Notes under the pieces: generated by a model
What the model was told of the DNA's origin: nothing
Seen by the model: only the letters and a program-made list of their open reading frames with translations
Database searches by the model: none
Program-made: the position numbers and the translations under genes
DNA from: a virus
Lineage: Duplodnaviria > Caudoviricetes
Length of the DNA: 64,000 nt
Virus record (IMG/VR): IMGVR_UViG_3300049595_005065
Direction: 5' to 3' (one strand)
Shown here: piece after piece, positions 1 through 64,000 of the stretch
Position numbering within the stretch: position 1 is the stretch's first letter
How the letters are laid out: every line of letters begins with the position of its first letter

Positions 1-1
1 C

Positions 2-613
2 CCGGAAGAGTTTGCCGGGAAACTTGGGAAGGCGCCCGCGGACGCCATTCGCTGCCTGGGCATGGACCTGGGCAGCAACTGCGGCATCGCCATCTACGAC
101 TATATTCCGGGGCAGAAGCTGCTCCAGGACAAGCTCCAGCTCTTCCAGTGGGACCTCTCGACGCAAGGCCTCGAGAGCGGTGCGGCCCGGTTTGTCCGGC
201 TGCGAGCCTTTCTCAACGCCGTGCAGCCCGACGCCGTGGCCTACGAGGACGTGAAGTACTCTCCGCCCAAGGAGTTCTTCATGAATAAGAAATTTGGGAT
301 CCCCGCCGTGCTGGCCCGCGTGGCCACCGCGAGCGAGGTCCTGGGCGGGCTTAAGGTCACTGTGGCGACCTGGGCGCAAGAGCACAACATCCTGTCGAAC
401 GGCTACGCAATTGCCACGATCAAGAAGTTTGCCACGGGCAGCGGCCGGGCCAACAAGGAAGACATGATTGCCGCGGCCAACAAGAAGCTCGGCACCGCCT
501 TCGACCAGTCGAAGTACAAGGCTGACGGCCTGGACAACGTGGCCGACGCCGCGTTCGTGCTGCTCATGCTGCTCCAGACGGTTCGCAACAGCGCGCCGCC
601 CAAACCGAGGTGA
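2..613 (+). CDS. RuvC-like Holliday junction resolvase (5' truncated by window edge)
   Basis: Frame is open from base 2. RNase H-fold acidic motifs: IRCLGMDLG, VAYEDV, IKKFATGSGRANKEDMI, DNVADA. Confidence 0.8.
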   Translation, partial: PEEFAGKLGKAPADAIRCLGMDLGSNCGIAIYDYIPGQKLLQDKLQLFQWDLSTQGLESGAARFVRLRAFLNAVQPDAVAYEDVKYSPPKEFFMNKKFGIPAVLARVATASEVLGGLKVTVATWAQEHNILSNGYAIATIKKFATGSGRANKEDMIAAANKKLGTAFDQSKYKADGLDNVADAAFVLLMLLQTVRNSAPPKPR

Positions 614-1254
614 CCATGGAACGGCCCGATTCGTTTCGTGAAGTCGAGCAGATTACCAACGCCGACGAGATCCGAAAGATCTCCTGCGCCGAGGCGTTGC
701 ACAACGACTCACGCAGTCTGTGGCTGTTCACGCCCGCGTTGATGGTCACGCATGGCGGCTTTGACCGCGACCCGGTGCAGGAGTTCGACGCGCGATTTCC
801 GCTGCCGGACGACTATCGGCCTTTTTGCGTGCAGCTCACGCGCGACAACGAGCGGTTCTTTGACGGCCTGGGCGCGCCCCCGCCGCTCCCAGGGCGTCGC
901 GCAGTGAATTGGGACCAGCGGCTGTACGCAATTGACGAGAAGCACGCCCAGGAGTGCTTTGATTTTCTGGGCGGCGTTGCCTGGTCTGATCCGACGCGGG
1001 GCTACTTCGCCAACACGATGAGTTATGACATGCTCATCCCGGACCCGACATCCAAGACGGGCGCTGTGCTGCCGGTGAAGGTGTTTGGAGTGATTTCCAA
1101 CACGATGATTGCCTACCTGGAAGAACGACCCGGTACCCGGCCACTGGCGCGCTGCGTGCCGATGACGTCTGGTGTGTTGCCCGCCGCGCTACCCCGCAAT
1201 AATCTGCTGCTCGCCGCGCCCAAGGAAGATCCCCTGAACATGCGAGAGGACTGA
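610..1254 (+). CDS. hypothetical protein
   Basis: 214-aa ORF with start/stop overlaps with both neighbours. Confidence 0.7.
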   Translation: MTMERPDSFREVEQITNADEIRKISCAEALHNDSRSLWLFTPALMVTHGGFDRDPVQEFDARFPLPDDYRPFCVQLTRDNERFFDGLGAPPPLPGRRAVNWDQRLYAIDEKHAQECFDFLGGVAWSDPTRGYFANTMSYDMLIPDPTSKTGAVLPVKVFGVISNTMIAYLEERPGTRPLARCVPMTSGVLPAALPRNNLLLAAPKEDPLNMRED

Positions 1255-1706
1255 TGGCTAAAGAAAAGAAGGAAGCGGCCGCCGGTGCAGCCGACGGCGA
1301 AGCTGAAAAGATATCTTTCCATGCGGCCGTATTGAACCACGACGGCACGTATTTCACACAAGAGTTTGAAACCCTGGACGAGCTCGTGGCCTACCTCAAG
1401 GCCCGCGTCAATCAGGACGTCTCCGTGTTCGCGTTTCGCGGGACACGGTTGAAGATCTCCAAGCCCCCGATGCGCCACTTGCTCGTGCCCGGGCAGGAGC
1501 CGATCCCGCTGTTCGAGGCGCCGACGGACTTCGAGGAAGACGAGACGGGTTACCTGGGCGTCGACCCCATCAACCTCGAGGCCCCGCCACAGCTCAAGAT
1601 GCCCGGCGCAGGCCGCGCTCCGGCGCCTGCGGGCGAGGAGTTCTACGAGGATGACGACGGCGGGTTGAACGTTTTTGACTCCGTGCTTCCGGATCCGGAC
1701 AGCTAA
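1254..1706 (+). CDS. hypothetical protein
   Basis: 150-aa ORF, TGATG coupling, acidic C-terminus. Confidence 0.7.
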   Translation: MAKEKKEAAAGAADGEAEKISFHAAVLNHDGTYFTQEFETLDELVAYLKARVNQDVSVFAFRGTRLKISKPPMRHLLVPGQEPIPLFEAPTDFEEDETGYLGVDPINLEAPPQLKMPGAGRAPAPAGEEFYEDDDGGLNVFDSVLPDPDS

Positions 1707-1730
1707 ACCGCGGGCATTTTGCGGGCATAT
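1702..1730 (+). promoter_or_regulatory. putative phage promoter GCTAAA-N16-GGCATAT, copy 1
   Basis: Same bipartite motif and 16-nt spacer at 13196, 21183 and 22024, all at or near gene boundaries. Confidence 0.7.
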
Positions 1731-1809
1731 TAAGTGCCCACTGTGCTTGTGTTAAGCACGGATCCAATTCCGATATCGGGGCGTATGCCCGGAGAGGAGA
1801 CAGCATGCG

Positions 1810-2019
1810 GTGGCTCAATTTTTGACGCACAAAGGAAAGATCGTTCTCGAACAAATCGGCAACGGCGACACTGTGACCGTTCACTATCGAGGACAGCCAA
1901 AACCGGTGGTCGTCACCGGTGAAGATTGGAAGCAGAACAAGCGCTTCCAGCGGTATGACGAGAAGAAGCTGAAACGCCAACAAGCCTACGAGCTGTTCGA
2001 GGCTGGCAAATTGAAGTAA
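1810..2019 (+). CDS. hypothetical protein
   Basis: 69-aa ORF with GAGGAG upstream, downstream of the promoter motif. Confidence 0.65.
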   Translation: MAQFLTHKGKIVLEQIGNGDTVTVHYRGQPKPVVVTGEDWKQNKRFQRYDEKKLKRQQAYELFEAGKLK

Positions 2020-2043
2020 CTCTCCCTACGAAGGAGCATAGGT

Positions 2044-3225
2044 ATGCAGACGCAGAACGAATCCAACGAGTTGCAGGCCCTCACCGAGCGCCATGTCCAG
2101 TTGCTTGAGGCGCTGGCCCCCGTGCAGCGCAACGTCCGCGGCATTGCCGTGACCAGCTGGCTGGCGGGCAAGTACCAGAAGTTCGGGGGACTGCGGTCGA
2201 TCCGCCTCCACGATCGGTACCGCAATCCCGTGGCCCGTCCGATCGGCCTGTCGCTGGAAGCCATGTCTGATGGTAGCCTGTCGTTCTCCGGCGCCATCTC
2301 GCGGCCCCGGAACGGCCGGATGCGCTACGACGTCATCTTCCGCTACGACCTGACCCGGCCGATGGTCGAGCACGCGCTGGGCGCCACGCTGCCGACGAAC
2401 AACGTCGTGCTTGCGCGGCGGGCGCTGGGGCTGCTCGAGAAGCTGCTGCGCTACGGCGAGCTCTCGCGGCGGCATCCCCGGCGTGCCCGGACGGAAGTCT
2501 TCCGGCACCCGCAGCTGATGATCCCGTTTGCGCCGGGTTGTGAGCAGGTCGACGAGGAAAAGCTGCTCGCCCTCACCGAGGGGATGCGGCCGGATCTCGT
2601 CCAGGCTTACGCCGAGCGGCTCCGGGCGGACCTGATCGACCGGACGAGTCAGCCGAGCGTGGTTCTGGTGAATGCGGCGATTGCGCCCGACACCGCGATC
2701 ATGGCGGCGGTTGACCGGAAAGTCGCGCTGGAGGACTACACCCCGGTGCTCGGCGTACCCACCGACAACCCGGTGGTGCCGCTGACCAACCCGGCGGCGC
2801 AGCTCCTCGAGAAGCACGACATCTCCAATGTGGCCGCGCTGCCGCAGGAGAAGGTCGATGCGCTGGTGGCCGAGTTTCGCGCCGCGGCTTTCCTGGGTGA
2901 CAAGCTCACCCTGGAAGAGGTCTACGACGCGCTGCTCAACCCGGAGGCTGCGGCCCTCGGCGAGAGCGGGTTCGGCGACACGCCCGAGTCGGTGATCGTG
3001 CAGGCCATGCGCAAGGCGGCCCGAAACCGCGTGGCGCAGGAGGCGACCCACGAGGACCTGATCCGGGCCGCCCGGTATCCGCGGCAGCCGCTGGTCCTGT
3101 CTCGCCTTGCGGTGACCCAGGTCGTGGCGGTCGAGGACATCCAGCTTCCGGATCCGTACGTCGGCTACTTCCTGCCGCCGCTCGACTGGGAGCCCCCTCG
3201 GAAGGCCGCGCGCTACGCGGCGTGA
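2044..3225 (+). CDS. hypothetical protein
   Basis: 393-aa ORF with an AAGGAG RBS. Confidence 0.8.
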   Translation: MQTQNESNELQALTERHVQLLEALAPVQRNVRGIAVTSWLAGKYQKFGGLRSIRLHDRYRNPVARPIGLSLEAMSDGSLSFSGAISRPRNGRMRYDVIFRYDLTRPMVEHALGATLPTNNVVLARRALGLLEKLLRYGELSRRHPRRARTEVFRHPQLMIPFAPGCEQVDEEKLLALTEGMRPDLVQAYAERLRADLIDRTSQPSVVLVNAAIAPDTAIMAAVDRKVALEDYTPVLGVPTDNPVVPLTNPAAQLLEKHDISNVAALPQEKVDALVAEFRAAAFLGDKLTLEEVYDALLNPEAAALGESGFGDTPESVIVQAMRKAARNRVAQEATHEDLIRAARYPRQPLVLSRLAVTQVVAVEDIQLPDPYVGYFLPPLDWEPPRKAARYAA

Positions 3226-3228
3226 CCC

Positions 3229-3513
3229 ATGCGCTACCAGCTCAGACCCCCAGGCGACACGTTACGGTGGCTGTTTGCCCAAGACGGCCAGCCGCACGTA
3301 TTGCCGTTTCTCCCCGCGGAGGAAAACCGGAGTCTGGTCTGCGCGCAGCTGATCGGTGGTGAAGTTCTCGCTGAGGTTGTTCTCTCCGGAGAGCACCTCA
3401 CAGAAGTCTGTGGTCCGGGTTTTCCTCTGGGCCGACTGTATTTCCAGATTTCCAAATCTGCGCTATACAGTGTGTGTCCGGAGTTAACCCCGGCTACCTT
3501 CGGGGAGAGCTAG
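3229..3513 (+). CDS. hypothetical protein
   Basis: 94-aa ORF in operon context. Confidence 0.6.
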   Translation: MRYQLRPPGDTLRWLFAQDGQPHVLPFLPAEENRSLVCAQLIGGEVLAEVVLSGEHLTEVCGPGFPLGRLYFQISKSALYSVCPELTPATFGES

Positions 3514-3517
3514 GTTC

Positions 3518-3559
3518 GGGGCGTCAAGCCCCGGGCTGACGCTCTTCTTTAGCTATCAG
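3518..3559 (+). promoter_or_regulatory. GC hairpin + pyrimidine run + TTAGCTATCAG element
   Basis: CGGGGC/GCCCCG stem followed by TTAGCTATCAG at 3549-3559. The same architecture recurs at about 20609, 22007, 22490 and 26879 (minus strand). Confidence 0.5.
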
Positions 3560-3566
3560 GGCTTTT

Positions 3567-4529
3567 ATGAGCACGGCACAATACGCCGACCCGTCTCAAG
3601 TGCGCATGGAAAACGGCCGTTCTCTGGCCGACCTGATGCGCCGCGGGCCCGGCGGTTTAAGAGGTGTTGTTGTGGCCAAGTCGACGCCCGGTGGTTTGCC
3701 GGTCAACTACAACCCTCACGACCGCAGCCACCTCGAGGTCCACGTTGAGCCCGAGGGCGGCAACGCCGTGCTGACCATGGACCGGGTCACCTCTGAAGCC
3801 GTGGCGCAGGCGCTGGCCGTGGCAAACCAGGCTGTACAGGGAAACGACATTGATTCCATCCGGGAGCGCGCTGCCTTGGCATTCGAAGAACTGGCAAAGA
3901 TATCTAAGTCGGGCGTGAAGCGGGTGCCGGTCAAGAAAACGGCCGCGACCCCTCCGCCGCGCGAGTTCCGCGACGATGCCCCCGAAGTTACCGAGGAGCG
4001 CGAGATGCTCGAGGAGCTGGAGCAGGAGGTCGAAGCGCTGCGCAGTTTCGAGCAGCCCTTTCCGCGCCCCGCCGCTCCGCCCATCGAGAAGATCGACCGC
4101 GGCTACAGCCCCATGGCCGCTTTTGGCCTGAAGAAAGGTCCCATGGCTACGACCAGCGCGCCCGTTGTCGCCAAAAGTTCCACCAGCGGTCCGCCCCAGA
4201 AGCTCGTTTATTTCGAGAAGGAGGGCATCGGTACGGTTCCGGCCTTTTTCCACGACGTGCTCATTCACGTGGCGAGGCCCGAGCCGGACAGCCCCGAGGA
4301 ATCGGGATTTATCGTGCTGGTGTACGACGTGCGTTTTGAACAGTCGGCTGCCCGCTGGTTTCCGCCCAGTAACGATCCGTACGCGCGCCCTTGGGCCGCC
4401 AAGGTGAGCGACGACAACCGGCTGTATCTTGTTCATACCACGGGATTTCAGTACATTTACGATTCGCGGGAGTACTGTGTCCTGCGCGTGGAAAAAGCAC
4501 TCTGGGCGCCGGAAGGATCCGACGAATGA
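3567..4529 (+). CDS. hypothetical protein
   Basis: 320-aa ORF with a Pro/Glu-rich central linker. Confidence 0.8.
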   Translation: MSTAQYADPSQVRMENGRSLADLMRRGPGGLRGVVVAKSTPGGLPVNYNPHDRSHLEVHVEPEGGNAVLTMDRVTSEAVAQALAVANQAVQGNDIDSIRERAALAFEELAKISKSGVKRVPVKKTAATPPPREFRDDAPEVTEEREMLEELEQEVEALRSFEQPFPRPAAPPIEKIDRGYSPMAAFGLKKGPMATTSAPVVAKSSTSGPPQKLVYFEKEGIGTVPAFFHDVLIHVARPEPDSPEESGFIVLVYDVRFEQSAARWFPPSNDPYARPWAAKVSDDNRLYLVHTTGFQYIYDSREYCVLRVEKALWAPEGSDE

Positions 4530-4711
4530 TGGAAAAGCAAGGAATCGTTGCGCCCCACGTAACCCCCGCCGAGGACGGTGATACGGCTAAAACCGCGGCG
4601 CAAATCAAGCGCTCGTGTGAAACTCCCGAGGCCGAACTCCAGGCCATCCGCGAGCTGGATGGCGATTTCCGCAAGGCTGCGGCCGAGGCGACCAAGAAGT
4701 CGCTTCGTTAA
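4526..4711 (+). CDS. small hypothetical protein
   Basis: ATGA overlap with the previous stop; 61 aa. Confidence 0.55.
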   Translation: MMEKQGIVAPHVTPAEDGDTAKTAAQIKRSCETPEAELQAIRELDGDFRKAAAEATKKSLR

Positions 4712-4732
4712 CCTCAAGGACGAGGCGCTATT

Positions 4733-6667
4733 GTGATCACCCCCTCTGGCTCCGCCGGATTCGGCAATCTCGGTCGTGGCGCGCTGGCTGACGAGCGCTT
4801 TCCCGACCCGTTCTGCGACGTCGCCAGCCTGTCGATGCCCGAGAGCATCCAGGTCGCGCTGCGGTGGTGCGAATACATCATGAACGCCAACGGTGTCTAC
4901 CGGCAGGCGATCGACCGGGTGATCTCGTATTTCATCACCGACGTCGAGGTCGGGGATCTCGGCGAAAACACGATTGGCCGGGAAGAGAAAGAAAAGTACC
5001 GGGTGTTCATCGAGGAGACTTTGGGCATCAAGACGGTTCTCAAGGCCGTGGCGATGGACATGCTCACCTACGGGAACAGTTTCACCAGCCTAATCGTCCC
5101 GTTCCGCCGGTATCTCGCCTGCAAAAAGTGCGGCTTCGAGGCGCCGCTCAAGAAAGTCCACAGCTCACCGGCGTTCAACTTCAAGTGGGAAGAGTTCGAC
5201 TTCCACGCCACCTGCCCGAACTGCAAGTATTCGGGCAAGTTCAACCACATCGACCGTCGCGGCGGCAACGACGACGCCATCAAGGTCAAGCGCTGGAGCC
5301 CCCACGAGATCGACATTCTCTGGGACCCGTACTCCGAGGAATGCACCTACATCTGGAAGATCCCGGAGGACTACCGGAACCTGATCAAGGCCGGGCACCT
5401 GCACCACCTGGAGCATGCAAGCTGGGAGGTGATCCAGGCGATCAAGGACGGCAAGAACCTGATGTTCGACAAGGACGTCGTGTTCCATCTCCACGAGTAT
5501 GCGCTGGCTGGCATGCGCAACCGGGGTTGGGGCATTTCACGGATTCTTGTGAATTTCCGTCAGGCCTGGTACTTCCAGATTCTCCAGCGCTACAACGAGG
5601 CCATCGCGCTGGATTACGTCGTGCCTTTTCGCGTGATCACGCCCGGGCAGCGTAGCGGCGACCCAGCTTCCGGCGACCCGGTTCACACAATCAACCTCTC
5701 CAGCTTCGCCTCGCGCGTCCAGGCGATGCTCCGTGCACGCCGCGTCGACCCGGCCCGTTGGAACGTGCTCCCTTTCCCGGTCGAGTACCAGGCCCTGGGC
5801 GGCGATGCCAGCCAGCTCGCCCCCAAGGACCTTATCCAGCAGGCGATGGACACGCTCATGCAGTGCATCGGCATGCCGGTGGAGCTCATGAACGGCACGC
5901 TCAGCTTCCAGGCGGCTCCGGCGGCCCTGCGCCTGTTTGAGGCCAACTGGAGCCACCTGCCGCACAACCTGAACATTTTCTTGCGCAACCTAAGCCAGGT
6001 CCTCTCACGCGTTCAGTCATGGGAGCCGGTCTCGATCAAGTTGCAGCGGGTCACCCACGCCGACGACCTCAACCGCCAGATGGCCAAGCTCCAGCTTATG
6101 CAGGGCCAGATGGTCTCCAAGACCACGGGCCTCAAGAGCGTGGGCCTGGACTACGAGGAAGAGATCAAGCAGCAGCTCGAAGAGGAGCGGATCTACGCCG
6201 AGGCGCAGTCTCGCATGCAAAAAGAGATGGAGCAGGCCCAGAGCATGCAAGACCTGGCCACGCAGGCCGAGATGCTGCAGGGCGCGGGAAATCCCGGCGC
6301 GGGCGCCACCGGCATGCCGCCTGGCGCCGATCCTGCAACGGCGGGTGCAGCCCCTGGCGCGGCTCCCGGCATGGCCCCTGGCATGGGCGGCAGCCCGGTC
6401 GACCAGTTCATGCTGCAGCGGCAGAATTCGCCGAACATTCCGCGCACCCCCGAGGACATGCAGGCTCAGGCGCAGCTCCTGGCGCAGCAGATCCTCCAAC
6501 TTCCGGAAGCTCAGAAGGATTCGGAGCTAATCAAGCTCAAGCGATCCGACCCGACGACGCACGCGCTGGTGTCGAGCATCATCGACGATATCCGCCAGCA
6601 GGCGAAGACCCAGGGCGGCGCCATGCTGATGGCGCAGCAGTTTGGGCAGGGTCAGCCTCCTGGGTAA
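4733..6667 (+). CDS. portal protein (putative) with Zn-ribbon insertion and Q/G/P-rich tail
   Basis: Portal-like segments VYRQAIDRVISY, MLTYGNSF, VFHL...RGWGISRI. CxxC pairs CKKC and CPNC. 644 aa. Confidence 0.65.
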   Translation: MITPSGSAGFGNLGRGALADERFPDPFCDVASLSMPESIQVALRWCEYIMNANGVYRQAIDRVISYFITDVEVGDLGENTIGREEKEKYRVFIEETLGIKTVLKAVAMDMLTYGNSFTSLIVPFRRYLACKKCGFEAPLKKVHSSPAFNFKWEEFDFHATCPNCKYSGKFNHIDRRGGNDDAIKVKRWSPHEIDILWDPYSEECTYIWKIPEDYRNLIKAGHLHHLEHASWEVIQAIKDGKNLMFDKDVVFHLHEYALAGMRNRGWGISRILVNFRQAWYFQILQRYNEAIALDYVVPFRVITPGQRSGDPASGDPVHTINLSSFASRVQAMLRARRVDPARWNVLPFPVEYQALGGDASQLAPKDLIQQAMDTLMQCIGMPVELMNGTLSFQAAPAALRLFEANWSHLPHNLNIFLRNLSQVLSRVQSWEPVSIKLQRVTHADDLNRQMAKLQLMQGQMVSKTTGLKSVGLDYEEEIKQQLEEERIYAEAQSRMQKEMEQAQSMQDLATQAEMLQGAGNPGAGATGMPPGADPATAGAAPGAAPGMAPGMGGSPVDQFMLQRQNSPNIPRTPEDMQAQAQLLAQQILQLPEAQKDSELIKLKRSDPTTHALVSSIIDDIRQQAKTQGGAMLMAQQFGQGQPPG

Positions 6668-6673
6668 CTCCTG

Positions 6674-7714
6674 ATGTGTGTTGGGATCTACACCCACTAC
6701 GCACACTGCGACCAGGCTTACCTTGCGGTGCGCCTTGTCTCGCTGTTGCGCACACTTGGCGAGCCCTTTGATATCTATTCGGACAACTCGCCCGGCAAGC
6801 TCAAGCTTCCCTACGACCGCTCGGTGAAGCACCGCGGGGTTGTCAAATACACCGACTGGGTCAAGAAGCGCCGCGCGGTGATCTGGACGCACGTGCCGCG
6901 GGTCGAGCAGATCGACTACGCCGCCCGTCGCGGTATTAAGACAATCGTGGTGCCCATGTGGCAGGAGATGCAACCGCCCTACAAAAAAGCGCTCAAGCAC
7001 GCCGACCACGTGATTGCCATGTTGAGCGAGTGCCGTGATTTGTTCATGGATGTGCACAAGCTCAATCATGTCTCGCTGATTCCGTTTGACACCGGGTTGC
7101 CAATAACCCGTAAGACCGAGTCGGTTAATCCCCGCAAGATTAGGCTGTTTCTGCCGTGGTTTGACCGGAACGCCCGATGTTCGTCAGGCCAATTTCTGGG
7201 CATGCTTGGTTACATCATTGAGCGCATGGAAGAGCCGCACCTCACGGTGGCCGTTAATTCAAGCCGGTTTGGTCCATCAGCCGCCAAATTTTTTCAGCGC
7301 CTAGGGGACCGCGTGAAGGGTCGTGTGACTCTAGTGCGCAACATTGCGCTGGTGCGGCGCTTTAACCTCTACACAAACGCTGATTTGACGATTTGGCCCG
7401 GGGAATGCGACAACTACGGCCTATGCGGGCTTTCCAGCCTGGCCGCAGGAACGCCCGTGCTCAGCCTGGCCCTTTCGCCCCAGACCGACTACCTCTACCA
7501 GGACGTCAACTCGGCCCTAGTCAAAACACGGGTCGATTACGATGATAATGGCGTTCCGCACGCGGTGCCGAACTACGAAAAGTTTGCCGCGGCGCTCCAG
7601 GAGCTGATTGCCGAACCGCGCCACATTAATTTGATGCAGAAGAAAGTGTCGTATAACCTGCCGTCGCGCAAGGAGGCGTTCGAGGGCGGGTGGCGCAAGC
7701 TTCTGGGTCTTTAA
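6674..7714 (+). CDS. GT-B fold glycosyltransferase-like protein
   Basis: C-terminal ADLTIWP...NYGLCGLSSLAAGTPVL resembles the GT4 E-x7-E region; ADHVIA in the N-lobe. Confidence 0.65.
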   Translation: MCVGIYTHYAHCDQAYLAVRLVSLLRTLGEPFDIYSDNSPGKLKLPYDRSVKHRGVVKYTDWVKKRRAVIWTHVPRVEQIDYAARRGIKTIVVPMWQEMQPPYKKALKHADHVIAMLSECRDLFMDVHKLNHVSLIPFDTGLPITRKTESVNPRKIRLFLPWFDRNARCSSGQFLGMLGYIIERMEEPHLTVAVNSSRFGPSAAKFFQRLGDRVKGRVTLVRNIALVRRFNLYTNADLTIWPGECDNYGLCGLSSLAAGTPVLSLALSPQTDYLYQDVNSALVKTRVDYDDNGVPHAVPNYEKFAAALQELIAEPRHINLMQKKVSYNLPSRKEAFEGGWRKLLGL

Positions 7715-7736
7715 CGAGCAGGCACAGGGAGGTGCC

Positions 7737-8474
7737 ATGAACGTCGATTTGCCAATTCAGGAAACCGTCGCTTTTGCCCGGGAGCATTACCAGGACAAAG
7801 CCTCAGTTTACGAAAAGACACTGCTGGATCATTCTCTTTCCGTGGCGCGCATGGCCGAAAAAATCGCAATTAAGCTCTACAGCGACGTGCGCAAGGACCT
7901 GATTTCTGACGAGACCCAAGAAAGCGTGGCAGTCATCGTGCACAGCGCCGTGCTCCACGACCTGATCAACGTCAGCCGCTGCGCCTTTGAGCAGATCGCC
8001 GAGCGCACCACCGTGCAGGTCGCCGCCACAGTGGCCGACCTGAGCCGGGACTTCCGCCTGGTCGAGACAAAGCGCGACATGGAATACCGGGGGCGGCTCA
8101 GCCAGAGCGGCGTCAAGGCGCAGATCGTGGCCACGGCCGACATCATCTGCACCACGATGGAAGTGCTCAAAATGCTCAAGGGGGAAGGCGTGACAGCCGT
8201 GCCCCGGGCCCGTAAGATTCTGATGCAGCTGGATGGGGACCTGCTGGCTATTACCGCCGCGTCGCGCTTCTACCAGCTGCGGCTTTACACGCACGCGGCC
8301 CGAAATCACTTGCATGATGCCAGCCAACTGATAAAAGAGTGCAAAGCCGAGGCACGCGCTGCGCGCCAGTTTGCCAGCACCTCGGCCCGCATCGCTGCCA
8401 AGCGCAGCGCCGAAGAGAAACCCGCGAAGGAGAAGCCCAGTGCCAAAAAGCGAACTCGTCGACGAGATCCGTGA
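7737..8474 (+). CDS. HD-domain protein, RelA/SpoT hydrolase (Mesh1/SAH)-like, degenerate
   Basis: LDHSLSVA, SAVLHDLIN, VAATVADLS and AQIVATAD align by eye with the SpoT HD motifs. Confidence 0.6.
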   Translation: MNVDLPIQETVAFAREHYQDKASVYEKTLLDHSLSVARMAEKIAIKLYSDVRKDLISDETQESVAVIVHSAVLHDLINVSRCAFEQIAERTTVQVAATVADLSRDFRLVETKRDMEYRGRLSQSGVKAQIVATADIICTTMEVLKMLKGEGVTAVPRARKILMQLDGDLLAITAASRFYQLRLYTHAARNHLHDASQLIKECKAEARAARQFASTSARIAAKRSAEEKPAKEKPSAKKRTRRRDP

Positions 8475-8760
8475 AGACTTCATCAAGGCGCATCCGGACA
8501 CGGTTGCGCAGACGTTTAGCATCAACTACTTCTGCGCCTTCGTGATCGACTGGCTGGCCAAGCAGGGTATTCAGGGCATGGGCATGCAGGCCTCGGGCCT
8601 GGCTCTGCGATTGGCCGACGGGCGGCAGCTCGGGCTGATTGACACGGACAGCGCACCGATCACGGCCGACACGCCCTCGGTCGGCATCAACGCCATGCAC
8701 CGGGAAGACCCGCGCAGGATCTTGGGCGACTCGCCCAGCTTTGGCATCACTGGCCGATAG
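8440..8760 (+). CDS. hypothetical protein
   Basis: GTG start at 8440 preceded by AAGGAG, overlapping the end of the HD gene. Confidence 0.55.
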   Translation: MPKSELVDEIREDFIKAHPDTVAQTFSINYFCAFVIDWLAKQGIQGMGMQASGLALRLADGRQLGLIDTDSAPITADTPSVGINAMHREDPRRILGDSPSFGITGR

Positions 8761-8790
8761 ATATCTATTCACTTCCAACAAGGAGCCGCT

Positions 8791-9408
8791 GTGTTCGTCG
8801 TGTTCGAGGGAATCGACGGGGCTGGGAAAACCACCCAGGCCCGCATGTTGTACGAGCGCCTCAAGAGCGAGGGCGCGAAGGTCGAGCAGGTGGCCGACCC
8901 CGGCACGACCCAGATCGGCACGGCCATCCGGCAGATCCTGCTGCACAACGACGCGCCGATCAGCAATGCGGCCCAGATGCTCCTGTTCAGCGCCGCCCGG
9001 GCCGAGCTGGCGAACTACATCCGGGAGAAGCTCGCCGATAATTTCACAGTAATCTGTGATAGGTGGCTCCTCTCGACGCTCGTCTACCAGGGCGAGCTCA
9101 ACGGCATCGACCCGGAGTTCATCCTGAACGTCTTCCGGGAGACCTCCCACCTGATACCGGACATCTGCGTCCTCTTGGACATGCCAAGCGAGAACTCCGC
9201 CTTGCGCATCGGGAAGGGGCGCGACCGGTATGAACGGATCGACGCTGAGACCCGAACACGCATACGCCGGGCGTACATTCATCACTCCGGCAAGCGAGAG
9301 ATCTGCGAGCGGTTTTTCATGCTCGACGCCCTGCTGCTTCCCGACGAGGTCCATAAGCTCGTCTACAACGCGTATCAGTCCCGCAAATCGTCACCAGTCG
9401 CTGTCTAA
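8791..9408 (+). CDS. tmk: thymidylate kinase
   Basis: FVVFEGIDGAGKTTQ P-loop, LLFSAAR, ICDRW..S..VYQG. Confidence 0.95.
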   Translation: MFVVFEGIDGAGKTTQARMLYERLKSEGAKVEQVADPGTTQIGTAIRQILLHNDAPISNAAQMLLFSAARAELANYIREKLADNFTVICDRWLLSTLVYQGELNGIDPEFILNVFRETSHLIPDICVLLDMPSENSALRIGKGRDRYERIDAETRTRIRRAYIHHSGKREICERFFMLDALLLPDEVHKLVYNAYQSRKSSPVAV

Positions 9409-9423
9409 ATAGGGAGCACAAAC

Positions 9424-9969
9424 ATGTCGATAGTGCCGGTTAGAAAGCCTATGAAGAATCAGCTCTATTTCGACTTTGCGCGGGACGAAAAACATAAGGG
9501 TCACAGTGCGGTAAACCGCAAACCGCGCATCCGGAAAAACCCGATCGCGCGCCACTTGAAGAACGCGCCGAAAACGTCAGAATGCGGTGACGAACTTCGC
9601 GATTTGTGCGTATTACTGCACGGACTCGCGAAGAAGCATGTCGCAGCCGCGAACTTTCACGACTTCAACCTAGTGGCACGCTGCACAAAGCTGCTGCAGA
9701 CACTGGGCGTATCGGTGGAAGCTCCCGCGGAGATGCAGGCCGCTGTCTCCTGTCAGGAGGCCGCGCTCATCACCAGCGCGCCGGAATACCGCCTGCTGCG
9801 CAGCCGCGCCATGGCCGGGCTCGCCACCGTAGCCGACCTGGCTGACCGCCTCCCCTCAAAGGGGAGCGCCGAATACCAGCGGGGCATGTGTGACGCCTAT
9901 GAACAGGCAAGCACCATCGCGATTCTGTTCCTGGAAGACCTGGAAAAGTTTGAGACCAGGGGAAAGTAA
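9424..9969 (+). CDS. hypothetical protein
   Basis: 181-aa ORF with GGGAG upstream. Confidence 0.7.
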   Translation: MSIVPVRKPMKNQLYFDFARDEKHKGHSAVNRKPRIRKNPIARHLKNAPKTSECGDELRDLCVLLHGLAKKHVAAANFHDFNLVARCTKLLQTLGVSVEAPAEMQAAVSCQEAALITSAPEYRLLRSRAMAGLATVADLADRLPSKGSAEYQRGMCDAYEQASTIAILFLEDLEKFETRGK

Positions 9970-9971
9970 CC

Positions 9972-10286
9972 GTGCCGATCGTAACCAACGAGTTAGATAT
10001 CTTTGAGCTGCGGAACGACGTTCCGGCGGCCAATGGCCAAGACCAGCCGACGATTTTGCTTGAGTCGGGAACCTGGAACACCAAGACGGGCGACGTGACG
10101 GGAATCTGCGTTTCGGTGTTCGGCGACTTGGCGCCGATCATCTCGCCGACCGAGGCCCGCAAGGTGGCTAAATGGCTCGTCCGGGCGGCCGAAGAGCTGG
10201 AAGGCGCTAACGGCCGCAAGGCCCGCCCTGGCTCGAAGCCGTCGCACTACGAGCTCGACGACGACGGCGACGGCGCCGTTCGATAG
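9972..10286 (+). CDS. hypothetical protein
   Basis: 104-aa ORF with a GTG start. Confidence 0.65.
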   Translation: MPIVTNELDIFELRNDVPAANGQDQPTILLESGTWNTKTGDVTGICVSVFGDLAPIISPTEARKVAKWLVRAAEELEGANGRKARPGSKPSHYELDDDGDGAVR

Positions 10287-10287
10287 C

Positions 10288-10315
10288 TTGACGACCGCGC
10301 GGTCCCGGAGATAAT
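10288..10315 (+). promoter_or_regulatory. sigma70-like promoter TTGACG-N16-GATAAT
   Basis: Intergenic. A similar TTGACG-N16-TAGACT lies at 52344. Confidence 0.45.
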
Positions 10316-10346
10316 GCGGCATCTCGTTGTCTCCGGGAGCTAACCT

Positions 10347-10586
10347 GTGCTGACGCTTTCTTCTGCCGGGCTGTTCTTGTCCGGTTTTCTCACTGGTTTC
10401 CTGGCCTTCTGGCTGCGCTGGTACTTCCGGCCCAGCTGGGCTTCTGCTTTTCGGCGCCGAAAGCACTCGATGCGCCATCGGCAGGATTACCTGATTCGAA
10501 TCTCCGGCCGCGCGCGCCGCCAGATTCGCGGCCTGGGTTGTTACTACGGCCACCTCCCCAGGTTTTCTCGCCGCGAGTTTTTCTGA
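10347..10586 (+). CDS. small membrane protein
   Basis: Hydrophobic N-terminus followed by an Arg-rich tail; stop overlaps the tdk start. Confidence 0.5.
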   Translation: MLTLSSAGLFLSGFLTGFLAFWLRWYFRPSWASAFRRRKHSMRHRQDYLIRISGRARRQIRGLGCYYGHLPRFSRREFF

Positions 10587-11167
10587 TGGCCAAGCTCTAC
10601 TTCCGCTACGGCACCGTCAACTCCGCCAAGACGCTCAACCTCCTGGCTGTGGCGCACAACTACCGTCAGCAGGGCAAGCGGGCGCTGCTGGTCAAACCAG
10701 AGCTCGACACCCGCTGGGGTCAGGAGTTCATCACGGCCCGGGCAGGCCTGCGCGAGAAGGCCGACGTCGTTTGCGCTCAGAACACGGTGATCACCTACGA
10801 CCAGCTTCTCGGCGTGGCTTGCGTCCTGGTCGATGAAGCGCAGTTCCTGCCGCTTTTCATCATCGAGCAGCTGGCCTACATCGCCCATCGCAACCCGGGC
10901 GTGCCGGTGATCTGCTACGGCCTGCGGACCGACTTCAAGACGAAGCTCTTCCCAGCGGCTGCCAGGCTGCTGGAGCTGGCCGACACAATCGAGGAGGTCA
11001 AGACCACTTGCGCCTACTGCAGCCGCAAGGCGATCTTCAACCTCAAGTTCGTCGACGGTAAACCAACCCGGGAAGGCCCGTCGGTCGAGCTAGGCGCCGA
11101 GGAGAAATACCAGCCTGCGTGCGCGATCTGCTTCGCCAAGGCGCACGAGAAGGACCATGGCGGCTGA
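10586..11167 (+). CDS. tdk: thymidine kinase (type II)
   Basis: KLYFRYGTVNSAKT, VLVDEAQF, YGLRTDF, and C-terminal Zn ligands CAYC and CAIC. Confidence 0.95.
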   Translation: MAKLYFRYGTVNSAKTLNLLAVAHNYRQQGKRALLVKPELDTRWGQEFITARAGLREKADVVCAQNTVITYDQLLGVACVLVDEAQFLPLFIIEQLAYIAHRNPGVPVICYGLRTDFKTKLFPAAARLLELADTIEEVKTTCAYCSRKAIFNLKFVDGKPTREGPSVELGAEEKYQPACAICFAKAHEKDHGG

Positions 11168-11606
11168 GCACGTCATCGCCGGGATCTGCGGCTTCACGAT
11201 CGCCATTGGGCTGGCGACCTACGCCTGTCGGCAGATCATCCAGGAGCACCTCGACCAGCGCGAACGAGAACGCCGTAGAGAGTACTGGAAACGGCATCAG
11301 CTGGAGCTTGAGGCCCAGTGGCGGCGCACTGATGCTGTCTACGCCGCACAGCGCCATACTCAGCCAACCATCACGCTGCCGCCCGAAGTACGGGTCAACG
11401 CCACGACCATCACGGGCCCGATCCAGCCAGCCATTCCAGTCGGCGCGCTCACCTTGGCGGTGCCCGCTAACTACTATCAGGGGCTTTCGCAATCCCGGGA
11501 TCAGCAGTCTGCCGCACCCCCAGTCGCGCCCATTGCGCCTCCGATACCTCCGCCTCATAATCCGGGACGCCGTCGGATTCTGCCCCTCAACGAGCCCGAA
11601 CCATGA
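11157..11606 (+). CDS. membrane-anchored Pro-rich protein
   Basis: N-terminal TM helix, charged helical segment, Pro-rich tail. Confidence 0.6.
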   Translation: MAAEHVIAGICGFTIAIGLATYACRQIIQEHLDQRERERRREYWKRHQLELEAQWRRTDAVYAAQRHTQPTITLPPEVRVNATTITGPIQPAIPVGALTLAVPANYYQGLSQSRDQQSAAPPVAPIAPPIPPPHNPGRRRILPLNEPEP

Positions 11607-12013
11607 GCTGCAACAAGCCTAACTGCTGCAAGAAGAACAACCTGCCGCGCGAAGAAATGAACCTCGACGTCGGCGCCGTGGCGGCGGCTTTCACGCAGAT
11701 GCTCCAGGTCGCAAAAACCGGCGTGAACAACTTCCAGTGGGCGAGCGCTGAACTTGTGCAGCTGGCGCAGCTGATCGTAACCCTGGTGCGAAAGCCTGAG
11801 CCCGCCCCGGCGCCGGACGTCAGCGCCACGCACGACCAGCTCACGCTGCGCTTTGGCCCGCAGAACGCATATGCGCTCCACGTGCCCGCCGGAACCGAGA
11901 AACAGCGCAACGCCCTGATCACCCAGCTGCTCGCGGCCACCGTAACGCTCTCGACACCGCCCAATCCGCGCATGCAGAAGCTCAACCAGCTGCCGTTGCC
12001 GTTCTCGGAGTAA
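11603..12013 (+). CDS. hypothetical protein
   Basis: 136-aa ORF with an ATGA overlap. Confidence 0.65.
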   Translation: MSCNKPNCCKKNNLPREEMNLDVGAVAAAFTQMLQVAKTGVNNFQWASAELVQLAQLIVTLVRKPEPAPAPDVSATHDQLTLRFGPQNAYALHVPAGTEKQRNALITQLLAATVTLSTPPNPRMQKLNQLPLPFSE

Positions 12014-12016
12014 AGC

Positions 12017-13189
12017 ATGTCCAAGCCCACGCTCCACCTGATCGGGATCTTCCACACGATCCACAACCTGGACTTCTCGCACTGCGCATTCACGGGCAAG
12101 GCCCTGCGCTTCGCGAAGATGCTCCAGGCTCAGGGCTACAACGTCGTCGAGTACGCCAACGAGGGAAGCCAGAGCGAAGCCCGCGAGAAGGTGGCCATGC
12201 TCTCGCGCGACGAGTATGACCAGCTGCTCGGCGACAAGCACGGCGGCACCAAGTTTCACGGCGACACGGCGCAGCTGCAGAGCCCCTGGCACAAGGCCTT
12301 CGAGGCCAAGCTGCTTCCGGCCCTCAAGGAACGCGTGCAGCGCCGCGACATCATCTGCCATCCGTTCGGCCACGCCCATGCCAGCGTGGTCGCCGCGTTC
12401 CAGGGCAACGTCCACGTCGAGACGGGGATCGGCTACAACACGCTTCTTCCCGGTGCGATGAAGATCTTCGAGAGTTACGCCTGGATGCACTACCACCAGG
12501 GCAAGGAGAACCGCTGGGGCAACAACTACGAGTGGGTCATCCCCAATTACTTCGACCTGGACGACTGGCAGCCCAGTTTCGAGCCGGGCAAGTACATCGC
12601 CTTCATGGGGCGCATCGGTAGCGCCAAGGGCCTGGACACGATCTTGGAGATTGCCAAGCGCGTGGATATCCCCGTGAAGGTCGCCGGGCAGGGCGACATG
12701 TCCGCCTGGCAACATCCCAATCTGGAGTACGTCGGCCCGCTCAAGGGCCGCGAGCGAAGCGACTTTATTCGCAATGCCTACTGCCAGCTCATGCCCACGG
12801 AGTTTGTTGAGCCTTTCGGCGGCTCGGGCGTTGAGGGGTTGCTCTGCGGGACGCCTCTAATCGCGCGAGACTTTGGCGCCTTCACCGAGACAGTCCAGCA
12901 GGGTTTCAACGGCTACCGCTGCCACGTGCTCAAGCAGTGGCTTGGCGCCATTCAGGCAGCTGGAAAACTCAATCGTAAAAAGATCGCCGAGGCAGCGCGG
13001 GCAAAGTACAGCCTGCAAAGTTGCGGCGTGCAGTATGACGTGGCGTTTCGCCAGATCGATGACCTGCACGAGGAGGGCTGGTACACCCTGCCCATCACCA
13101 GGGACGAAAACGCCAACGTGCCCTTCCGGGCGCCGATGGGTCCCGTGCTGCAGAACGTCACGATTCCCATCAAGACCACGAACGCCTGA
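12017..13189 (+). CDS. GT4-family glycosyltransferase
   Basis: FMGRIGSAKG, EPFGGSGVEGLLCGTPLIA, ETVQQGFNG. Confidence 0.85.
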   Translation: MSKPTLHLIGIFHTIHNLDFSHCAFTGKALRFAKMLQAQGYNVVEYANEGSQSEAREKVAMLSRDEYDQLLGDKHGGTKFHGDTAQLQSPWHKAFEAKLLPALKERVQRRDIICHPFGHAHASVVAAFQGNVHVETGIGYNTLLPGAMKIFESYAWMHYHQGKENRWGNNYEWVIPNYFDLDDWQPSFEPGKYIAFMGRIGSAKGLDTILEIAKRVDIPVKVAGQGDMSAWQHPNLEYVGPLKGRERSDFIRNAYCQLMPTEFVEPFGGSGVEGLLCGTPLIARDFGAFTETVQQGFNGYRCHVLKQWLGAIQAAGKLNRKKIAEAARAKYSLQSCGVQYDVAFRQIDDLHEEGWYTLPITRDENANVPFRAPMGPVLQNVTIPIKTTNA

Positions 13190-13195
13190 CGCAGG

Positions 13196-13224
13196 GCTAA
13201 ACTGCGCGCGTTTTTCGGGCATAT
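13196..13224 (+). promoter_or_regulatory. putative phage promoter GCTAAA-N16-GGCATAT, copy 2
   Basis: Exact motif with a 16-nt spacer, about 40 nt upstream of an AGGAGG RBS and ATG. Confidence 0.7.
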
Positions 13225-13265
13225 TATCTGCTGCGTATGCTATTGCGCGGCAAACAGGAGGTGAC

Positions 13266-13778
13266 ATGAAAGTCTTGTCCTATGCCAAGGCGTGCGACGT
13301 TGTGGATTATTACAACGCTTCATACTGCACTCGCTTGGTCGCCGAGCAGGTCAAACTGCCTCGGCACGCTGTCTACGAAATCGTGGACTGGCTCTTCAAC
13401 CGCGAGTATCTTCGCGAAGTCGACCTGGCCAACATGGCGACGTCCAAGAAGCTCCTGCCGGAGCTCACCAAGGAGCGCTGGTGCGAGTATCTCTACTCGC
13501 ATGACGTGAGCGCCGAGGACGCGGCGCGCGCGCTTCTCTGGGACGTGCCGCGCGTGCTGGAAAGCTGCTGCGGACCAAAGGAATGGCGCAAGGCAAAAAA
13601 CCGCCAGCGCTGCTTTCGGAAAAAGCCGGAGAACGTGAAACCAAACTCGACCGAGGTCGACCCAACCGTCGAGGAGATCGCGCAGGCTGCCGAGACGGTT
13701 CGCAAGACCTGGAGCGAGAGTCGCTATGGCGGTTCTGCGCCTGTCACTGTGCATGAGTGGCACGATACGCGGCAGTGA
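13266..13778 (+). CDS. hypothetical protein, possibly HTH-containing
   Basis: AGGAGG RBS; RLVAEQVKLPRHAVYEIV is HTH-like. Confidence 0.65.
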   Translation: MKVLSYAKACDVVDYYNASYCTRLVAEQVKLPRHAVYEIVDWLFNREYLREVDLANMATSKKLLPELTKERWCEYLYSHDVSAEDAARALLWDVPRVLESCCGPKEWRKAKNRQRCFRKKPENVKPNSTEVDPTVEEIAQAAETVRKTWSESRYGGSAPVTVHEWHDTRQ

Positions 13779-13805
13779 CGCCGTCTGTCGTTCTTCAAAA
13801 CAAAT

Positions 13806-13839
13806 AAACCCGCGGGCTTGGATGCTCGCGGGTTTTTTT
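13806..13839 (+). terminator. intrinsic terminator
   Basis: AAACCCGCGGGC/GCTCGCGGGTTT stem followed by a T run. Confidence 0.8.
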
Positions 13840-13904
13840 ATGGGCGAAACTCGTCGTTTCGTCGCGATGGCTGGGTTAGATATCTTTCCACGGAGGGGGA
13901 CATC

Positions 13905-14156
13905 ATGAATGTCGTGCTGGTGATTTTGTCGTTTCTGACAGCGTTGATCCCGATTGCGGACCGGGGCATGCAGCAGTGGCAAAGCAGGCAGGTCCAAACG
14001 GTGATGAAGCCCGTGCTCGCGCCCACGCCGCCAGAGGTTGGGCAGTCAAACGTTGTCTTCCGCAACGGCGAGTGGTGGAAGTACGAGCAGGGACAGTGGC
14101 TGGTGTGGCGGCAGAACTCTCAACTTGCGCAAGGAGGCGTCAATGTTGTTCGTTAA
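13905..14156 (+). CDS. small secreted protein with WWKY..GQWLVW motif (planctomycete-like)
   Basis: GGAGG RBS, hydrophobic N-terminus, FRNGEWWKYEQGQWLVW. Confidence 0.6.
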   Translation: MNVVLVILSFLTALIPIADRGMQQWQSRQVQTVMKPVLAPTPPEVGQSNVVFRNGEWWKYEQGQWLVWRQNSQLAQGGVNVVR

Positions 14157-14325
14157 GCATGCAATTGTTTCCTCCGCCGGGCTCTTCGGCGGGGTGTTCG
14201 GATACGTGTCGGCCGAGACAGACGCGTGGACTCTGGTGGGTGCCCTGGTCGGGATGTTTAGCGCCGCGCTCGTGGCGGACGTCCTGACCCAGCCTATGGA
14301 GGTTGATGAAGATGGCAATGATTGA
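14143..14325 (+). CDS. small two-TM membrane protein
   Basis: AGGAGG RBS; two hydrophobic helices. Confidence 0.55.
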   Translation: MLFVKHAIVSSAGLFGGVFGYVSAETDAWTLVGALVGMFSAALVADVLTQPMEVDEDGND

Positions 14326-14587
14326 CGACCAACTTGCGCGGTGCAAGTACGCCGTGTCGCGTCTCATGCAGGCGCTGCCGAAACACTACGTCGGCGAGAC
14401 GCGGGTTGAGATCGCGGCCCATGAGATCGACGACCTCAATGTTTTTCTGCAGAACGCGGAAAACATGATCAATATTGCCCGCAACCTGGGCGAGATCCGG
14501 GTGGAATTGTTGACCCGGCTCGAGCGAGCGGAGGCCTTTCTTCAGCTTTATCCGGAGCCCTGGGCCGCGTACAAGGCGCAGAGCTAA
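14318..14587 (+). CDS. hypothetical protein
   Basis: Helical ORF overlapping the previous stop. Confidence 0.6.
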   Translation: MIDDQLARCKYAVSRLMQALPKHYVGETRVEIAAHEIDDLNVFLQNAENMINIARNLGEIRVELLTRLERAEAFLQLYPEPWAAYKAQS

Positions 14588-14611
14588 CACACCTAGAAAA
14601 GGAGATTTCCT

Positions 14612-14995
14612 GTGGAGGAGACGCAGATTCCCGCGCGGCAGCGGGTCAAGATCACGGTCGAGCTCGAATGCGACCGCGAGCAATTTCCGGGCTGGGGCTA
14701 CGATCCCCAGGACATGGCCAAGGCCGCTGCCGAGCGTGCCGCGGCGGTGCTTGCGTCTTACAACCCGACGGTGACGCGCGCGCTTTGGTTGCCGGGCGAT
14801 GAGCGCTGGCTCGTTGACGAGATCGCTCGGGTGAAGAACATCGACAAGTCCCAGGCGCGACGTCTGATCGCCACGGGGCAGGTTGAGGTCAACTTCAAAA
14901 AGGTCGAAGACATGTCGACCACGGTGCGGCCTGGCGACACAGTCGAGGTTTTCAACAACACCCGGTTGATCAGTCAGGGCTGGCCAGTGAAATAG
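14612..14995 (+). CDS. protein with C-terminal S4 RNA-binding domain
   Basis: KSQARRLIATGQVEVNFKKVEDMSTTVRPGDTVEV matches the S4 consensus SRSEARRLI..G.V.VNG..V......V..GD.I.V. Confidence 0.75.
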   Translation: MEETQIPARQRVKITVELECDREQFPGWGYDPQDMAKAAAERAAAVLASYNPTVTRALWLPGDERWLVDEIARVKNIDKSQARRLIATGQVEVNFKKVEDMSTTVRPGDTVEVFNNTRLISQGWPVK

Positions 14996-15001
14996 TTTTA
15001 C

Positions 15002-15070
15002 GGGCAGAGCGCAACGCAGCGCCTGGCAGTACCCAACCTGCCAGCTCGGGTTCGTTCCCCGACTGCCCCC
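15002..15070 (+). ncRNA. tRNA-like cloverleaf element (non-canonical)
   Basis: GGGCAG/CTGCCC acceptor, GCGC/GCGC arm, CTGGCAG/CTGCCAG arm with an 8-nt loop, TCGGG-TTCGTTC-CCCGA T-arm. Confidence 0.55.
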
Positions 15071-15186
15071 TGTGCGCGACCAGTCAACCCGCCTCTTTTC
15101 AGCCACTCTACGGGTCCAAACCGATGGGTGAGGGGCTATGGCAGCTGGTCGTGCTGGTTCGTTTCCTGGTCTCAAGGAGGATTCCA

Positions 15187-15528
15187 ATGGTTCGCATTGT
15201 TTTTGCTCTCGTGCTCGTCGGCCTCGGTGTGGGAATCGCCGAGGCGGCTCCGCGTCGTACGAACGTGACGTACAGCCAGCCCACGCCGAGCTACGTCGTG
15301 GACAGCGAGGGCAGCGACCAGGCCCGCTGCCAGCAGGAGGCCAACATCATGGCCTCCCGCCGGTTCTGCGGGCACGTCGGTTCGTGCATCGGCCGGTTCG
15401 AGGGTGTTGGGATGGGCAGCTCGCCCAACTGCAACACCTGCACGCCGGGCTCGGGCATGCGCCTGACGGGCGATGCCTCGGCGCAGGGTTCGGACGGCCG
15501 GTGGTACCGCGTCCGCAGCTGGCGCTGA
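15187..15528 (+). CDS. small secreted Cys-containing protein (planctomycete-like)
   Basis: AAGGAGG RBS, signal peptide ending AEA, GHVG..IGRFEGVG...C..C...GSDGRWYRVR. Confidence 0.65.
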   Translation: MVRIVFALVLVGLGVGIAEAAPRRTNVTYSQPTPSYVVDSEGSDQARCQQEANIMASRRFCGHVGSCIGRFEGVGMGSSPNCNTCTPGSGMRLTGDASAQGSDGRWYRVRSWR

Positions 15529-15597
15529 TAGACTGAGGTCAACACACCGGGCGCACCGCTCGCCGCAAGGCTGACGTGCATCAAGGCCCGGTTTTCG

Positions 15598-15643
15598 GGG
15601 CGGGCGCTACTGGGGAACTCGGTGGCGCCCGCCCTTTTCTTTT
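15598..15643 (+). terminator. intrinsic terminator
   Basis: GGGCGGGCGC/GCGCCCGCCC stem followed by TTTTCTTTT. Confidence 0.7.
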
Positions 15644-15655
15644 CCTGGAGGAACC

Positions 15656-16168
15656 ATGAAACCCAAGTTCGAGCACGACTGCGAAAACTGCACGTTTCTC
15701 GGTCATTTCTATGACCACGACGTGTACCAGTGCGGCAAGAGCCTGGTCGCCCGCTACAGCAGCGAAGGCAGCCAGTACTGGTCGATGCCGCAAAGCCTTG
15801 TGGTGGATAGCCTCGGTCGTGACGGCTGGCAAGAAGATCAGGGCATGCGAGCTGTCGTGGCGGCCATCTTCTGCCGCAACGTCGGCGAGCTGCCCGCGGA
15901 GCAGCGAAAGTGCGAGTCGATTCACGATGTCAAGCGGGCCGTGTCAAAGCTGCGCTGGGACATGCTCTTCAACCCGAGCAGTGATGTTGTCCCAGATCCA
16001 GCCTGGGGCCTGGAAGCCGACACGGCCTTCCAGCATTTCTATATCGCCCGCAGCTTGCTCGAGCAGGCCGAGCACCATCTAAGCATTGCGGCTGCCCACG
16101 ACCGGGTGTGCTGGGAGAAGTTCCGCCAGTTCCGTGAAACCCAGGAGACTGCAAATGACGGGACTTGA
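15656..16168 (+). CDS. hypothetical protein
   Basis: GGAGG RBS; N-terminal HDCENC..H..D.Y.C motif. Confidence 0.7.
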   Translation: MKPKFEHDCENCTFLGHFYDHDVYQCGKSLVARYSSEGSQYWSMPQSLVVDSLGRDGWQEDQGMRAVVAAIFCRNVGELPAEQRKCESIHDVKRAVSKLRWDMLFNPSSDVVPDPAWGLEADTAFQHFYIARSLLEQAEHHLSIAAAHDRVCWEKFRQFRETQETANDGT

Positions 16169-16409
16169 GGACTGGATAGATATCTTTGCGCCGCACGCGC
16201 GGCGCGAGGAGGGCGTGACTCTGAGCGTTTCGGAGGTCACGCGGCTGGTGTTCGATCTCGAGGCAGCGCGGGCTGCCGTTATGGAGGAGCCTGAAAGGCC
16301 ATGGGACCGTATCGCTGTTCCGTCCGGTTCTTCGTGTCGTACTTCAGCAAGGAGTATCAGCAGATCCTGCAGCTCGGAATGGACAACCGCCGCCACACAG
16401 CCGAGCTGA
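16155..16409 (+). CDS. hypothetical protein (uncertain)
   Basis: AGGAG RBS and overlap with the previous stop, but it overlaps the next ORF by about 110 nt. Confidence 0.35.
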   Translation: MTGLEDWIDIFAPHARREEGVTLSVSEVTRLVFDLEAARAAVMEEPERPWDRIAVPSGSSCRTSARSISRSCSSEWTTAATQPS

Positions 16410-16525
16410 TCCGCACCTGCCGCGCTGCTGGCGACAAGGTGCTTCGTGTGCGGGAAAGAATGTTCAGCGGCAGAATGGTCGATCGGTTCGTTTCCAACAC
16501 CTGTTTTGAAAGGGGCCTGATATGA
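16301..16525 (+). CDS. hypothetical protein (uncertain)
   Basis: GGAGGAG upstream; ATGA coupling to the next gene. Confidence 0.4.
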   Translation: MGPYRCSVRFFVSYFSKEYQQILQLGMDNRRHTAELIRTCRAAGDKVLRVRERMFSGRMVDRFVSNTCFERGLI

Positions 16526-16893
16526 CGAAGATCGTGATCAACCGTCGCTACGGAGGCTTCGACCTGTCTGCAGCGGCCCAGGTGAGGCTCTTTCAGCTTG
16601 GCTCGCCTTACGTGCGGGGTTTGTCGCCAGAGGTGCTCACCGAGTGGCACAACGACGACGCGCACTTTTTTTATTCCTGGGAGATTCCGCGCCACGACGC
16701 GTTACTCATTCAGGTGGTTGAGGAGCTGGGGCTCAAGCAAGCCAGCGGACGTTGCGCGGAGTTGGTGATCGTCGAAATCCCGGGTAACCTGTATCGGATT
16801 CGGGAGTACGATGGCCTCGAGTCAGTCGAGACGCCTGAGACGCTCGACTGGATCGACGCCAGCCAGGCGCCGAAGCCGGTGGCCCAGAGTTAA
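16522..16893 (+). CDS. conserved phage hypothetical protein
   Basis: KIVINRRYGGFDLS...RHDALLIQVVEELG...IVEIP...EYDGLE, a pattern familiar from many phage genomes. Confidence 0.75.
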   Translation: MTKIVINRRYGGFDLSAAAQVRLFQLGSPYVRGLSPEVLTEWHNDDAHFFYSWEIPRHDALLIQVVEELGLKQASGRCAELVIVEIPGNLYRIREYDGLESVETPETLDWIDASQAPKPVAQS

Positions 16894-16899
16894 TGTTCA

Positions 16900-17245
<346 letters not shown>

Positions 17246-17250
17246 TTGCC

Positions 17251-17286
17251 AAGGCCCGCTTGCGATACGTTTCGCAGGCGGGCCTT
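17251..17286 (+). terminator. hairpin downstream of tmRNA
   Basis: AAGGCCCGCTTGCGA...TCGCAGGCGGGCCTT. Confidence 0.55.
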
Positions 17287-17316
17287 GGTGTTTCTGTAAC
17301 CACAAAGGAGCACAGC

Positions 17317-17775
17317 ATGGCTTTCTGGCTCGATAAGGTCGGCGGTCTGATGATGGGCTCGGTGAAGCTGTACGGCGACACCGAGCTGACGCGGGACGAA
17401 TATCAGCAGCTCTTCGACTTCGCGCCCGAGCACCGCGCGCAGGCGTTGCCGAGCCTCCGGGTGGTGCCCGAGTACGAGGCCGCCCGCGAGGCGCACATGC
17501 TCGCGGTGGTCGAGGAGGTCTCGGCGAGTGACGAGGCCGACAAGGCCCGCGCGGCGTACGAGGCCTTCCAGGTGGCGCACAACGCCGCGGCCCAGCTCGA
17601 CCCCAACGCCCCCGAGGCGCCCAAGGTCGAGCTCGACGCGGCCAAGGCGCTAGCGGACGAGGCGGAGGCCAAGTACCAGGCCGCCGCCGAGGCGCAGAAG
17701 GTGGCTTACGCCAATCTCCAGGAGCTGGCGGCGGTCGTGGAGAAGATGCCGCTCAAGCGCGTTCTGGCGGCGTGA
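17317..17775 (+). CDS. hypothetical Ala/Glu-rich coiled-coil protein
   Basis: AAGGAG RBS. Confidence 0.7.
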   Translation: MAFWLDKVGGLMMGSVKLYGDTELTRDEYQQLFDFAPEHRAQALPSLRVVPEYEAAREAHMLAVVEEVSASDEADKARAAYEAFQVAHNAAAQLDPNAPEAPKVELDAAKALADEAEAKYQAAAEAQKVAYANLQELAAVVEKMPLKRVLAA

Positions 17776-18074
17776 AGCTGTTCCTCGACGATCTCCGGGC
17801 GCCCCCCGGCCCGGAGTACGTCGTGGCCAGGTCCACGGACGAGGCGCTGGTGCTCGTCCAAGAGCGCTGGCCCTCGTTCATGAGCCTGGACCACGACCTG
17901 GGCGGCGAAGACACGACGATGATGTTTCTTCGCAGGTTGGTTAACGAAGTCTGGGACGGCTCGGCGCCAGTTCCAGAATACGCAGTTCACTCGGCCAATC
18001 CAGTCGGCCGGTTGAACATCATCGCGTTCATGGAGAGTTGGAAAAAGTCGCTTGGCGCCGGACCTACGCAGTAG
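17772..18074 (+). CDS. cyclic-phosphate-processing receiver domain protein (cREC)
   Basis: KLFLDDLR.P, SLDHDLG, VHSANPVG signature. Confidence 0.8.
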   Translation: MKLFLDDLRAPPGPEYVVARSTDEALVLVQERWPSFMSLDHDLGGEDTTMMFLRRLVNEVWDGSAPVPEYAVHSANPVGRLNIIAFMESWKKSLGAGPTQ

Positions 18075-18180
18075 TTTCGCCCGGCGGTATCTTTGAGTGG
18101 CGCGCGCTGCTCTTCGCGAATAGATATCTAACCTGGCCCTATCTTGGCCGGGAGTCCCATTCCCTTGCGAAAGGAAACCT

Positions 18181-19290
18181 ATGTCCCTGTTTTCAAAGTC
18201 CGGCAACGTGTGGCACCCGCATCGGGAAGCGGCGCTCAATCTACAAGACCGTTTGCCCGCGGGTACCTACACGGTCAAGCAGAACCAGATGACTCAAGAG
18301 TTCTATCTCGAGGCGATCGACAGCTTCACGTTGCCCGACCGGATCTACGGGGATATCGCCCGGCAGACCAACCGGATCATCCGGTCGTTCTCGGAGCGCC
18401 CGGCCGGTACCGGCGTGCTGCTGGTCGGCGAGAAGGGTTCTGGCAAGACCCTGCTCAGCAAGAACGTCTGCATGAACCTGCAGCGCGTCGGCGTGCCCAC
18501 GATCGTGATCAACCACCCGTGGCACGGCGACGAGTTCAACGCGTTCATCCAGACGATCGAGCAGCCCGCTGTGATCCTCTTCGATGAGTTCGAGAAGAAC
18601 TACAAGCGGGAAGTCCAAGAACAGCTGTTGACGCTCCTGGACGGCGTGTTTCCCAGCAAGAAGCTGTTCATGCTCACATGCAACGATCAGTACCGAATCG
18701 ACTCGCATATGCGCAATCGGCCGGGACGGATCTACTACTTCGTCAAGTTCGCTGGGCTGGGCGAGGAGTTCGTGGAGGAGTACTGCCAGGACAACCTGCT
18801 GGATACCCAGTACATCGAGAAGATCGTGCAAATCTCCAAGATGTACGGCCAGTTCAACTTCGACATGCTGCAGAGCCTGGTCGAAGAGATGAACCGGTTT
18901 GACGAAGATCCCATAGCGGCGCTTGAGATGCTCAACGCCAAACCCGAAGAGGACGGCGGCGGCAAGTACGCCGTTCAGATCATCCACGAGGGCTTGGTGT
19001 ACGAGGGCAAGGACATCGACGAAGGCTCGACGTTCACCGGCAATCCGCTGGTAAACGACGTCGACGTCGGGATCTATCTCCGGGGCGAAGGCGCGCCGGG
19101 CGCTCAGGACGACGAGGACGATGACAACCCGGCCACGGAAAACCGAAAGTACCTGTCGCTGGACTTCACGCCGGAGGACTTCGTCAGGTTCGATCCTGTC
19201 AATGGGCAATTCGTCTTCCAGAACGACAAGGCGATGTGCATTTTGACCCGTGTCCGGGAGCGCGCCAGGCACAACATGCTGGCATTCTGA
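18181..19290 (+). CDS. AAA+ ATPase
   Basis: Walker A GEKGSGKT, Walker B ILFDEFEK, and the SRH-like RNRPGRI. Confidence 0.9.
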   Translation: MSLFSKSGNVWHPHREAALNLQDRLPAGTYTVKQNQMTQEFYLEAIDSFTLPDRIYGDIARQTNRIIRSFSERPAGTGVLLVGEKGSGKTLLSKNVCMNLQRVGVPTIVINHPWHGDEFNAFIQTIEQPAVILFDEFEKNYKREVQEQLLTLLDGVFPSKKLFMLTCNDQYRIDSHMRNRPGRIYYFVKFAGLGEEFVEEYCQDNLLDTQYIEKIVQISKMYGQFNFDMLQSLVEEMNRFDEDPIAALEMLNAKPEEDGGGKYAVQIIHEGLVYEGKDIDEGSTFTGNPLVNDVDVGIYLRGEGAPGAQDDEDDDNPATENRKYLSLDFTPEDFVRFDPVNGQFVFQNDKAMCILTRVRERARHNMLAF

Positions 19291-19379
19291 CCGGGCTGTT
19301 TTCTGCGAATAGATATCTAACCCGCCCTTATTCTGGGGCGGATGGGTTCGGTGTTTCCCCCTTTTAACGAGGTGTTTCT

Positions 19380-19961
19380 ATGAAGGACTACGTTCGTTTG
19401 CTTGCCGTCGCCACCATCGTGGCCGTGTACGGTTTCCTGGTGGCGCAGGCTCGAGGGGAAAGCCCCGAGGCCATCAAGCAGGGTATCTGGGAGAACATGC
19501 AGGCCAACTTCCACGCCTGCAACGAGGAGAACCTCCCCAAGCTGCTCGCCACGGTCAGCCGCGAGCTGCCGCAGCGGGAGCTGTTTGTGGAGACCATTAA
19601 GGCCGAATGGGCGGCGGAGGACACGTACACGCGCCTGGTGGACGTCGAGGTGCTTCCGCACTCCGACGCGCCCAACGCGAACTGCACGTTCCCCTACGCC
19701 ACGGCCTGGATTACGCAGCAGACGATTCGGCCTAACAGCCAGAACATTCAGGCGTTCGAGCAGTGCAGGAACGGCCGGTGCCGGGACAAGGATCTGGCGC
19801 ATCTGTTTGCGATCAGCCCCAACCACGACACCGTTCGGTACCAGGCCCTGTTCAAGAAGGAAGGCGGCAAGTGGAAGGGCATTGCCAACCTGACCGAGCC
19901 CGAGCCGGTCGGGGCGCAGGCCGAGGCCGAGGAGACTGCCAGTGTTGGAGCCTTTAACTGA
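19380..19961 (+). CDS. secreted protein, possibly NTF2/SnoaL-like
   Basis: Signal peptide; GAGG RBS; ends in FKKEGGKWK. Confidence 0.6.
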   Translation: MKDYVRLLAVATIVAVYGFLVAQARGESPEAIKQGIWENMQANFHACNEENLPKLLATVSRELPQRELFVETIKAEWAAEDTYTRLVDVEVLPHSDAPNANCTFPYATAWITQQTIRPNSQNIQAFEQCRNGRCRDKDLAHLFAISPNHDTVRYQALFKKEGGKWKGIANLTEPEPVGAQAEAEETASVGAFN

Positions 19962-20337
19962 GGAGGTTTGCTTGGACGAACCCCGCGATACGGCGACCTA
20001 CAAGCCCGATACCTGCTACCAGTGTGGCGGGCAGATGGGCCTGTTCAAGCTGAAAGATACCTGGAAGATGCGGATCGATGGCGCGCTGCACCAGGTGCCC
20101 GTCTCTTCCGTGCCGTGCCGAAGGTGCCTGAACTGCGGCACGACTGTTTTGGACGGTACGTCGGATGAGATGGTGCATTACTGCTATGTGCAGTACTGCA
20201 AGAAAAACGGCCTGTACACGCGTTGGCATCGCCTCCAGCGCTGGGTGCGGCGCAGGCTGTGGGTTTACCAGTGCAGGTACAACTGGTACTTGCTGAAGTT
20301 CTACCAGTGGAGGGCTAAATGGTCGCATTCAGCATGA
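19942..20337 (+). CDS. YgiT/MqsA-type zinc-finger protein
   Basis: CYQCGG...VSSVPCRRCLNCG matches the MqsA N-terminal Zn-finger pattern. Confidence 0.65.
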   Translation: MLEPLTEEVCLDEPRDTATYKPDTCYQCGGQMGLFKLKDTWKMRIDGALHQVPVSSVPCRRCLNCGTTVLDGTSDEMVHYCYVQYCKKNGLYTRWHRLQRWVRRRLWVYQCRYNWYLLKFYQWRAKWSHSA

Positions 20338-20549
20338 CCGAGGAAGACTCCGCTGAGGTGCTCAAGGACGTCTTCGAGCGGCACCCGCCGCCCAATGATT
20401 ACGGGCCGTTTATGTTCGGCTGTTTTGTCGCGCTGCTCAACCTCGCGCCCGACGAGCAGGCCATCGAGGAGTTCGCCGACAAGTGCGGACTCACGGTGTT
20501 TGTGAAGGTCGTCAAGCTCGACGCGCCGGACAAGCCCAAAGCGGCGTGA
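20334..20549 (+). CDS. hypothetical protein
   Basis: ATGA overlap with the previous stop. Confidence 0.5.
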   Translation: MTEEDSAEVLKDVFERHPPPNDYGPFMFGCFVALLNLAPDEQAIEEFADKCGLTVFVKVVKLDAPDKPKAA

Positions 20550-20564
20550 TCTGCGTAGAGAACG

Positions 20565-20611
20565 CCGCCTGCAGTCCGGGCTACGCGCCCGGGCTCAGGC
20601 GGTTTCTTTTT
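20565..20611 (+). terminator. intrinsic terminator-like hairpin, followed by TGCTATCAG
   Basis: GCCGCCTG...CAGGCGGT stem followed by TTTCTTTTT. Confidence 0.6.
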
Positions 20612-20663
20612 GCTATCAGCGGTTACACTACAGGCTGGTTTCCTCACACACAGGAGTTTCATC

Positions 20664-20846
20664 ATGCAGGCAGAAGTCTACGTTCAGGGTCAGTTCTACA
20701 AGGTCATGGAGGCTGAGTACACGCACCAGATCCTCAACCAGGTCACCAACGACATCCAGAATGGTTTGGTGCCCCACTTCGATCCCGAGCTGCCTCACTC
20801 GATCGAGATCAGGAATATTCCGGCTCCTGCGCCCGCCGAAGGTTGA
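20664..20846 (+). CDS. small hypothetical protein
   Basis: AGGAG RBS; 60 aa. Confidence 0.6.
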   Translation: MQAEVYVQGQFYKVMEAEYTHQILNQVTNDIQNGLVPHFDPELPHSIEIRNIPAPAPAEG

Positions 20847-20891
20847 GAGTCTATTGCGCATAATTTCCCAATATTTGGGAAGTCAGTTCAT

Positions 20892-20975
20892 AAGCCGTGT
20901 ATCCGTAGTTTGGCCAGTTTTGCGGTTTCTCTCGAGAAACACGCAAATTCAGGGTCAGTTACGGATACACGGTTT
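20892..20975. other. long (~84 nt) nested inverted repeat in non-coding DNA
   Basis: CCGTGTATCCGTA 20895-20907 pairs with TACGGATACACGG 20960-20972, with nested TTTGCG/CGCAAA and GTTTCTC/GAGAAAC stems. Confidence 0.7.
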
Positions 20976-21182
20976 TGTTTAGGCGCAAAACTAACTTCAG
21001 CTAAGTTCGCCGTAACTCGTTGGCGCGCAAGCATTTACGTCACGCACGTATGCCGCGCAGCACGTAAACCCTTTCTGCACAACGACTTGCGTCAAATCTC
21101 TCAAATCTAACTGCCCTGGTCAGCGCAGTCCGACTGCTCCTGGCAGCGCAGTACGCGCCCGGTTAGATATCAAACCTGGGCA

Positions 21183-21211
21183 GCTAAATCTGGGGCAAAA
21201 ACCAGGCATAT
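21183..21211 (+). promoter_or_regulatory. putative phage promoter GCTAAA-N16-GGCATAT, copy 3
   Basis: Exact motif upstream of a GGAGG RBS and the ATG at 21256. Confidence 0.7.
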
Positions 21212-21255
21212 CTGATGAACAGATCGATAGCTGTCATCAACCCCCGGGAGGTTCT

Positions 21256-21396
21256 ATGTTTTCGATTCGCGCTCTTCTGTTCCTGCTGTCCATTGCGCTC
21301 GTGACCCGGCTCATCAGCTGGTCCGTTCGCGGTGGGCTGCTTCTCGTGAAGACCATCGCCTGCCTGCCCTTTCAGGTGGCGCGCTGCTTCATCTGA
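21256..21396 (+). CDS. small hydrophobic protein (46 aa, not in ORF track)
   Basis: GGAGG RBS; MFSIRALLFLLSIALVTRLISW... Confidence 0.55.
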   Translation: MFSIRALLFLLSIALVTRLISWSVRGGLLLVKTIACLPFQVARCFI

Positions 21397-21494
21397 GCGG
21401 ACCTACGGTCGGCGGCCCTGCCTCCCAGCTGGGCCTCCATCCGTGTGTCTGTTTGTTTGGTTGGTTTCCATTCCTATGAAGGAGAGTTCTCACC

Positions 21495-21956
21495 ATGCGC
21501 AACTTCGCGCTTTTCGTGGTCGGTTTCGTGTCGGCGGTGTTCTGTGTCACGCTGGTGCCCGAGTCGGTCGTCCGGCCCCCAATCGTCGCGGCGGAGAACG
21601 CCCCTGAGATCGAGGGCATTCTCGCTGGGGCTGAGCGCTCCGGCGAGTTTTCGCGGATCGTCGTGCCCGCCGAGTACGACCTCCGCTTCCTGGCCGCCTG
21701 GGGCAGCGACGCCTCAGCGGTTGCCTCGTTCGCGCATTCTTTTCGCGAGCAGTCTGGCGCGGGGCTGACCCTGCGTCAGCGTGAGGTGGTACGGCACGAG
21801 ATCCTGCCGCGCTACAAGGCGATCGCGTATCGTCACTGGCAGTCCCTTGGGGCTGACAGGTTCATGCCCGCTGTTAAGGCGGACATCGCGCGGTTTGCTC
21901 CAGAGGTGGCGGGCATGTTGATCGCCGCCTCGGGTTCGGAGACGACTGATCTCTGA
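21495..21956 (+). CDS. secreted hypothetical protein
   Basis: AAGGAG RBS and a signal peptide. Confidence 0.65.
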   Translation: MRNFALFVVGFVSAVFCVTLVPESVVRPPIVAAENAPEIEGILAGAERSGEFSRIVVPAEYDLRFLAAWGSDASAVASFAHSFREQSGAGLTLRQREVVRHEILPRYKAIAYRHWQSLGADRFMPAVKADIARFAPEVAGMLIAASGSETTDL

Positions 21957-22023
21957 CCAGAGAAAGCGCGGACCCGGGGCGCAAGCTCCGGCTCTCCCGC
22001 TTTTTCTTAGCTATCAGCGCCCA

Positions 22024-22052
22024 GCTAAATAACAACCCAAAACCCGGCATAT
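22024..22052 (+). promoter_or_regulatory. putative phage promoter GCTAAA-N16-GGCATAT, copy 4
   Basis: Exact motif with a 16-nt spacer. Confidence 0.7.
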
Positions 22053-22144
22053 CTAGTGAGCAAACCATAGGTGTCAGTGTGTACTGGCCGTGGTGCGCTC
22101 CTGGGCGCCAGCAGTTTCTGGCTCTTGCCCGAAGGGAGGCAACG

Positions 22145-22441
22145 ATGACGACGATGCAGTCGACGCAGGTGGCCCGCGCTGAGGCCGCTCTCGAATCGCT
22201 TTTCGCGTTCGAGACGATGTGTGCGGTCGCGCTCAGCAAGCACGGAAAGTGCCGTACGGCCGCAGAGATGTTCCGGCAGCTGGCCAGCCATGCTGAGCTG
22301 GTCGCCGAGAACTCGGTGGTCCTGTCGCGGGTGGCTGAAGCCCGTGGCGAGGAGGCTGCTGCGGTGGCTGAGTGGAAGGTGGTGTGTTGCGCCACGACGG
22401 TCGCCGAGGTTGCCCGTAGGCGCCTGGCGCAGTGTGCGTAA
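22145..22441 (+). CDS. hypothetical Ala-rich protein
   Basis: GGAGG RBS before the ATG at 22145. Confidence 0.6.
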   Translation: MTTMQSTQVARAEAALESLFAFETMCAVALSKHGKCRTAAEMFRQLASHAELVAENSVVLSRVAEARGEEAAAVAEWKVVCCATTVAEVARRRLAQCA

Positions 22442-22578
22442 GCGACGACCCCCAGGGCAATCACGCCCTGGGGGCTCTCCCGCTTTTTCTTAGCTATCAG
22501 CGCGCCATAGATATCTTTGCCCGTTGCTGCAGCGCCCCGTATTTGCGAAGATAACGCAGTTCCCTGAAGGAGCGCGCC

Positions 22579-24066
22579 ATGCCGTTTAAGTCTGAAAAGC
22601 AGCGGCGTTTTCTGTGGGCCGAGCATCCTGAGATCGCCAAGCGCTGGGCGCACAAGTATCCCGAGTCCAACAAGGGCCTGCCGATGTACGCCGACAAGAA
22701 AGACGACACTGATAAGAAAGCCGCGCTTGATGTTCTGGCCCGCGCCGTGTCGAGCTTTAACCAGACGCGCGCATTTCCCAATAATGGTGAAATTAACGGC
22801 GCAAACGCCAAAAAAGCCAACTCCGGGATGATCTACATCGACGTTCCGCAAGGGGACAAGCCAACTTACGCAGGGGAAGATCGCGAGAAGGGTAAGCAGA
22901 CTGAGGGCGAAAAGCAGGTTGCGCACTGTGACGGCGAAAAGGCCGATCAGGACGCTGTAAGCGCTGTTTTTGGCAAGCTGGCCGTTGTTTTGGCGCCGAA
23001 GTTGCGCGAAATGTGGGAGCAGGAACAAGCGCTGACCGAGGGTCGAGAACCCCTGTTTGTGCCGGAAAACCTCGGTGTTCGGCGTTATTCCATTCCGAGT
23101 CCCGTCGTTCCTCCACCGATGGGCATGGCGCCCCAGGCTCCGGCCCAGGCTGGCATGCAGCCCATGGCGCAGCCTGCAAATACTCCCGTGGGCGGCGGCT
23201 CTCATCCCCAGCACAATCCAATTCAGGCTTTCGGACCGCTCGGTGCCAAGGGCCAGATCAACGGCAACGCGGCGTTTGGCCAGAAGAACTCTCCGGACAG
23301 CCTGAAGACCTCCAGCCTAAAGATTCTCACGAGCATTGATTTCTCGGGGCTGCCGGACCCCGATGACTTGGACCTCGACGAAGACGAGCGCACCAAGAGC
23401 GCCGCCAAGCCGTGCTCCTGCGGCTGCGGCGATACGGTGCCGACCTGCAAGTGCTCGAGCGCGCAGGAGTTCGGCGAGAAGCTGGCTCAGGAACTCGAGC
23501 TGAGCCTGCCTGCCCAGGTGGCTGTAATGGCTGCACTGGGCGGCGGCGCAGGTATTCGTCACGGCGGCCTGGCTGGGCTGACCGGCGGCGGGATCTACGG
23601 CGCCATTAATCCAGGCGAGTACGTTGACGAGAAGGGCCAGAAGCAAAAGCGCACCCGGCTCCAGGGCGCAGCGCAGCACGGCTTCGAGAACGCAGGCAAG
23701 CTCGGCCTGATTGGCGGCGGCCTGGGTGCAGCCACGGCGGGTAGCCTGCCGCTCGTGGCTGAGCTGCTGGGCGACAAGAGCGCAGGCCTGGGAACAGCTT
23801 TGGCCCGCGGCACAGCCCGCGGCGTCGAGAACTACAACGAAGACGTGCGCAATGAGAACTCCGAGCAGCGCGACAACCCAGACTATGCGCCCCAGCAAGA
23901 AGTCAGCGACAGCTCGGGCGCGCTGCTGGCGCTGCTCCTGGGCGGCGGTGGTCTGGCCCTGGCGCACGGCCCCAGCCTGATGGGCAAGATGACCGGCGGC
24001 TCCAGGGGTCGACGGACCAAGCGGGCCACCGCGAAAGATATCTTTGACATCGTTCAGGGTGCGTGA
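22579..24066 (+). CDS. putative virion protein; N-terminal PFKSEKQRRFLWA module and C-terminal glycine zippers
   Basis: AAGGAG RBS; 495 aa; Gly/Ala-rich hydrophobic helices. Confidence 0.75.
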   Translation: MPFKSEKQRRFLWAEHPEIAKRWAHKYPESNKGLPMYADKKDDTDKKAALDVLARAVSSFNQTRAFPNNGEINGANAKKANSGMIYIDVPQGDKPTYAGEDREKGKQTEGEKQVAHCDGEKADQDAVSAVFGKLAVVLAPKLREMWEQEQALTEGREPLFVPENLGVRRYSIPSPVVPPPMGMAPQAPAQAGMQPMAQPANTPVGGGSHPQHNPIQAFGPLGAKGQINGNAAFGQKNSPDSLKTSSLKILTSIDFSGLPDPDDLDLDEDERTKSAAKPCSCGCGDTVPTCKCSSAQEFGEKLAQELELSLPAQVAVMAALGGGAGIRHGGLAGLTGGGIYGAINPGEYVDEKGQKQKRTRLQGAAQHGFENAGKLGLIGGGLGAATAGSLPLVAELLGDKSAGLGTALARGTARGVENYNEDVRNENSEQRDNPDYAPQQEVSDSSGALLALLLGGGGLALAHGPSLMGKMTGGSRGRRTKRATAKDIFDIVQGA

Positions 24067-26366
24067 GCTCTATGCCGCTTCCATTGGGACCGATGCTTTC
24101 TTCCGTTGGCCGGGCGCTGACTGGCCCGACGGCACGCAATGTCGCTCGCTTCGGCGCAGGCGGCACGGCGGGCTATCTGGCCAACGACGCCTATCTCAAC
24201 CAGGTCAACCCTGAAGTCTCCGACCTGGGCCGGATGCGCTCTAATCTTTTCTCTGGCGTGCTAGGCGGCGCACTGACCAGCCGCGGCGCCATGCCTGCCT
24301 TGGCCCGGGCTGCAAAGGCGCGCGACCCGAAGCTGCTCCTGGGCGGCCTGGGCGTAGCTGCCCGTTATGGCGCGATTCTGCCCGACATGGAGCACAGCCC
24401 GATTGGTTCTGGCGAAGCGCACAACAGAATTGGCCTGGGCTTTGGCAAGCTGCTTGATCCAGGCCACTCGCCGCTGCCCAAGGTCGTGGCGCACATCAAA
24501 GACCAGAAAAAGCTCGAAGAAACGCTGAACACGTGGTCGCGCCCCGTCGAGCACGGCGCCGAAATTGCGACCGACAAGGCGTACGACAAGATCAAAGCTG
24601 ATCTTGAGAAGAACAAGGGTAGCGCCGCGAAGTGGCTGCAAACAGCTGGGTTGCCTGCGACTTACGGCAGCCTGATCACGGCGCTGGGCGGCACGCCGGG
24701 TGAGAAGCCTACGCTCTCCGACGTCGGCATGGCGGCTGTGCCCCATGTTGCAGGCGGCGCTGGCGGAGCTTACCTGGGCCATCTTCTGGGCGGCGGCGTG
24801 GGGAACTTCCTGTTCAAGGACAACCCAAAAGCTGAGTACGAAGAACGCCGTCGCCAGGAACAGCGGCGTTGGTGGCTGCAGTTCCTGGGTTCTAATCTTG
24901 GCGCCGTAGGCGGTGTCTATGGCGCCATGAACGCCGCGCCGCATCTCAACAAGCTGATTGGTTCAGCCATGCAGACCAAGCAGTCGGAGGTGAAGGAAGC
25001 CGTAGGGCCGATTCCGCCGCAAACTTCTGGCCTGCTCATGCGTTCTTTGAGCAACATGCTGCGCACTGGTACGCGCGCAGGTTTGCAACGCGGCGGCCAA
25101 ATGGCGCTGGGTCTAGGCAAAGACATGGCGCTGGCTGGCGGCATGACAGCCGGACAGTACGCCGCGAACATCGTGCCGCCCGGAGGCTACGACGCCCAGG
25201 GCAAGCCGCTGGGCCCGAACACCGACCTGAGCTACATGGGGTCGCTCTACGGCACAAATCTGCTGGGCGCAAGGCTCGCCCGCGGCATGCTGAGCGGCCA
25301 GGCGTTCGCTGGTAAGGCTAACCCCCTGACGCGCGGCCTGACGCTCGGCGCGATGGCCACGGCTGCGCCGAGCGTGGTGAACCTGGGCACGAGCGTTCCG
25401 CCACTGTTTGGGCAGGTGCTCAACCCGGAGAAAATTAACAAGTACACCGCTGCGCTGGATCAGGACACCGGCCGCTTTGGCCAGGATCCCGCGGGAGCTG
25501 CCCAGGCTGCCGCCCGTGGCGCCCAGAAGGCGCTCGCAAACAAGCCAGTCGTTGCTGATGCGGCCAATCTCACCCAGGACGTCGTCGAAGAAGCAGGCGT
25601 GCCGGGCATGAGCGCCAAGGGCAACCAGAGTATCAAGGACATGCTCGGTTCGACGGGCCTGTCCATGCTGGCTCAGGGCGCGGGCATGGCGACCGGCGGC
25701 GTGGCTGGCCTGACGGCGGGCGACTGGCTCGTCGACAAACTGTTAACTACAGCCGTGAACAAGAAGTGGCTCAAGAAGCGCAAGGGGCTGCACCAGTTCC
25801 TGCGTGACCTGGGCGCCGTTGCTGGCGCGGGCCTGGGAGCTTACGGCGGCCTCAAAGCGCTGAACTACGGCGTCCCAGCTGCCGCGAACTACTACAACAA
25901 ACACCTGGCAACGCAGCCCAAGACGGCGAGCGTCACTCCAGACTGGGAAAAGATATCTTTCGAGCTGGGCGGCCTGGACGTCCGGCTGCCCGACGACGTG
26001 AACGCCGCCCGCATGACCGCTATTGCCGCGCTGGTCTCCGGCGCGCTTGGTGCTGGTCGTGGCGCCTACGACCCTGGCTACGACGAGAAGACGAACCGAC
26101 GCGGACACATTATCTCCAAGACCCGCCGCAGTCGCCTGCGGGGCGCTGGCCTGGGCGGCCTGATTGGCCTGACGACGGGCGTGGGCGGCAGCTACACCTC
26201 GCAGTTCGCCAACCAGTACCGGCCCGAGATCGACGGCTACATCCAGAGCTGGCTGCCGAAATCTGTAACCGAGCCGCAGCCACAGGTGGCAGGCGAGGAA
26301 ATGCTGCCGCACGAGAACGTAGACGTGGTGCAACCGCTGCTTGATACAATCAGTCATACCGCCTAG
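24063..26366 (+). CDS. putative virion/membrane-active glycine-zipper protein
   Basis: 767 aa with many GxxxGxxxG hydrophobic segments. Confidence 0.75.
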   Translation: MSSMPLPLGPMLSSVGRALTGPTARNVARFGAGGTAGYLANDAYLNQVNPEVSDLGRMRSNLFSGVLGGALTSRGAMPALARAAKARDPKLLLGGLGVAARYGAILPDMEHSPIGSGEAHNRIGLGFGKLLDPGHSPLPKVVAHIKDQKKLEETLNTWSRPVEHGAEIATDKAYDKIKADLEKNKGSAAKWLQTAGLPATYGSLITALGGTPGEKPTLSDVGMAAVPHVAGGAGGAYLGHLLGGGVGNFLFKDNPKAEYEERRRQEQRRWWLQFLGSNLGAVGGVYGAMNAAPHLNKLIGSAMQTKQSEVKEAVGPIPPQTSGLLMRSLSNMLRTGTRAGLQRGGQMALGLGKDMALAGGMTAGQYAANIVPPGGYDAQGKPLGPNTDLSYMGSLYGTNLLGARLARGMLSGQAFAGKANPLTRGLTLGAMATAAPSVVNLGTSVPPLFGQVLNPEKINKYTAALDQDTGRFGQDPAGAAQAAARGAQKALANKPVVADAANLTQDVVEEAGVPGMSAKGNQSIKDMLGSTGLSMLAQGAGMATGGVAGLTAGDWLVDKLLTTAVNKKWLKKRKGLHQFLRDLGAVAGAGLGAYGGLKALNYGVPAAANYYNKHLATQPKTASVTPDWEKISFELGGLDVRLPDDVNAARMTAIAALVSGALGAGRGAYDPGYDEKTNRRGHIISKTRRSRLRGAGLGGLIGLTTGVGGSYTSQFANQYRPEIDGYIQSWLPKSVTEPQPQVAGEEMLPHENVDVVQPLLDTISHTA

Positions 26367-26396
26367 TTGGGTGCTTTTCATACACGGAGTCTTGTT

Positions 26397-26882
26397 ATGT
26401 CTGCTTATCAGAAGATTGCCAGCGCCCGCGAGTTCGGCGAAAAATTTGGTGGCTATATCGAATATGCGGGCAATGATCCAAAAGAACTCGCCTGGCAGAA
26501 AAAATACGAAAAGCATGTCCGCAAGTGGGAAAAAGAAGACATGAAGAAAAAGCCAGCCCGCGAGTTCGGCGAGAAGCTGGCCATGGACCCGCGCCTCATG
26601 GGCGGCCTGGGCGGCGCAGCGGTGATGGGTCTGGGAGGCGCCGCGCTGGGCGCGATGAACCCCGGCGAGGAAGAGACAGTTGACGACAACGGCCGGGTCG
26701 TGAAGCGCCAGAAGAGCCGACTGAGCAGCGCGCTGGCGGGCGGCCTGGGTGGCGCACTGGCAGGTGGTGCGGGCGGCGCAGCTTTGGGTCACTTTCGGGG
26801 CGACAACGTGCGGGATTTTGGCAACATGCTGCGGGCGCGACTGGGCGGTGAAACGCAAGCTCCGCCGCCGAAAGTTATCTGA
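26397..26882 (+). CDS. glycine-zipper protein
   Basis: GGAG RBS; two AREFGEK repeats; GGLGGALAGG. Confidence 0.7.
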   Translation: MSAYQKIASAREFGEKFGGYIEYAGNDPKELAWQKKYEKHVRKWEKEDMKKKPAREFGEKLAMDPRLMGGLGGAAVMGLGGAALGAMNPGEEETVDDNGRVVKRQKSRLSSALAGGLGGALAGGAGGAALGHFRGDNVRDFGNMLRARLGGETQAPPPKVI

Positions 26883-26913
26883 TAGCTAAAAAAACTTGCG
26901 CTATATTGAGCGC

Positions 26914-27654
26914 ATGGACACAGCCCAACAAGCAGAAGACCCCGAGCTGTCGGCCTACATCCAGGTCTACGGCAACAAGCGCGCCGTGCTCGAGAGCCTG
27001 AAGAGCTTTCGGGCGCACTACCCGCGGGCAAAGATATCTTTGATCTCCGACGGCGGAGAAAGCTTCGCTGAGTTTGCGCAGCCTTTCCAGCTCTATTACG
27101 AGCACTCGCCGGTGAACACGCTGCCGAGCGCCCGGCTGGCCAACCCTGACTGCGCCCGGGAGTATCTCCGCAGGATCTACCAGCACTGTCAGCGCGCCAG
27201 GAGCCTCTGGGTGCTGATCCTGGAAGAAGACGTGCTCACGTACCGTCGGGTGCGCAAGTATCCGAAAGTTCACAGCGCTGGGCCCCGGAACAACCCGTTC
27301 TCGCGTGAGCTCAACGAGTACCTGAACAACAAGCGGCTCACGTCCGGCGTGGAGTACTTCTACAACCTCAGCGGCGGGGGAGTTTTTCACCGCGAGACTT
27401 TCCTGCTGTGCTACGAGCAAAACCACTTCGACCTGAACTACGCCTGGCTGCTCGACGAGCGCCTGGCGGCCACGGACGCGCTGCTCTCGGCGTTCTTTCT
27501 GGCCAACAACCAAGACAACGTCGCCTGGGAAGAAGTCTCCGAGAAGCACATTGCCAGGCAGGATTTAGTGATCGACCGGGACGCCGCGTTCGACCACAAC
27601 GACAAGCGCTGGTACGGCCAGCCGTTTGACGCGAGCCTGCTGCCGCGCGCTTAA
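26914..27654 (+). CDS. GT-A-like glycosyltransferase (putative)
   Basis: ISLISDGG, VLILEEDV (DxD-like), GGGVF, ATDALLS. Confidence 0.55.
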   Translation: MDTAQQAEDPELSAYIQVYGNKRAVLESLKSFRAHYPRAKISLISDGGESFAEFAQPFQLYYEHSPVNTLPSARLANPDCAREYLRRIYQHCQRARSLWVLILEEDVLTYRRVRKYPKVHSAGPRNNPFSRELNEYLNNKRLTSGVEYFYNLSGGGVFHRETFLLCYEQNHFDLNYAWLLDERLAATDALLSAFFLANNQDNVAWEEVSEKHIARQDLVIDRDAAFDHNDKRWYGQPFDASLLPRA

Positions 27655-27722
27655 AACCAGGCGCTTTCTGGTAAACTGGCCCGGAATAGATATCTATTGC
27701 CAGAGCAGGCAAGGACGCCCGC

Positions 27723-29624
27723 ATGCCCGCAGCCGCTGTTCCACAAGCCGACCTGCACGCGCGCTTTCAGCCCGACTACACGCCCGAGCAGCTCGAGGGC
27801 CTGGGCGTGTACGACGCGCTGTACCGTGGCGCTGCGCCCCGTCTAGCCAGCCTGGGCGAGTGGAAGCCCGAGTGGATCAGCGAGCATGACCCCAAGGGCT
27901 GGGCCCAGTGGTACAAGCGCTACGCCGCCGGACGCAGGATCCCGGGCGAAGACGAGCGCCAGATCAAGCGCTGGCTGAGCTTCAAGTCGCGCCACGGCGG
28001 GCCATTCGCAAAGAACCCCACAGCGCGCCGGGGCTGGGCGCTGCGCAACTGGGCTGTGGATCCCGCGAAGCTTGTGCCCGAGCAGGCGCAGCAGATCAAC
28101 GACATGCTCGAGGAGCGTAAGCGCAAGGCGATGCAGAAGTTCGTCCAGGAGCGCGTGCAGACTGAGAAAGCTGCTGAGCTGGTTCCTGAAGTTCAGCTCC
28201 AGGAGCACCAGCAGCGCGTTGCCGATAGAGTCTCCACAGGCGACCCCCGCTTGCTCGTCTATCACGGCCTGGGCTCTGGGAAGTCTCTCTCGGCGCTGGC
28301 TGCGGCCGAGGCTGCCAGGAAAGTCCACGGCGATAACTACGGCGTGGTAGTCCCGGCCAGTTTGCGCGGCAACTTCCAGAAGGAAGTCAAGAAGTTCACC
28401 CGGAACTCCAGCCCCGAGATCCTGAGCTACACGGGCCTGGCGCTGGGCAAGCGCTTTCAGAATCCAGCCGACACGGTGGTCATGGACGAGGCGCAGCGCT
28501 TGCGTAATCCGACCTCGGGGGCGACCCAGGGCGCCAAGCAGCTCGCCCGCCAGGCCAAGAGACTCGTGCTTCTCTCGGGCACGCCGATCACGAACTCGCC
28601 GACTGACCTGGCGAGTTTGATATCTTTGCTCGACAACAAGAACATGTCGCCGCAGGAGTTCGAGCAGAAGTTCATTGGGTACAAGAAAAAGTTCCCTGGC
28701 CTGCTTAAGTATCTTCAGGGCGCGCAGTCAGGCGAGGAACCATACGTCAAGAACGAGGGCGAGCTGCGCAAGATGCTCGCCGGAAAAGTTGACTACCAGC
28801 CGAGCAAGACTCCCCAGGGAGTGACAGTCAACGAAGAGACCGTGCAGGTGCCGCTCTCGGGCGAGCAGGAGCGCATCCAGCGCGCCATTCGGACGCGCAT
28901 TCCGCCAGGGTTTCTCTGGAAGCTCGACCAGGAGTTCCCGCTCTCGCGCGACGAGCTGAACAAGCTGAATAGCTTCTTGACTGGCCTGCGGCAGGTGAGT
29001 CTCTCGACGCAGCCATTTCGGGCCGACAAGAATCCGCTCAAGGCGTTCGACCAGTCGAGCAAGCTGCGCGAGGCCATGAAGCGCCTGCGCGAGAACCTGG
29101 ATGCTGACCCGCGGCGCAAGGCGATCGTCTACTCAAACTTCATCGACTCTGGCATTCAGCCGTACGCCCGGGCGCTCGAGCGGGACAAGATTCCTTACGG
29201 GATCTTCCACGGCGGGATCCCTGTGGCCCAGCGCCAGCAAGCACTCAAAGACTACAACGAGGGCAAGCTCAGAGCTTTGCTGCTGGGCCCAGCCGCCGCC
29301 GAGGGAATCTCGACCAAGGGCACCAGTCTCATTCAGCTCCTGGACCCGTACTGGCACGAATCGCGCACGCAGCAGGCCCGCGGCAGAGGTTTGCGCTTCG
29401 ACTCGCACGAGGGCCTGCCCGAGGAGCTCAAGAACGTCGCGGTGCAAAGATATCTTTCGACGAGCAAAGAGCCTGGCTTGTTTAGCAAGTACGTGCTGGG
29501 CCGCCGACGGGAGCGCACCGGCGACGAGGTTTTGCAGCACCTGGCCGACAAGAAAGAGCAGCTCAACGAGGCCTTCCGCAAAATCCTGCGTGAAGTGGGG
29601 ACGCCGCGCGAGACAGTACAATAG
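27723..29624 (+). CDS. SF2 (SNF2/D6-D11-like) helicase with an extra N-terminal domain
   Basis: LLVYHGLGSGKS, VVMDEAQRLRN, LLSGTP, AEGISTKG, QQARGRGLRFDSH. Confidence 0.9.
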   Translation: MPAAAVPQADLHARFQPDYTPEQLEGLGVYDALYRGAAPRLASLGEWKPEWISEHDPKGWAQWYKRYAAGRRIPGEDERQIKRWLSFKSRHGGPFAKNPTARRGWALRNWAVDPAKLVPEQAQQINDMLEERKRKAMQKFVQERVQTEKAAELVPEVQLQEHQQRVADRVSTGDPRLLVYHGLGSGKSLSALAAAEAARKVHGDNYGVVVPASLRGNFQKEVKKFTRNSSPEILSYTGLALGKRFQNPADTVVMDEAQRLRNPTSGATQGAKQLARQAKRLVLLSGTPITNSPTDLASLISLLDNKNMSPQEFEQKFIGYKKKFPGLLKYLQGAQSGEEPYVKNEGELRKMLAGKVDYQPSKTPQGVTVNEETVQVPLSGEQERIQRAIRTRIPPGFLWKLDQEFPLSRDELNKLNSFLTGLRQVSLSTQPFRADKNPLKAFDQSSKLREAMKRLRENLDADPRRKAIVYSNFIDSGIQPYARALERDKIPYGIFHGGIPVAQRQQALKDYNEGKLRALLLGPAAAEGISTKGTSLIQLLDPYWHESRTQQARGRGLRFDSHEGLPEELKNVAVQRYLSTSKEPGLFSKYVLGRRRERTGDEVLQHLADKKEQLNEAFRKILREVGTPRETVQ

Positions 29625-29670
29625 CGGCTGGTGTGCTGGATTCTCTTGCTGATTTCCAAGGACGGAAACC

Positions 29671-31806
29671 ATGCCGACTCCCCTGACCCGTGTTTTCCGG
29701 CTGCTGCGCTTCTTTGCGACGCGGCGGCGCGCCGTGAACGAAACGACTGGCGTGCCCACGGATCTGCTGCCAGGCGAGATCGCTTACGGCGAGGACGAGA
29801 ACACGGTCTACATCGGCCGCACTGATGGCTCAGTAGGTATTCTCGCCTCGGGCGGCTCTGTTGGCCCGACTGGTCCCACGGGACCGACAGGCCCCGCAGG
29901 GACGCCCGGTGCCACAGGACCGTCTGGTGCGCGCGGTTTTGTCGGAGCCACCGGCGCCACGGGCGTTACTGGCGCCACGGGGCCCTCGGGAGCTTCCGGC
30001 GCGCGTGGTCCCACAGGAGCTACCGGCGCGACAGGCGCAACAGGTCCGTCTGGTCCAAGCGGTGTACCGGGTTTGCAGGGACCGACGGGCTTGCAGGGCC
30101 TGCCCGGCTCGACGGGGCCGACCGGTCCAACTGGTCCCGCCGGGCCTACTGGTGTTGGTGCGACAGGCGCCACAGGGGCCACGGGACCGACCGGTCCAAC
30201 TGGTCCCGCCGGGCCTACTGGTGTTGGTGCGACAGGCGCCACAGGGGCCACGGGACCGACGGGGCCTTCTGGCGCCGCAGGGTCTACTGGCCCATCGGGC
30301 GTGGGCTTTAACTGGCGCGGAGAATATCAGAACCCAGAAGTCTACGGGCCCTACAACGTCAATGATGTTGTGCTGTTCAACGGCAGCGCGTACATCTGTT
30401 TGCAGTACATGTCAGGTTTGATTGACCCGGAAACAATTCCTGACGGGCCCGATTATTGGGCGCTGTTTGCGGCAGGCGGAACTGCGGGATTGAACGGCGC
30501 GCCCGGCGCTACGGGACCAACAGGCCCAGCGGGCGCCACGGGACCCGCAGGCCCGACAGGCGCTACAGGCCCCACAGGCCCCGCGGGGCCGACAGGCGCG
30601 ACAGGCGCGACGGGACCTAGCGGTTCGGTTGGTGCCACGGGACCAACAGGGCCGTCAGGCGCTGACGGCAAAAGCGTCACGATTCTGGGCAGCTACAGCA
30701 GCGAGAGCGCGTTAATTGCAGCGCAGCCGACTGGTGCCGAAGGCGACGCATATCTTGTTGCTGGCAATTTGTACGTTTGGTCTTCAAACACGGCGACGTG
30801 GACTAACGTTGGCAATATCCAAGGGCCGCAAGGCGCCACCGGTCCGACCGGTCCGACTGGCGCTACTGGCGCTACTGGGACCCCGGGCGCAACTGGCGCA
30901 ACTGGCGCTACGGGGCCGACCGGCCCTCAAGGCGCGACCGGTGCCACTGGTCCCACCGGGCCAAGCGCGCTTAGCGCTGATTTCACCGTGCTGGCCGTTT
31001 CGCAGGGCGCGTACAGCGACGGCATGGTTATTTCGGCGGGCACAGCGATTGAGACGATCATCAAGAACATGCTGCAGGTTGTGGTGCCGCCAAACTACGC
31101 CGCGCCAACGCTTGCGCTAGGGAGCAATATCGCGATTACGGAGATCGGCACGACGGTCTCGCCTACGCTTACGCCGACCTGGACACAGAACGACGCCGGA
31201 ACAGCGACGGCATACACTCTCAAGCGCGGCGGCTCGGGCGGCACGACGATCTACAGCGCGGCAAGCCCGGCGGCCTACACCGACTCCTCGGCGTATCAGC
31301 TTACGACCGCGACGCAGTACTACGCGCGCACTGATTACGGCCAGGGCCCGCTCAAGCAGGACAACACCGGCGCTGACTTTCCAACTGGTCGTATCGCCGC
31401 AGGCTTTAAGGAAGCTACGGCAACGCTCACGCCGCGGCGGCGCGTGTTTTACTGGGCTGACACTAGCACGGATATCCCAACGACCAGGGCGCAGTTTATC
31501 GCGGCGCACGCGACGCCTGTGTTTTTTATCGCCTCGGGGCTTGAGATTGCGATTCCCCAAGGCGCCAAACGCGTGGTGATTGCCGTACCGCAGAGCGCTG
31601 GTTTGACCCTGAACACAAACTCAATCTTCTATGTGCAGCTCAACGGTTTTGTAGGTGACACGTTTACGTTGTTGAATCCGGCACCGCTGATTGGCGGCGC
31701 AAGTGATTACTCGCCGATCGCCTACACTGTGTACTACTACATCACGGGCTCGGGTTTTGGCAGCGCCGCCACGTATCGTCTGCTCTTTACGGTGAACGCC
31801 ACATGA
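29671..31806 (+). CDS. collagen-like (Gly-X-Y) fibre protein
   Basis: Three long GPT/GAT/GPS tracts; N-terminal [16 protein letters not shown] anchor-like motif. Confidence 0.85.
30121..30258 (+). repeat. 69-bp perfect tandem duplication inside the collagen tract
   Basis: The 23-codon unit [23 protein letters not shown] repeats at 30121 and 30190. Confidence 0.8.
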
Positions 31807-32564
31807 GTACGCCGCTTCCAACACCAAAAGGCTATCAACGTCTTGGTAGCTTTCCCTTGGACAGCACTGCAGTCTTTGAGACTTACGCGGCGCTGTCGGC
31901 GTACGCAAGCGACACCAGCAGCGCGGCTTACGTTGGGCAAATTTGTGCTGTCAACACGGGCACCGCGGTTACGATCTACGTCATTGAAACTAACAGATCG
32001 CTGCGCGAGCTGGGGACGCAAGGGCCTACCGGCCCAACCGGTGTTGGTGTGACCGGCGCTACCGGACCTACTGGGCCTTCAGGTGTGCCCGGTGTGACTG
32101 GACCTACCGGTCCATCTGGCGTGCCTGGTGTGACTGGGCCTACCGGACCGTCGGGTGTGACTGGACCTACTGGTCCATCTGGCGTGCCAGGCGTCACAGG
32201 ACCCACTGGACTCACTGGGCCTTCGGGTGTGCCAGGCGCTACTGGGCCTACTGGACCTACTGGGCCCTCGGGTGTGCCCGGTGTGACTGGATCTACCGGT
32301 CCATCTGGCGTGCCGGGCGTCACAGGACCCACTGGGCCTTCAGGTGTGCCTGGTGTGACTGGGCCTACTGGTCCCTCGGGTGTGCCAGGCGCTACTGGGC
32401 CTACTGGTCCTTCGGGTGTTCCCGGTGTGACTGGGCCTACTGGTCCCTCGGGTGTGCCAGGCGCTACTGGGCCTACTGGCGCCTCAGTGCTTGCCGCGCT
32501 TACAATTTCAGGCGGTTCTGTGTCGCCGTTGCTTCTTGATGTCGTTTACCAGGTGGATTCATGA
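31803..32564 (+). CDS. collagen-like fibre protein
   Basis: Iterated 12-aa unit [12 protein letters not shown]. Confidence 0.85.
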
Positions 32565-33850
32565 CTACGTTCAACACGCACGTTTCTTTTGACCACGTGC
32601 GCAACACCGCGGCGGGTTTTACGACCGCAAACCCGATTCTGGGCTATGGCGTAATCGGTCTCGAGACTGACACGGGCAACATTAAGATCGGCAACGGTAC
32701 GCAATCCTGGACTGCGCTGCCGTACTCAAATGTGCCGGACGCGCCAGACGACGGAGTGATCTACGGCCGCAAGGACGGGGAGTGGGTGGATATGACCAGC
32801 GAGGCGAACCTGCAGGTTCGCCGCGGTACGGCGGCCGAGGTGGCGGCAATCACGCCGCTCGAGGGCGAACCGGTGTGGACAACGGACGCAAAGCGTCTTT
32901 ACGTCGGCGACGGCGTCACACAAGGTGGAATCGACGTCGGGGCGTTTCCGCTCAACGCCATCCGGCCGAGTAGCACGGTAAGCACTCTCACGCCGGGGAG
33001 AATATTTGCTGCTAGCCAGATGGAAATTTATGGACAAATTGCCGGTACAACCTACGTTGCTGGCAATACGCGCGGCAGCGGCGCAGTGGATTTTCAAACG
33101 ATACGATCCGCTGCAACCCAAGTCGCCAGCGGCGGGCATTCGACTATTGTTAACGGAACTTTTAACGCTGCTACGAACCAAAGGGCAACCGTGCTCAACG
33201 GCATAAATTGCACGGCAAGCGGCGCTGATTCTACGGTGTTGGGCGGCTATGCCAGCACGGCGAGCGGTACAAATTCGCTAGCCTTTCATGGTACGGCGAG
33301 TGCCACGTCTTCGGTGGCTTTTCACGGCACGGCGTCTGGCTTTCGGTCTGTCTCGTTCAGCGGCACCGCCAGCGGCGAAAACGCGGTCGCGCTGGGCGGC
33401 ACGGCAGACCGGCACTACATGCTCGCGCGGGCCGGAGGGACGATCACAAACTTTACGGGGCGTGGGCAGGAAGTGGCGCTGGTCATGCGCGGCTACACGA
33501 CCGACACCACCGCGACCGAACTGACCCTGGGCGGCACCGGCACGCCGAAATTGACGATTCCTAACAACGTTTTGCTGTCAGGCGTTGTCGAAATCGTCGG
33601 GACAAAAACGGCCGACGCCACTGTGGCGTGCCACTATCTGCGAAAGTTCACCATCAGAAACGTCTCCAACACGACAACGCTGATCGAATCCGCCAGCGTG
33701 GTGGGAACCGACTACGAAACTGACGCGGGTCTTGAAGTGAGCCTGTCAGCGGACGATACGGGCGATTTTCTCAAAATCGAAGTCACCGGTTTGGCGGCGA
33801 CGAACATGCGGTGGCTTGCCATTGTTCGCGGCGCGGAGATTGCATTGTGA
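32561..33850 (+). CDS. tail fibre/adhesin with two Mtd-N/hyaluronidase-N-like motifs and YadA-head-like repeats
   Basis: [24 protein letters not shown]...[18 protein letters not shown], repeats of the type ASGxxSxAF. Confidence 0.75.
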
Positions 33851-35124
33851 CCGTTGCAAGAAACTTCCCACGCAACTGCGGCCTAGCCACTACCGCGTCT
33901 TTTGCTCGCCAGTTCGCAAAAAAGACTGTCTCTGCGGAACCATTGTCGCTCTCGGCGCGCGCCGCTCCGGTGATCACGGCTCTCCCGACCAATCAGGTCC
34001 AGACGGTCATCGGGGATCGCGTCGTTTTGCGAAGTTCGTCAACTGTTTACGTTGACAATGTCGAGGCGCTGGCGACGCGGCGAAATGGTTATTTTGACGC
34101 CGTGCGCTTTGTTTCTGACACACCGGCCGTGGTGTCGGGCGGCGCAGAAACGCAGGACGGATCGTATCTTTTCGCGTACGTCGCTGATGGCGTTGCAAGG
34201 CTACGCGCGGAAACGAAAGGCGGCTTTCAGACCGCGATTGCGCAGGTTGTTTCGTCCGGCTCGGCGTCTCCAGACGACGTGTGGGCAAACTGGAACTCCG
34301 GGTCGTTGGCAGAAAGCCTCGTGGCGACGTTTCTCAGCCGCGCGAACGTGGCTGGTCGGGATATGCCCATCTTCTCGACGATGAATCACGGGGCGTCGCA
34401 GTACGTTGTGAATCAAAACTGCTGGTTGAGCGACATTGACATGTCGTTCATCAGTCCGTGGAACAGCATTGGCGGGCAAAACCGCGCGGGCGTGCTAATT
34501 TCTCCGCGGCACGTGCTGTTCTGCAATCACTACCCGCTTGCGGCCAACGCGACGATTCGTTTTGTCAGGACGACTGGCGTCGGCGCTGGCACGGTGGAAA
34601 ACAGAACGATCACCGCCGTGGCGACCAACGCGTCGCTCGATTTTTGCGTCGGCCTTCTCGATCAGCCAAGCGAAACGCCGTTTTGCAAAGTGCTTTCGGC
34701 GCCAATCAATCAATACATTCCCAGCATGGTTTATCCGCGCGTCAATAACTACTTGAGCAACTTTCAACCACGCCTGCCGCTGATTTCTACTAATCAGGAC
34801 AAGCACATTGGCTACAAGAGCCTCATCGAGTGCGCGACAAGCTGGTCTTCTTTTAATTCTGGGATTAATGTCTCGGGCCAGACAGCGCTCGTGGACTACG
34901 CGCACCTCCAGCCGTACGTGCGGATTGGTTGTTCCGGCCATCCGGTGTTTTTGCTCATTGGAGCCGAGCTGGCACTGGTCGGCCTCTATTATGGCGCCGG
35001 GTTTGGCTTCGGCTCGTTTGGGTCGGCGGCAGTCCACACGGCCGTCAACGCTATGATGACCACGCTCGGCGGCGGCCACCAGCTCACGGCGGTCGATCTA
35101 AGCAGCTTCCCGACTTACGCCTGA
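33847..35124 (+). CDS. protein with C-terminal trypsin-like peptidase domain
   Basis: AGVLISPRHVLFCNHY (His), SLDFCVGLL (Asp), IGCSGHPVF (Ser; GDSG-like). Confidence 0.65.
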   Translation: MTVARNFPRNCGLATTASFARQFAKKTVSAEPLSLSARAAPVITALPTNQVQTVIGDRVVLRSSSTVYVDNVEALATRRNGYFDAVRFVSDTPAVVSGGAETQDGSYLFAYVADGVARLRAETKGGFQTAIAQVVSSGSASPDDVWANWNSGSLAESLVATFLSRANVAGRDMPIFSTMNHGASQYVVNQNCWLSDIDMSFISPWNSIGGQNRAGVLISPRHVLFCNHYPLAANATIRFVRTTGVGAGTVENRTITAVATNASLDFCVGLLDQPSETPFCKVLSAPINQYIPSMVYPRVNNYLSNFQPRLPLISTNQDKHIGYKSLIECATSWSSFNSGINVSGQTALVDYAHLQPYVRIGCSGHPVFLLIGAELALVGLYYGAGFGFGSFGSAAVHTAVNAMMTTLGGGHQLTAVDLSSFPTYA

Positions 35125-35166
35125 GCCACAGATCTGTAAGATATCCGGCGTCTTTCTTCTTACCGA

Positions 35167-35580
35167 ATGGAGTGCCCCGTGAGCGTCCTCGACAAACCTG
35201 CCGCGCCTCTTCCACCGCCACCCGCAACCAGAGTTGCCGCGCATCTTCGGCAGACTACGCGCGATACGTTCCACCAACTGGCGCAGGTGTTCAACCAGGG
35301 CGCTAAGCAATTCTGGAAAAACCCGCGCGCCACGCCCGCCGAGATCGCCGCGGCGCTGGGCCCGCAGGCCGTGGAGGTGTTTCAGCTACACGGCAAGATC
35401 GGCGCGCTGCTGGCCCAGGTCAAGCCCGAAAGCATTGCCGAGGGCGTGGCCGTTGTGGGTCAGTTCACCTACAACGAGGACGGCACGGTCACGGTGCTTG
35501 AAAACCCGCCGCCCATTCCGGTTGACCCTGCGCCTGAACTAGACGTGCCGTTTGAGACGCCGGAGCAGCTTGTTGAATAG
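35167..35580 (+). CDS. hypothetical protein (tail cluster)
   Basis: 137 aa; alternative GTG start at 35179. Confidence 0.7.
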   Translation: MECPVSVLDKPAAPLPPPPATRVAAHLRQTTRDTFHQLAQVFNQGAKQFWKNPRATPAEIAAALGPQAVEVFQLHGKIGALLAQVKPESIAEGVAVVGQFTYNEDGTVTVLENPPPIPVDPAPELDVPFETPEQLVE

Positions 35581-35590
35581 ATATCTTTGA

Positions 35591-35663
35591 CCCGGGGTAG
35601 AGAAATCAGTATCTCGCCACGCTCATAACGTGGAGATTACGGGCGCGAATCCCGTCCCCGGCA
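35591..35663 (+). tRNA. tRNA(CAU), initiator-like but atypical
   Basis: Acceptor CCCGGGG/CCCCGGC (C1:C72 mismatch), D-stem GAGA/TCTC, anticodon arm CCACG-CTCATAA-CGTGG, T-arm ACGGG-CGCGAAT-CCCGT, discriminator A, no CCA. Confidence 0.8.
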
Positions 35664-35822
35664 TTTGATTTTGACCGCCCCGCCAGCTGTTTCGATAGCT
35701 GGCCGCCCGCCCCAGGTAAAACCAGTTGCTTGGGGCGGCGCTCTTTTGCGCCAGCGCAGCTCAGTCGGTGCTCGGTTTGATATCATTGAGGCGTAAAACC
35801 TAGCAATTCCTCGGACGCCACC

Positions 35823-36359
35823 ATGGTCCGCAAGAAGATCTCCGAGCTTGAACCCAAGGGCAACCTGGCGCCGACGGACATCATTCCGATCGTCGACACG
35901 GAGTTGAATCGGCGCAAAACCAAGCGCACCACGGTTCAGGACCTGATCAACGAAGTCAACGCCGTGACGCAGCCCGAAAAGGGCGCAGCTGGCGGCGTGG
36001 CCACCCTAGACAGCAATGCCCGGCTTCAACCCGCGCAGCTGCCCGCCCTGGCTGTGACTGAGACCTTTTCAGTCAGCTCGGAAGAGGCCATGCTGGCCCT
36101 GCCCGCGCAGATGGGCGACCTGGCCGTGCGCGAAGACAACCAGGAGGTCTACGTCCTCCAAGGCCAGAATCCCACGGTGCTCGACAACTGGGTGCGCATT
36201 AGTCAGGCGCCGATAGCTCCCTCAGCCGTCACTCTTGAACAACTGGCGAACGTAGATGATACAATACCACCTGACCGGGCGGTCCTAGTTTACGACCCCG
36301 ATACGTACCAGTGGCGCCCCGCTAAACTCGAACGCCTCACGGATGGCGGCGAGTACTGA
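35823..36359 (+). CDS. tail-associated structural protein (putative)
   Basis: KKISEL...DIIPIVD, GGVATLDSNARL, AQMGDLAVRED and LANVDDT..DRAVLVYD motifs typical of phage fibre proteins. Confidence 0.7.
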   Translation: MVRKKISELEPKGNLAPTDIIPIVDTELNRRKTKRTTVQDLINEVNAVTQPEKGAAGGVATLDSNARLQPAQLPALAVTETFSVSSEEAMLALPAQMGDLAVREDNQEVYVLQGQNPTVLDNWVRISQAPIAPSAVTLEQLANVDDTIPPDRAVLVYDPDTYQWRPAKLERLTDGGEY

Positions 36360-36402
36360 CAAAACACCGCAATAAAGATCCCCGCAGCAACGGAGTGCTC
36401 CC

Positions 36403-39400
36403 ATGCCCAATACCATTCGCATCAAGCGTCGCACATCCGGCAATACCGGCGCCCCTTCGACCTTAGCCAACGCCGAGCTGGCCTTCAACGAGGTCAACAA
36501 CACGCTCTATTACGGCAAGGGCGACAACGGTTCGGGCGGAGCCACGAGCATCATCGCCATTGCGGGCGACGGCACGTTCGCCACGAAGACCTACGTCGAC
36601 AGCGCCGTGTCCGGTGCGACTCCGACGGGCGTGGCCTATCTGGCGCAGGACAACAGCTGGGACGCCTCGAAGACCAATACCTTCAACGGCACGGTGAATC
36701 TGGAAGGCACGTTCAAGATTGACAACGCGACGGTGAACACCAGCGCCGCCGAGCTGAACGTCCTCGACGGCGTGACGGCCGGTACGGTCAGCGCAAGCAA
36801 GGCGCTGGTGCTCAACTCAAGTAGCGCCATTTCGGGCAACATTACATTTATTGGTACTCAAACGTTTTCGGGAAGTGAACAAGCGGCAGGCGGCGTATCG
36901 ATCGATACCGCTTATGATTCCGCGCTCTCTTTGTATCACAGCGTCGCGGGCGGCGGCTCTTCCGTGCGTTTTCAGTGTGGAACTGCAGCGGGCGGCATTG
37001 ACGGGTCAACGTGGCTTATTCGGTCCGAAGATGATATTCCGGGTGGCCCGCTGAGTTTTGATCTTCTCCTGCCGAATCAAACGGGTCGCTTTGCGACGCT
37101 TGCGGACATCAGCGCTGCCGTCGCAAGCGCCGTCGGTTTGTCTTCGTCGTTGAAGGCGCCGGTCGCGGCCGCAACGACGGCAAACATCACGCTTTCGGGC
37201 ACGCAAACAATTGACGGTATTGCCGTTTCTGCCGGTGACCGTGTTCTTGTAAAAGATCAGAGTTCAGCGGCTGCAAACGGTATTTACGTTGTGGCCTCCG
37301 GTTCGTGGTCCCGCGCCACAGACGTTGACACCGGCGCCGAATTGCTGGGCGCAAGCACGTTTGTCTTGGGCGGCACGACAAACGGCAGCAAGACATTTGT
37401 CAATACTAACTCTGGCACCATCACCCTTGGCACGACGGCCGTTACGTTTGCCGATCAAACGAGCGTCGCGGCAGTGACAGCTGGCGCTGGTTTGACGAAG
37501 ACTGGTACGACTATTGACATCGGTACGGCGTCGACCGGGCGCATCGTTGTCAATCCTGACAACATTGATCTTGCCACCGTGGGCACGGCTGGTACGTACG
37601 CCAAAGTTACCACTGACGCGTATGGGCGCGTGACGGCTGGCTCGGCCCAGGTTGCTATTTCGACAGATGTCAGCGGGCTTGGTACTGGAATCGCCACGTT
37701 TCTTGCGACGCCGTCCAGCGCCAATCTTGCTTCTGCGCTGACCGACGAAACCGGCAGCAACACTGTTGTGTTTTCTACGAGCCCGGCGTTTACCACGAGC
37801 GTCACGACGGGCAGCACCACGTTTGCTGTGTTTAATTCGACAGCGACGACAATTAACGCGTTTGGTGCCGCCACGACGATCAGCATGGGTGCGGGTAGCG
37901 GCACAACGACGATCAACAACAACTTGACCGTCGCAGGCAACTTGACGGTTAACGGAACCACGACCACGGTGAACTCCACCACGATCACGGTGGACGACCC
38001 AATCATCACGCTGGGCGGTGATACGGTTCCTACTTCTGATGACAACAAAGACCGGGGCGTCGAGTTTCGCTACTTTGACAGCCAGGCGCGCGTGGGTTTC
38101 TTTGGCTTTGACGACAGCGCTGGCGCGTTCACGGCTCTGCTGCAGGCGACCAATAGCTCGGAGGTCTTCTCCGGCACGGCGGCTCCAGCGGTGTTCGGCG
38201 CGATCACTGGCACAAGCGTCAACAAGGTTGCGATCACGGCTCCGGCCAACAGCGCGACCCTGACGATCGCCGACGGTAAGACGCTTACCGCCAGCAACAC
38301 GCTGACCTTTACTGGCACGGACAGCAGCTCTGTGGCTTTTGGCGCTGGTGGCACGGTGGCCTACACCGGCAACAACCTGAGCGTGTTTGCGGCGACCACC
38401 TCGTCGCAGCTTGCTGGCGTGATCTCCGACGAAACCGGCTCGGGCAGCCTGGTGTTTGCGACCAGCCCGACGCTCGTGACCCCGACACTAGGCGTGGCTT
38501 CGGCGACTAGCATCAACAAGGTTGCGATTACGGCTCCGACTACGAGCGCAACGCTGACCATCGCCGACGGCAAGACGCTTACCGCCAGCAACACGCTGAC
38601 GTTCACCGGCACGGACAGCAGCTCTGTGGCGTTTGGCGCTGGCGGCACCGTAACGTACACGAGCAACACCCTGGCGGTGTTCTCGGCGACCACCTCGGCG
38701 CAGCTTGCTGGCGTGATCAGCGATGAGACGGGGTCTGGCGCGTTGGTGTTCGCCAACACTCCCACGCTTGTCACCCCGGTTCTCGGTACGCCGACTTCGG
38801 GCACGCTCACCAACTGCACCGGCTTGCCGATCAGCACCGGCGTTTCGGGCCTGGGTTCCAACGTCGCCACGTTCCTGGCCACGCCCAGCTCTGCCAATCT
38901 CGCTTCGGCTGTGACCGACGAGACGGGTTCGGGCGCGCTGGTCTTCGGTACCAGTCCCACGATCACCACGCCCACGATCACCTTTTCGACGGCCGCCGCG
39001 GCTACTGCCGGTACCAATTCGCAGGGGCAGGGCGCGCTGACGAACGACGTGAACGTGGTCACCACGGCGGCGAACAACCCGTCGGGCGTCACGTTGCCCA
39101 CGGCCACCACCGGCCGCCGATTGGTGATCGCGAACCGCGGCGCCAACCCGGTCAACGTGTATCCGGCCACCGGCGCTGCGATCGACGCGCTGGGCGCCAA
39201 CGCCGCGATCCAGATCCCGGTGAATGGCTCGATGGAGTTCAACGCCTCGAGCACCACGCAGTGGTACTCTTCGGCGACCGCGACCTTCACCGCGCCGACG
39301 CTGGGTACGCCCGCGTCCGGCACGCTGACCAACTGCACGGGGCTGCCCGTCAGCACGGGTATCTCTGGCCTGGGTTCGAACGTGGCCACGTTCCTGGCTA

Positions 39401-40914
39401 CGCCCAGCTCTGCCAACCTTGCCAGTGCCGTCACCGACGAGACTGGCTCGGGCGCCCTGGTTTTCGCCAACACCCCGACTCTCGTGACGCCGGTTCTGGG
39501 CACCCCGACCTCGGGCACGCTCACGAACTGCACCGGGTTGCCGGTCAGCACGGGCATTTCTGGCTTGGGCACTGGCATTGCCACGTTCCTGGCGACTCCC
39601 AGCTCTGCCAACCTGATCTCGGCCGTGACAGACGAGACCGGCTCGGGCAGCCTGGTGTTTGCGACCAGCCCGACGCTTGTCACGCCGACCCTGGGCGTGG
39701 CCAGCGCGACCAGCATCAACAAGGTTGCCATCACGGCCCCGGCGACCAGCGCCACGCTGACCATCGCCGACGGCAAGACGCTGACGGCGAGCAATACGCT
39801 GACCTTCACCGGTACGGACTCAAGCTCCGTGGCTTTTGGCGCCGGTGGAACGGTGGCGTACACGAGCAACAAGCTCAGCGCGTTCGCCGCCACCACCTCC
39901 AGCGAACTGGCAGGCGTGATCAGCGACGAAACGGGTTCCGGCTCGCTGGTCTTCGGCACCAGCCCGGCGTTCACCACGAGCGTCACGACCGGCAGCACCA
40001 CGTTTGCTGTGTTCAACACCAACGCCACCACGGTGAACGCCTTCGGCGCCGCGACGACGCTCAGCATGGGCGCTGGTTCCGGCACGACGACGATCAACAA
40101 CAACCTGACCGTCACCGGCAACCTGACGATCAACGGCACCACGACGACCGTGAACTCCACCACCATGACGGTGGACGACCCGATCATCACGTTGGGCGGC
40201 GACACGGCTCCCGGCACGGACGATAACAAGGACCGGGGTGTTGAGTTCCGCTGGCACAACGGCACGACCGCCAGGCTCGGCTTCTTTGGCTTCGACGACA
40301 GCACCGGCAAGTTCACGTTCATTCCGGACGCCACGAACAGCTCTGAAGTTTTCTCCGGCACGCTGGGTACGATCGACGTCGGCGCCGTGCATATCAACGG
40401 CGCGCAGATCGCCGCCAGCAACCTGAGCAACGGCGTCACTGGTTCGGGCAGCGTCGTTTTGGCCACGAGCCCCACGCTTGTCACGCCCGCGCTGGGTACG
40501 CCGACCTCTGGCACCCTGACAAACTGCACCGGGCTGCCCGTCAGCACGGGCGTTTCGGGCCTGGGCACTGGCGTGGCGACGTTCCTCGCGACTCCCAGCT
40601 CGGCAAACCTGGCGAGTGCTGTTACGGACGAGACGGGCTCGGGCAGCCTGGTGTTCGCCACCAGCCCGACCCTGGTGACTCCCACGCTGGGTGCTGCCAC
40701 GGCCACGAGCATCAACAAGGTCACGATCACGGCTCCGGCCACGGCGGCGACCCTGACGATTGCCAATAACAAGACGCTCACGGTGAACAACACCCTGACG
40801 TTCTCCGGCACGGATAGCAGCTCGGTGGCCTTCGGCGCGGGCGGTACGGTGGTGTACACGAACACCGTCTGCTCGGCGATCGCCGACTGCACGCTCGACG
40901 GCGGCACCTTCTAA
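36403..40914 (+). CDS. very long Thr/Ser/Gly-rich tail fibre with large internal repeats
   Basis: 1503 aa. Repeats ATFLATPSSANL.SA.TDETGS, NKVAITAP..SATLTIADGKTLT, DDPIITLGGDT..DDNKDRG.EF. Ends in LDGGTF. Confidence 0.85.
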   Translation: MPNTIRIKRRTSGNTGAPSTLANAELAFNEVNNTLYYGKGDNGSGGATSIIAIAGDGTFATKTYVDSAVSGATPTGVAYLAQDNSWDASKTNTFNGTVNLEGTFKIDNATVNTSAAELNVLDGVTAGTVSASKALVLNSSSAISGNITFIGTQTFSGSEQAAGGVSIDTAYDSALSLYHSVAGGGSSVRFQCGTAAGGIDGSTWLIRSEDDIPGGPLSFDLLLPNQTGRFATLADISAAVASAVGLSSSLKAPVAAATTANITLSGTQTIDGIAVSAGDRVLVKDQSSAAANGIYVVASGSWSRATDVDTGAELLGASTFVLGGTTNGSKTFVNTNSGTITLGTTAVTFADQTSVAAVTAGAGLTKTGTTIDIGTASTGRIVVNPDNIDLATVGTAGTYAKVTTDAYGRVTAGSAQVAISTDVSGLGTGIATFLATPSSANLASALTDETGSNTVVFSTSPAFTTSVTTGSTTFAVFNSTATTINAFGAATTISMGAGSGTTTINNNLTVAGNLTVNGTTTTVNSTTITVDDPIITLGGDTVPTSDDNKDRGVEFRYFDSQARVGFFGFDDSAGAFTALLQATNSSEVFSGTAAPAVFGAITGTSVNKVAITAPANSATLTIADGKTLTASNTLTFTGTDSSSVAFGAGGTVAYTGNNLSVFAATTSSQLAGVISDETGSGSLVFATSPTLVTPTLGVASATSINKVAITAPTTSATLTIADGKTLTASNTLTFTGTDSSSVAFGAGGTVTYTSNTLAVFSATTSAQLAGVISDETGSGALVFANTPTLVTPVLGTPTSGTLTNCTGLPISTGVSGLGSNVATFLATPSSANLASAVTDETGSGALVFGTSPTITTPTITFSTAAAATAGTNSQGQGALTNDVNVVTTAANNPSGVTLPTATTGRRLVIANRGANPVNVYPATGAAIDALGANAAIQIPVNGSMEFNASSTTQWYSSATATFTAPTLGTPASGTLTNCTGLPVSTGISGLGSNVATFLATPSSANLASAVTDETGSGALVFANTPTLVTPVLGTPTSGTLTNCTGLPVSTGISGLGTGIATFLATPSSANLISAVTDETGSGSLVFATSPTLVTPTLGVASATSINKVAITAPATSATLTIADGKTLTASNTLTFTGTDSSSVAFGAGGTVAYTSNKLSAFAATTSSELAGVISDETGSGSLVFGTSPAFTTSVTTGSTTFAVFNTNATTVNAFGAATTLSMGAGSGTTTINNNLTVTGNLTINGTTTTVNSTTMTVDDPIITLGGDTAPGTDDNKDRGVEFRWHNGTTARLGFFGFDDSTGKFTFIPDATNSSEVFSGTLGTIDVGAVHINGAQIAASNLSNGVTGSGSVVLATSPTLVTPALGTPTSGTLTNCTGLPVSTGVSGLGTGVATFLATPSSANLASAVTDETGSGSLVFATSPTLVTPTLGAATATSINKVTITAPATAATLTIANNKTLTVNNTLTFSGTDSSSVAFGAGGTVVYTNTVCSAIADCTLDGGTF

Positions 40915-40922
40915 TCCCAGCG

Positions 40923-40956
40923 GGCCGGGGCTCAAAGATATCTTTGGGCCCCGGCC
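40923..40956. terminator. 34-bp near-perfect inverted repeat centred on AGATATCT
   Basis: GGCCGGGGCTCAAAGATATCTTTGGGCCCCGGCC, right after the fibre stop codon. Confidence 0.55.
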
Positions 40957-41027
40957 AGTTGTCTGCTTTTTGGCGGGGCGCTACGATCGTGGGCAGGTAT
41001 TCACCCCCAGCGCATCTCTGACGCACC

Positions 41028-42677
41028 ATGCCCAACAAGATCCAAATCAAGCGAAGCAGCACTGCTAGCGCCACGCCCGCGGCTGGCGCGCTCGACGCGG
41101 GCGAACTGGCTATCAATACCGCCGACGGCAGGCTGTTTGCCAAGAACTCTGCCGGAACCGTGGTGAATCTCCCGGTGACGAGCATTAGCGGGCAAACGAT
41201 CACGCCAGACACCGTCGGCGTCAACGTCGCAAGTCCCACCTCAAAACTGCACGTCAAGGCCACGGAAGCCAACGGCGGGCAGGACTCCGTCGCCAAGCTG
41301 CTCAGCTCGCAGACCACAACCTTGTCGGACGCAAACTGGAAGGGGCGCACGCTGCTGGGCGCCCAGAATCTGACGTTTCTGGTCGGTTGCTTTAACACCA
41401 TGGCCGCCATTGGGGCGCACAGCTGGACCAGCGCCGACAGCCAGACCGGCGCCTCCTGGGCCGACATGTACTTCAACCCGGACGGCGACGCCAAGGTTTA
41501 CATTGGCGCCGCGTCCGGAACCGGCTGGACGCCAAACCAGGGCATCCTGTGCGTCGACAACAACTCTGGCAATATTGGCGTAGGCACAGCCAACCCGCAA
41601 ACCAAATTGCAGATTGTTACGGGCTACGACCACGACCCCAATAACGATGCGGTTAGCCCCGCTACCAGTGAGTTATATGGCGCAGCACAGACTGAGATTT
41701 TTCAGGTTATTTCTGGGGGCCACACCGAAGACAACAGCGGTGAAACCCCGTACGTAAATATTGCGCGTTTTCACGTAAACGGGCCAGCATCGCGCGGCTC
41801 GATTTCTTTGAGTAATTCAGGCGCACCGGACGGGACCGTGTCCTCCGGTGCGTGGGAAAACAACGTGCTCCAATTTTTCGTGCACGGCCCCAATTACGCT
41901 TATGGCTACTACGGCGGTAACGCGTCCGACGCCGGTTGCGCAATGATTGTGACGCAAGGCGCAGACATCGTCAAACTTCAAATCGGTAACTACAACGCAG
42001 CGCCGATTGAGTTTTTCACCGACAACACGCCGCGATTTGCGATTACAACTGACGGCAATTACGTCGTGCAAAAAAGCGTCGATTACGACTTTACCGATCT
42101 GGCCACGTTTTCTTTCTACAACAGTTACGATTCCGGCGCGGGCGCAATCGGCGACCTTGCCAGCATTCGCTGCAAGACGGGCAGCAGCGCGGCCCTTGGC
42201 ACACTGATTTTTGCGACGGGCAACTCAGGGTCATTAACCGACCGAATGGTCATTAACGAGTACGGCCAAGTCGGCATCGGCACCGATGCGCCCGCGCACA
42301 TGCTTGAAGTCGTCAGCACGGGCGACGGCGTAATCGAAATTGCCCGCTTTCGGCGGCAGGATTCCCTCAACAACGACGGCGCGCATTTCTCGATTCACGC
42401 CGACAACACCAACAACCTGGTGCAGCTCAGGTCGTCCGGTACGTCTGCGGGTGCTTTTGCGTTCTACGCGGGCAACAACGAGCGCATGCGGATGCTCGCC
42501 AACGGTGACCTGGGTCTCGGTACTTCGTCGCCGTCAGCGAAGCTAGACGTCGTTGGAAACGCCGTGGTCTCGGGTACGCTCACAGTCGGCGGTAGCGGCG
42601 TGCAGAAGACGATCACGAGCGGTACTGCGGCGCCGTCAGGCGGTGTTGACGGCGACATTTACCTTCAGTACACATAG
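41028..42677 (+). CDS. tail fibre protein
   Basis: IQIKRSSTA...GELAINTADGRLF, repeated GNIGVGT..P..KL and ERMR motifs, C-terminal GGVDGDIYLQY. Confidence 0.8.
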   Translation: MPNKIQIKRSSTASATPAAGALDAGELAINTADGRLFAKNSAGTVVNLPVTSISGQTITPDTVGVNVASPTSKLHVKATEANGGQDSVAKLLSSQTTTLSDANWKGRTLLGAQNLTFLVGCFNTMAAIGAHSWTSADSQTGASWADMYFNPDGDAKVYIGAASGTGWTPNQGILCVDNNSGNIGVGTANPQTKLQIVTGYDHDPNNDAVSPATSELYGAAQTEIFQVISGGHTEDNSGETPYVNIARFHVNGPASRGSISLSNSGAPDGTVSSGAWENNVLQFFVHGPNYAYGYYGGNASDAGCAMIVTQGADIVKLQIGNYNAAPIEFFTDNTPRFAITTDGNYVVQKSVDYDFTDLATFSFYNSYDSGAGAIGDLASIRCKTGSSAALGTLIFATGNSGSLTDRMVINEYGQVGIGTDAPAHMLEVVSTGDGVIEIARFRRQDSLNNDGAHFSIHADNTNNLVQLRSSGTSAGAFAFYAGNNERMRMLANGDLGLGTSSPSAKLDVVGNAVVSGTLTVGGSGVQKTITSGTAAPSGGVDGDIYLQYT

Positions 42678-42685
42678 GGGAGATC

Positions 42686-42895
42686 ATGGAAGTCGTCGTC
42701 AACGTTGAACGGATCACCTACATCGCGTCCACCGGGGACTGGCGTCTCGTGGTGTCCGGCGGGTCGTTTGAGATTCTGCCGCAAGTCGGGGCGTGGCAGT
42801 ATGCGTCGGGCATCAACCTCGACAACCTCGCGGCCCTGATCGTGGCGGCGAAGGCCGACGCTGTCTCTCGCGGAATCAACTGGAGCGGAAACTGA
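42686..42895 (+). CDS. hypothetical protein
   Basis: GGGAG RBS; 69 aa. Confidence 0.6.
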   Translation: MEVVVNVERITYIASTGDWRLVVSGGSFEILPQVGAWQYASGINLDNLAALIVAAKADAVSRGINWSGN

Positions 42896-43743
42896 TGGCA
42901 GCACTCACCGATCTCTCCGACCTCATCAACCGGCAGACCGGCGGCAACAACGGCACGCCGGAAAACATCTTTTTTTATAAGGTGCCTCGCATTGCTGGCG
43001 TTGCTGCAACGGCTCCGCTCGCGGGCCGTGGTTGTTCGCTGTGGCGCTATGACGGCCAGCCAGGTCGCGGCTTCATTCCAACTGGTACTGAAATCCCCGA
43101 TCGCACGACGATCGGCTCAATACAGTTTGCAGCGCCGGGCGGATCGCGTGACAAGCATCTGATTAGCGCCAGCATCACGCCGAGCGTGGCTGGCGTGTAT
43201 CTCCTCTATGACCGGATCTTGCACAATGGCGGCTTGAGCGGCACGGCCACGACATCGCAAACCGTGCAGGGCACCACGCCTTCGCCTGCCCTCACCCGAA
43301 ACACGGGCGGCGCCGGGAACATGGTGTTTTACGAGATCTACGGGGGCATCGGTACGGTCAGCACGACGTTGACGATGACATACACGGACGAGAACGGCAA
43401 CACCGGCCAGACTTCAACAATCAATATCGGCGCCAACGGCTTCCGCGAGGAACTGCGGGCACAACGAATCCCCCTTGCGGATGGCGACAAAGGCGTTCGT
43501 GCAGTGGCGAGCGTTCAGTTGACTGCCACCACCGGCACTGCAGGCAACTTTGGCATCACCATTGCTCAGCCGCTAGCGTGGATTCCGGTTGGCAGCGGCG
43601 GAACAATGGGCTGGCGTGATTACACGACCGGCCTGCCAGGTATTCCGACTATTCATCCCGATGCGTGCTTGGCGCTAATGTTCATTCCAGCCGCCGCGAC
43701 CGCGCCCGAGGTCTGGGGCTGCCTCGGCACGGTGGAGAAGTGA
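42895..43743 (+). CDS. putative virion protein, paralog 1
   Basis: TGATG coupling; shares ALTR.TGG.G...IY..IG...TT.T..YT and IPL..GD.GVR.V..V.L.A.TGTAG.FG with the next gene. Confidence 0.75.
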   Translation: MAALTDLSDLINRQTGGNNGTPENIFFYKVPRIAGVAATAPLAGRGCSLWRYDGQPGRGFIPTGTEIPDRTTIGSIQFAAPGGSRDKHLISASITPSVAGVYLLYDRILHNGGLSGTATTSQTVQGTTPSPALTRNTGGAGNMVFYEIYGGIGTVSTTLTMTYTDENGNTGQTSTINIGANGFREELRAQRIPLADGDKGVRAVASVQLTATTGTAGNFGITIAQPLAWIPVGSGGTMGWRDYTTGLPGIPTIHPDACLALMFIPAAATAPEVWGCLGTVEK

Positions 43744-43744
43744 A

Positions 43745-44572
43745 ATGTCGATAGCGGACTACGACGCATATGTGGACTTGCTGCGGTTGAACCGTGGCTC
43801 CGACTGGCAGATGTCTGGCACCACCGGCCGCGCCCTGCGGGCGAACGCGATGTGGAGATCGTTTGTGCCAGCCCCGTCGCCGGTCACGACGAGCGTAGCG
43901 TGCAGCCGTACCAATGACGTGGCGATCGGCCCGATCCCGGCTGTCGCCAGCGGAAACGAGTTGTGCATTCTTGGAGGTCGTTTCAATACGTCCGGCGCTG
44001 GCGGCATGGCTGCCTGCGTGATCGACCTATTGAATCACCACAACGGAATGAGCGGCGTGGTCATAACCGAACAAACCACAAATCTCGTCGGGACGCCTGC
44101 ATCGACTGCCGCGCTCACGCGCTACACAAGCGGCGAAGGCGTGATGCTCGGGCTTATGATTTACGGGCTCATCGGCAGCACTGGGACGACTGTTACAGTG
44201 CGGTACACAAACAGCAGCGGAGTCGGAAACCGTGTCAGCACTGTCACGGCGTTCGGCGGCACCGGCTTTCGAGAAATAGGTTCCCTCATTCCGATTCCAC
44301 TTCAGCAAGAAGACACTGGGGTTCGGTCTGTTGAGGGCGTAACTCTCGCCGCCTCGACCGGGACGGCTGGCAGTTTCGGCGTGGTGCTGTTCAAACCATT
44401 GGCGATGTTTGGGCTCAACGATGCGTCTGGGGTCGTCCCGATTGATGCAGTCTCGACGGGCGGCTTTACCGGGCAGCTCGCGCTCGCTCATCCCAACGCC
44501 TGTCTGACGATGATCGGTTTCGGACAAAGCGCGCAGGCGATCAACGGCGCGCTCTTGCTGGCGGAGGTCTAA
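43745..44572 (+). CDS. putative virion protein, paralog 2
   Basis: Shares those motifs with the previous gene. Confidence 0.75.
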   Translation: MSIADYDAYVDLLRLNRGSDWQMSGTTGRALRANAMWRSFVPAPSPVTTSVACSRTNDVAIGPIPAVASGNELCILGGRFNTSGAGGMAACVIDLLNHHNGMSGVVITEQTTNLVGTPASTAALTRYTSGEGVMLGLMIYGLIGSTGTTVTVRYTNSSGVGNRVSTVTAFGGTGFREIGSLIPIPLQQEDTGVRSVEGVTLAASTGTAGSFGVVLFKPLAMFGLNDASGVVPIDAVSTGGFTGQLALAHPNACLTMIGFGQSAQAINGALLLAEV

Positions 44573-44575
44573 CGC

Positions 44576-44770
44576 ATGGCATCCCGGCGGCTATTCGACG
44601 GCGCGCAGCAAGAGATTGGGTCGCTCCCCGCGGTCTATACCGGCTCTACGGCAACGAAAGTTTGGATCAAGGTGGCGGGCGTGTGGAAGGAAGCCACCCC
44701 CTACATTCGGGTAGGCGGTATTTGGAAGGTCGCGACCCCGAAAATTAGGGCGGCTAGCGTTTGGAGATAG
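44576..44770 (+). CDS. small protein with KVxGxWK repeats
   Basis: WIKVAGVWK, YIRVGGIWK, KIRAASVWR. Confidence 0.6.
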   Translation: MASRRLFDGAQQEIGSLPAVYTGSTATKVWIKVAGVWKEATPYIRVGGIWKVATPKIRAASVWR

Positions 44771-44844
44771 CGCTCCGGCGCGCCAGGTATACTAGGGCTC
44801 CGCCTGGCAGGGACGCCGGGCACCCCTCGTAAGGGAGCCCGAGC

Positions 44845-45201
44845 ATGGCGGCTCGATTCGCTAAGTACCAGGCGCTGGTACGCATCCTCAAGAAGCACTG
44901 TCCCCCGGCCTACCCGATCTCCGTGAAGCGGGTGCAGCTTCCCAAGCGGCTCGAGGGGCGCTGCTGGAAGGACGGCAAGAAGTTCTTCATCGAGATCGAC
45001 AAGAAGCTCGACGAGGCCCGGACCATGGACGTGCTGCTCCACGAGTGGGCCCACGCCAAGGCCTGGAACCACATGCTGGACGCGGCCAAGGACGACGAGG
45101 CGTTCAACAAGCTGGCCCACGACGCTGCCTGGGGCGTGGCTTATGCCGAGGTATACTGTGTGTACGAACAGCAGTTCATTCCCGCAGTGTCTAGGATCTG
45201 A
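44845..45201 (+). CDS. HExxH zincin-like metalloprotein
   Basis: LEGRC...FFIEID...VLLHEWAHA. Confidence 0.65.
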   Translation: MAARFAKYQALVRILKKHCPPAYPISVKRVQLPKRLEGRCWKDGKKFFIEIDKKLDEARTMDVLLHEWAHAKAWNHMLDAAKDDEAFNKLAHDAAWGVAYAEVYCVYEQQFIPAVSRI

Positions 45202-45203
45202 TC

Positions 45204-45929
45204 GTGCCAATAAACTTCAGGCCTTTCGTGAGCGCGCTTTCTCGGGCTGGTACGGCCGCCCGCGCTGCCGCACGGCCAGTTGGCGCCGTTTATCGCACGT
45301 ACAACAAGGCCACGACGCCGCTCGCTACGCACATGGCGAACAAATTGCCGGAGGCGTACCGACCATTCGCCAAGGGGTTTGTGGGCGGCGCGGGTTTGAC
45401 GATGACCGGGGTGTCCGCCGCGGGCGCGTATGAAAGCGCCGCAAACGCTGCAGGCAATTCCGCGCGCCAGCTAGCGCAAACCTCGGGCTTGCGCGATCCC
45501 AAACAGCTCGACACTGTCAGTGAACGGGCGCGCAGTCGAATGATTCCGATGGCGTGGAAGTCGGTCGCGCCCAAGTGGCTGGGCGGCGACGGCACGCCAC
45601 TGGGTCGCGAAATAGCTCAAGACGTTCGCAGCGTGGCCTGGCATAACATTGGCCCCGCTGTTTTGCGCCCGGCGCCCAGCGCAGCAAAGCGCCACGCATC
45701 TGAGGCGGCGTTTTTGGCGGCCACAGGAAACCCTATCAGCGCCGTGTCGCCGTACCTGTTTGCGCCGCGACCGACAGTCGCACAGATGTGGCAGAATGTG
45801 CCGCAAAACACGCGGTCACGTTTGAAGGGTAACTTGGCTGCCGCGGCGCTACAACCCACCAGCGTGAGCCCGCTGGCGCAAGAAATGCGCTACGTCTTTG
45901 CACCGGTTGCCGCGCAGTACGGGCTGTAA
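45204..45929 (+). CDS. hypothetical Ala-rich protein
   Basis: 241-aa ORF with a GTG start. Confidence 0.65.
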   Translation: MPINFRPFVSALSRAGTAARAAARPVGAVYRTYNKATTPLATHMANKLPEAYRPFAKGFVGGAGLTMTGVSAAGAYESAANAAGNSARQLAQTSGLRDPKQLDTVSERARSRMIPMAWKSVAPKWLGGDGTPLGREIAQDVRSVAWHNIGPAVLRPAPSAAKRHASEAAFLAATGNPISAVSPYLFAPRPTVAQMWQNVPQNTRSRLKGNLAAAALQPTSVSPLAQEMRYVFAPVAAQYGL

Positions 45930-45968
45930 TTTGAGCCGCGCTGCGTGAAAGATATCTTTGAGACTGGC

Positions 45969-46184
45969 ATGCCTCCAGGACTTTGCTACGCTTGCGCCTC
46001 CGAGACCATTGAGATTCGCGGCAAGCGCGTTTGCCCGAACTGTCATATGATCTTGGAAACCTGCTGCGAGGGAGGCCCTTGCAGCTACCCTCTTGGAGAA
46101 GCGGCCGATGACGTGGGACGAGCTGATCACGAAGGTCGAGACGTGGGCGTGCGAGCGGCAGATCATCCCGAACAGCACTCCTGA
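45969..46184 (+). CDS. small Cys-rich (Zn-ribbon-like) protein, uncertain
   Basis: CYAC...CPNC..ILETCCEG; overlaps the next gene. Confidence 0.4.
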   Translation: MPPGLCYACASETIEIRGKRVCPNCHMILETCCEGGPCSYPLGEAADDVGRADHEGRDVGVRAADHPEQHS

Positions 46185-46419
46185 AGCGCAGCTCCTGAAG
46201 ACCATGAGCGAGCTGGGCGAGCTTGCCGACGCCACGCTCAAGGACGCCCCCGAAGATGTCGCCGACGGCCTGGGCGACGTGCTCGTCACGCTGATCATCT
46301 ACAGCAAGCTCTACGGCGTGAACCTGCGCAGCTGCCTGGAGAGCGCCTATGACACCATCAAGGACCGCAAGGGCACGCTCATGCCCAACGGCGTGTTTGT
46401 GAAAGAGGAGGCAGTATGA
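46108..46419 (+). CDS. MazG-like nucleotide pyrophosphohydrolase
   Basis: QLLKTMSELGELA...DGLGDVLVTL...AYDTIKDRKG. Confidence 0.85.
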   Translation: MTWDELITKVETWACERQIIPNSTPEAQLLKTMSELGELADATLKDAPEDVADGLGDVLVTLIIYSKLYGVNLRSCLESAYDTIKDRKGTLMPNGVFVKEEAV

Positions 46420-46664
46420 CGCTCCTCGTCGCGATCCTGCTGGCGGTGTTGTTTGCGGGCTGCGCCACGCCGCCCGTCTCGGCTGTGAACACCCAGCCTG
46501 AGTCGCTCTTCGAGGCGCACGTCCGGCTTTGCCCGCAGTGCAGCAAGCCGCTGCTGAGCCCCGACGGCACCGAGAACAGCCTCTGCGAAGAAGGCTTCCG
46601 GGCGTTCCAGGAAGACGTGCGCCGCGCCCAGGCGAACCAGACCACCAACACGGGGCAACGATGA
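46416..46664 (+). CDS. putative lipoprotein
   Basis: Lipobox LFAGC; GAGGAGG RBS; CPQC..C motif. Confidence 0.6.
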   Translation: MTLLVAILLAVLFAGCATPPVSAVNTQPESLFEAHVRLCPQCSKPLLSPDGTENSLCEEGFRAFQEDVRRAQANQTTNTGQR

Positions 46665-46918
46665 TTCCACCCTACATCGACCATCACGACCTGTTCGACA
46701 AACTCTACGAGTGGCTGGTGAATTTCTGGGCTATCAGCCTGTTCTTCGCCTTGTTGCCGATCATTGCGGCATTCGCAGTGCTTGTAATCGGCGCGCCGCT
46801 CTGGCTGGGTTACATAGTCTGGGGCATCGCGTTTGATATCTATCGGATCTTCACGGCTGCTCCGGCCATTACGCCGGAACTCCCCCAACAAGTTTTGCAG
46901 CTGTTCTGGTTCTGGTAA
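46661..46918 (+). CDS. membrane protein
   Basis: Two hydrophobic helices; ends in PELPQQVLQLFWFW. Confidence 0.55.
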   Translation: MIPPYIDHHDLFDKLYEWLVNFWAISLFFALLPIIAAFAVLVIGAPLWLGYIVWGIAFDIYRIFTAAPAITPELPQQVLQLFWFW

Positions 46919-47660
46919 CTGTTTTTTCCGTCCCGTAACTGTTTTCAAGGAGGATCGCATGCCCACCGATAACCAGACCGCCGACGTTGTGGTAAGCGTC
47001 GAGATGTTTCCGCCTCGTATCGGCATGACGTCGTGCGTTGGTATTGGTGTGCGTGGGCCAGAAGATTACCCACTGGAGTTCGGCAACTACTGCTCAATTT
47101 CTTCCCGCATAGGCGCCCCCGAAGTTTCATGGAGCGGCCCGTATCTGTGCAACATGTGGGCTGAAAATTTGAAAGAGTGGGCGCGCCGTAACCCCGACGT
47201 GGCTGAAATCGAGATCACAGTCGTCTCGCACGTCGGGAAAAGCATCGGCTTTGTCAGCGATCCGCGGCTGAAAGACTGGTGCAACAAAAATTTCTGCGTG
47301 ACCGGCAATGGTTGGCCGTCTGTTGCCGCTATGCGCAAAGTCGTCGAGTTGACTGATCTTCCGCCAGATTGGTCTTGCGGGTGCGAGAAAGACGATATGG
47401 CGCCGCAGCATTGGTGCCGATACGACAAGCACGCGATCACGCGAACTTGTCATCACTGTAATAAGCAAGAAACGCAGAGTTTGTCAAAGCGCGCCGACGA
47501 CCGCCGATGAGGACAAACTCGATTTTGACCGGCAAGCAACCAGCCCAAAATTGTGGTTCGTCACCGCGACGCCGGAACTGCCGCAACAGGTTTTGCAGCT
47601 CTTCTGGCTCTGGTAACTGTTTTTCCCGTCTCGTAACTGTTTTTGGAGGCTTGCATGCCC
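46871..47660 (+). repeat. ~92-bp imperfect direct repeats (46871-46964 and 47569-47660) flanking one gene
   Basis: Each copy has ACGCCGGAACT...TTTTGCAGCT, two GTAACTGTTTT boxes, GGAGG and ATGCCC. Confidence 0.85.
46959..47510 (+). CDS. hypothetical protein
   Basis: AAGGAGG RBS supplied by the repeat. Confidence 0.7.
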   Translation: MPTDNQTADVVVSVEMFPPRIGMTSCVGIGVRGPEDYPLEFGNYCSISSRIGAPEVSWSGPYLCNMWAENLKEWARRNPDVAEIEITVVSHVGKSIGFVSDPRLKDWCNKNFCVTGNGWPSVAAMRKVVELTDLPPDWSCGCEKDDMAPQHWCRYDKHAITRTCHHCNKQETQSLSKRADDRR

Positions 47661-48080
47661 GCTCCCGCCGCCCGGTTCATTCTCAACGTCGAGCAGCGCG
47701 TCTACGTGGAAAAGTCCTGGGGCCACGAGGATTGGATCTATAACGGCCGGTATTGCGGCAAGAAGCTCCACGTCAAAAAGGGCAAATCCTGCTCGTTTCA
47801 CTATCACCGGGTGAAGGACGAGGTGATGTACCTCGAGTCTGGTAAAATCCTGCTTACGTACGGCTGGGACGAGGACCTGGCGCATGCGGCGCAGATCACC
47901 CTGACGCCCGACATGGCCTTCCACATTCCGCCCGGGATGTGGCACCGCTTCGAGGGCGTAGAAGAGTCAGTGATCACGGAGTTCAGCACGCATCACAACG
48001 ACAAGGACGTGGTGCGCGCGGGCAAAGACGGCACGGAGGCCGCCGACGATGAAGACGCGGACGAAGAAGGCGGCAGTTAG
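47655..48080 (+). CDS. cupin-domain protein (sugar isomerase-like)
   Basis: EKSWGHE, CSFHYHRVKDEVMYLESG, IPPGMWHRF. Confidence 0.85.
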   Translation: MPAPAARFILNVEQRVYVEKSWGHEDWIYNGRYCGKKLHVKKGKSCSFHYHRVKDEVMYLESGKILLTYGWDEDLAHAAQITLTPDMAFHIPPGMWHRFEGVEESVITEFSTHHNDKDVVRAGKDGTEAADDEDADEEGGS

Positions 48081-50982
48081 TTCGGCCCTGGCGTTTGGCG
48101 CCAAGCTCGCGTTCGACCTAAAAGATCCGCTGTCGATGGGCGGCTCCGCCAAGCCGCCCGCTCCGGCCGTGCCCAAGTTGCCGCTTTTAAGCGCTGGGGC
48201 TGGCCCGGCTCCACGCACGCCACTGCTGAGCGTGCCCGACCCTCGGCTTTCGGCGCCAAAGCCGATGGCTGCGCAGCCGACGTTCACGCCAACCGTGAGC
48301 GGCCTGAGCACTCCGCAGTTAAAGCCGCCTGCTCCGGCAGCTGCTTCTGCGCCACCGCCGCCCAGCAAGTTGCCAATCGACCTGGAGCGCAAGCTTCGGC
48401 AAAGCGCGGTTGATGAGGAGCAAACGCGGCTTCGCCAGCGCGAACAGATGCAATACGGCGACTGGTGGGGCGGCAAGAATCAGTCACCGACCGGCCGGTT
48501 TGTCGGCGAGCGCGTCATGTATCCGGCTGTTACTAGCGCAGCCGACGTTGCCAATCGAACGTATCTCACCGGCAAGAACATGGCGCTGCGCGGAGCTTCG
48601 CTGGGCGCTGGGATCAACGCCGGGGTCGGGCAAATCGGCAAGTTCGTAACTTCTCCCTGGAGTGCGCCCCAGCCGCTCAACCCGCAGGAGCAAGCCGACT
48701 ACAAGCAGCTTCAATCTGTTTTGACTTTGGGTAACCGAGCGCTCACGCCGGAAGAACTTGCCCGAAGCGCCGACTACGACAAGCGTCAGCGCGCTTTCGA
48801 AGCCGAACGCGAGCGCCAGGATTACTGGGACACCTACTCAACGCGCTCCATCAACGACATGGACAAGATGGACGCGACGGGGCGCGAGACCACGCGAATG
48901 ATTGAAGAGGGCATTGCGCCCAACGCGCCGCGTGTTGAGACGGTGACTGGCCCGGGCGGTCAGCAGCAGGTCGTCGTCCATAACGAAGAGCCGATCAACC
49001 AGCTGCAGCGCGAGCTCACCGAAGCCGCAGGGCCAAACTCGCTGGCGAGCCGCATCGGCAACGTTTCTTACGGCGTGGGCGACTTTGCCATGCAGCAGGT
49101 GCCCACAGCGGTCGCCACGGCTGGCCTTGGCACGACGCTGGGCGCGCTGGGCAAGGTCGCGCCGCGTGGCGGGCAATTGCTCCAAACGACCGGGCAGATG
49201 CTCAACCCGGCGATGGGGCAGCTGTTTCCCAACACGGCTTCTCGGATCGGCGCTGGAGTTGGCATGGGCATCGGGGCGTACAACGCCGCCGACGACATCG
49301 CCAACGCTCAGACGCGCGAAGAGCAGATCGCCGCCGGACAGGGACTGGGCAGCAACCTGCAGCTTGGCGCGTTTGGTGGCGGCATGATTGGCGCCGGTGT
49401 GCCCGCGCTCGCCCGCGGTTACGAGCGGATGATGTACCCCAACGCTTCGGCGGCACTACCGGCTGTCTCGCCGACGATGGCGCCCGCTGTAGCCGAGGCT
49501 GCGCCAGCTACCGGCGGCCTGGCGTCCACGGCGGGCACGTACGGCACGCAGTTCGGCTCGGCAGTTGCCGCAGGCGCTGTCGAGGGTACCCGGGCTGGCG
49601 AAGGCGCTCGCAACGACTTTGTGACGCAGCAAGTGCAGCCCAGCGAGCAAGTCGCGATCGAGCAGGGTCAGGCGCTCCAGACGGGCGACACTTCCGGACT
49701 GGGCCAGCTGAACCCCGACCGGCTGCCGCAGGCTTTTCACGCCGACGCCGCTCGCGTCAATGCTGGCTTTGGCACCGGCCAGGTTGGCTCGCCTGCGGTG
49801 GTGCGGCCGGGTGAAACCGAAGGCGAGTACAAGGCCGTACCGACGCTCCAGGACAGCGATTTCTTCCGGTACGCCCAGGAGCAGGCCTTTACGCCAGAGG
49901 GGCAAGCCGGGCCGCTGGAGACGCAGGCCGCGCAGGCGGGCCAGTCGGCATTCGACACAACGCTGGCCGCAACCGGCAGCCGCGCCCAGGCGGACCAGGC
50001 CCGAGAAGTGGCGTACAAGGACACGTACGTCAAGTCGTACCAGGCGGACCAGCAGGCGCAGTTCGATACGAGTCGCGAGGAGTTTGAAAAACTCATCGCC
50101 GCCCCAGACGCCGATCCGGCAGCGGTCAATGACCAATTCGGCAAAACGGTAACGCACCTGCTTCGCGCTAACCCCGACAAAGCCGAAGAAGCCAAGAAGT
50201 TTGTCGAGGATGCGCAACGGCGCGCCAGCGGCGATGAGGCGCCGCCTGATCCGCAGGCGCAGGCGTTTGAAGAAAAAACGCGCGAAAATTATGTAGCCCA
50301 GGCCGCCGCGGTCTCGCCGCCGCCCCCTGCAGCGCAGAACAACCCGCAAAGCTTTGGTGCCTTTACGGGCGGGCTCATTGAGTCTTTCAACAACCTGCCC
50401 ACCGAGGCAAAAGCAGCCATCGGTATCGGCCTGCCGCTCGCACTGGTCGGCATGATGATGAACTCGGGCGACGAGGGCAGCGGGCTTGGCGGGATTCTTT
50501 TGAGCTTGCTTGGCCTGAGCGTAGCCGGTGTTGGTGCGGCTGGTTCGGGCATGCTGGGCGACAACGCGCAAAAGATGGTGGGCGGCGGCATCAAGAGCCT
50601 GGCCGGGATGTTTGGCGCACAGGTTCCCGAAAAGCAGGATCTCTCGGCGCTGCTGAGCCAGGACGTCGTCGCCGACGTCAACAAGCAGGTTGGCGCAGGT
50701 GGCGGCTGGATGGACAAGATTCGCTCGGCGGCAGGCGCAGCCATGAACCCCGAGGCAGCCAAGGCCAAGCTGCAGCAGGTCGAGCAGCTCAAAAAGCTCA
50801 CCAGCCTGCCAAGCTTTATTGCCGTCCCCCTACTCCGTGAAATCGACCCCCAGAACATCAAGACGACCGAGCAGGCGCAGTTGGCCTACAACAACGCCAT
50901 GCGTCTGCGCCGCGCGCTAGACAACCCTGAATCCCCCCTGGCGCAGGCGGTGGCAACCGGCCAGGCCGCGTTTGGAAGTTGA
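48049..50982 (+). CDS. large Ala/Gly/Gln-rich putative internal virion protein
   Basis: 977 aa with a Pro-rich N-terminus, Gly-rich helices and two C-terminal TM-like segments. Confidence 0.75.
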   Translation: MKTRTKKAAVSSALAFGAKLAFDLKDPLSMGGSAKPPAPAVPKLPLLSAGAGPAPRTPLLSVPDPRLSAPKPMAAQPTFTPTVSGLSTPQLKPPAPAAASAPPPPSKLPIDLERKLRQSAVDEEQTRLRQREQMQYGDWWGGKNQSPTGRFVGERVMYPAVTSAADVANRTYLTGKNMALRGASLGAGINAGVGQIGKFVTSPWSAPQPLNPQEQADYKQLQSVLTLGNRALTPEELARSADYDKRQRAFEAERERQDYWDTYSTRSINDMDKMDATGRETTRMIEEGIAPNAPRVETVTGPGGQQQVVVHNEEPINQLQRELTEAAGPNSLASRIGNVSYGVGDFAMQQVPTAVATAGLGTTLGALGKVAPRGGQLLQTTGQMLNPAMGQLFPNTASRIGAGVGMGIGAYNAADDIANAQTREEQIAAGQGLGSNLQLGAFGGGMIGAGVPALARGYERMMYPNASAALPAVSPTMAPAVAEAAPATGGLASTAGTYGTQFGSAVAAGAVEGTRAGEGARNDFVTQQVQPSEQVAIEQGQALQTGDTSGLGQLNPDRLPQAFHADAARVNAGFGTGQVGSPAVVRPGETEGEYKAVPTLQDSDFFRYAQEQAFTPEGQAGPLETQAAQAGQSAFDTTLAATGSRAQADQAREVAYKDTYVKSYQADQQAQFDTSREEFEKLIAAPDADPAAVNDQFGKTVTHLLRANPDKAEEAKKFVEDAQRRASGDEAPPDPQAQAFEEKTRENYVAQAAAVSPPPPAAQNNPQSFGAFTGGLIESFNNLPTEAKAAIGIGLPLALVGMMMNSGDEGSGLGGILLSLLGLSVAGVGAAGSGMLGDNAQKMVGGGIKSLAGMFGAQVPEKQDLSALLSQDVVADVNKQVGAGGGWMDKIRSAAGAAMNPEAAKAKLQQVEQLKKLTSLPSFIAVPLLREIDPQNIKTTEQAQLAYNNAMRLRRALDNPESPLAQAVATGQAAFGS

Positions 50983-51017
50983 ACTGCTAAACTAGGAAAG
51001 TCTACGGAGAATAACGC

Positions 51018-51578
51018 ATGAACATTCGCGACATCTACACACAGTGGGTTGAGAAGCAGGCCGCCGTGGAGCTCACCATGAAGGCCGCGCGCTGCTGGTC
51101 CGGCTACGAGCCGGTGCCGGGCAAGGCGCCCTACAGCGAGGATTCGTGCCGCCCGGTCGGCAGCAAGAAGAAAAAGAAGGAAGAAAAGAAAGCGGCCAAC
51201 TCGACATTTCCGGCGCAAACCGCCCGGCCCAAGATGCTTCAGATGCCGCCCAAGCCCGCCCCGGCCCCGGTGGCCAAGCGCACCGCGCCGCCGGGCTTTC
51301 AGTACCACTCGCCCGGCCAGGCGGCGATGCAGCAGGAGCAGGCCCGCGAAAAAACCACGCCCGCGCCGATCAACGCAATGGTCAAGACCCAGTCGGTCCG
51401 TGACGCCGTGAAGTGGGCCGCCAGTTCGGTCTACAAGCTCACTGAGAAGAAGGAAGAACCGGTGGTCGACGGCGCCAAGCCTTCCAGCGAGAGTTCGAAG
51501 CAGGTCGAGGTAAAGCGCCCCGAGCCCAGCAAGAGCGAAGACCTCCGCCCCGAGGAAGCCCAGCCGAGCAAGTCGTAA
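51018..51578 (+). CDS. hypothetical protein with CWxGY motif
   Basis: GGAG RBS; ARCWSGYEPVPGKAPYSEDSCRP. Confidence 0.7.
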   Translation: MNIRDIYTQWVEKQAAVELTMKAARCWSGYEPVPGKAPYSEDSCRPVGSKKKKKEEKKAANSTFPAQTARPKMLQMPPKPAPAPVAKRTAPPGFQYHSPGQAAMQQEQAREKTTPAPINAMVKTQSVRDAVKWAASSVYKLTEKKEEPVVDGAKPSSESSKQVEVKRPEPSKSEDLRPEEAQPSKS

Positions 51579-51620
51579 TAGATATCTTTCCCGACAGCCA
51601 CGGAAAGGAACCCGGGCGTT

Positions 51621-52337
51621 ATGCGGAAGAAACCAGAGCGGGCCGCGGAAAAGAAAACCGCTGAAAAAGCCCGCCGCCGACAAGAGCGCCAGGAAGTCCG
51701 CGAGCAGCAGGTTCGCCAACCGCTCGAGATCACCTGGCGCACTCCGGCCCAGAAGTCGGCCTGGGCCGCGCTTGAAAGCAATCTCGTCACGTTTCTTCTG
51801 GGTTCCGCCGGTTCTGGCAAGACGTTTCTGGCGATGGCGTACGCGATCAACGCCGTCCTGACCAAGCAGGCTGAAACGATCATTCTGACGCGGCCGATCG
51901 TCGAGGCGGGCGAGAAGTTGGGTTTTCTTCCCGGCACGTTTGGCGAGAAAGTCAACCCGTACATGCAGCCGCTGTACGACGCCATGGACACGCTGGTCGG
52001 CAAGCAATCGGCCAAGCGTGAGGTCATCAACAAGGCCGTGGTGCTGGCGCCCTTGTGCTACATGCGCGGCCGGACGTTCAACAACGCGATCTGCGTGTTC
52101 GACGAGGCGCAGAACGCCACGTACACCCAGCTCAAGCTCTTCCTGACGCGCTTTGGCGAGAAGAGCAAGATGATCATCACGGGAGACCCGCAGCAGAGCG
52201 ACCTGCCGTTCAGCCCGCCGCCGCTTCGCGAGGTGGTCGGTAAGCTGGAGAAGGCGCGCAACATTGCGGCCGTGCAGTTTGCCAACTCCGACGTGGTGCG
52301 GCACCCGATCGTGACGACCATCCTGGAGCGGCTGTAG
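51621..52337 (+). CDS. phoH: PhoH family ATPase
   Basis: GSAGSGKT, TRPIVEAGEKLGFLPG, YMRGRTF, DEAQN, GDPQQSDL, VVRHPIV. Confidence 0.95.
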   Translation: MRKKPERAAEKKTAEKARRRQERQEVREQQVRQPLEITWRTPAQKSAWAALESNLVTFLLGSAGSGKTFLAMAYAINAVLTKQAETIILTRPIVEAGEKLGFLPGTFGEKVNPYMQPLYDAMDTLVGKQSAKREVINKAVVLAPLCYMRGRTFNNAICVFDEAQNATYTQLKLFLTRFGEKSKMIITGDPQQSDLPFSPPPLREVVGKLEKARNIAAVQFANSDVVRHPIVTTILERL

Positions 52338-52343
52338 TTTCGC

Positions 52344-52371
52344 TTGACGCTCCTCGTGCGGGGGATAGACT
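52344..52371 (+). promoter_or_regulatory. sigma70-like promoter TTGACG-N16-TAGACT
   Basis: Intergenic, upstream of the ATG at 52404. Confidence 0.45.
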
Positions 52372-52403
52372 GCCGCTTTTGGTGTTTTTCCACGAGGGGC
52401 AGC

Positions 52404-52976
52404 ATGCACACAACCACGATTGCCGAGCAGCTCGAAATCCACTTGCCGGTTTCGGATTTTCATTACGCCAGCGCCGCCGCGGTCGAGCGGATGGCCGACT
52501 CGCAGCGCCAGGACCTTAACCACGCCAAGTCGATTTCGCGCACGCTCGACACGCGCCTGATCGAGGAAGTGGTCGGGTGCTCCGCGGAGATTGCGTTCGC
52601 CCGGATGTGTGGCGACGACAGCCACGAGCTTCCCATCAACACGTTTCACGTCGCAGCCGACTACGGCGCAGACATTGAAATTCGGGCTAGCAACAACCCG
52701 GTGGCACGGTTGATTATTCGGGATGACGAGCCCCGCGACCGCCGCTACGTGTTCTTCACGATTCAATTTGCGGGCACGGTTGTCAAAGCTTTTCCCGAAG
52801 GATGGCTGTACGGTCACGAGGCTATCAAAACCAAGTACCGCGACAATCCGCATGACGCCCGCGAATCGTATTTCGTGCCCAAGGCCGATTTGCGGCCCAT
52901 GAGTACACTAGAGCTTTACCGCGCCGACGGGACGCGCGTAGAGCTTCCGACCGGTTATCTGGACTGTCGCAAGTAA
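52404..52976 (+). CDS. hypothetical protein, possible restriction-endonuclease-like fold
   Basis: GCSAEIAFA...ADYGADIEIRAS. Confidence 0.55.
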   Translation: MHTTTIAEQLEIHLPVSDFHYASAAAVERMADSQRQDLNHAKSISRTLDTRLIEEVVGCSAEIAFARMCGDDSHELPINTFHVAADYGADIEIRASNNPVARLIIRDDEPRDRRYVFFTIQFAGTVVKAFPEGWLYGHEAIKTKYRDNPHDARESYFVPKADLRPMSTLELYRADGTRVELPTGYLDCRK

Positions 52977-52977
52977 C

Positions 52978-53691
52978 ATGCTGCGCCCGCAAGTCTACTG
53001 GCACCTCTGGCATCCCAATGGCTCGAACATCGGGCAGTTGCTGCTGGCTGAACAGGCTCTGGCGCTTGAGGAATCGGGCCTGGCCGAGGCCGCCGATGTG
53101 CATCTCTCGGTGGTCGGCCCGCCACTCGTTGTAGACGACCCGTACACGTGCGCCAAAGACGCCAACTACCCGAGCGGTCCTGGGTTTGCCGCGGATTATC
53201 CTTGGCTCAAGCATGTGCGCGTCCACGGCCCCGAGGCCGACGGGCTGTATGAGGGCGTGACCTTGGAAGCCCTGTGGTTAGCCGCCCAGACCTCAGATCC
53301 AAAGACCCCTTTTCTCTATTTCCACGGCAAGGGCGCGTCCAACATGACCCGCTGCCGCAATCGCTGGCGTCGGTTTATGGAGCACTTCTGCATCGCACGA
53401 TGGCGCACGGCTGTGGCCGTGCTCGAGCAATACGACACGTACGGCACCTTGTGGTACCCTCATCCGCCCCACTACTCTGGCAATTTTTGGTGGGCAACGG
53501 CGGGTTACCTGGCTAGTTTGTACCACCCCATTCACGACCAGCACCCCGAAAACGTCCAGGGGCGCTTCAAGTACGAAGCCTGGTTGTGCGCCAATCGACC
53601 GCGTTCTTTCAACGCGTATGACGACAAGCAAGACCATTACGCTGTGCCGTTGCCGCCCCCCTCGGAATGTATGGCGCGTATGCCAAACTGA
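52978..53691 (+). CDS. glycosyltransferase-associated protein (putative)
   Basis: YEGVTL, FLYFHGKG, HYSGNFWWA, GRFKYEAWL. Confidence 0.6.
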   Translation: MLRPQVYWHLWHPNGSNIGQLLLAEQALALEESGLAEAADVHLSVVGPPLVVDDPYTCAKDANYPSGPGFAADYPWLKHVRVHGPEADGLYEGVTLEALWLAAQTSDPKTPFLYFHGKGASNMTRCRNRWRRFMEHFCIARWRTAVAVLEQYDTYGTLWYPHPPHYSGNFWWATAGYLASLYHPIHDQHPENVQGRFKYEAWLCANRPRSFNAYDDKQDHYAVPLPPPSECMARMPN

Positions 53692-54154
53692 GCCGCGACG
53701 TTACCTTTGTTGCGTAGCCAGCGCGGTAGTTGCGCGATATTTCGGAGCCGCATAGACTTTTCGAAATGGTTCATACCCCACACGGAGGGCACACGCGGGA
53801 AAGTCGCAGGGAGGCGGTTCGACATCGGCTGCATTCGCTTCATGCGGCCGCGCCGAGTCGAAAAGAGTACTTGCGAAAGCGGTCTTCCGAACCGGGCCGT
53901 CTTTGCACTCCATCGGGCAGCCGGGGTGCCGGGATGCTGCGCAAAGATATCTTTGCGCGCTTAACGCTGGTAGCTGGGTTCCTAGCGCCGTCCGAGCGCG
54001 TCCTTCGCCCCTACGCAACACGAGCACAAGCGGGACACGAGCGGTCCTGCTGCCAGCGCCCAGCCCGCCTCGCACAAATAACCGCACAACGACGAGGGGC
54101 GACCCTCGCGCAAGCGCCCAAGGGACTGGGCGCGTTCTTTGGGGCACGGAAACT

Positions 54155-54601
54155 ATGCACGGGCAGAACCTTCCGCGCACGCCGCAAATGGTCGGCCAGG
54201 CGGGCGCGCACCACGCGGCAGCGCAGTTACTGAAACACGGGATTATTTCAGCGTTTCCCAACGTTGACGTGGGTTACGACCTGCTGACTGACGCAGGAGG
54301 TACGCTGCGGCGCGTCCAGGTAAAAACAGAGCTGGTTGGCGTGAAGGGGCGGCCCGAGTTGCGGCAGCTGCGATATAGTCTGCGTCGTCGCAAAGGCAAG
54401 AAATTGTCTCCCGAGGACACGACAAATCTGGACAAGCGCTACACAACAGACATGATTGACGCGATGATTTTTGTGACCTTCCGTCACGATACCTTGTTCA
54501 TCGTACCGGCAGCGGAAATCGATTTCACGCGGGATTGGATTTATTACTCGCAACTGCACCTCTGGGAAAACGCCTGGTGGGCGCTGACACAAGGAACGTG
54601 A
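54155..54601 (+). CDS. PD-(D/E)XK endonuclease (free-standing, intron-associated type)
   Basis: GYDLLTD...RRVQVKT, Y....IDAMIFV. Confidence 0.75.
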   Translation: MHGQNLPRTPQMVGQAGAHHAAAQLLKHGIISAFPNVDVGYDLLTDAGGTLRRVQVKTELVGVKGRPELRQLRYSLRRRKGKKLSPEDTTNLDKRYTTDMIDAMIFVTFRHDTLFIVPAAEIDFTRDWIYYSQLHLWENAWWALTQGT

Positions 54602-54605
54602 AGGT

Positions 54606-56180
54606 ATGCGCATCCTGGCGCTGACTGTATCCGACCGGTTGTTCTTTTCCGGGACGCTGGCGGCGGTGAATTCGCTGCTGCACTACACCCGAGATTGGCC
54701 CGCGGACTGGCAGTTGGACATCGCCGTCGTGTCGAGCGGCCATTACAACCAGGCCCTCACCGAGCAGCAGCGCGAGCTGCTCAAGCACGAGCGCATCCGG
54801 GTCTATGCGCACGAGTTCTTCCAGGCGCCGCAACGCGTACCCGGCGCGTGGCAGCTCAAGGCCTACGCGGCGCATGACCTGTCCTGTGAATATGATTTTC
54901 TGGTCGGGTTCGATTCCGATTTGGTGTTTGCCAGCGACGTGCGCGACGTGATTGCGCAGTGCCAGGCGGACGGGAAGTTTCGGGGCGGCAAGGACGGCAA
55001 CGGCGTTCGTTACGGCAAGGAATACGCGCCGTACGGCATCGCAGCGGGCGAGACCGGGCCGTACATGTCGACCTCGTGTTACTTTTGCCCGCTCACGCCG
55101 GAAAATCGCGAAATCCTGGCCGACTGGGCGCTCAAGACGAACCAGGCGGCATACGGCCCGCAGGCAGAGAAGCGCTATGTCGGCCACGGCGACCAGGGCG
55201 TGCTCAACTCGGTGATCTTCGCCCGCACGCGCAGCCAGAACGTGGAGCTGTTGCCCAACGAGACCTGGAGCCAGCACTGGCGTTACGAGAGCGACGTGGT
55301 GGCCTGGGATGGCGCGCAGTTGATCAACTACACCGCCCGAAAGTTGCCCATGCGCGCGCTGCATTGCGGCGGCAGCGACAAGTTTTGGGCGGCAGCTCAC
55401 GCCGAAAAGCGGCTGGAGAAAGGCCAGAGCCAGCGCTGGGGTTATGCGCATTTCTTGCGCTTCTTGCATTTTGGCGCGCTTTCGGTCTGGAAACGTGACC
55501 CGCTCCAGTACATCCCGGCCGAGCAGCAGCACCTGTTTCGGGACGCACTGAACTACTGGCCGCTCATGTTTGCATTGGCGCCCGAAGTGGCGGATTGCTG
55601 GGGCGAGCTTTCTCCGGCGTGGCTGTCGCGGGCGATCGAAGCAGGCAACATTCACCGGATGATGTCCTTGCATGCCGACGGTTCAGGCTCGATGAACCAG
55701 TACATCTCGCTGGCGCGGCGCGTGAAACACGGCGGCACGCTTGTCGAGGTCGGCTCGTACCTGGGCGGCTCCGCCGTCACTGTGGCCGCGGCGACGCGCG
55801 ACCGGCAGCTGCGCGTGATTTCGGTTGAGTCCTTTGCGGGGAATCTCAACAACATGGTGGACGGGCACCCGCTGCCGTCAATCAACAGCTACGTGCGGCA
55901 GGTTAAAACCACGTTTCCGTTTCTGAATGTCGACGCTGTTCCCTTGCCCGGCGAGCTGGCCGTATCGCAGTTTGCCGACGGGTCGCTTGACATAGTTTTT
56001 ATTGATGGCGACCATAGCACGCCCGCGGTGCTGCGCGACATCGATGTCTGGTGGCCGAAGGTTGCGCCGGGCGGAATCCTGGCCGGTGACGACTACGACT
56101 GGAAGACTGTCGCGGAAGCAGTGGCGCAGCGGTTCCCGACCGCAGAGCATCAGAGCTGTGTGTGGTGGACACAAAAATGA
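54606..56180 (+). CDS. GT8-like glycosyltransferase fused to class I SAM methyltransferase
   Basis: FDSDLVF and HGDQGVLN in the N-terminal part; VEVGSYLGGS, IVFIDGDH and GGILAGDDY in the C-terminal part. Confidence 0.8.
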   Translation: MRILALTVSDRLFFSGTLAAVNSLLHYTRDWPADWQLDIAVVSSGHYNQALTEQQRELLKHERIRVYAHEFFQAPQRVPGAWQLKAYAAHDLSCEYDFLVGFDSDLVFASDVRDVIAQCQADGKFRGGKDGNGVRYGKEYAPYGIAAGETGPYMSTSCYFCPLTPENREILADWALKTNQAAYGPQAEKRYVGHGDQGVLNSVIFARTRSQNVELLPNETWSQHWRYESDVVAWDGAQLINYTARKLPMRALHCGGSDKFWAAAHAEKRLEKGQSQRWGYAHFLRFLHFGALSVWKRDPLQYIPAEQQHLFRDALNYWPLMFALAPEVADCWGELSPAWLSRAIEAGNIHRMMSLHADGSGSMNQYISLARRVKHGGTLVEVGSYLGGSAVTVAAATRDRQLRVISVESFAGNLNNMVDGHPLPSINSYVRQVKTTFPFLNVDAVPLPGELAVSQFADGSLDIVFIDGDHSTPAVLRDIDVWWPKVAPGGILAGDDYDWKTVAEAVAQRFPTAEHQSCVWWTQK

Positions 56181-57163
56181 GTGACGGCGCGCGAAAGATA
56201 ATCTTCCGCAACTGGCAGAGCCCGGGCGACATCGTGATGCTGCTCTTCGCCATCAAGAGCCTTCACGACAGCTACCCCGGGCAGTTCATCACGGACGTCC
56301 GCTGCCCGGCCCGCGAGATCTTCGAGGGCTCGCCGTACATCACGCCGCTTAGCGAGAACGACCCCGGCGTGGTGATGCTCCAGGCCGAGTATCCGACAAT
56401 CCACCGGAGCAACACGCACCCGGTGCGGTTCTCCACGGCCTTCGCCGAGCACATCGCGCAGATGCTCAACCTGCGCATCCAGCCGTGCCAGTTTCATAGC
56501 GTAATCGAGATCACGCCCGCGGAGCAGGGCTGGCTGAGCGCCGTCCACGAGCTGCTGGGCCGCGACGTGCCGTACTGGATTATCAACGCCGGGCACAAGA
56601 GCGACTTCACGGCCAAGGCCTGGGACTTCGAACGCTACCAGGCGCTGGTCGACCGGTTTCCCGGTGTCTGGTTCGTCCAGGTCGGCGCCAAGGAGCACAC
56701 CCACCCGGAACTCAAGGGTTCGAACCTGCTCAACTTCGTTGGCAAGACCGACACCCGGCAGCTGATCCGCCTGGTCTGGCACTCCTTCGGCGTGATCTCC
56801 GGCGTGAGCTTCCCGATGCACCTAGCCTATGCTGTGCCGCCTCATCCGCGGTTCAACCGGAAGAGCCGGGCCAACATCACGATCGCCGGGGGCCGCGAGC
56901 CCGCGCACTGGGAAGAGGGGCCCAACCACCATTACCTGCACACCTGCGGCATGCTCTCCTGCTGCGACATGGGCGGCTGCTGGAAGAGTCGCGTGGTGCC
57001 GCTGGACGACGGCGATAGCAAGAACAACAGCCTGTGCGTCGCGCCGGTGATGCTGCCTACAGGGCAGTGGATTGGCCGCTGCATGGAGATGATCACCGTA
57101 GATGACGTGGCGAGCATCATCGAGAAATACATGACCAACCTGGAGTACGAACCCAAATCGTGA
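56177..57163 (+). CDS. GT9 (heptosyltransferase-like) glycosyltransferase
   Basis: SPGDIVML, AKAW, FVQVG, NFVGKTDTRQL, SFPMHLA, Cys-rich C-terminus. Confidence 0.75.
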   Translation: MSDGARKIIFRNWQSPGDIVMLLFAIKSLHDSYPGQFITDVRCPAREIFEGSPYITPLSENDPGVVMLQAEYPTIHRSNTHPVRFSTAFAEHIAQMLNLRIQPCQFHSVIEITPAEQGWLSAVHELLGRDVPYWIINAGHKSDFTAKAWDFERYQALVDRFPGVWFVQVGAKEHTHPELKGSNLLNFVGKTDTRQLIRLVWHSFGVISGVSFPMHLAYAVPPHPRFNRKSRANITIAGGREPAHWEEGPNHHYLHTCGMLSCCDMGGCWKSRVVPLDDGDSKNNSLCVAPVMLPTGQWIGRCMEMITVDDVASIIEKYMTNLEYEPKS

Positions 57164-57420
57164 GTGACTTTAGCTGGACGACCGCCCTGACGGTGTTCGT
57201 CGTGTACGTGTTCTTTGACATTCTCTACGCTCTGTACGTTTTGTGCGTCAGTCGGAAGCAGGCTTTTACTTCCAGCGCGATCAGCGCTGTTCTGTACAGC
57301 CTGGGGGCTTACGGCGTTCGAAGCTACATGGACAACCCCTGGTATCTGATCCCTTTGGCGTGCGGCGCCTTCCTGGGCACTTATATCGCCGTTAAATACA
57401 TGGGAGACCTGCACGCATGA
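57160..57420 (+). CDS. small multi-pass membrane protein
   Basis: Three hydrophobic helices. Confidence 0.65.
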   Translation: MSDFSWTTALTVFVVYVFFDILYALYVLCVSRKQAFTSSAISAVLYSLGAYGVRSYMDNPWYLIPLACGAFLGTYIAVKYMGDLHA

Positions 57421-57839
57421 CGCCCCGCCGCGACACCACAATCGCTTTAGATTTTGACTGCACGTTCACCTCGGACATCGAATTTTGGCGGCTGTTTGTG
57501 CGGCTCTGCGCCAAACGGGGCCACAAGGTCGTTCTGGTCACGGCGCGCTTCGACACGATCGAGAACCGCGTCCTGGTCGCCGACGTGCTGGGCCGCGCGA
57601 CTTTTGAGCTTCTTTCGGGCGCAGTATTTACCGGCCGCCAACCCAAACGCCCCGTCGCTGAAGAGCAGGGCTTCAGGATCGACATCTGGATCGACGACCT
57701 GCCGGAGTTTGTGGGAGACGCCAGTCTTGAGCTGCTTGAGACGATTAAGTCGCAGCAGTCGATCTTTGAGACCCTGCCCGTTGTTTCCATGGGCGCCGTG
57801 GACCCAAACGCCGTCTGGGAGCCCAACTGTGAACAATGA
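57417..57839 (+). CDS. HAD-superfamily hydrolase
   Basis: IALDFDCTF, LVTAR, IWIDD. Confidence 0.75.
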   Translation: MTPRRDTTIALDFDCTFTSDIEFWRLFVRLCAKRGHKVVLVTARFDTIENRVLVADVLGRATFELLSGAVFTGRQPKRPVAEEQGFRIDIWIDDLPEFVGDASLELLETIKSQQSIFETLPVVSMGAVDPNAVWEPNCEQ

Positions 57840-58155
57840 GACTGTCTATTTGCTCTTAGCCTTCGCGCTGGGCTACCTGACCGGCCGGGCCGACTCCCTG
57901 TACCGTGCGCTGCGGGACCGCTACGCCCCGCCGCCCAAGGCCGGGTTCTTTGCCGACGCCCCGCGGGCCGAGCGCGAGCTTGCGCCGCGGCAGGCTCCAA
58001 AGATATCTATTGACGAGCGAAAGGTCGTCTCGGAAATCAGCACGGCGGGCATCGAGCGGTCCGAGCAGGCCGCCCAGCAGATTGGGACGAAAACCGTGCA
58101 GTCTGATAACATCGACGCGTCAGTCAGCAAACTGGCGCAACTCAAAGGGAGATAA
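57829..58155 (+). CDS. N-terminally membrane-anchored protein
   Basis: GTG start; YLLLAFALGYLTG TM helix; ends 2 nt before the actin-like gene. Confidence 0.65.
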   Translation: MNNETVYLLLAFALGYLTGRADSLYRALRDRYAPPPKAGFFADAPRAERELAPRQAPKISIDERKVVSEISTAGIERSEQAAQQIGTKTVQSDNIDASVSKLAQLKGR

Positions 58156-58157
58156 TC

Positions 58158-59189
58158 ATGGCCAAGGGTCTCGACGTCGGTACTTCGTTCATCGTGCTCG
58201 CGCAGGACGCCAAGGAGAACACCACGACTAGCACGACGCAGGTCGGGCAGGTCGAGTACAAGGATTTCCGCGACGCGTTTTACGTGATCAAGCCGACGAC
58301 CCCCGTGGCCACGAAGATGATCGAGAAGGGCCTGACCGGGCGAGTCTTCGTGAAGGACGAGGACGGCAGCTTCATCATCCTGGGTAAGGATGCCATCGAG
58401 AAGGCCATCGAGCGCAACGACTCAGCGAAGCGCCCCATGCACAAGGGCGTGGTCAGCGTGAAAGAGAAGGCCGCCCAGCGGGTCCTGGCCTACATCCTCA
58501 AGGAAGTGGCCGGGAAGGCCGCGCAACCCGGCGAGAAGCTCGTGTTTTGCATTCCGGCGCAGCCCGTCGACCAAGAAGACGAAGACTTCGACGTCGGTTA
58601 CCACGAGGACGTCGTCACGCGAATCCTGGGCGAGTGTGGCTACGAGGCCCGGGCGATCAACGAAGCTGAAGCCCTGTGCTACTCGGAGCTGGAGAACGAC
58701 GACTACACCGGGCTGGCGCTCTCCTGCGGCGCCGGAATGGTGAACTGCTGCGTGATGCTCAACGGCGAACCAACCGTGATGTTCTCGACCACCAAGAGCG
58801 GCGACTGGATCGATCGGATGACCGCGGTGGCCACCGGCGAGCCGGACAGCGTCGTTCAGGCCGAGAAGGAGCACGGCGAGTTTACGATCGGCCAGCCCAA
58901 CGCCAGCGCGATCCTTTCGGCCGTCTCAAGCTACTACGAGCGGCTTATCGACTACACGACCAAGCAGCTCGCTGCGGCCATGGCGGGCCACAAGCTGCTC
59001 CCCAAGTTCAAGAATCCACTCCCGGTAGTCATTGCCGGTGGCACCAGCCAAGCCAAGGGCTTTGTGCCACGGTTTCATGAGAAGCTCGTCGAGAACGGCT
59101 TCCCGATCGCGATCAAGGAAGTCCGGCACGCCAAGGATCCGCTCCACGCCGTGGCCCGTGGCTGCCTGGTTGCCGCCAAGATCCTGTGA
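58158..59189 (+). CDS. actin-like ATPase (MreB/ParM/MamK superfamily)
   Basis: Phosphate-1 GLDVGTS, connect-1 NEAEA, phosphate-2 SCGAGMVN, SGDWID, adenosine IAGGTS, connect-2 PLHAVARG. Confidence 0.85.
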   Translation: MAKGLDVGTSFIVLAQDAKENTTTSTTQVGQVEYKDFRDAFYVIKPTTPVATKMIEKGLTGRVFVKDEDGSFIILGKDAIEKAIERNDSAKRPMHKGVVSVKEKAAQRVLAYILKEVAGKAAQPGEKLVFCIPAQPVDQEDEDFDVGYHEDVVTRILGECGYEARAINEAEALCYSELENDDYTGLALSCGAGMVNCCVMLNGEPTVMFSTTKSGDWIDRMTAVATGEPDSVVQAEKEHGEFTIGQPNASAILSAVSSYYERLIDYTTKQLAAAMAGHKLLPKFKNPLPVVIAGGTSQAKGFVPRFHEKLVENGFPIAIKEVRHAKDPLHAVARGCLVAAKIL

Positions 59190-59196
59190 GAGGGAC

Positions 59197-60165
59197 ATGG
59201 AAGACCGTGGTCGGTTGGAGCGCTACTATCGCGCGCTCGAGACGAAGAGCCTCGATCGGCTAGTGGGCTGCTCTTACTATCCGATGTGGCTGCACGGCCG
59301 CAAGGACCGCTGGGTGTACTGCAACCCGAGCATAGCCCGCCACCCCGACGGCGGTTTCGTGTCGCTGGTGCGGTACTCCAGCTGGCCGCGCGTCACGGTG
59401 GTTTACCCGGTCCATTCCGACCTGGTGTTGGCGCGCCTGGACGACGACTACAACGTCGTGTCCATGAAGCCGCTGGCGGAACCAAAAAGACAAGTCGACA
59501 CGTCATTCAAGCAAACTTACGGGCCCGAGGATGCGCGGCTGTTCCGGTTGAAGGGGCGGTGGTACGCCACGGCTACGTTTTTTGACGTGCCCGAGTGCCG
59601 CGTCGACTCCAACGTGTTTGCGCGGATGGGTCTGCTCGAGTTTGACGAGGACTTCAACTGGACGGACCTGACGGTGCTGCCGTGCCCTTTCAAGCAGCAC
59701 GAAAAGAACTGGATGAACATTGAAGGCGAGATGGCGTGGCTTTACTCGGCGCACGACACCCGAGTGGCCCGCTACAACTTTGAGACGCGGCTGCTGGGCT
59801 ACTACTACCCGCAGCCGACGCCGGAAATTATGCAGCACGCCCGAGGTAGTTCGCAACTGATCGACATTGGCAAAAACAGGCTTCTGGGCGTTGTGCATGA
59901 GTCCGTCCAGGAGGTTCCCACGCGGTCCTATATTGGAAGCTACCGCGCGTACAGCCATCGATTTGTGCTTTACTCCCGCGAACCGTTTGAGCTGAAGGCC
60001 GTTTCCGAGCTGTTCCATTTCTTTGCCCCCGGGCACGTCGAATTTGCCGCGGGCCTCGCCGCCGCAGATGCGCGTCTTGTGGTCTCGTTCGGCCACCACG
60101 ACAGCTGGGCCTGGCTGGCGGCCATGAAGCTTGACAACGTGCTTAACGTTCTAAACCCCGTCTAG
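59197..60165 (+). CDS. five-bladed beta-propeller glycoside hydrolase-like protein (GH130-like)
   Basis: CNPSI, GPEDARLF, EKNWM, RGSSQ, EFAAGL. Confidence 0.65.
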   Translation: MEDRGRLERYYRALETKSLDRLVGCSYYPMWLHGRKDRWVYCNPSIARHPDGGFVSLVRYSSWPRVTVVYPVHSDLVLARLDDDYNVVSMKPLAEPKRQVDTSFKQTYGPEDARLFRLKGRWYATATFFDVPECRVDSNVFARMGLLEFDEDFNWTDLTVLPCPFKQHEKNWMNIEGEMAWLYSAHDTRVARYNFETRLLGYYYPQPTPEIMQHARGSSQLIDIGKNRLLGVVHESVQEVPTRSYIGSYRAYSHRFVLYSREPFELKAVSELFHFFAPGHVEFAAGLAAADARLVVSFGHHDSWAWLAAMKLDNVLNVLNPV

Positions 60166-60172
60166 GCGCCTT

Positions 60173-61273
60173 ATGTACGACGTGCTACTGGTTGGCGCCG
60201 GGTTGTTCAGCGCAGTCTTTGCGCGCCAGTGCCTCGACGCAGGGCGCAAGGTGCTGGTCATTGAGCGGCGGGCGCATCCGGGCGGCAACTGCTACACGGA
60301 GCGGCGCAACGGCATCGACGTTCACGTCTACGGGCCGCACATTTTCCATACCAGCAGCGCGCGCATCTGGGATTACGTGCGGCAGTTTGCAAACTTTAAC
60401 AACTTTGTGAACCGGCCCAAGGTTCATTACAACGGCCGCCTGTACTCTTTTCCGATCAACCTGTTCACTCTCTACCAACTTTGGGGTGTTCAGACCCCCG
60501 AGGAGGCCCGGCGCAAGCTGGACGAGGTGCGCGTCCCGATCGAGAACCCGGCCAACCTCGAAGAATGGGTGCTTTCCCAGGTCGGCGAAGAGATCTACGG
60601 CGTGTTTATTCGCGGGTACACGCAAAAGCAGTGGATGCGCGATCCGCGGCAGCTCCCCGCGAGCATTATTCGCCGCCTGCCCATCCGGCTCACCTTCGAC
60701 GACAACTACTTCAACGACACGTTTCAGGGCATCCCCGAAGACGGCTACACGGCCCTGCTGCAACGCTTGCTGGACGGGGCGACGATCGAGCTGGAGCAGG
60801 ATTACTTCGCCGCGCGGGAGGCCTGGGACGCACGAGCGCGGACGGTGGTGTTCACCGGGCGGCTCGACCAGTTTTACGACCACCGGTTCGGGCCGCTCGA
60901 ATACCGCACGCTCCGGTTCGAGCATGAGCAGCACGCCGTCGAGGATTACCAGGGCAACGCGATCGTGAACTACACGGCGGCCGACGTTCCGTATACTCGT
61001 GTCGTTGAGCACAAGCATTTCTCAGGCGCTCGGTCGCCGCTCACGCACATCACGCGCGAGTACCCGGTCGCCTGGGAGCCGCAATCCGTGCCGTACTACC
61101 CGATCTCCGACGCCGCCAACACGGCCAAGTACGAGCAGTACGCCGCGCTGGTCAAGTTGGAAAGGAAACACCTGTTCGGCGGCCGCCTGGCGGAGTACCG
61201 CTACTACGACATGCACCAAGTGATCGGCAGCGCACTGACCGCCGCCGCCAAGTACCTGGAAAACCGCCCATGA
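60173..61273 (+). CDS. glf: UDP-galactopyranose mutase
   Basis: VGAGLFSA, HPGGNCY, HVYGPHIFHT, QGIPEDGYT, YYP, GRLAEYRYYDMHQVI. Confidence 0.95.
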   Translation: MYDVLLVGAGLFSAVFARQCLDAGRKVLVIERRAHPGGNCYTERRNGIDVHVYGPHIFHTSSARIWDYVRQFANFNNFVNRPKVHYNGRLYSFPINLFTLYQLWGVQTPEEARRKLDEVRVPIENPANLEEWVLSQVGEEIYGVFIRGYTQKQWMRDPRQLPASIIRRLPIRLTFDDNYFNDTFQGIPEDGYTALLQRLLDGATIELEQDYFAAREAWDARARTVVFTGRLDQFYDHRFGPLEYRTLRFEHEQHAVEDYQGNAIVNYTAADVPYTRVVEHKHFSGARSPLTHITREYPVAWEPQSVPYYPISDAANTAKYEQYAALVKLERKHLFGGRLAEYRYYDMHQVIGSALTAAAKYLENRP

Positions 61274-62733
61274 TTTACAAGCCCGACGTTCTGCCGGTCT
61301 GCATCACCTACACGGCCGACTTCCAGAAAATGGTGAACCACGCCTGCTCGACGCTGGCGCACCCGAAGATCCAGCTCCATTTGAATCAGGTGACGCTTGA
61401 CGAGAGCTACGAGGGTTTTCGCAGCGCGGGGTGGTTCGAGTGCCTCAAGCGGAAAATGCTGTTCTTCTACGATTTCATGTCGAAGCTGCCTCTCAACGCG
61501 GTGGCCTGCTCGATCGACGGCGACATCCAGTTCTTCGACGCCGACGCGCTGTACAACCTGAAGGACCGCCTCGCACGCTCGTCGCTGTGCTGCTACGGCC
61601 AGGCTGAGCACTGGCTGGAGGAGCCCAACCGCCGCAAGTCGCGCGTAGCGAACGGCGGCTTTTTCATGATGAAAAAAACGCCAGCGGTGATGCGCTGGCT
61701 CAAGACCGTGCTGAGCCAGAATTACACCACGCAGTACCTGGGAGACCAGGAATTTCTCAATCACTTTCTGCAAAAACAACGCGTCCCTTACGTGTTGCTT
61801 CCGCCCCAGCAGTTCATGCACGGCGGCCCCATCGCGGAGAAGACCGAGAACTTTGTCGACCCGGTGCGGCTAGTGATGCACCACGCCACTTGGGCGACGA
61901 ACGTTGACGACAAGCAGAAGCAGATGAACATCGTGCGCGAGCTGTGCAACTTGCCGCCGGTGGACTGGGACAACGTTCAGCTGAAGAACCCGAACGTTGT
62001 GTATTACCTGAACGGTGATTCGCGCGGCCGAATGCCGCCGCTCAAGCACCCCAACGCCCTGGTGCTGGCGCGGTACAACGAAGATCTCTCTTGGGCGGAG
62101 CCGTGGACCGACAAGCTGGACGTGTTCGTCTACAACAAGGGCGCGCCGTATCCGGGCAAACTGAACGCGAACTGGTCCACCCTGCCCAACGTCGGCCGCG
62201 AGGCGCATACCTACCTGACGCACATCATCGACAACTACGACCGGCTGCACGACGTGACGATTTTTCTGCAGGGTCGGATTGACGACTGCCACGCGTACCC
62301 GGCGGACCAGCTCGAGCGGTACATCGCGCCCGCCAAGGAGCACGGATTCAGCGCCAGCCAGTTCATTCTGGTGCGGCCGGAGTACTGGAACGGCATCGAG
62401 TTCATGAAGCTCCAAAAATACGCTCCCCAGGTGCGCAGCGGCGCGCTCAAGCTCTACAAGCCTGGCATGCTTTCCTACATCCGGGAGCACGTTGGAAAGA
62501 TCCCGGTGACCATGGCGATCACCTATTGCGGCTGCTTCGCCGCAAGTCGAGAAGCCATCTGCCGCCACCCGGTGTCTTTCTACGAGCAGCTGCGCAAGAC
62601 CGTTTCGCACCACAGCGGACCGGAAGAGGCGCACTTTCTGGAGCGGCTCTGGGCGTACATTTTCAGCGGCACGGCTTACGTGCCGCAGCTCCTGCGCATT
62701 CCGCCCCAGCACCGAGACAAGTTTCTTTACTGA
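61270..62733 (+). CDS. nucleotide-diphospho-sugar transferase fused to DUF3431-like domain
   Basis: DGDIQF, NGGFF, GDQEFLN; then ARYNEDLSW and LPNVGREAHTYLTHIIDNYD. Confidence 0.75.
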   Translation: MIYKPDVLPVCITYTADFQKMVNHACSTLAHPKIQLHLNQVTLDESYEGFRSAGWFECLKRKMLFFYDFMSKLPLNAVACSIDGDIQFFDADALYNLKDRLARSSLCCYGQAEHWLEEPNRRKSRVANGGFFMMKKTPAVMRWLKTVLSQNYTTQYLGDQEFLNHFLQKQRVPYVLLPPQQFMHGGPIAEKTENFVDPVRLVMHHATWATNVDDKQKQMNIVRELCNLPPVDWDNVQLKNPNVVYYLNGDSRGRMPPLKHPNALVLARYNEDLSWAEPWTDKLDVFVYNKGAPYPGKLNANWSTLPNVGREAHTYLTHIIDNYDRLHDVTIFLQGRIDDCHAYPADQLERYIAPAKEHGFSASQFILVRPEYWNGIEFMKLQKYAPQVRSGALKLYKPGMLSYIREHVGKIPVTMAITYCGCFAASREAICRHPVSFYEQLRKTVSHHSGPEEAHFLERLWAYIFSGTAYVPQLLRIPPQHRDKFLY

Positions 62734-63365
62734 TGCCGCTTGATTACCGTCACATACCGGCTTTTTGCATCAACCTCGAGCGCCGTTTGGACCGGTGGGC
62801 GCTGGCGGCGCAGGAGTTTGCGCGGCTCGGTCTATCCGTAACGCGTTGGCCCGGCGTGGAGTACACAGCGTCGCCCTACCCTGCGCTGCGCCCGGGCCAG
62901 GCCGGATGCCTCGACAGCCACAAGCAGATTTGGCGGCACGTGCTCGAGAACGGCTGGCCTGCGGCGATGATCTTCGAGGACGACGTCATCTTTTCTAGCG
63001 ATTTCAAAGATATCTTTTCCGCCGCGGCGCTGGAGCTGCCCGGGGACTGGGACGTCTGGTCGTTGCACGCCACGCACGCCCAGGTGACGCTGCGCGTCCA
63101 ATATGTCGCCGCGCTGCGCGGCTCGCTCTGGGGGACGCACGGTTATCTTGTTTCGCCGCGCGGCTGCACGCGGCTGCTGGCGCTTCCCGACGACCAGCCG
63201 GTGGACTACCGCATCAGCCCCGTGCTCACCGATTGCGGGGGCGCCGTGTACGGAATCCCTGTCGAGCGCGCCATTGTATTTCAGCGCGGGGGAGAGGATA
63301 GCGACATTCAGGTCACTGACCAGAATGATTTCTGGCGCCGTCAGCGCGCGCGCTATTGCCGCTAA
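62733..63365 (+). CDS. GT25-family glycosyltransferase
   Basis: CINLERRLDR, GCLDSH..IW, IFEDDV, THGYLVS. Confidence 0.85.
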   Translation: MPLDYRHIPAFCINLERRLDRWALAAQEFARLGLSVTRWPGVEYTASPYPALRPGQAGCLDSHKQIWRHVLENGWPAAMIFEDDVIFSSDFKDIFSAAALELPGDWDVWSLHATHAQVTLRVQYVAALRGSLWGTHGYLVSPRGCTRLLALPDDQPVDYRISPVLTDCGGAVYGIPVERAIVFQRGGEDSDIQVTDQNDFWRRQRARYCR

Positions 63366-63750
63366 AACCGCCTGTTGGGGCTATGCAGCCGCGCCGTTTA
63401 GCGCTATTTCTATGGGTGCAGCTCTTTGACAACCCGTTTTGCGCCCGTCTGTCGCGAACTGATAAATTAGTGTTTGCACGCGAAAGCGCGCAAATACCGC
63501 AGGTTAGTCGTGGTGGCCGACTGGTTAGGCGCTATTTCGGCGGCATGGATGCCTCCGGGGTAGCAGGATCCGTGGTCAGGACATGACGTGAACACGGTCG
63601 GAGGCGCGGTGAATGCCACACGGGGCGAACATATGCCTTTGTAAGTCACCGCATTACTCCAGCTTGCTGGAGACGGACCTGGTGGTAGGGGATCCCAGGA
63701 GCTTGCGGTACCGACACAACATTTACAGCCTAGCGCCGGGAGCCAGCGGG

Positions 63751-64000
63751 ATGTTATTTGAGCCGGGTCATCCAATCTGGGTGTTTCTGAGCGCTTTTGG
63801 AGTTTCTTCCTTTGCGGGTCTCGCCACGTATTTACGGTTTTCCCGTAAAATGACGCGGCTGGGGCTGTTTAGCGCTATGCTGAATGCTGGCTGCATGGGC
63901 CTGGCGATTTCGCTGCTCTGGTACCAGCACTACCGAAACTCGGAGAATATCTACGGGCTGATCGGAATCTGCGTGTTTGCCGGAATGAGCGGCTCGGCGG
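63751..64000 (+). CDS. holin-like membrane protein (3' truncated)
   Basis: Three TM helices; SFAGLATYL...LAISLLW...VFAGMSGS resembles LydA-type holins. Confidence 0.5.
   Translation, partial: MLFEPGHPIWVFLSAFGVSSFAGLATYLRFSRKMTRLGLFSAMLNAGCMGLAISLLWYQHYRNSENIYGLIGICVFAGMSGSA

Follow-up and report, generated by a model that had tools for sequence, protein, structure and literature searches.

Known repeat arrays and their relation to the motif

Chi is a short (5-8 nt), asymmetric and oriented motif, and matS sites are restricted to one chromosome domain. The OB sites of KorB (IncP plasmid RK2) and the parS sites of ParB are palindromes of 13-16 bp, some of them remote from promoters, on which KorB or ParB dimers load to act at kilobase distances with a specificity that is private to each replicon. 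In the Cluster A mycobacteriophages, which are temperate and have a known repressor, the stoperators lack symmetry and are aligned with the direction of transcription. Closest among described cases are the 17-bp dyad repeats (TGTTCGG-N3-CCGAACA) of the Cluster O mycobacteriophages (Corndog), whose function is not known (PMC4351075).

The genome studied here is that of an uncultured freshwater (lake) jumbo phage of ~200 kb without a nucleotide match among deposited phages; the window, the whole stretch of DNA that was analysed, is a 64-kb part of it. Its motif, a 12-14-bp palindrome (cAWAGATATCTWTg) found once per 2-5 kb, resembles the Cluster O repeat in being an exact, dyad-symmetric short repeat with >30 copies genome-wide (26 sites in the 64 kb, and 49 and 40 in the relatives G002 and G001), in the mixture of intergenic copies (~40% in Cluster O) with copies near the 5' ends of genes or within them, and in having no orientation to transcription, with most copies off promoters; a dimeric binder is predicted in both cases (PMC4351075). 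The two sequences are unrelated, however, and the motif is spacerless whereas the Cluster O repeat has an N3 spacer; the carrier is a ~200-kb freshwater phage rather than a 70-kb Mycobacterium siphovirus, and membership of Cluster O by sequence or gene content was rejected, the motif being a different one and deposited phages giving no nucleotide match.

Like the Cluster A stoperators (sites of the L5 gp71 repressor; PMC4351075), the sites are short, number dozens and lie in spacers and genes, but they are palindromic with symmetric flanks, and an array of asymmetric, transcription-oriented sites was therefore rejected. Palindromic sites, some far from promoters, are shared with KorB OB and ParB-parS; parS sites are few and clustered, however, and RK2 has 12 OB sites, whereas 40-55 are evenly spread here. 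A system of this kind was rejected because the sites are over-dispersed rather than clustered at one locus and because five relatives give no match at E<=0.01 to ParB_N (PF02195, the CTP-binding N-terminal domain of ParB). With Chi and matS/MatP the motif has in common a density of one short sequence per few kb held by selection on DNA, in genes as well, but as a genome-wide palindrome of 12-18 bp it is not a short, asymmetric and oriented hotspot. The central hexamer, GATATC, and symmetric-dimer recognition are those of an EcoRV-type site, but plain GATATC is neither enriched nor depleted in the window (6 vs 4.4 expected by chance) and only the A/T-flanked form is enriched. A type II restriction-modification target was rejected, since the motif is ~100-fold enriched rather than avoided and no D12 methyltransferase is found in the relatives.

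Motif copies in the window

The 21 exact cores listed by the first-pass annotation were recovered on recounting: AGATATCT occurs 21 times, whereas dinucleotide shuffles average 0.17 copies and reach 2 at most. The five variants that had been listed with them, differing by one or two letters, are real (TGATATCT at 6769, 28618 and 46834, AGATATCA at 21165, and TGATATCA at 35778, in which both flanking letters are altered) and bring the total to 26 sites, all of which match WWWGATATCWWW; as annotated, every copy has two A/T letters on either side. With 32 GATATC hexamers in total and 26 in the motif class, exactly six lie outside it, where about six had been estimated. The two longer palindromes that had been noted around copies are also present, that at 53939-53958 being perfect over 20 bp and that at 40923-40956 having one mismatch in 34 bp. 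The site load of a 200-kb genome is about 40-55. Nearly all genes lie on one strand, and all copies are transcribed in the same sense. Five genomes have a high density of sites (the window, G002, G015, G001 and G006) and form a clade in the helicase tree (support 100/98). The window sites, none of which is assigned a strand, are as follows.

1307..1318: site AAAGATATCTTT, in ORF 1254-1706 (GAA AAG ATA TCT TTC); identical codons in G002
3896..3907: site AAAGATATCTAA, in ORF 3672-4529, K-I-S frame; kept in G002
6767..6778: variant TTTGATATCTAT, in ORF 6728-7714 (F-D-I-Y)
8757..8768: site ATAGATATCTAT, its TAG ends ORF 8440-8760; thymidylate kinase start 25 nt on; kept in G002
9993..10004: site TTAGATATCTTT, in ORF 9972-10286, 23 nt from the ORF start
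13876..13887: site TTAGATATCTTT, intergenic, 3' of a terminator-like hairpin, 20 nt upstream of the start at 13905; kept in G002
16176..16187: site ATAGATATCTTT, intergenic; stop at 16168, 10 nt before
18120..18131: site ATAGATATCTAA, intergenic, in the first copy of a ~35-nt repeat, 5' of the AAA ATPase gene 18181-19290
19309..19320: site ATAGATATCTAA, intergenic, in the second ~35-nt repeat copy, downstream of the same gene
21163..21174: variant TTAGATATCAAA; promoter-like element GCTAAAT-N15-GGCATATCT 10 nt downstream
22507..22518: site ATAGATATCTTT, intergenic; start at 22579 follows after 63 nt
24034..24045: site AAAGATATCTTT, in ORF 22579-24066, 23 nt short of the ORF end (K-D-I-F)
25949..25960: site AAAGATATCTTT, in ORF 24093-26366 (K-I-S)
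27030..27041: site AAAGATATCTTT, in ORF 26896-27654 (K-I-S)
27686..27697: site ATAGATATCTAT, intergenic; SNF2-type helicase start 28 nt on; kept in G002 and G006
28616..28627: variant TTTGATATCTTT, AGT TTG ATA TCT TTG within the helicase gene; kept in G015; relatives write S-L-I/L/M-S in other codons
29446..29457: site AAAGATATCTTT, CAA AGA TAT CTT within the helicase gene; kept in G002, G015 and G006
35577..35588: site ATAGATATCTTT, TAG is the stop of ORF 35179-35580; tRNA-Met follows
35776..35787: variant TTTGATATCATT, intergenic; start at 35823, 38 nt later
40934..40945: site AAAGATATCTTT, centre of palindrome 40923-40956; 3' of the gene for a 1503-aa virion protein
45948..45959: site AAAGATATCTTT, intergenic; stop at 45929, 21 nt before
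46832..46843: variant TTTGATATCTAT, in ORF 46661-46918 (F-D-I-Y)
51578..51589: site ATAGATATCTTT, intergenic; stop 2 nt before, PhoH start 34 nt on; kept in G002 and G006
53943..53954: site AAAGATATCTTT, midpoint of palindrome 53939-53958
57999..58010: site AAAGATATCTAT, in ORF 57829-58155 (P-K-I-S-I; relatives x-K/D-I-D/E-I)
63006..63017: site AAAGATATCTTT, in the GT25 glycosyltransferase gene 62787-63365

Selection at the DNA level

By our own gene calls nine of the 21 exact copies lie wholly within ORFs and two more overlap a TAG stop codon, so that the earlier figure of ten copies in coding sequences was about right; the in-gene copies do occupy every reading frame, as K-I-S, x-D-I-x and Q-R-Y-L, in agreement with the annotation. 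Codon or peptide bias as the cause of the excess, which had been argued against, is excluded by synonymous-codon shuffling: the nine in-gene copies of the window compare with 0.40 expected (maximum 3 in 200 shuffles), the 30 of G002 with 2.4 and the 17 of G001 with 1.6, while the motif-free relative G004 has five against 4.4. The in-gene sites use ATA and AGA, codons that are rare in the window (4% of those for Ile and 2% of those for Arg, respectively), and CAA AGA TAT CTT in the helicase stands where the orthologous codons in G003 are CGG CGG TAC CTC (R-R-Y-L). The motif is maintained by selection at the DNA level, genome-wide.

Non-coding DNA, which makes up 8-10% of the sequence, holds 35-54% of the sites, on stop codons or just upstream of ribosome sites. 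Among 73 non-genic sites, 29 begin at -5 to +9 nt relative to a stop codon and 22 end 10-30 nt ahead of a start codon; 74 of 187 sites (~40%) have a gene start at most 150 nt downstream, against 31 expected. The arrangement had been described as a lattice with a period of about 3 kb. The spacing is close to this, with a mean gap of 2.5 kb across the 26 window sites, and is evener than chance, but a coefficient of variation (CV) of 0.67 does not describe a strict lattice. With a null model that preserves the coding/non-coding split, the CV is 0.49-0.67 in five genomes against ~1.0 expected (P<=0.002 in each), and gaps of <500 bp number 0-1 against 3.4-6.5 expected.

Retuning and turnover among relatives

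The check for conservation that had been proposed gave a positive result, in that the motif is shared by the closest relatives and its form is retuned symmetrically with the lineage; its presence is patchy, and several equally related phages are without it. The whole genome of G002 contains 42 copies of AGATATCT against ~1.5 expected per strand (all sites, 49). The sister phage G001 uses CTCAWTGATATCAWTGAG in place of the window motif and contains 31 copies of TGATATCA, again against ~1.5 expected per strand (all sites, 40), and G006 and G015 take both half-site types, mixed. Sister phages with an 85% identical helicase differ in motif specificity. The type is switched from AAAGATATCTTT to TTTGATATCAAA at one orthologous place and from K-D-I-Y to N-D-I-N at another, 143 nt into the same gene in each genome. 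These comparisons support a symmetric co-evolution of motif form with lineage. Site positions turn over between relatives while density persists: G002 retains eight of the 14 window sites that can be aligned, and G001 retains just five of 20 from G002, with totals that remain at 49 and 40.

Among the five high-density genomes, four (the window, G002, G015 and G001) have the site at 53943 in the same position, which holds for no other copy. The site reads TTTGATATCAAA in G001, and the corresponding AGAGATATCTTT of G006 is a near-site that fails the WWW rule. Genes for PD-(D/E)XK and HNH endonucleases adjoin the best-conserved site, and site 53943 itself lies in the apical stem of the following feature.

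53780..54070, + strand: conserved structured RNA-like element, ~290 nt

The element is confined to the five high-density genomes, and the positionally conserved copy that it carries switches type with the genome; a tie between the element and the motif system is hypothetical.

Alternative readings of the sites

A transcriptional role, with the sites as promoter cores or as activator or repressor sites for a virion-carried phage RNA polymerase, could account for both the start-proximal sites and their promoter-like neighbours, several sites lying 2-10 nt upstream of GCTAAAT-N15-GGCATAT. T7 promoters and T4 late promoters are spaced along the genome in a comparable way, and nearly all genes here share one strand. 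The virion of the related phage Arash contains an RNA polymerase, a sigma factor and the type of helicase found here (PMC10585845). Nonetheless, we consider this role unlikely: the motif has no visible asymmetry of the sigma-type promoter kind, being symmetric to 18 bp in G001 with no direction-dependent flank to be seen and changing symmetrically between lineages, and a separate, asymmetric consensus, present in all relatives, motif-free ones included, seems to take the promoter role. None of the six intergenic copies of this consensus in G002 has an adjacent site, at least half of the sites are deep within ORFs, their positions turn over fast, and equally related phages with the same polymerase are motif-free. 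The palindrome might instead act as a hairpin in the one-strand RNA, as a processing or protein-binding signal, since every copy is transcribed in the same sense, two copies sit inside longer palindromes and the A/T swap in G001 preserves pairing. The numbers of complementary variable mirror positions are, however, close to those expected under independence (13 vs 10.7 in the window, 21 vs 19.0 in G002 and 22 vs 21.8 in G001); this absence of covariation within copies argues that the motif is not a hairpin signal. As most copies would form a stem of only 4-5 bp of A/U and what is conserved is the letters themselves, not just their pairing, we regard a hairpin as scarcely credible; an intrinsic terminator was rejected on the same lack of covariation and on an A/T-rich motif that as a rule has no T run.

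A nucleoid protein or global regulator of the host, recruited or decoyed by the phage, would explain why no phage DNA-binding gene follows the motif and why the motif is patchy among relatives, with sister phages differing because their hosts differ. The same enrichment in the host chromosome had been named as a refutation of a phage system; none was seen in 306 bacterial genomes (301 of one freshwater-typical order and five others, with 0-16 copies per genome, equal to the reversed-pattern control), a weak test as the true host may not be among them. Decoys would need no even, kilobase-scale spacing, and sisters as close as those with the 85% identical helicase differ in specificity; a host reader thus seems doubtful. 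Slightly less probable still is a dimeric phage endonuclease or nickase that starts recombination, replication or gene-cassette exchange at the sites. At places where relatives disagree in gene order, junction sites are about threefold more frequent (5% vs 13-18%, p ~0.01), but the effect fades once spacer length is controlled (p 0.05-0.25). The gene at 18181-19290, present in no relative, lies between ~35-nt direct repeats that each contain a site, and endonuclease genes stand beside the best-conserved site, but G001 lacks the PD-(D/E)XK gene and the motif-free G005 has it; in the contig data no end or joint falls on a site, but nicks would not be visible in contigs.

A putative dimeric reader

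Selection at the DNA level together with the symmetric retuning in the sister phage makes an array of docking sites for a putative dimeric DNA-binding protein the most likely explanation, and a sequence-specific dimeric reader of two independent half-sites is the reading that fits best and is the most economical. We estimate at about 55% the probability that a homodimeric, sequence-specific dsDNA-binding protein, probably phage-encoded and with a territorial action, binds the copies as high-affinity sites of twofold symmetry. Each half-site, (c)AWAGAT, would be read independently by one subunit, and selection would target one site per few kb rather than particular genes. Stop codons and the short spacers ahead of ribosome-binding sites would be the cheapest places; where there is no spacer, sites would be written into ORFs through rare codons and even amino-acid changes. 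Sites would keep apart, at spacings not below ~0.5 kb.

The first-pass annotation had attributed the array to a dedicated phage protein. Its DNA-level selection and genome-wide spread stand, and a dimeric reader is economical, but no dedicated phage protein could be assigned: no ParB_N, HU/IHF, HTH_3 or D12 methyltransferase protein is detectable in the relatives, among which no DNA-binding gene tracks motif presence or absence. No observation speaks for modification or nicking at the sites. The only genes of G002 that do so encode glycosyltransferases, a collagen-like protein and a 61-aa acidic protein. HTH matches are limited to sigma region 4 and an HNH endonuclease, and about half of the proteins are without a family. 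The Methyltransf_24 proteins are TylF-like and fused to or beside glycosyltransferases, and the DUF1016_N protein is also present in the motif-free G004.

It is conceivable, if rather doubtful, that the array serves the phage chromosome as an identity mark coded in sequence and private to each lineage in its specificity, whose reader would discriminate own DNA from that of the host or of a co-infecting sister phage and may work with the RNA-like element at 53780-54070; such a mark would account for the joint retuning of both half-sites via dual-accepting intermediates. For the docking-site array, each site may be the anchor or nucleation point for a few kb of territory, from which the bound protein would loop, spread on or mark the phage chromosome for genome organization, self-identification or global transcription control. 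Copies written in rare codons, over-even spacing, a symmetric change in specificity and motif-free relatives, all found here, are features that have not been reported for the Cluster O repeats.

Definition of the repeated palindrome

The dispersed palindrome described in the first-pass annotation is real and strongly selected. The 21 exact copies of AGATATCT that it listed are all present in the window, far above chance (dinucleotide-preserving shuffles average 0.17 copies and never exceed 2), and the hexamer GATATC occurs 32 times against an expectation of 4.4. Reading of the flanks shows that all 21 exact copies carry two A/T on either side, and the five variants (at 6769, 21165, 28618, 35778 and 46834) differ solely in the outer letter of the octamer. 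The hexamers outside the class, which had been put at about six, number exactly six; they are flanked by G/C and their number is at chance level. Because the 21 copies and five variants are A/T-flanked and the six others are not, the enriched object is WWWGATATCWWW, with the consensus c-A-W-A-GATATC-T-W-T-g. The information content is ~1.2–2.2 bits per position across the central twelve, falling to ~0.3 bits one position further out in either direction. The two longer palindromes that had been proposed also exist, that at 53939–53958 being perfect and that at 40923–40956 having one mismatch.

Motif states among related phages

The helicase encoded in the window was used to obtain 37 related viral contigs. 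Ten of these records were compared, comprising G002, G003 and G004, which are complete, G001, which is 96% complete (each ~200 kb), and the partial records G005, G006, G008, G009, G011 and G015. The motif takes several forms among them, and a search of the motif-free relatives revealed neither another dispersed palindrome nor a gapped one, nor any repeated 10–12-mer.

Table. Forms of the palindrome in related viral contigs
Record; form; frequency
G002; octamer of the window; 42 copies
G001; TGATATCA, extended to CTCAWTGATATCAWTGAG; 31 copies
G006 and G015; both half-site types, often in one site; 3.8 and 2.5 per 10 kb
G003 and G011; looser WGATATCW; ~1 per 10 kb
G004, G005, G008, G009 and others; none; chance level

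The window groups with G001, G006 and G002 in the helicase tree (clade support 100/98), and because G001 is sister to the window within this well-supported clade the replacement of A by T at −4, and of T by A at +4, is recent. The switch probably proceeded via forms that accept both letters. It can be followed at an orthologous site, where AAAGATATCTTT in the window, G002 and G015 becomes TTTGATATCAAA in G001. A site 143 nt into one gene encodes GKDIYS in G002 versus LNDINE in G001, and at a site 551 nt into another gene the left half alone has changed.

Sharing among relatives, which the first-pass annotation had proposed as a check, is seen in G002: it carries the octamer of the window and retains eight of the 14 alignable window sites (flank identity 69–87%). 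Only five of the 20 alignable G002 sites are retained in G001, about the same as the 18–21% of flank 12-mers with identical central six letters, and the totals still stand at 49 and 40. Density is conserved and positions are not, with positional conservation dropping fast with distance.

Coding cost of the sites within genes

To control for protein sequence and codon usage, synonymous codons were permuted within each gene, which keeps the proteins and the per-gene codon usage.

Table. In-gene copies observed and expected from synonymous-codon shuffles
Genome; observed; expected
Window; 9; 0.40 (maximum 3)
G002; 30; 2.4
G001 (own octamer); 17; 1.6
G003; 33; 5.8
G004 (motif-free); 5; 4.4

Chance, codon bias and peptide bias do not account for the motif; the earlier statement to this effect for codon and peptide bias survives the codon-preserving shuffle of the window. 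The in-gene copies use rare codons (ATA, 4% of Ile; AGA, 2% of Arg; TCT, 10% of Ser), and the frame within ORFs is mostly xxA GAT ATC Txx, the frame that demands the fewest rare codons. The helicase segment Q/R-R-Y-L is encoded by CAA AGA TAT CTT in the window and G002 versus CGG CGG TAC CTC in G003, and a segment S-L-I-S-L by AGT TTG ATA TCT TTG in the window versus AGC CTG ATC TCG in G002. At the level of codons, these orthologue comparisons show the creation of the motif by synonymous choice. Amino-acid change also creates copies, for example P-K-I-S-I versus the x-K-I-D-I of relatives. On this clear evidence, the phage accepts a cost in its coding sequence to hold one site every few kilobases.

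Placement and spacing

Non-coding DNA makes up only ~10% of the window and 14 of its 26 sites are not fully within a called gene; the corresponding counts are 17 of 49 in G002 and 17 of 40 in G001. When seven genomes are pooled, a gene start follows within 150 nt for 74 of 187 sites compared with 31 expected, with no excess of sites just inside genes. Among the 73 non-genic sites, 29 begin −5 to +9 nt from the upstream stop codon and 22 end 10–30 nt ahead of the next start codon. The stop codon is often built into the motif itself (TAG in aTAGATATCT, TGA in TGATATCA of G001). This overlap with stop codons and the closeness to the next start show that the sites occupy minimal intergenic spacers, where they are free of cost; elsewhere they are placed in ORFs. 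Junction sites are about three times commoner where the gene order of relatives differs, an effect that is weaker once spacer length is controlled.

The gaps between sites have a CV of 0.67 in the window, 0.59 in G002 and 0.66 in G001, compared with ~0.95 for uniform placement. Under a stricter model, in which the per-genome numbers of coding and non-coding sites are kept, five genomes give CVs of 0.49–0.67 versus 1.01–1.06 (P ≤ 0.002 each), with 0–1 gaps of <500 bp versus 3.4–6.5 expected. The spacing is one of mutual avoidance with few long empty stretches. Of the lattice described by the first-pass annotation, the part that holds for the window is a spacing more even than random; it is not a strict lattice. 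Such spacing points to action over kilobase distances and not to action at single promoters.

Promoter, hairpin and dimer-site readings

An asymmetric promoter-like consensus, GCTAAAT-N15-GGCATAT(T/C), is present on the coding strand in spacers of all relatives, including the motif-free ones, often after TAGCTATCAGCG, which is itself downstream of a terminator-like hairpin. Two copies in the window are as follows.

21183–21220, coding strand, promoter-like consensus
22024–22060, coding strand, promoter-like consensus

The palindrome stands 2–10 nt upstream of this consensus in some cases (in G003, in G001 and at window site 21165), and a transcriptional role for a subset of sites is possible. 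It does not account for the whole array, however: none of the six intergenic copies of the consensus in G002 has a palindrome alongside, and direction-dependent flanks are absent around the palindrome. When transcription is one-stranded a palindrome is at the same time an RNA hairpin, and the A/T swap between half-site types preserves pairing, but at those mirror positions that vary (the W at ±5 and the outer ones) complementarity within copies is no higher than under independence, and the fixed letters are constant in identity, beyond mere pairing. Because of these two properties, the palindrome fits a pair of half-sites that would each be read independently by one subunit of a dimer on double-stranded DNA. 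The array is best read as predicted binding sites of a dimeric protein working over kilobase-scale territories.

A structured element in the high-density genomes

One site lies within a conserved RNA-like element, the surroundings of which are as follows.

53780–54070, RNA-like element of ~290 nt
53943, palindrome site in an apical stem of the element
near 54100–54130, terminator-like hairpin by the element
54155–54601, PD-(D/E)XK endonuclease (PF11645, homing-endonuclease family), also in G002 and G015
126362–126946 of G001, HTH-HNH endonuclease at the locus corresponding to window 54155–54601

The element has 79–87% nucleotide identity across relatives. Three aligned copies give a predicted fold of −110 kcal/mol, in which 11 pairs are preserved via changes on both sides. 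It matched no Rfam family. Besides the window, G002 and G001, a covariance model found it only in G015 and G006, a distribution that is exactly that of the five high-density genomes. Four of these five have a palindrome at the same place, which makes 53943 the single site with a position so conserved, and G006 has a near-site only. Genes for homing endonucleases of two kinds adjoin the element. The element may be part of the motif system.

Candidate binding proteins and host

The relatives form a natural series (one motif, an altered motif, both half-sites, none) in which the protein that reads the palindrome can be searched for by association. No ParB_N, HU/IHF, HTH_3 or D12 methyltransferase was found in five relatives, and a Pfam search of 103 G002 proteins (50–300 residues, also present in G001) yielded nothing beyond sigma domains, CsrA, enzymes and a DUF1016_N protein. 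Matches to HTH_24/MarR were due to sigma region 4 or an HNH endonuclease. The DUF1016_N protein was rejected, as it lacks a nuclease domain and its conservation extends undiminished to motif-free G004. The PD-(D/E)XK protein and a neighbouring methyltransferase were set aside as a restriction–modification pair, since the distribution of the nuclease does not match that of the motif and the methyltransferase carries an attached glycosyltransferase-like region. The genes that track the motif encode glycosyltransferases, thymidine kinase and small acidic proteins, and probably reflect clade signal, not function; atlas look-ups for two clade-restricted proteins returned nothing.

A 14-mer scan of viral contigs gave, among the matches listed, mostly A/T-rich chance matches. 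The Glf gene was considered as a clue to the host; its best matches (50–61% identity) are scattered across many phyla. The first-pass annotation had raised enrichment in the host chromosome as the sign of a host-derived signal. No enrichment of the 12-mer class was seen in 301 genomes from the order of a Comamonadaceae MAG or in five other bacteria, a set that may not include the host, and its counts of 0–16 per genome equal those of a reversed-pattern control. This answers that refuting condition only in part.

Genome context

The window has a GC content of 60–65%, and 74 of 75 genes called with a simple codon-usage gene caller are on the + strand. No nucleotide match to it was found among deposited phages. 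The window encodes, among others, an SNF2-type helicase, a 1503-residue virion protein and fibre proteins, collagen-like ones among them. Among deposited sequences, Pseudanabaena phage PA-SR01 and Salmonella phage Arash have the best relatives of the helicase; in Arash, this type of helicase has been detected in virions together with RNA polymerase and a sigma factor (PMC10585845). Because lake-water metagenome contigs from four runs (2016, 2020 and 2024) show two base differences in 17 kb from 13001–30000, the same phage persists or recurs. Other features of the window are as follows.

16900–17247, phage tmRNA (121 bits; tag peptide GTFNSAPALAA)
35591–35663, tRNA-Met
18181–19290, AAA ATPase gene
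7737–11167, 17772–18074, 46108–46419 and 51621–52337, nucleotide-metabolism and signalling genes (HD domain, thymidylate kinase, thymidine kinase, cREC_REC receiver domain, MazG, PhoH)
54606–63365, glycan cluster (GT9, UDP-galactopyranose mutase, Nucleotid_trans+DUF3431, GT25, and a fusion of a glycosyltransferase-like region with a TylF-type methyltransferase)
58158–59189, actin-fold protein (Pfam Volactin match, E 5e-62), with small ORFs ahead of the gene

The tmRNA region has a very high summed metagenome depth, presumably from bacterial tmRNA genes. The Volactin-like protein is 78–81% identical in relatives both with and without the motif, several genes of the glycan cluster are confined to the motif-bearing clade and thymidine kinase is absent in G004. 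The AAA ATPase gene has no orthologue in four relatives and is bracketed, within the region 18085–19379, by ~35-nt direct repeats with a copy of the palindrome in each; it resembles a cassette that was inserted or exchanged.

Comparison with known systems

Among published cases, the closest is the 17-bp dyad repeat of Cluster O mycobacteriophages, with 34 copies in 70 kb (14 intergenic, ten near 5′ ends and ten in genes), no orientation, a predicted dimeric binder and a function that is not known (PMC4351075). The present array has the same anatomy, differs in sequence and lineage, and adds evidence that the sites carry a coding cost, are evenly spaced and have been retuned by lineage. With the proteins sought in five relatives, it lacks the asymmetry that defines stoperators, the ParB domain and clustering of parS/OB arrays, the avoidance and cognate methyltransferase of restriction targets and the covariation of hairpin signals, and it is neither short nor oriented, as Chi is.

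Dispersed dyad repeats have been described in phages, with their function not established. The natural series of relatives, the coding cost and the kilobase-scale spacing render the question of function testable. If the protein that reads the palindrome organizes or marks the 200-kb genome, the array would represent a new kind of chromosome-level viral system, in a phage without the known devices of jumbo phages.

Follow-up and report, generated by a model that had tools for sequence, protein, structure and literature searches.

A volactin-family actin gene coupled to a putative membrane-anchored partner in freshwater phages

Introduction

To our knowledge, the cytoskeletons built by phages comprise the tubulin spindle of PhuZ and one prophage actin, AlpC. 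Among cellular systems, the bacterial actin MreB is joined to the membrane via the single-pass protein RodZ, which binds it through an N-terminal cytoplasmic HTH. AlpC, from prophage CGP3 of C. glutamicum, is encoded with a co-transcribed upstream adaptor, AlpA, which binds DNA at its own promoter, and the system is needed for efficient replication of the phage DNA (PMC4446434). In ParM/ParR/parC the tail of the adaptor ParR docks into a hydrophobic pocket on the growing end of ParM (PMC5016525). The Volactin family was first named in 2024, in archaea; VolA of H. volcanii (HVO_2015) assembles into dynamic filaments whose tips contact the membrane, and volactin is a determinant of cell shape in Haloferax (PMC10869688).

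The locus described here lies in a stretch of 64,000 nucleotides (the 64-kb window) from an uncultured lake phage of ~208 kb, and hundreds of related phage contigs likewise encode such an actin. It joins a 343-aa actin to an upstream product of 108 aa, hereafter the partner, and differs from both PhuZ and AlpC in its archaeally named family, its wide spread and a membrane anchor in place of a DNA-binding adaptor. With Haloferax VolA the actin shares Pfam family PF25216 at full length, and the H. volcanii volactin passes the same model in a control search; however, the present gene is a phage one, and its partner has one short anchor against the four TM segments of HVO_2016, the neighbour of VolA. 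By description, this CdpA-like membrane protein and the partner look alike in architecture (anchor, linker, small C-terminal domain), but none of the 46 distinct phage partners (45 loci and the window) matches Pfam, a scan of them all giving chance-level matches only and no family.

ParM/ParR/parC is comparable in combining a filament-type actin with an upstream adaptor, whose tail is predicted here to enter the IA/IIA pocket at the growing end; it differs in that the phage adaptor is membrane-anchored and lacks a DNA-binding domain, there is no centromere array and the actin falls outside the ParM family. AlpC/AlpA is likewise a phage-borne actin with an upstream adaptor, although binding by the adaptor is a prediction in the present system, AlpA binds DNA where the partner is membrane-anchored, the actin families differ, and a prophage stands against lytic-looking jumbo phages of ~200 kb. 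MreB/RodZ offers a parallel for a bacterial actin joined to the membrane through a single-pass protein, MreB being among the best fold matches of the phage actin, whereas the partner reverses the order of RodZ (anchor N-terminal, predicted binding region C-terminal, no HTH) and the actin stays below the MreB_Mbl Pfam cut-off (23.6 bits against 27; residues 66–135 only). The PhuZ spindle is a cytoskeletal polymer encoded by a jumbo phage, as phage volactin would be if it polymerises, but has a tubulin rather than an actin fold, and tubulin (PF00091) has no match in two complete relatives. A literature search found no published description of a phage volactin with a membrane-anchored partner; the Volactin family itself is already known.

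The actin gene and its family

The actin gene and its motifs are located in the window as follows.

58158..59189, plus strand: Volactin-family actin gene, 343 aa, ATG at 58158 and stop at 59189 (PF25216 match, AF2, Foldseek)
58170..58187, plus strand: phosphate-1 motif LDVGTS (residues 5–10), D6 and G8 invariant
58656..58673, plus strand: INEAEA with the invariant catalytic Glu169, opening the hinge helix 169–183, which makes up one wall of the cleft predicted to receive the tail
58719..58745, plus strand: phosphate-2 motif LSCGAGMVN (188–196), with S189 in place of the usual Asp, family-wide
59031..59048, plus strand: adenosine-binding motif IAGGTS (292–297), G294 and G295 invariant

The actin matches the Pfam Volactin model PF25216 with an E-value of 4.7e-62 and 210.8 bits (cut-off 35), residues 1–340 lying on model positions 1–321, while the match to the Salactin model is sub-threshold. 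The plasmid-type ParM/Alp/AlfA families, to which a first-pass annotation of the window had looked, are thereby replaced by Volactin; PHROGs holds no family for either actin or partner. The AF2 model (pLDDT 94.9, pTM 0.91) has two RNase-H-like halves and four subdomains. Foldseek aligns it at probability 1.00 to BeeR, MamK, MreB and actin, with BeeR, MamK and MreB as top matches; the top 50 contain these proteins, actin/Arp, FtsA, PilM and one EutJ (rank 18), and no sugar kinase. A profile search also finds MamK, BeeR, MreB and FtsA. The family and fold matches bear out the earlier identification of an actin-like ATPase of the filament-forming kind. Identity to MreB and MamK in the structural alignment is only 13–20%.

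All the actin-fold motifs previously ascribed to the gene, namely phosphate-1, the catalytic Glu169, phosphate-2 and the adenosine motif, were located in it, and the nucleotide-binding residues D6, G8, E169, G191, G193, G294 and G295 are invariant in family alignments. The reported absence of the usual Asp from phosphate-2 (SCGAG) is confirmed as S189, which aligns with the phosphate-2 Asp of MamK (DIGAGTTD). Since this position is Ser in all close family members (100%) and in 98% of the distant ones (SxGAGxxN), it is a mark of the whole Volactin family and no defect; owing to the exchange, ATP hydrolysis may differ from that of classical actins. No amphipathic membrane-binding helix was seen on the actin itself.

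The partner gene

Immediately upstream lies the partner, with the following features.

57829..58155, plus strand: partner gene of 108 aa, GGGAG lying 7 nt before its GTG start codon, TAA stop at 58153–58155
57841..57885, plus strand: N-terminal hydrophobic anchor by hydropathy, residues 5–19, within an AF2 helix of 30 residues (3–32; pLDDT 86–96)
57940..57951, plus strand: juxtamembrane (S/G)FF motif, at least 70% conserved in the alignment, in an otherwise variable, disordered linker
58000..58152, plus strand: predicted actin-binding region, C-terminal residues 58–108 (conservation, complex-prediction contacts)
58144..58151, plus strand: Shine-Dalgarno sequence of the actin gene, AAAGGGAG, within the last codons of the partner (translational coupling)

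The partner gene begins before the gene ahead of it has ended (stop 57837–57839). Its own stop lies 2 nt before the actin ATG at 58158, as first reported, and with the actin Shine-Dalgarno sequence inside the partner this amounts to translational coupling. Of the 46 distinct partner genes, 35 have a spacing of 1–5 nt. Each of the 82 related loci analysed carries a partner gene upstream of its actin, a pairing far above chance expectation. Other neighbours vary, with PhoH, TM86 and a HAD-like gene in GC-rich relatives and RuvB and proteases in AT-rich ones. In the window subclade the pair sits within a block of envelope-glycan genes, which are absent beside the actin in most relatives. A promoter and terminator scan of 53500–61500 gave results at chance level.

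The claim that the upstream gene encodes a single-TM protein holds in part. An N-terminal hydrophobic anchor is present, and 40 of the 46 distinct partners have one clear hydrophobic segment of 19 residues, but the stretch in the window copy covers only ~15 residues (Kyte-Doolittle mean 1.65 over 15 aa, 1.17 over 19 aa), so that the single-TM assignment draws mainly on the relatives. Among the partners, K/R residues average 0.35 before the hydrophobic segment and 1.8 over the 15 positions that follow; few positive charges in the short N-terminal flank and more beyond the anchor suggest an N-out, C-in topology.

The C-terminal part follows the consensus IxIDxxKxV...T..G...LG...D.I..SVSKLAQLKG, conserved in the partner alignment. 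On its own AF2 leaves this region disordered save for helices 79–84 and 95–106, the last of which ends in the conserved ...SVSKLAQLKGR; the C-terminal helix (SVSKLAQLKG) singled out from the window alone is thus shown by the alignment to be conserved. The Pfam scan revealed no DNA-binding domain in the partner, and an Atlas feature search with it returned values of at most 0.85, to unnamed clusters only. BLASTP gave no alignment between the partner and the ORF upstream of the huge-phage volactin in LR745208; judged by eye, the two are alike in their last residues only.

Predicted partner-actin complex

The first-pass annotation had proposed folding the actin together with the partner C-terminus. 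Complex prediction with partner residues 56–108, the segment C-terminal to the (S/G)FF motif, predicts binding with a score of 0.62, the best control scoring 0.00. Of 80 solved complexes 58 attained this level, as did 2 of 110 mismatched pairs; these calibration counts hold roughly only, because user-made alignments were fed to the prediction; the score is moreover the model's own confidence, and may echo solved actin-peptide or ParM-ParR complexes. The runs share at least 84% of their contacts, with partner pLDDT of at least 71. In the predicted arrangement partner helix 95–106 touches actin residues 175–183, 202–204 and 338–342 and is thereby placed in the hydrophobic IA/IIA cleft, the site of ParR on ParM. 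The whole predicted interface comprises ~130 contacts and extends to actin residues 29–37, 56–68, 101–117 and 145–156.

Distribution and conservation

A database search found phage volactin in at least 229 IMG/VR phage contigs and ~1900 protein clusters; the window actin has 1934 database relatives, the best 120 of these 1934 being 76–94% identical. The phage actins form a tight clade, with 74–94% identity within it across loci of 30–62% GC (82 loci analysed) and 33–37% to the cellular (planctomycete) members read, and actin GC3 ranges from 0.86 to 0.16. As GC differs so widely among phages with a near-invariant actin, their hosts are probably different. In the related loci actin dN is 0.04–0.20, with dS saturated, and partner dN is 0.2–0.86; the actin is strongly conserved while the partner and all neighbouring genes diverge. 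Of the window ORFs, only 6 have a match in a complete 229-kb relative; the actin is the most conserved of these (77% identical), the next full-length match being PhoH at 44%.

The window stretch was recovered in lake and freshwater DNA metagenomes only, and no RNA dataset was among the listed sequencing runs that hold it. In the genome collection the close actin clade occurs in three short MAG contigs only, labelled Chitinophagia, Ferruginibacter and Saccharibacteria, which are taken to be binned phage contigs. With these labels and the GC range of the relatives, no evidence ties the phage to planctomycetes, which had been suggested as hosts.

Planctomycetes do, however, have volactins of their own, a Volactin-family actin being present in 80 of 201 sampled Planctomycetota genomes. 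ORFs upstream of these genes end in a tail motif, ...V...L(A/N)KLK.L..G, as does the phage partner, and when 1758 ORFs were ranked by a tail profile, 8 of the 12 highest were genes upstream of planctomycete volactins. The two systems are therefore alike in actin family and in an upstream gene with a common tail motif, and unlike in that the planctomycete adaptors are soluble coiled-coil proteins of 230–450 aa (hydrophobic segment in 0 of 25) where the phage has an anchor. An acidic volactin homolog considered to be haloarchaeal was rejected as such, its source being a Planctomycetia MAG.

Proposed function and alternative explanations

The pair is probably, on our assessment, a two-gene phage cytoskeletal module, in which a Volactin filament is tethered, and perhaps nucleated, at the membrane by its co-translated partner. 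Judging by family and fold, the 343-aa actin would assemble, with ATP, into dynamic filaments inside the infected cell. Hydropathy and charge suggest that the 108-aa partner inserts in the host inner membrane by its N-terminal helix, leaving the C-terminus in the cytoplasm, where a disordered linker would bear the tail of ~50 residues that is predicted to fold onto the actin, with its last helix in the IA/IIA cleft. On ParM, this barbed-end cleft receives the tails of ParR, which promote growth in a formin-like manner; most likely, then, the partner holds filament ends at the membrane and perhaps also nucleates them. Filaments anchored there might span the cytoplasm, an arrangement reported for Haloferax volactin. 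A conserved actin always lying downstream of a membrane-anchored partner with a predicted actin-binding tail argues that these phages probably build membrane-tethered filaments; of the function first proposed for the pair, the tethered filament is supported by the filament-type actin, the anchored partner and the predicted tail binding, whereas the DNA-segregation part is unsupported. In a jumbo phage without PhuZ-type tubulin, such filaments would, at our best guess, organise replication or assembly in space.

Such a module would represent a second, widespread type of viral cytoskeleton and, with two proteins of 343 aa and 108 aa, a minimal system for studies of volactin filament nucleation and tethering, and the common tail motif would hint at how the volactin-binding factors of haloarchaea and planctomycetes work. 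A bolder extension, which we hold to be doubtful as a whole, is an ancient actin cytoskeleton of freshwater jumbo phages, a counterpart of PhuZ, in which a formin-like membrane adaptor nucleates filaments that position the replication or assembly zone; the Volactins of phages, planctomycetes and haloarchaea would then be steered by a common C-terminal 'tail code' on interchangeable cargo modules (membrane anchor, coiled coil, fused DNA-binding domain).

Several other explanations deserve weighing. A protein that has the actin fold but does not polymerise, whether an enzyme such as a sugar kinase or an Hsp70/EutJ-like chaperone, and that serves the adjoining glycan-synthesis genes would suit the flanking glycosyltransferases and UDP-galactopyranose mutase, the missing phosphate-2 Asp and the EutJ match. 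This is highly improbable: the family is Volactin, whose H. volcanii member forms filaments in vivo, filament formers account for all the top fold and profile matches, most relatives have no glycan neighbours, and strong full-length conservation suits a polymer, which has many interfaces. The BeeR/MamK/MreB fold and the inconstant glycan neighbourhood lead us to reject a sugar kinase or Hsp70 for the glycan cluster. The same neighbourhood enters into the proposal, unlikely in our estimation, that the filaments act on the host, reshaping or enlarging the cell, blocking division or disturbing MreB/FtsA-dependent envelope synthesis in favour of a large virion. Volactin sets cell shape in Haloferax, the adaptor is a membrane protein, the pair lies in an envelope-glycan block in the window subclade, and GT9(-like) genes adjoin volactins in three separate phage lineages (the window GT9-like gene and that beside the LR756511 volactin show no similarity in BLASTP). 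Against this, glycan genes are not conserved neighbours, a near-invariant actin across differing GC, and probably hosts, better suits a self-contained phage function, and the low identity to MreB and MamK makes co-polymerisation with a host actin unlikely.

The predicted interface itself admits a different use of the partner, as a regulator rather than an anchor, timing or restricting polymerisation through a tail that, like thymosin/WH2-type proteins, sequesters monomers or caps filaments at the membrane from the barbed-end cleft. As the large interface reaches subdomain IB and the outer IA face, it is compatible with monomer sequestration besides end-binding, and both a tail disordered when alone and the ~1:1 synthesis that coupled translation would yield agree with such a role. 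We nevertheless think it quite unlikely, given that a pure inhibitor has no need of a conserved membrane anchor, that planctomycetes put the tail on long coiled-coil proteins resembling cargo adaptors, and that ParR promotes growth from the same site. A membrane-tethered filament thus remains the preferred reading, over this one and over a ParMRC-like segregation or positioning of DNA, in which the dispersed AGATATCT palindromes would be a distributed centromere and a further adaptor would couple DNA to actin. That system, part of the first-pass annotation, is very unlikely on the present evidence. In its favour, there are 21 copies of AGATATCT where 0.17 would be expected, fusions to an HU domain (above the Pfam cut-off) or to a ParB-HTH-like region (just below it) exist among distant Volactin relatives, the prophage actin AlpC works with a DNA-binding adaptor, and the pair is coupled to RuvB in AT-rich relatives. 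The partner, however, is hydrophobically anchored and has no DNA-binding domain; the suggested search for a DNA-binding adaptor found none in the 64-kb window or the complete 229-kb relative, where the membrane partner is also the only ORF with an actin-binding tail; and 53500–61500 holds no centromere-like tandem array beside the operon, save a 22-nt match at chance level. Nor was any tie found between the actin and the supposed periodic lattice of palindromes: the AGATATCT site within the partner gene encodes KISI, part of a motif that reads differently in relatives.

Genomic setting and organisation of the gene pair

The genes of this uncultured phage are densely packed across the window, mostly on the plus strand, with tail-fibre, helicase and PhoH genes among them. 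In the protein search, the actin-like protein (hereafter the actin) is recorded on a contig of 208,363 bp; the sequencing-run search finds the stretch only in lake and freshwater DNA metagenomes. The gene pair is laid out as follows:

57829-58155, plus strand: partner gene, GTG start at 57829, TAA at 58153-58155, 108 aa
57940-57951: (S/G)FF motif, conserved in the columns of the partner alignment inside an otherwise variable linker, outside the folded fragment 56-108
58001-58008: AGATATCT site inside the partner gene
58158-59189, plus strand: actin gene, ATG start, 343 aa

The partner GTG has GGGAG 7 nt 5′ of it, and the Shine-Dalgarno sequence of the actin gene (AAAGGGAG) is located within the final codons of the partner gene. 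The coordinates, 2-nt gap and translational coupling proposed in the first-pass annotation are all borne out by the sequence.

Family, fold and active site of the actin

The actin belongs to the Pfam family Volactin (PF25216), matching it along the full length of the model (E 4.7e-62, 210.8 bits, cut-off 35), while MreB_Mbl reaches 23.6 bits, under its cut-off of 27, and Salactin is likewise a mere weak echo; no PHROGs family was found. The AlphaFold2 model, built with 97 sequences (pLDDT 94.9, pTM 0.91), finds its best solved structural matches in BeeR, MamK, many MreB, actin/Arp, FtsA and PilM, and the family profile matches MamK (E 1e-15), BeeR, MreB and FtsA in the PDB. EutJ (one entry) is the sole non-filament protein among the top 50 structural matches. 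A sugar kinase, one of the alternatives named in the first-pass annotation, is absent from those 50.

The active-site residues are intact. Across the 97 sequences, down to 32% identity, the invariant positions are D6 and G8 of phosphate-1, the catalytic E169, G191 and G193 of phosphate-2, D216 and D219, and G294 and G295 of the adenosine motif. Phosphate-2 had rightly been described as lacking the usual Asp, S189 aligning with the Asp of MamK DIGAGTTD. Ser occupies position 189 in every close family member (100%) and in 98% of the distant ones, so SxGAGxxN is a family signature and not a lesion.

Architecture of the partner

The partner has no family in Pfam, PHROG or Atlas. Its predicted structure alone consists of an N-terminal helix (residues 3-32, pLDDT 86–96), a disordered middle and C-terminal helices at 79-84 and 95-106. 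When 46 distinct partners are aligned, their hydrophobic N-terminus ends in GY..GR; after it come the small (S/G)FF motif, a linker that varies and roughly 50 conserved residues, IxIDxxKFV.x.xT.G...LG...D.I..SVSKLAQLKG. The single transmembrane segment ascribed to the partner fits most of its relatives, exactly one 19-residue hydrophobic segment being present in 40 of the 46; the copy in the window has a shorter run of about 15 hydrophobic residues, so that membrane spanning is less certain there than had been assumed. The segment is preceded by a short flank (mean 6 residues, 0.35 K/R) and followed by 15 residues with 1.8 K/R, and the predicted N-out, C-in topology fits the positive-inside rule.

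Predicted complex of actin and partner

Prediction of a complex between the actin and partner residues 56-108, each with its own alignment, supports binding in the model, as the first-pass annotation had anticipated for the partner C-terminus. The score is 0.62, against 0.00 for the best control, and could in part stem from the model having retained solved complexes of actin with peptides or of ParM with ParR. Among solved complexes this mark is attained in 58 of 80 cases, and among mismatched pairs in 2 of 110, counts that hold only roughly because our own alignments were used. Three runs share at least 84% of contacts, with partner pLDDT of at least 71.

The lowest-error contacts place the terminal helix of the partner (95-106) against actin 175-183, the hinge helix after the catalytic Glu, 202-204, a hairpin of subdomain IIA, and 338-342, the C-terminal helix returning to IA; the remainder of the tail crosses IB and the outer side of IA. 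By homology, we take this predicted IA/IIA site to be the hydrophobic target-binding cleft between subdomains 1 and 3 of actin. Mean conservation of the cleft residues is 0.90 in the phage clade and 0.40 in distant relatives. The corresponding pocket of ParM, at its growing end, is where the ParR tail binds in a formin-like manner (PMC5016525).

Spread of the pair and selection

A protein search with the actin returns 1934 relatives, the best 120 of which are 76–94% identical and lie on contigs of up to ~229 kb. In IMG/VR at least 229 contigs carry the actin; two of three examined are rated complete (205 and 229 kb, the latter with terminal repeats). GenBank phages contribute only two copies, distant (35%) and from uncultured huge phages, and cellular genomes contain the close clade on three short MAG contigs only.

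The pairing is invariant: the partner gene lies upstream of the actin in 82 of 82 loci analysed, with a gap of 1–5 nt in 35 of 46 distinct partner genes and a small extra insert between the genes in about 10 loci. Across these loci no neighbours are constant beyond the two genes themselves. GC-rich relatives commonly have a HAD-like gene, an 86-aa membrane protein and PhoH upstream, and the window's glycan genes recur in few related loci. AT-rich relatives carry RuvB, with or without thioredoxin, immediately upstream of the pair, overlapping the partner start by 4 nt in one locus (L063), and trypsin/S8 proteases downstream of the actin. RuvB directly precedes the adaptor gene in AT-rich relatives and the nearest outgroup at:

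L063, 4792-5999
L025, 4401-5977
L117, 2253-3994 (a RuvA_C-like gene precedes RuvB)

The loci range in GC from 0.30 to 0.62 and the actin in GC3 from 0.86 to 0.16. Actin dN is 0.04–0.20 with dS at or beyond saturation, and partner dN is 0.2–0.86. Only six window ORFs of at least 80 aa match the complete 229-kb phage at E < 1e-8, among them the actin (77% identity over 340 residues); the next full-length match is PhoH at 44%. Saturated synonymous sites and a complete shift in codon usage speak against a recent transfer of the actin and for long, intense purifying selection over its entire length, as expected of a polymer with many interfaces. An intein that includes a LAGLIDADG endonuclease splits the actin gene of two relatives 44–57% identical to the window actin (P0122, P0130); such elements favour genes that are important and strongly conserved. 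Insertion falls after about residue 180–205, near phosphate-2, and the family has other matches of ~700 aa.

The tail motif beyond the phage clade

In the nearest outgroup (P0121, 52% identity; its phage contig also carries rIIB) the order is RuvB, a transmembrane adaptor of the same plan, actin. A 46% identical relative (P0123) has upstream a 150-aa protein with the C-terminal end ...AIDKLRQLKKAKG, then a GT9 glycosyltransferase. Of the Planctomycetota genomes sampled (G001 and 200 others; loci L086-L116), 80 of 201 contain PF25216 above its cut-off, often as two tandem paralogs. When the phage partner C-terminal region was searched as a profile against all 1758 ORFs of 33 planctomycete volactin loci, eight of the 12 highest-ranked ORFs were genes directly upstream of the actin, matched at their extreme C-terminus; individual matches are weak (E 0.04–9), with an enrichment of ~1e-11 by a simple binomial estimate. 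Read by eye, the C-terminal end of these upstream genes is ...ESN(I/L)..V.VK..KAGGV...LAKLK.L..G, which is the motif seen in the phage as ...D.I..SV.KL(A/K).(L/M)KG. The planctomycete adaptors are coiled-coil proteins of 230–450 aa, none of 25 with a hydrophobic segment. Since the tail motif is common to adaptors with differing N-termini, the partner seems to join a common volactin-binding element, its tail, to an exchangeable N-terminal module, putatively a membrane anchor in these phages.

Planctomycete family members outscore the phage ones against the PF25216 model (up to 312 bits). In a 485-kb huge phage (LR745208; L084 3334-3957), the ORF upstream of a distant volactin is without a hydrophobic segment, overlaps the actin start by 20 nt and has the C-terminal end ...DAMGALKAVRKK, whose likeness to the tail motif is apparent by eye alone; the genes around this ORF match no Pfam family.

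Possible function of the module

The relatives and the literature suggest that the actin would form ATP-dependent dynamic filaments whose ends may be tethered or nucleated at the membrane by the partner. In H. volcanii, volactin filaments bridge the cytoplasm and contact the membrane at their tips (PMC10869688); the gene there adjoins HVO_2016, a CdpA-like protein which, unlike the partner, has four transmembrane segments. Conceivably, the phage filaments might serve during infection to organise replication or assembly, and the coupling of RuvB to the pair in AT-rich relatives is a hint that the module has to do with DNA metabolism; the main alternative is that the filaments reshape the host instead. 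No tubulin gene was found in two complete phage relatives; if these phages have a cytoskeleton, it would be this actin module.

A segregation system joining the actin to the lattice of dispersed palindromes, suggested in the first-pass annotation, finds no counterpart in the data. AGATATCT, often extended to AAAGATATCTTT, occurs at 21 sites between 1309 and 63015 (0.17 expected), within and between genes at spacings of 0.7–6 kb, and no link of this lattice to the module was found. The partner is without a DNA-binding domain and no repeat array lies beside the operon. As for a separate DNA-binding adaptor, the tail profile and pattern run over all ORFs of the 64-kb window and the complete 229-kb relative return the partner itself only. 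Apart from the distant cellular homologs that planctomycetes have, the planctomycete premise of that annotation finds no support. N-terminal fusions occur in distant Volactin-family proteins (P0229, P0153, P0187, P0243, P0249, P0126), some of which are tandem double actins; the fused domains include HU DNA-binding, ParB-HTH-like (just under the Pfam cut-off) and MJ0042-type zinc ribbons, pointing to DNA-linked roles elsewhere in the family, not visibly here.

An actin with an adaptor is a known plan; what is new is that the module is viral, of the Volactin family and, by prediction, membrane-anchored. Literature searches on volactin yielded no account from phages, and those on phage actin-like proteins only PhuZ reviews and AlpC/AlpA of the CGP3 prophage.

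Three separate phage lineages have a GT9 (heptosyltransferase-like) gene no more than two genes away from volactin. Two of these GT9 matches are below the Pfam cut-off, and the proteins of the window and L085 have no pairwise similarity to each other. The genes are at:

window, 56162-57163
L085, 2511-3515
L119, 5023-6159

An 86-aa multi-helix membrane protein without a family (57160-57420) recurs at 62–87% identity in 23 GC-rich relatives, usually 0.7–1.7 kb upstream of the actin, and could be a third component of the module.
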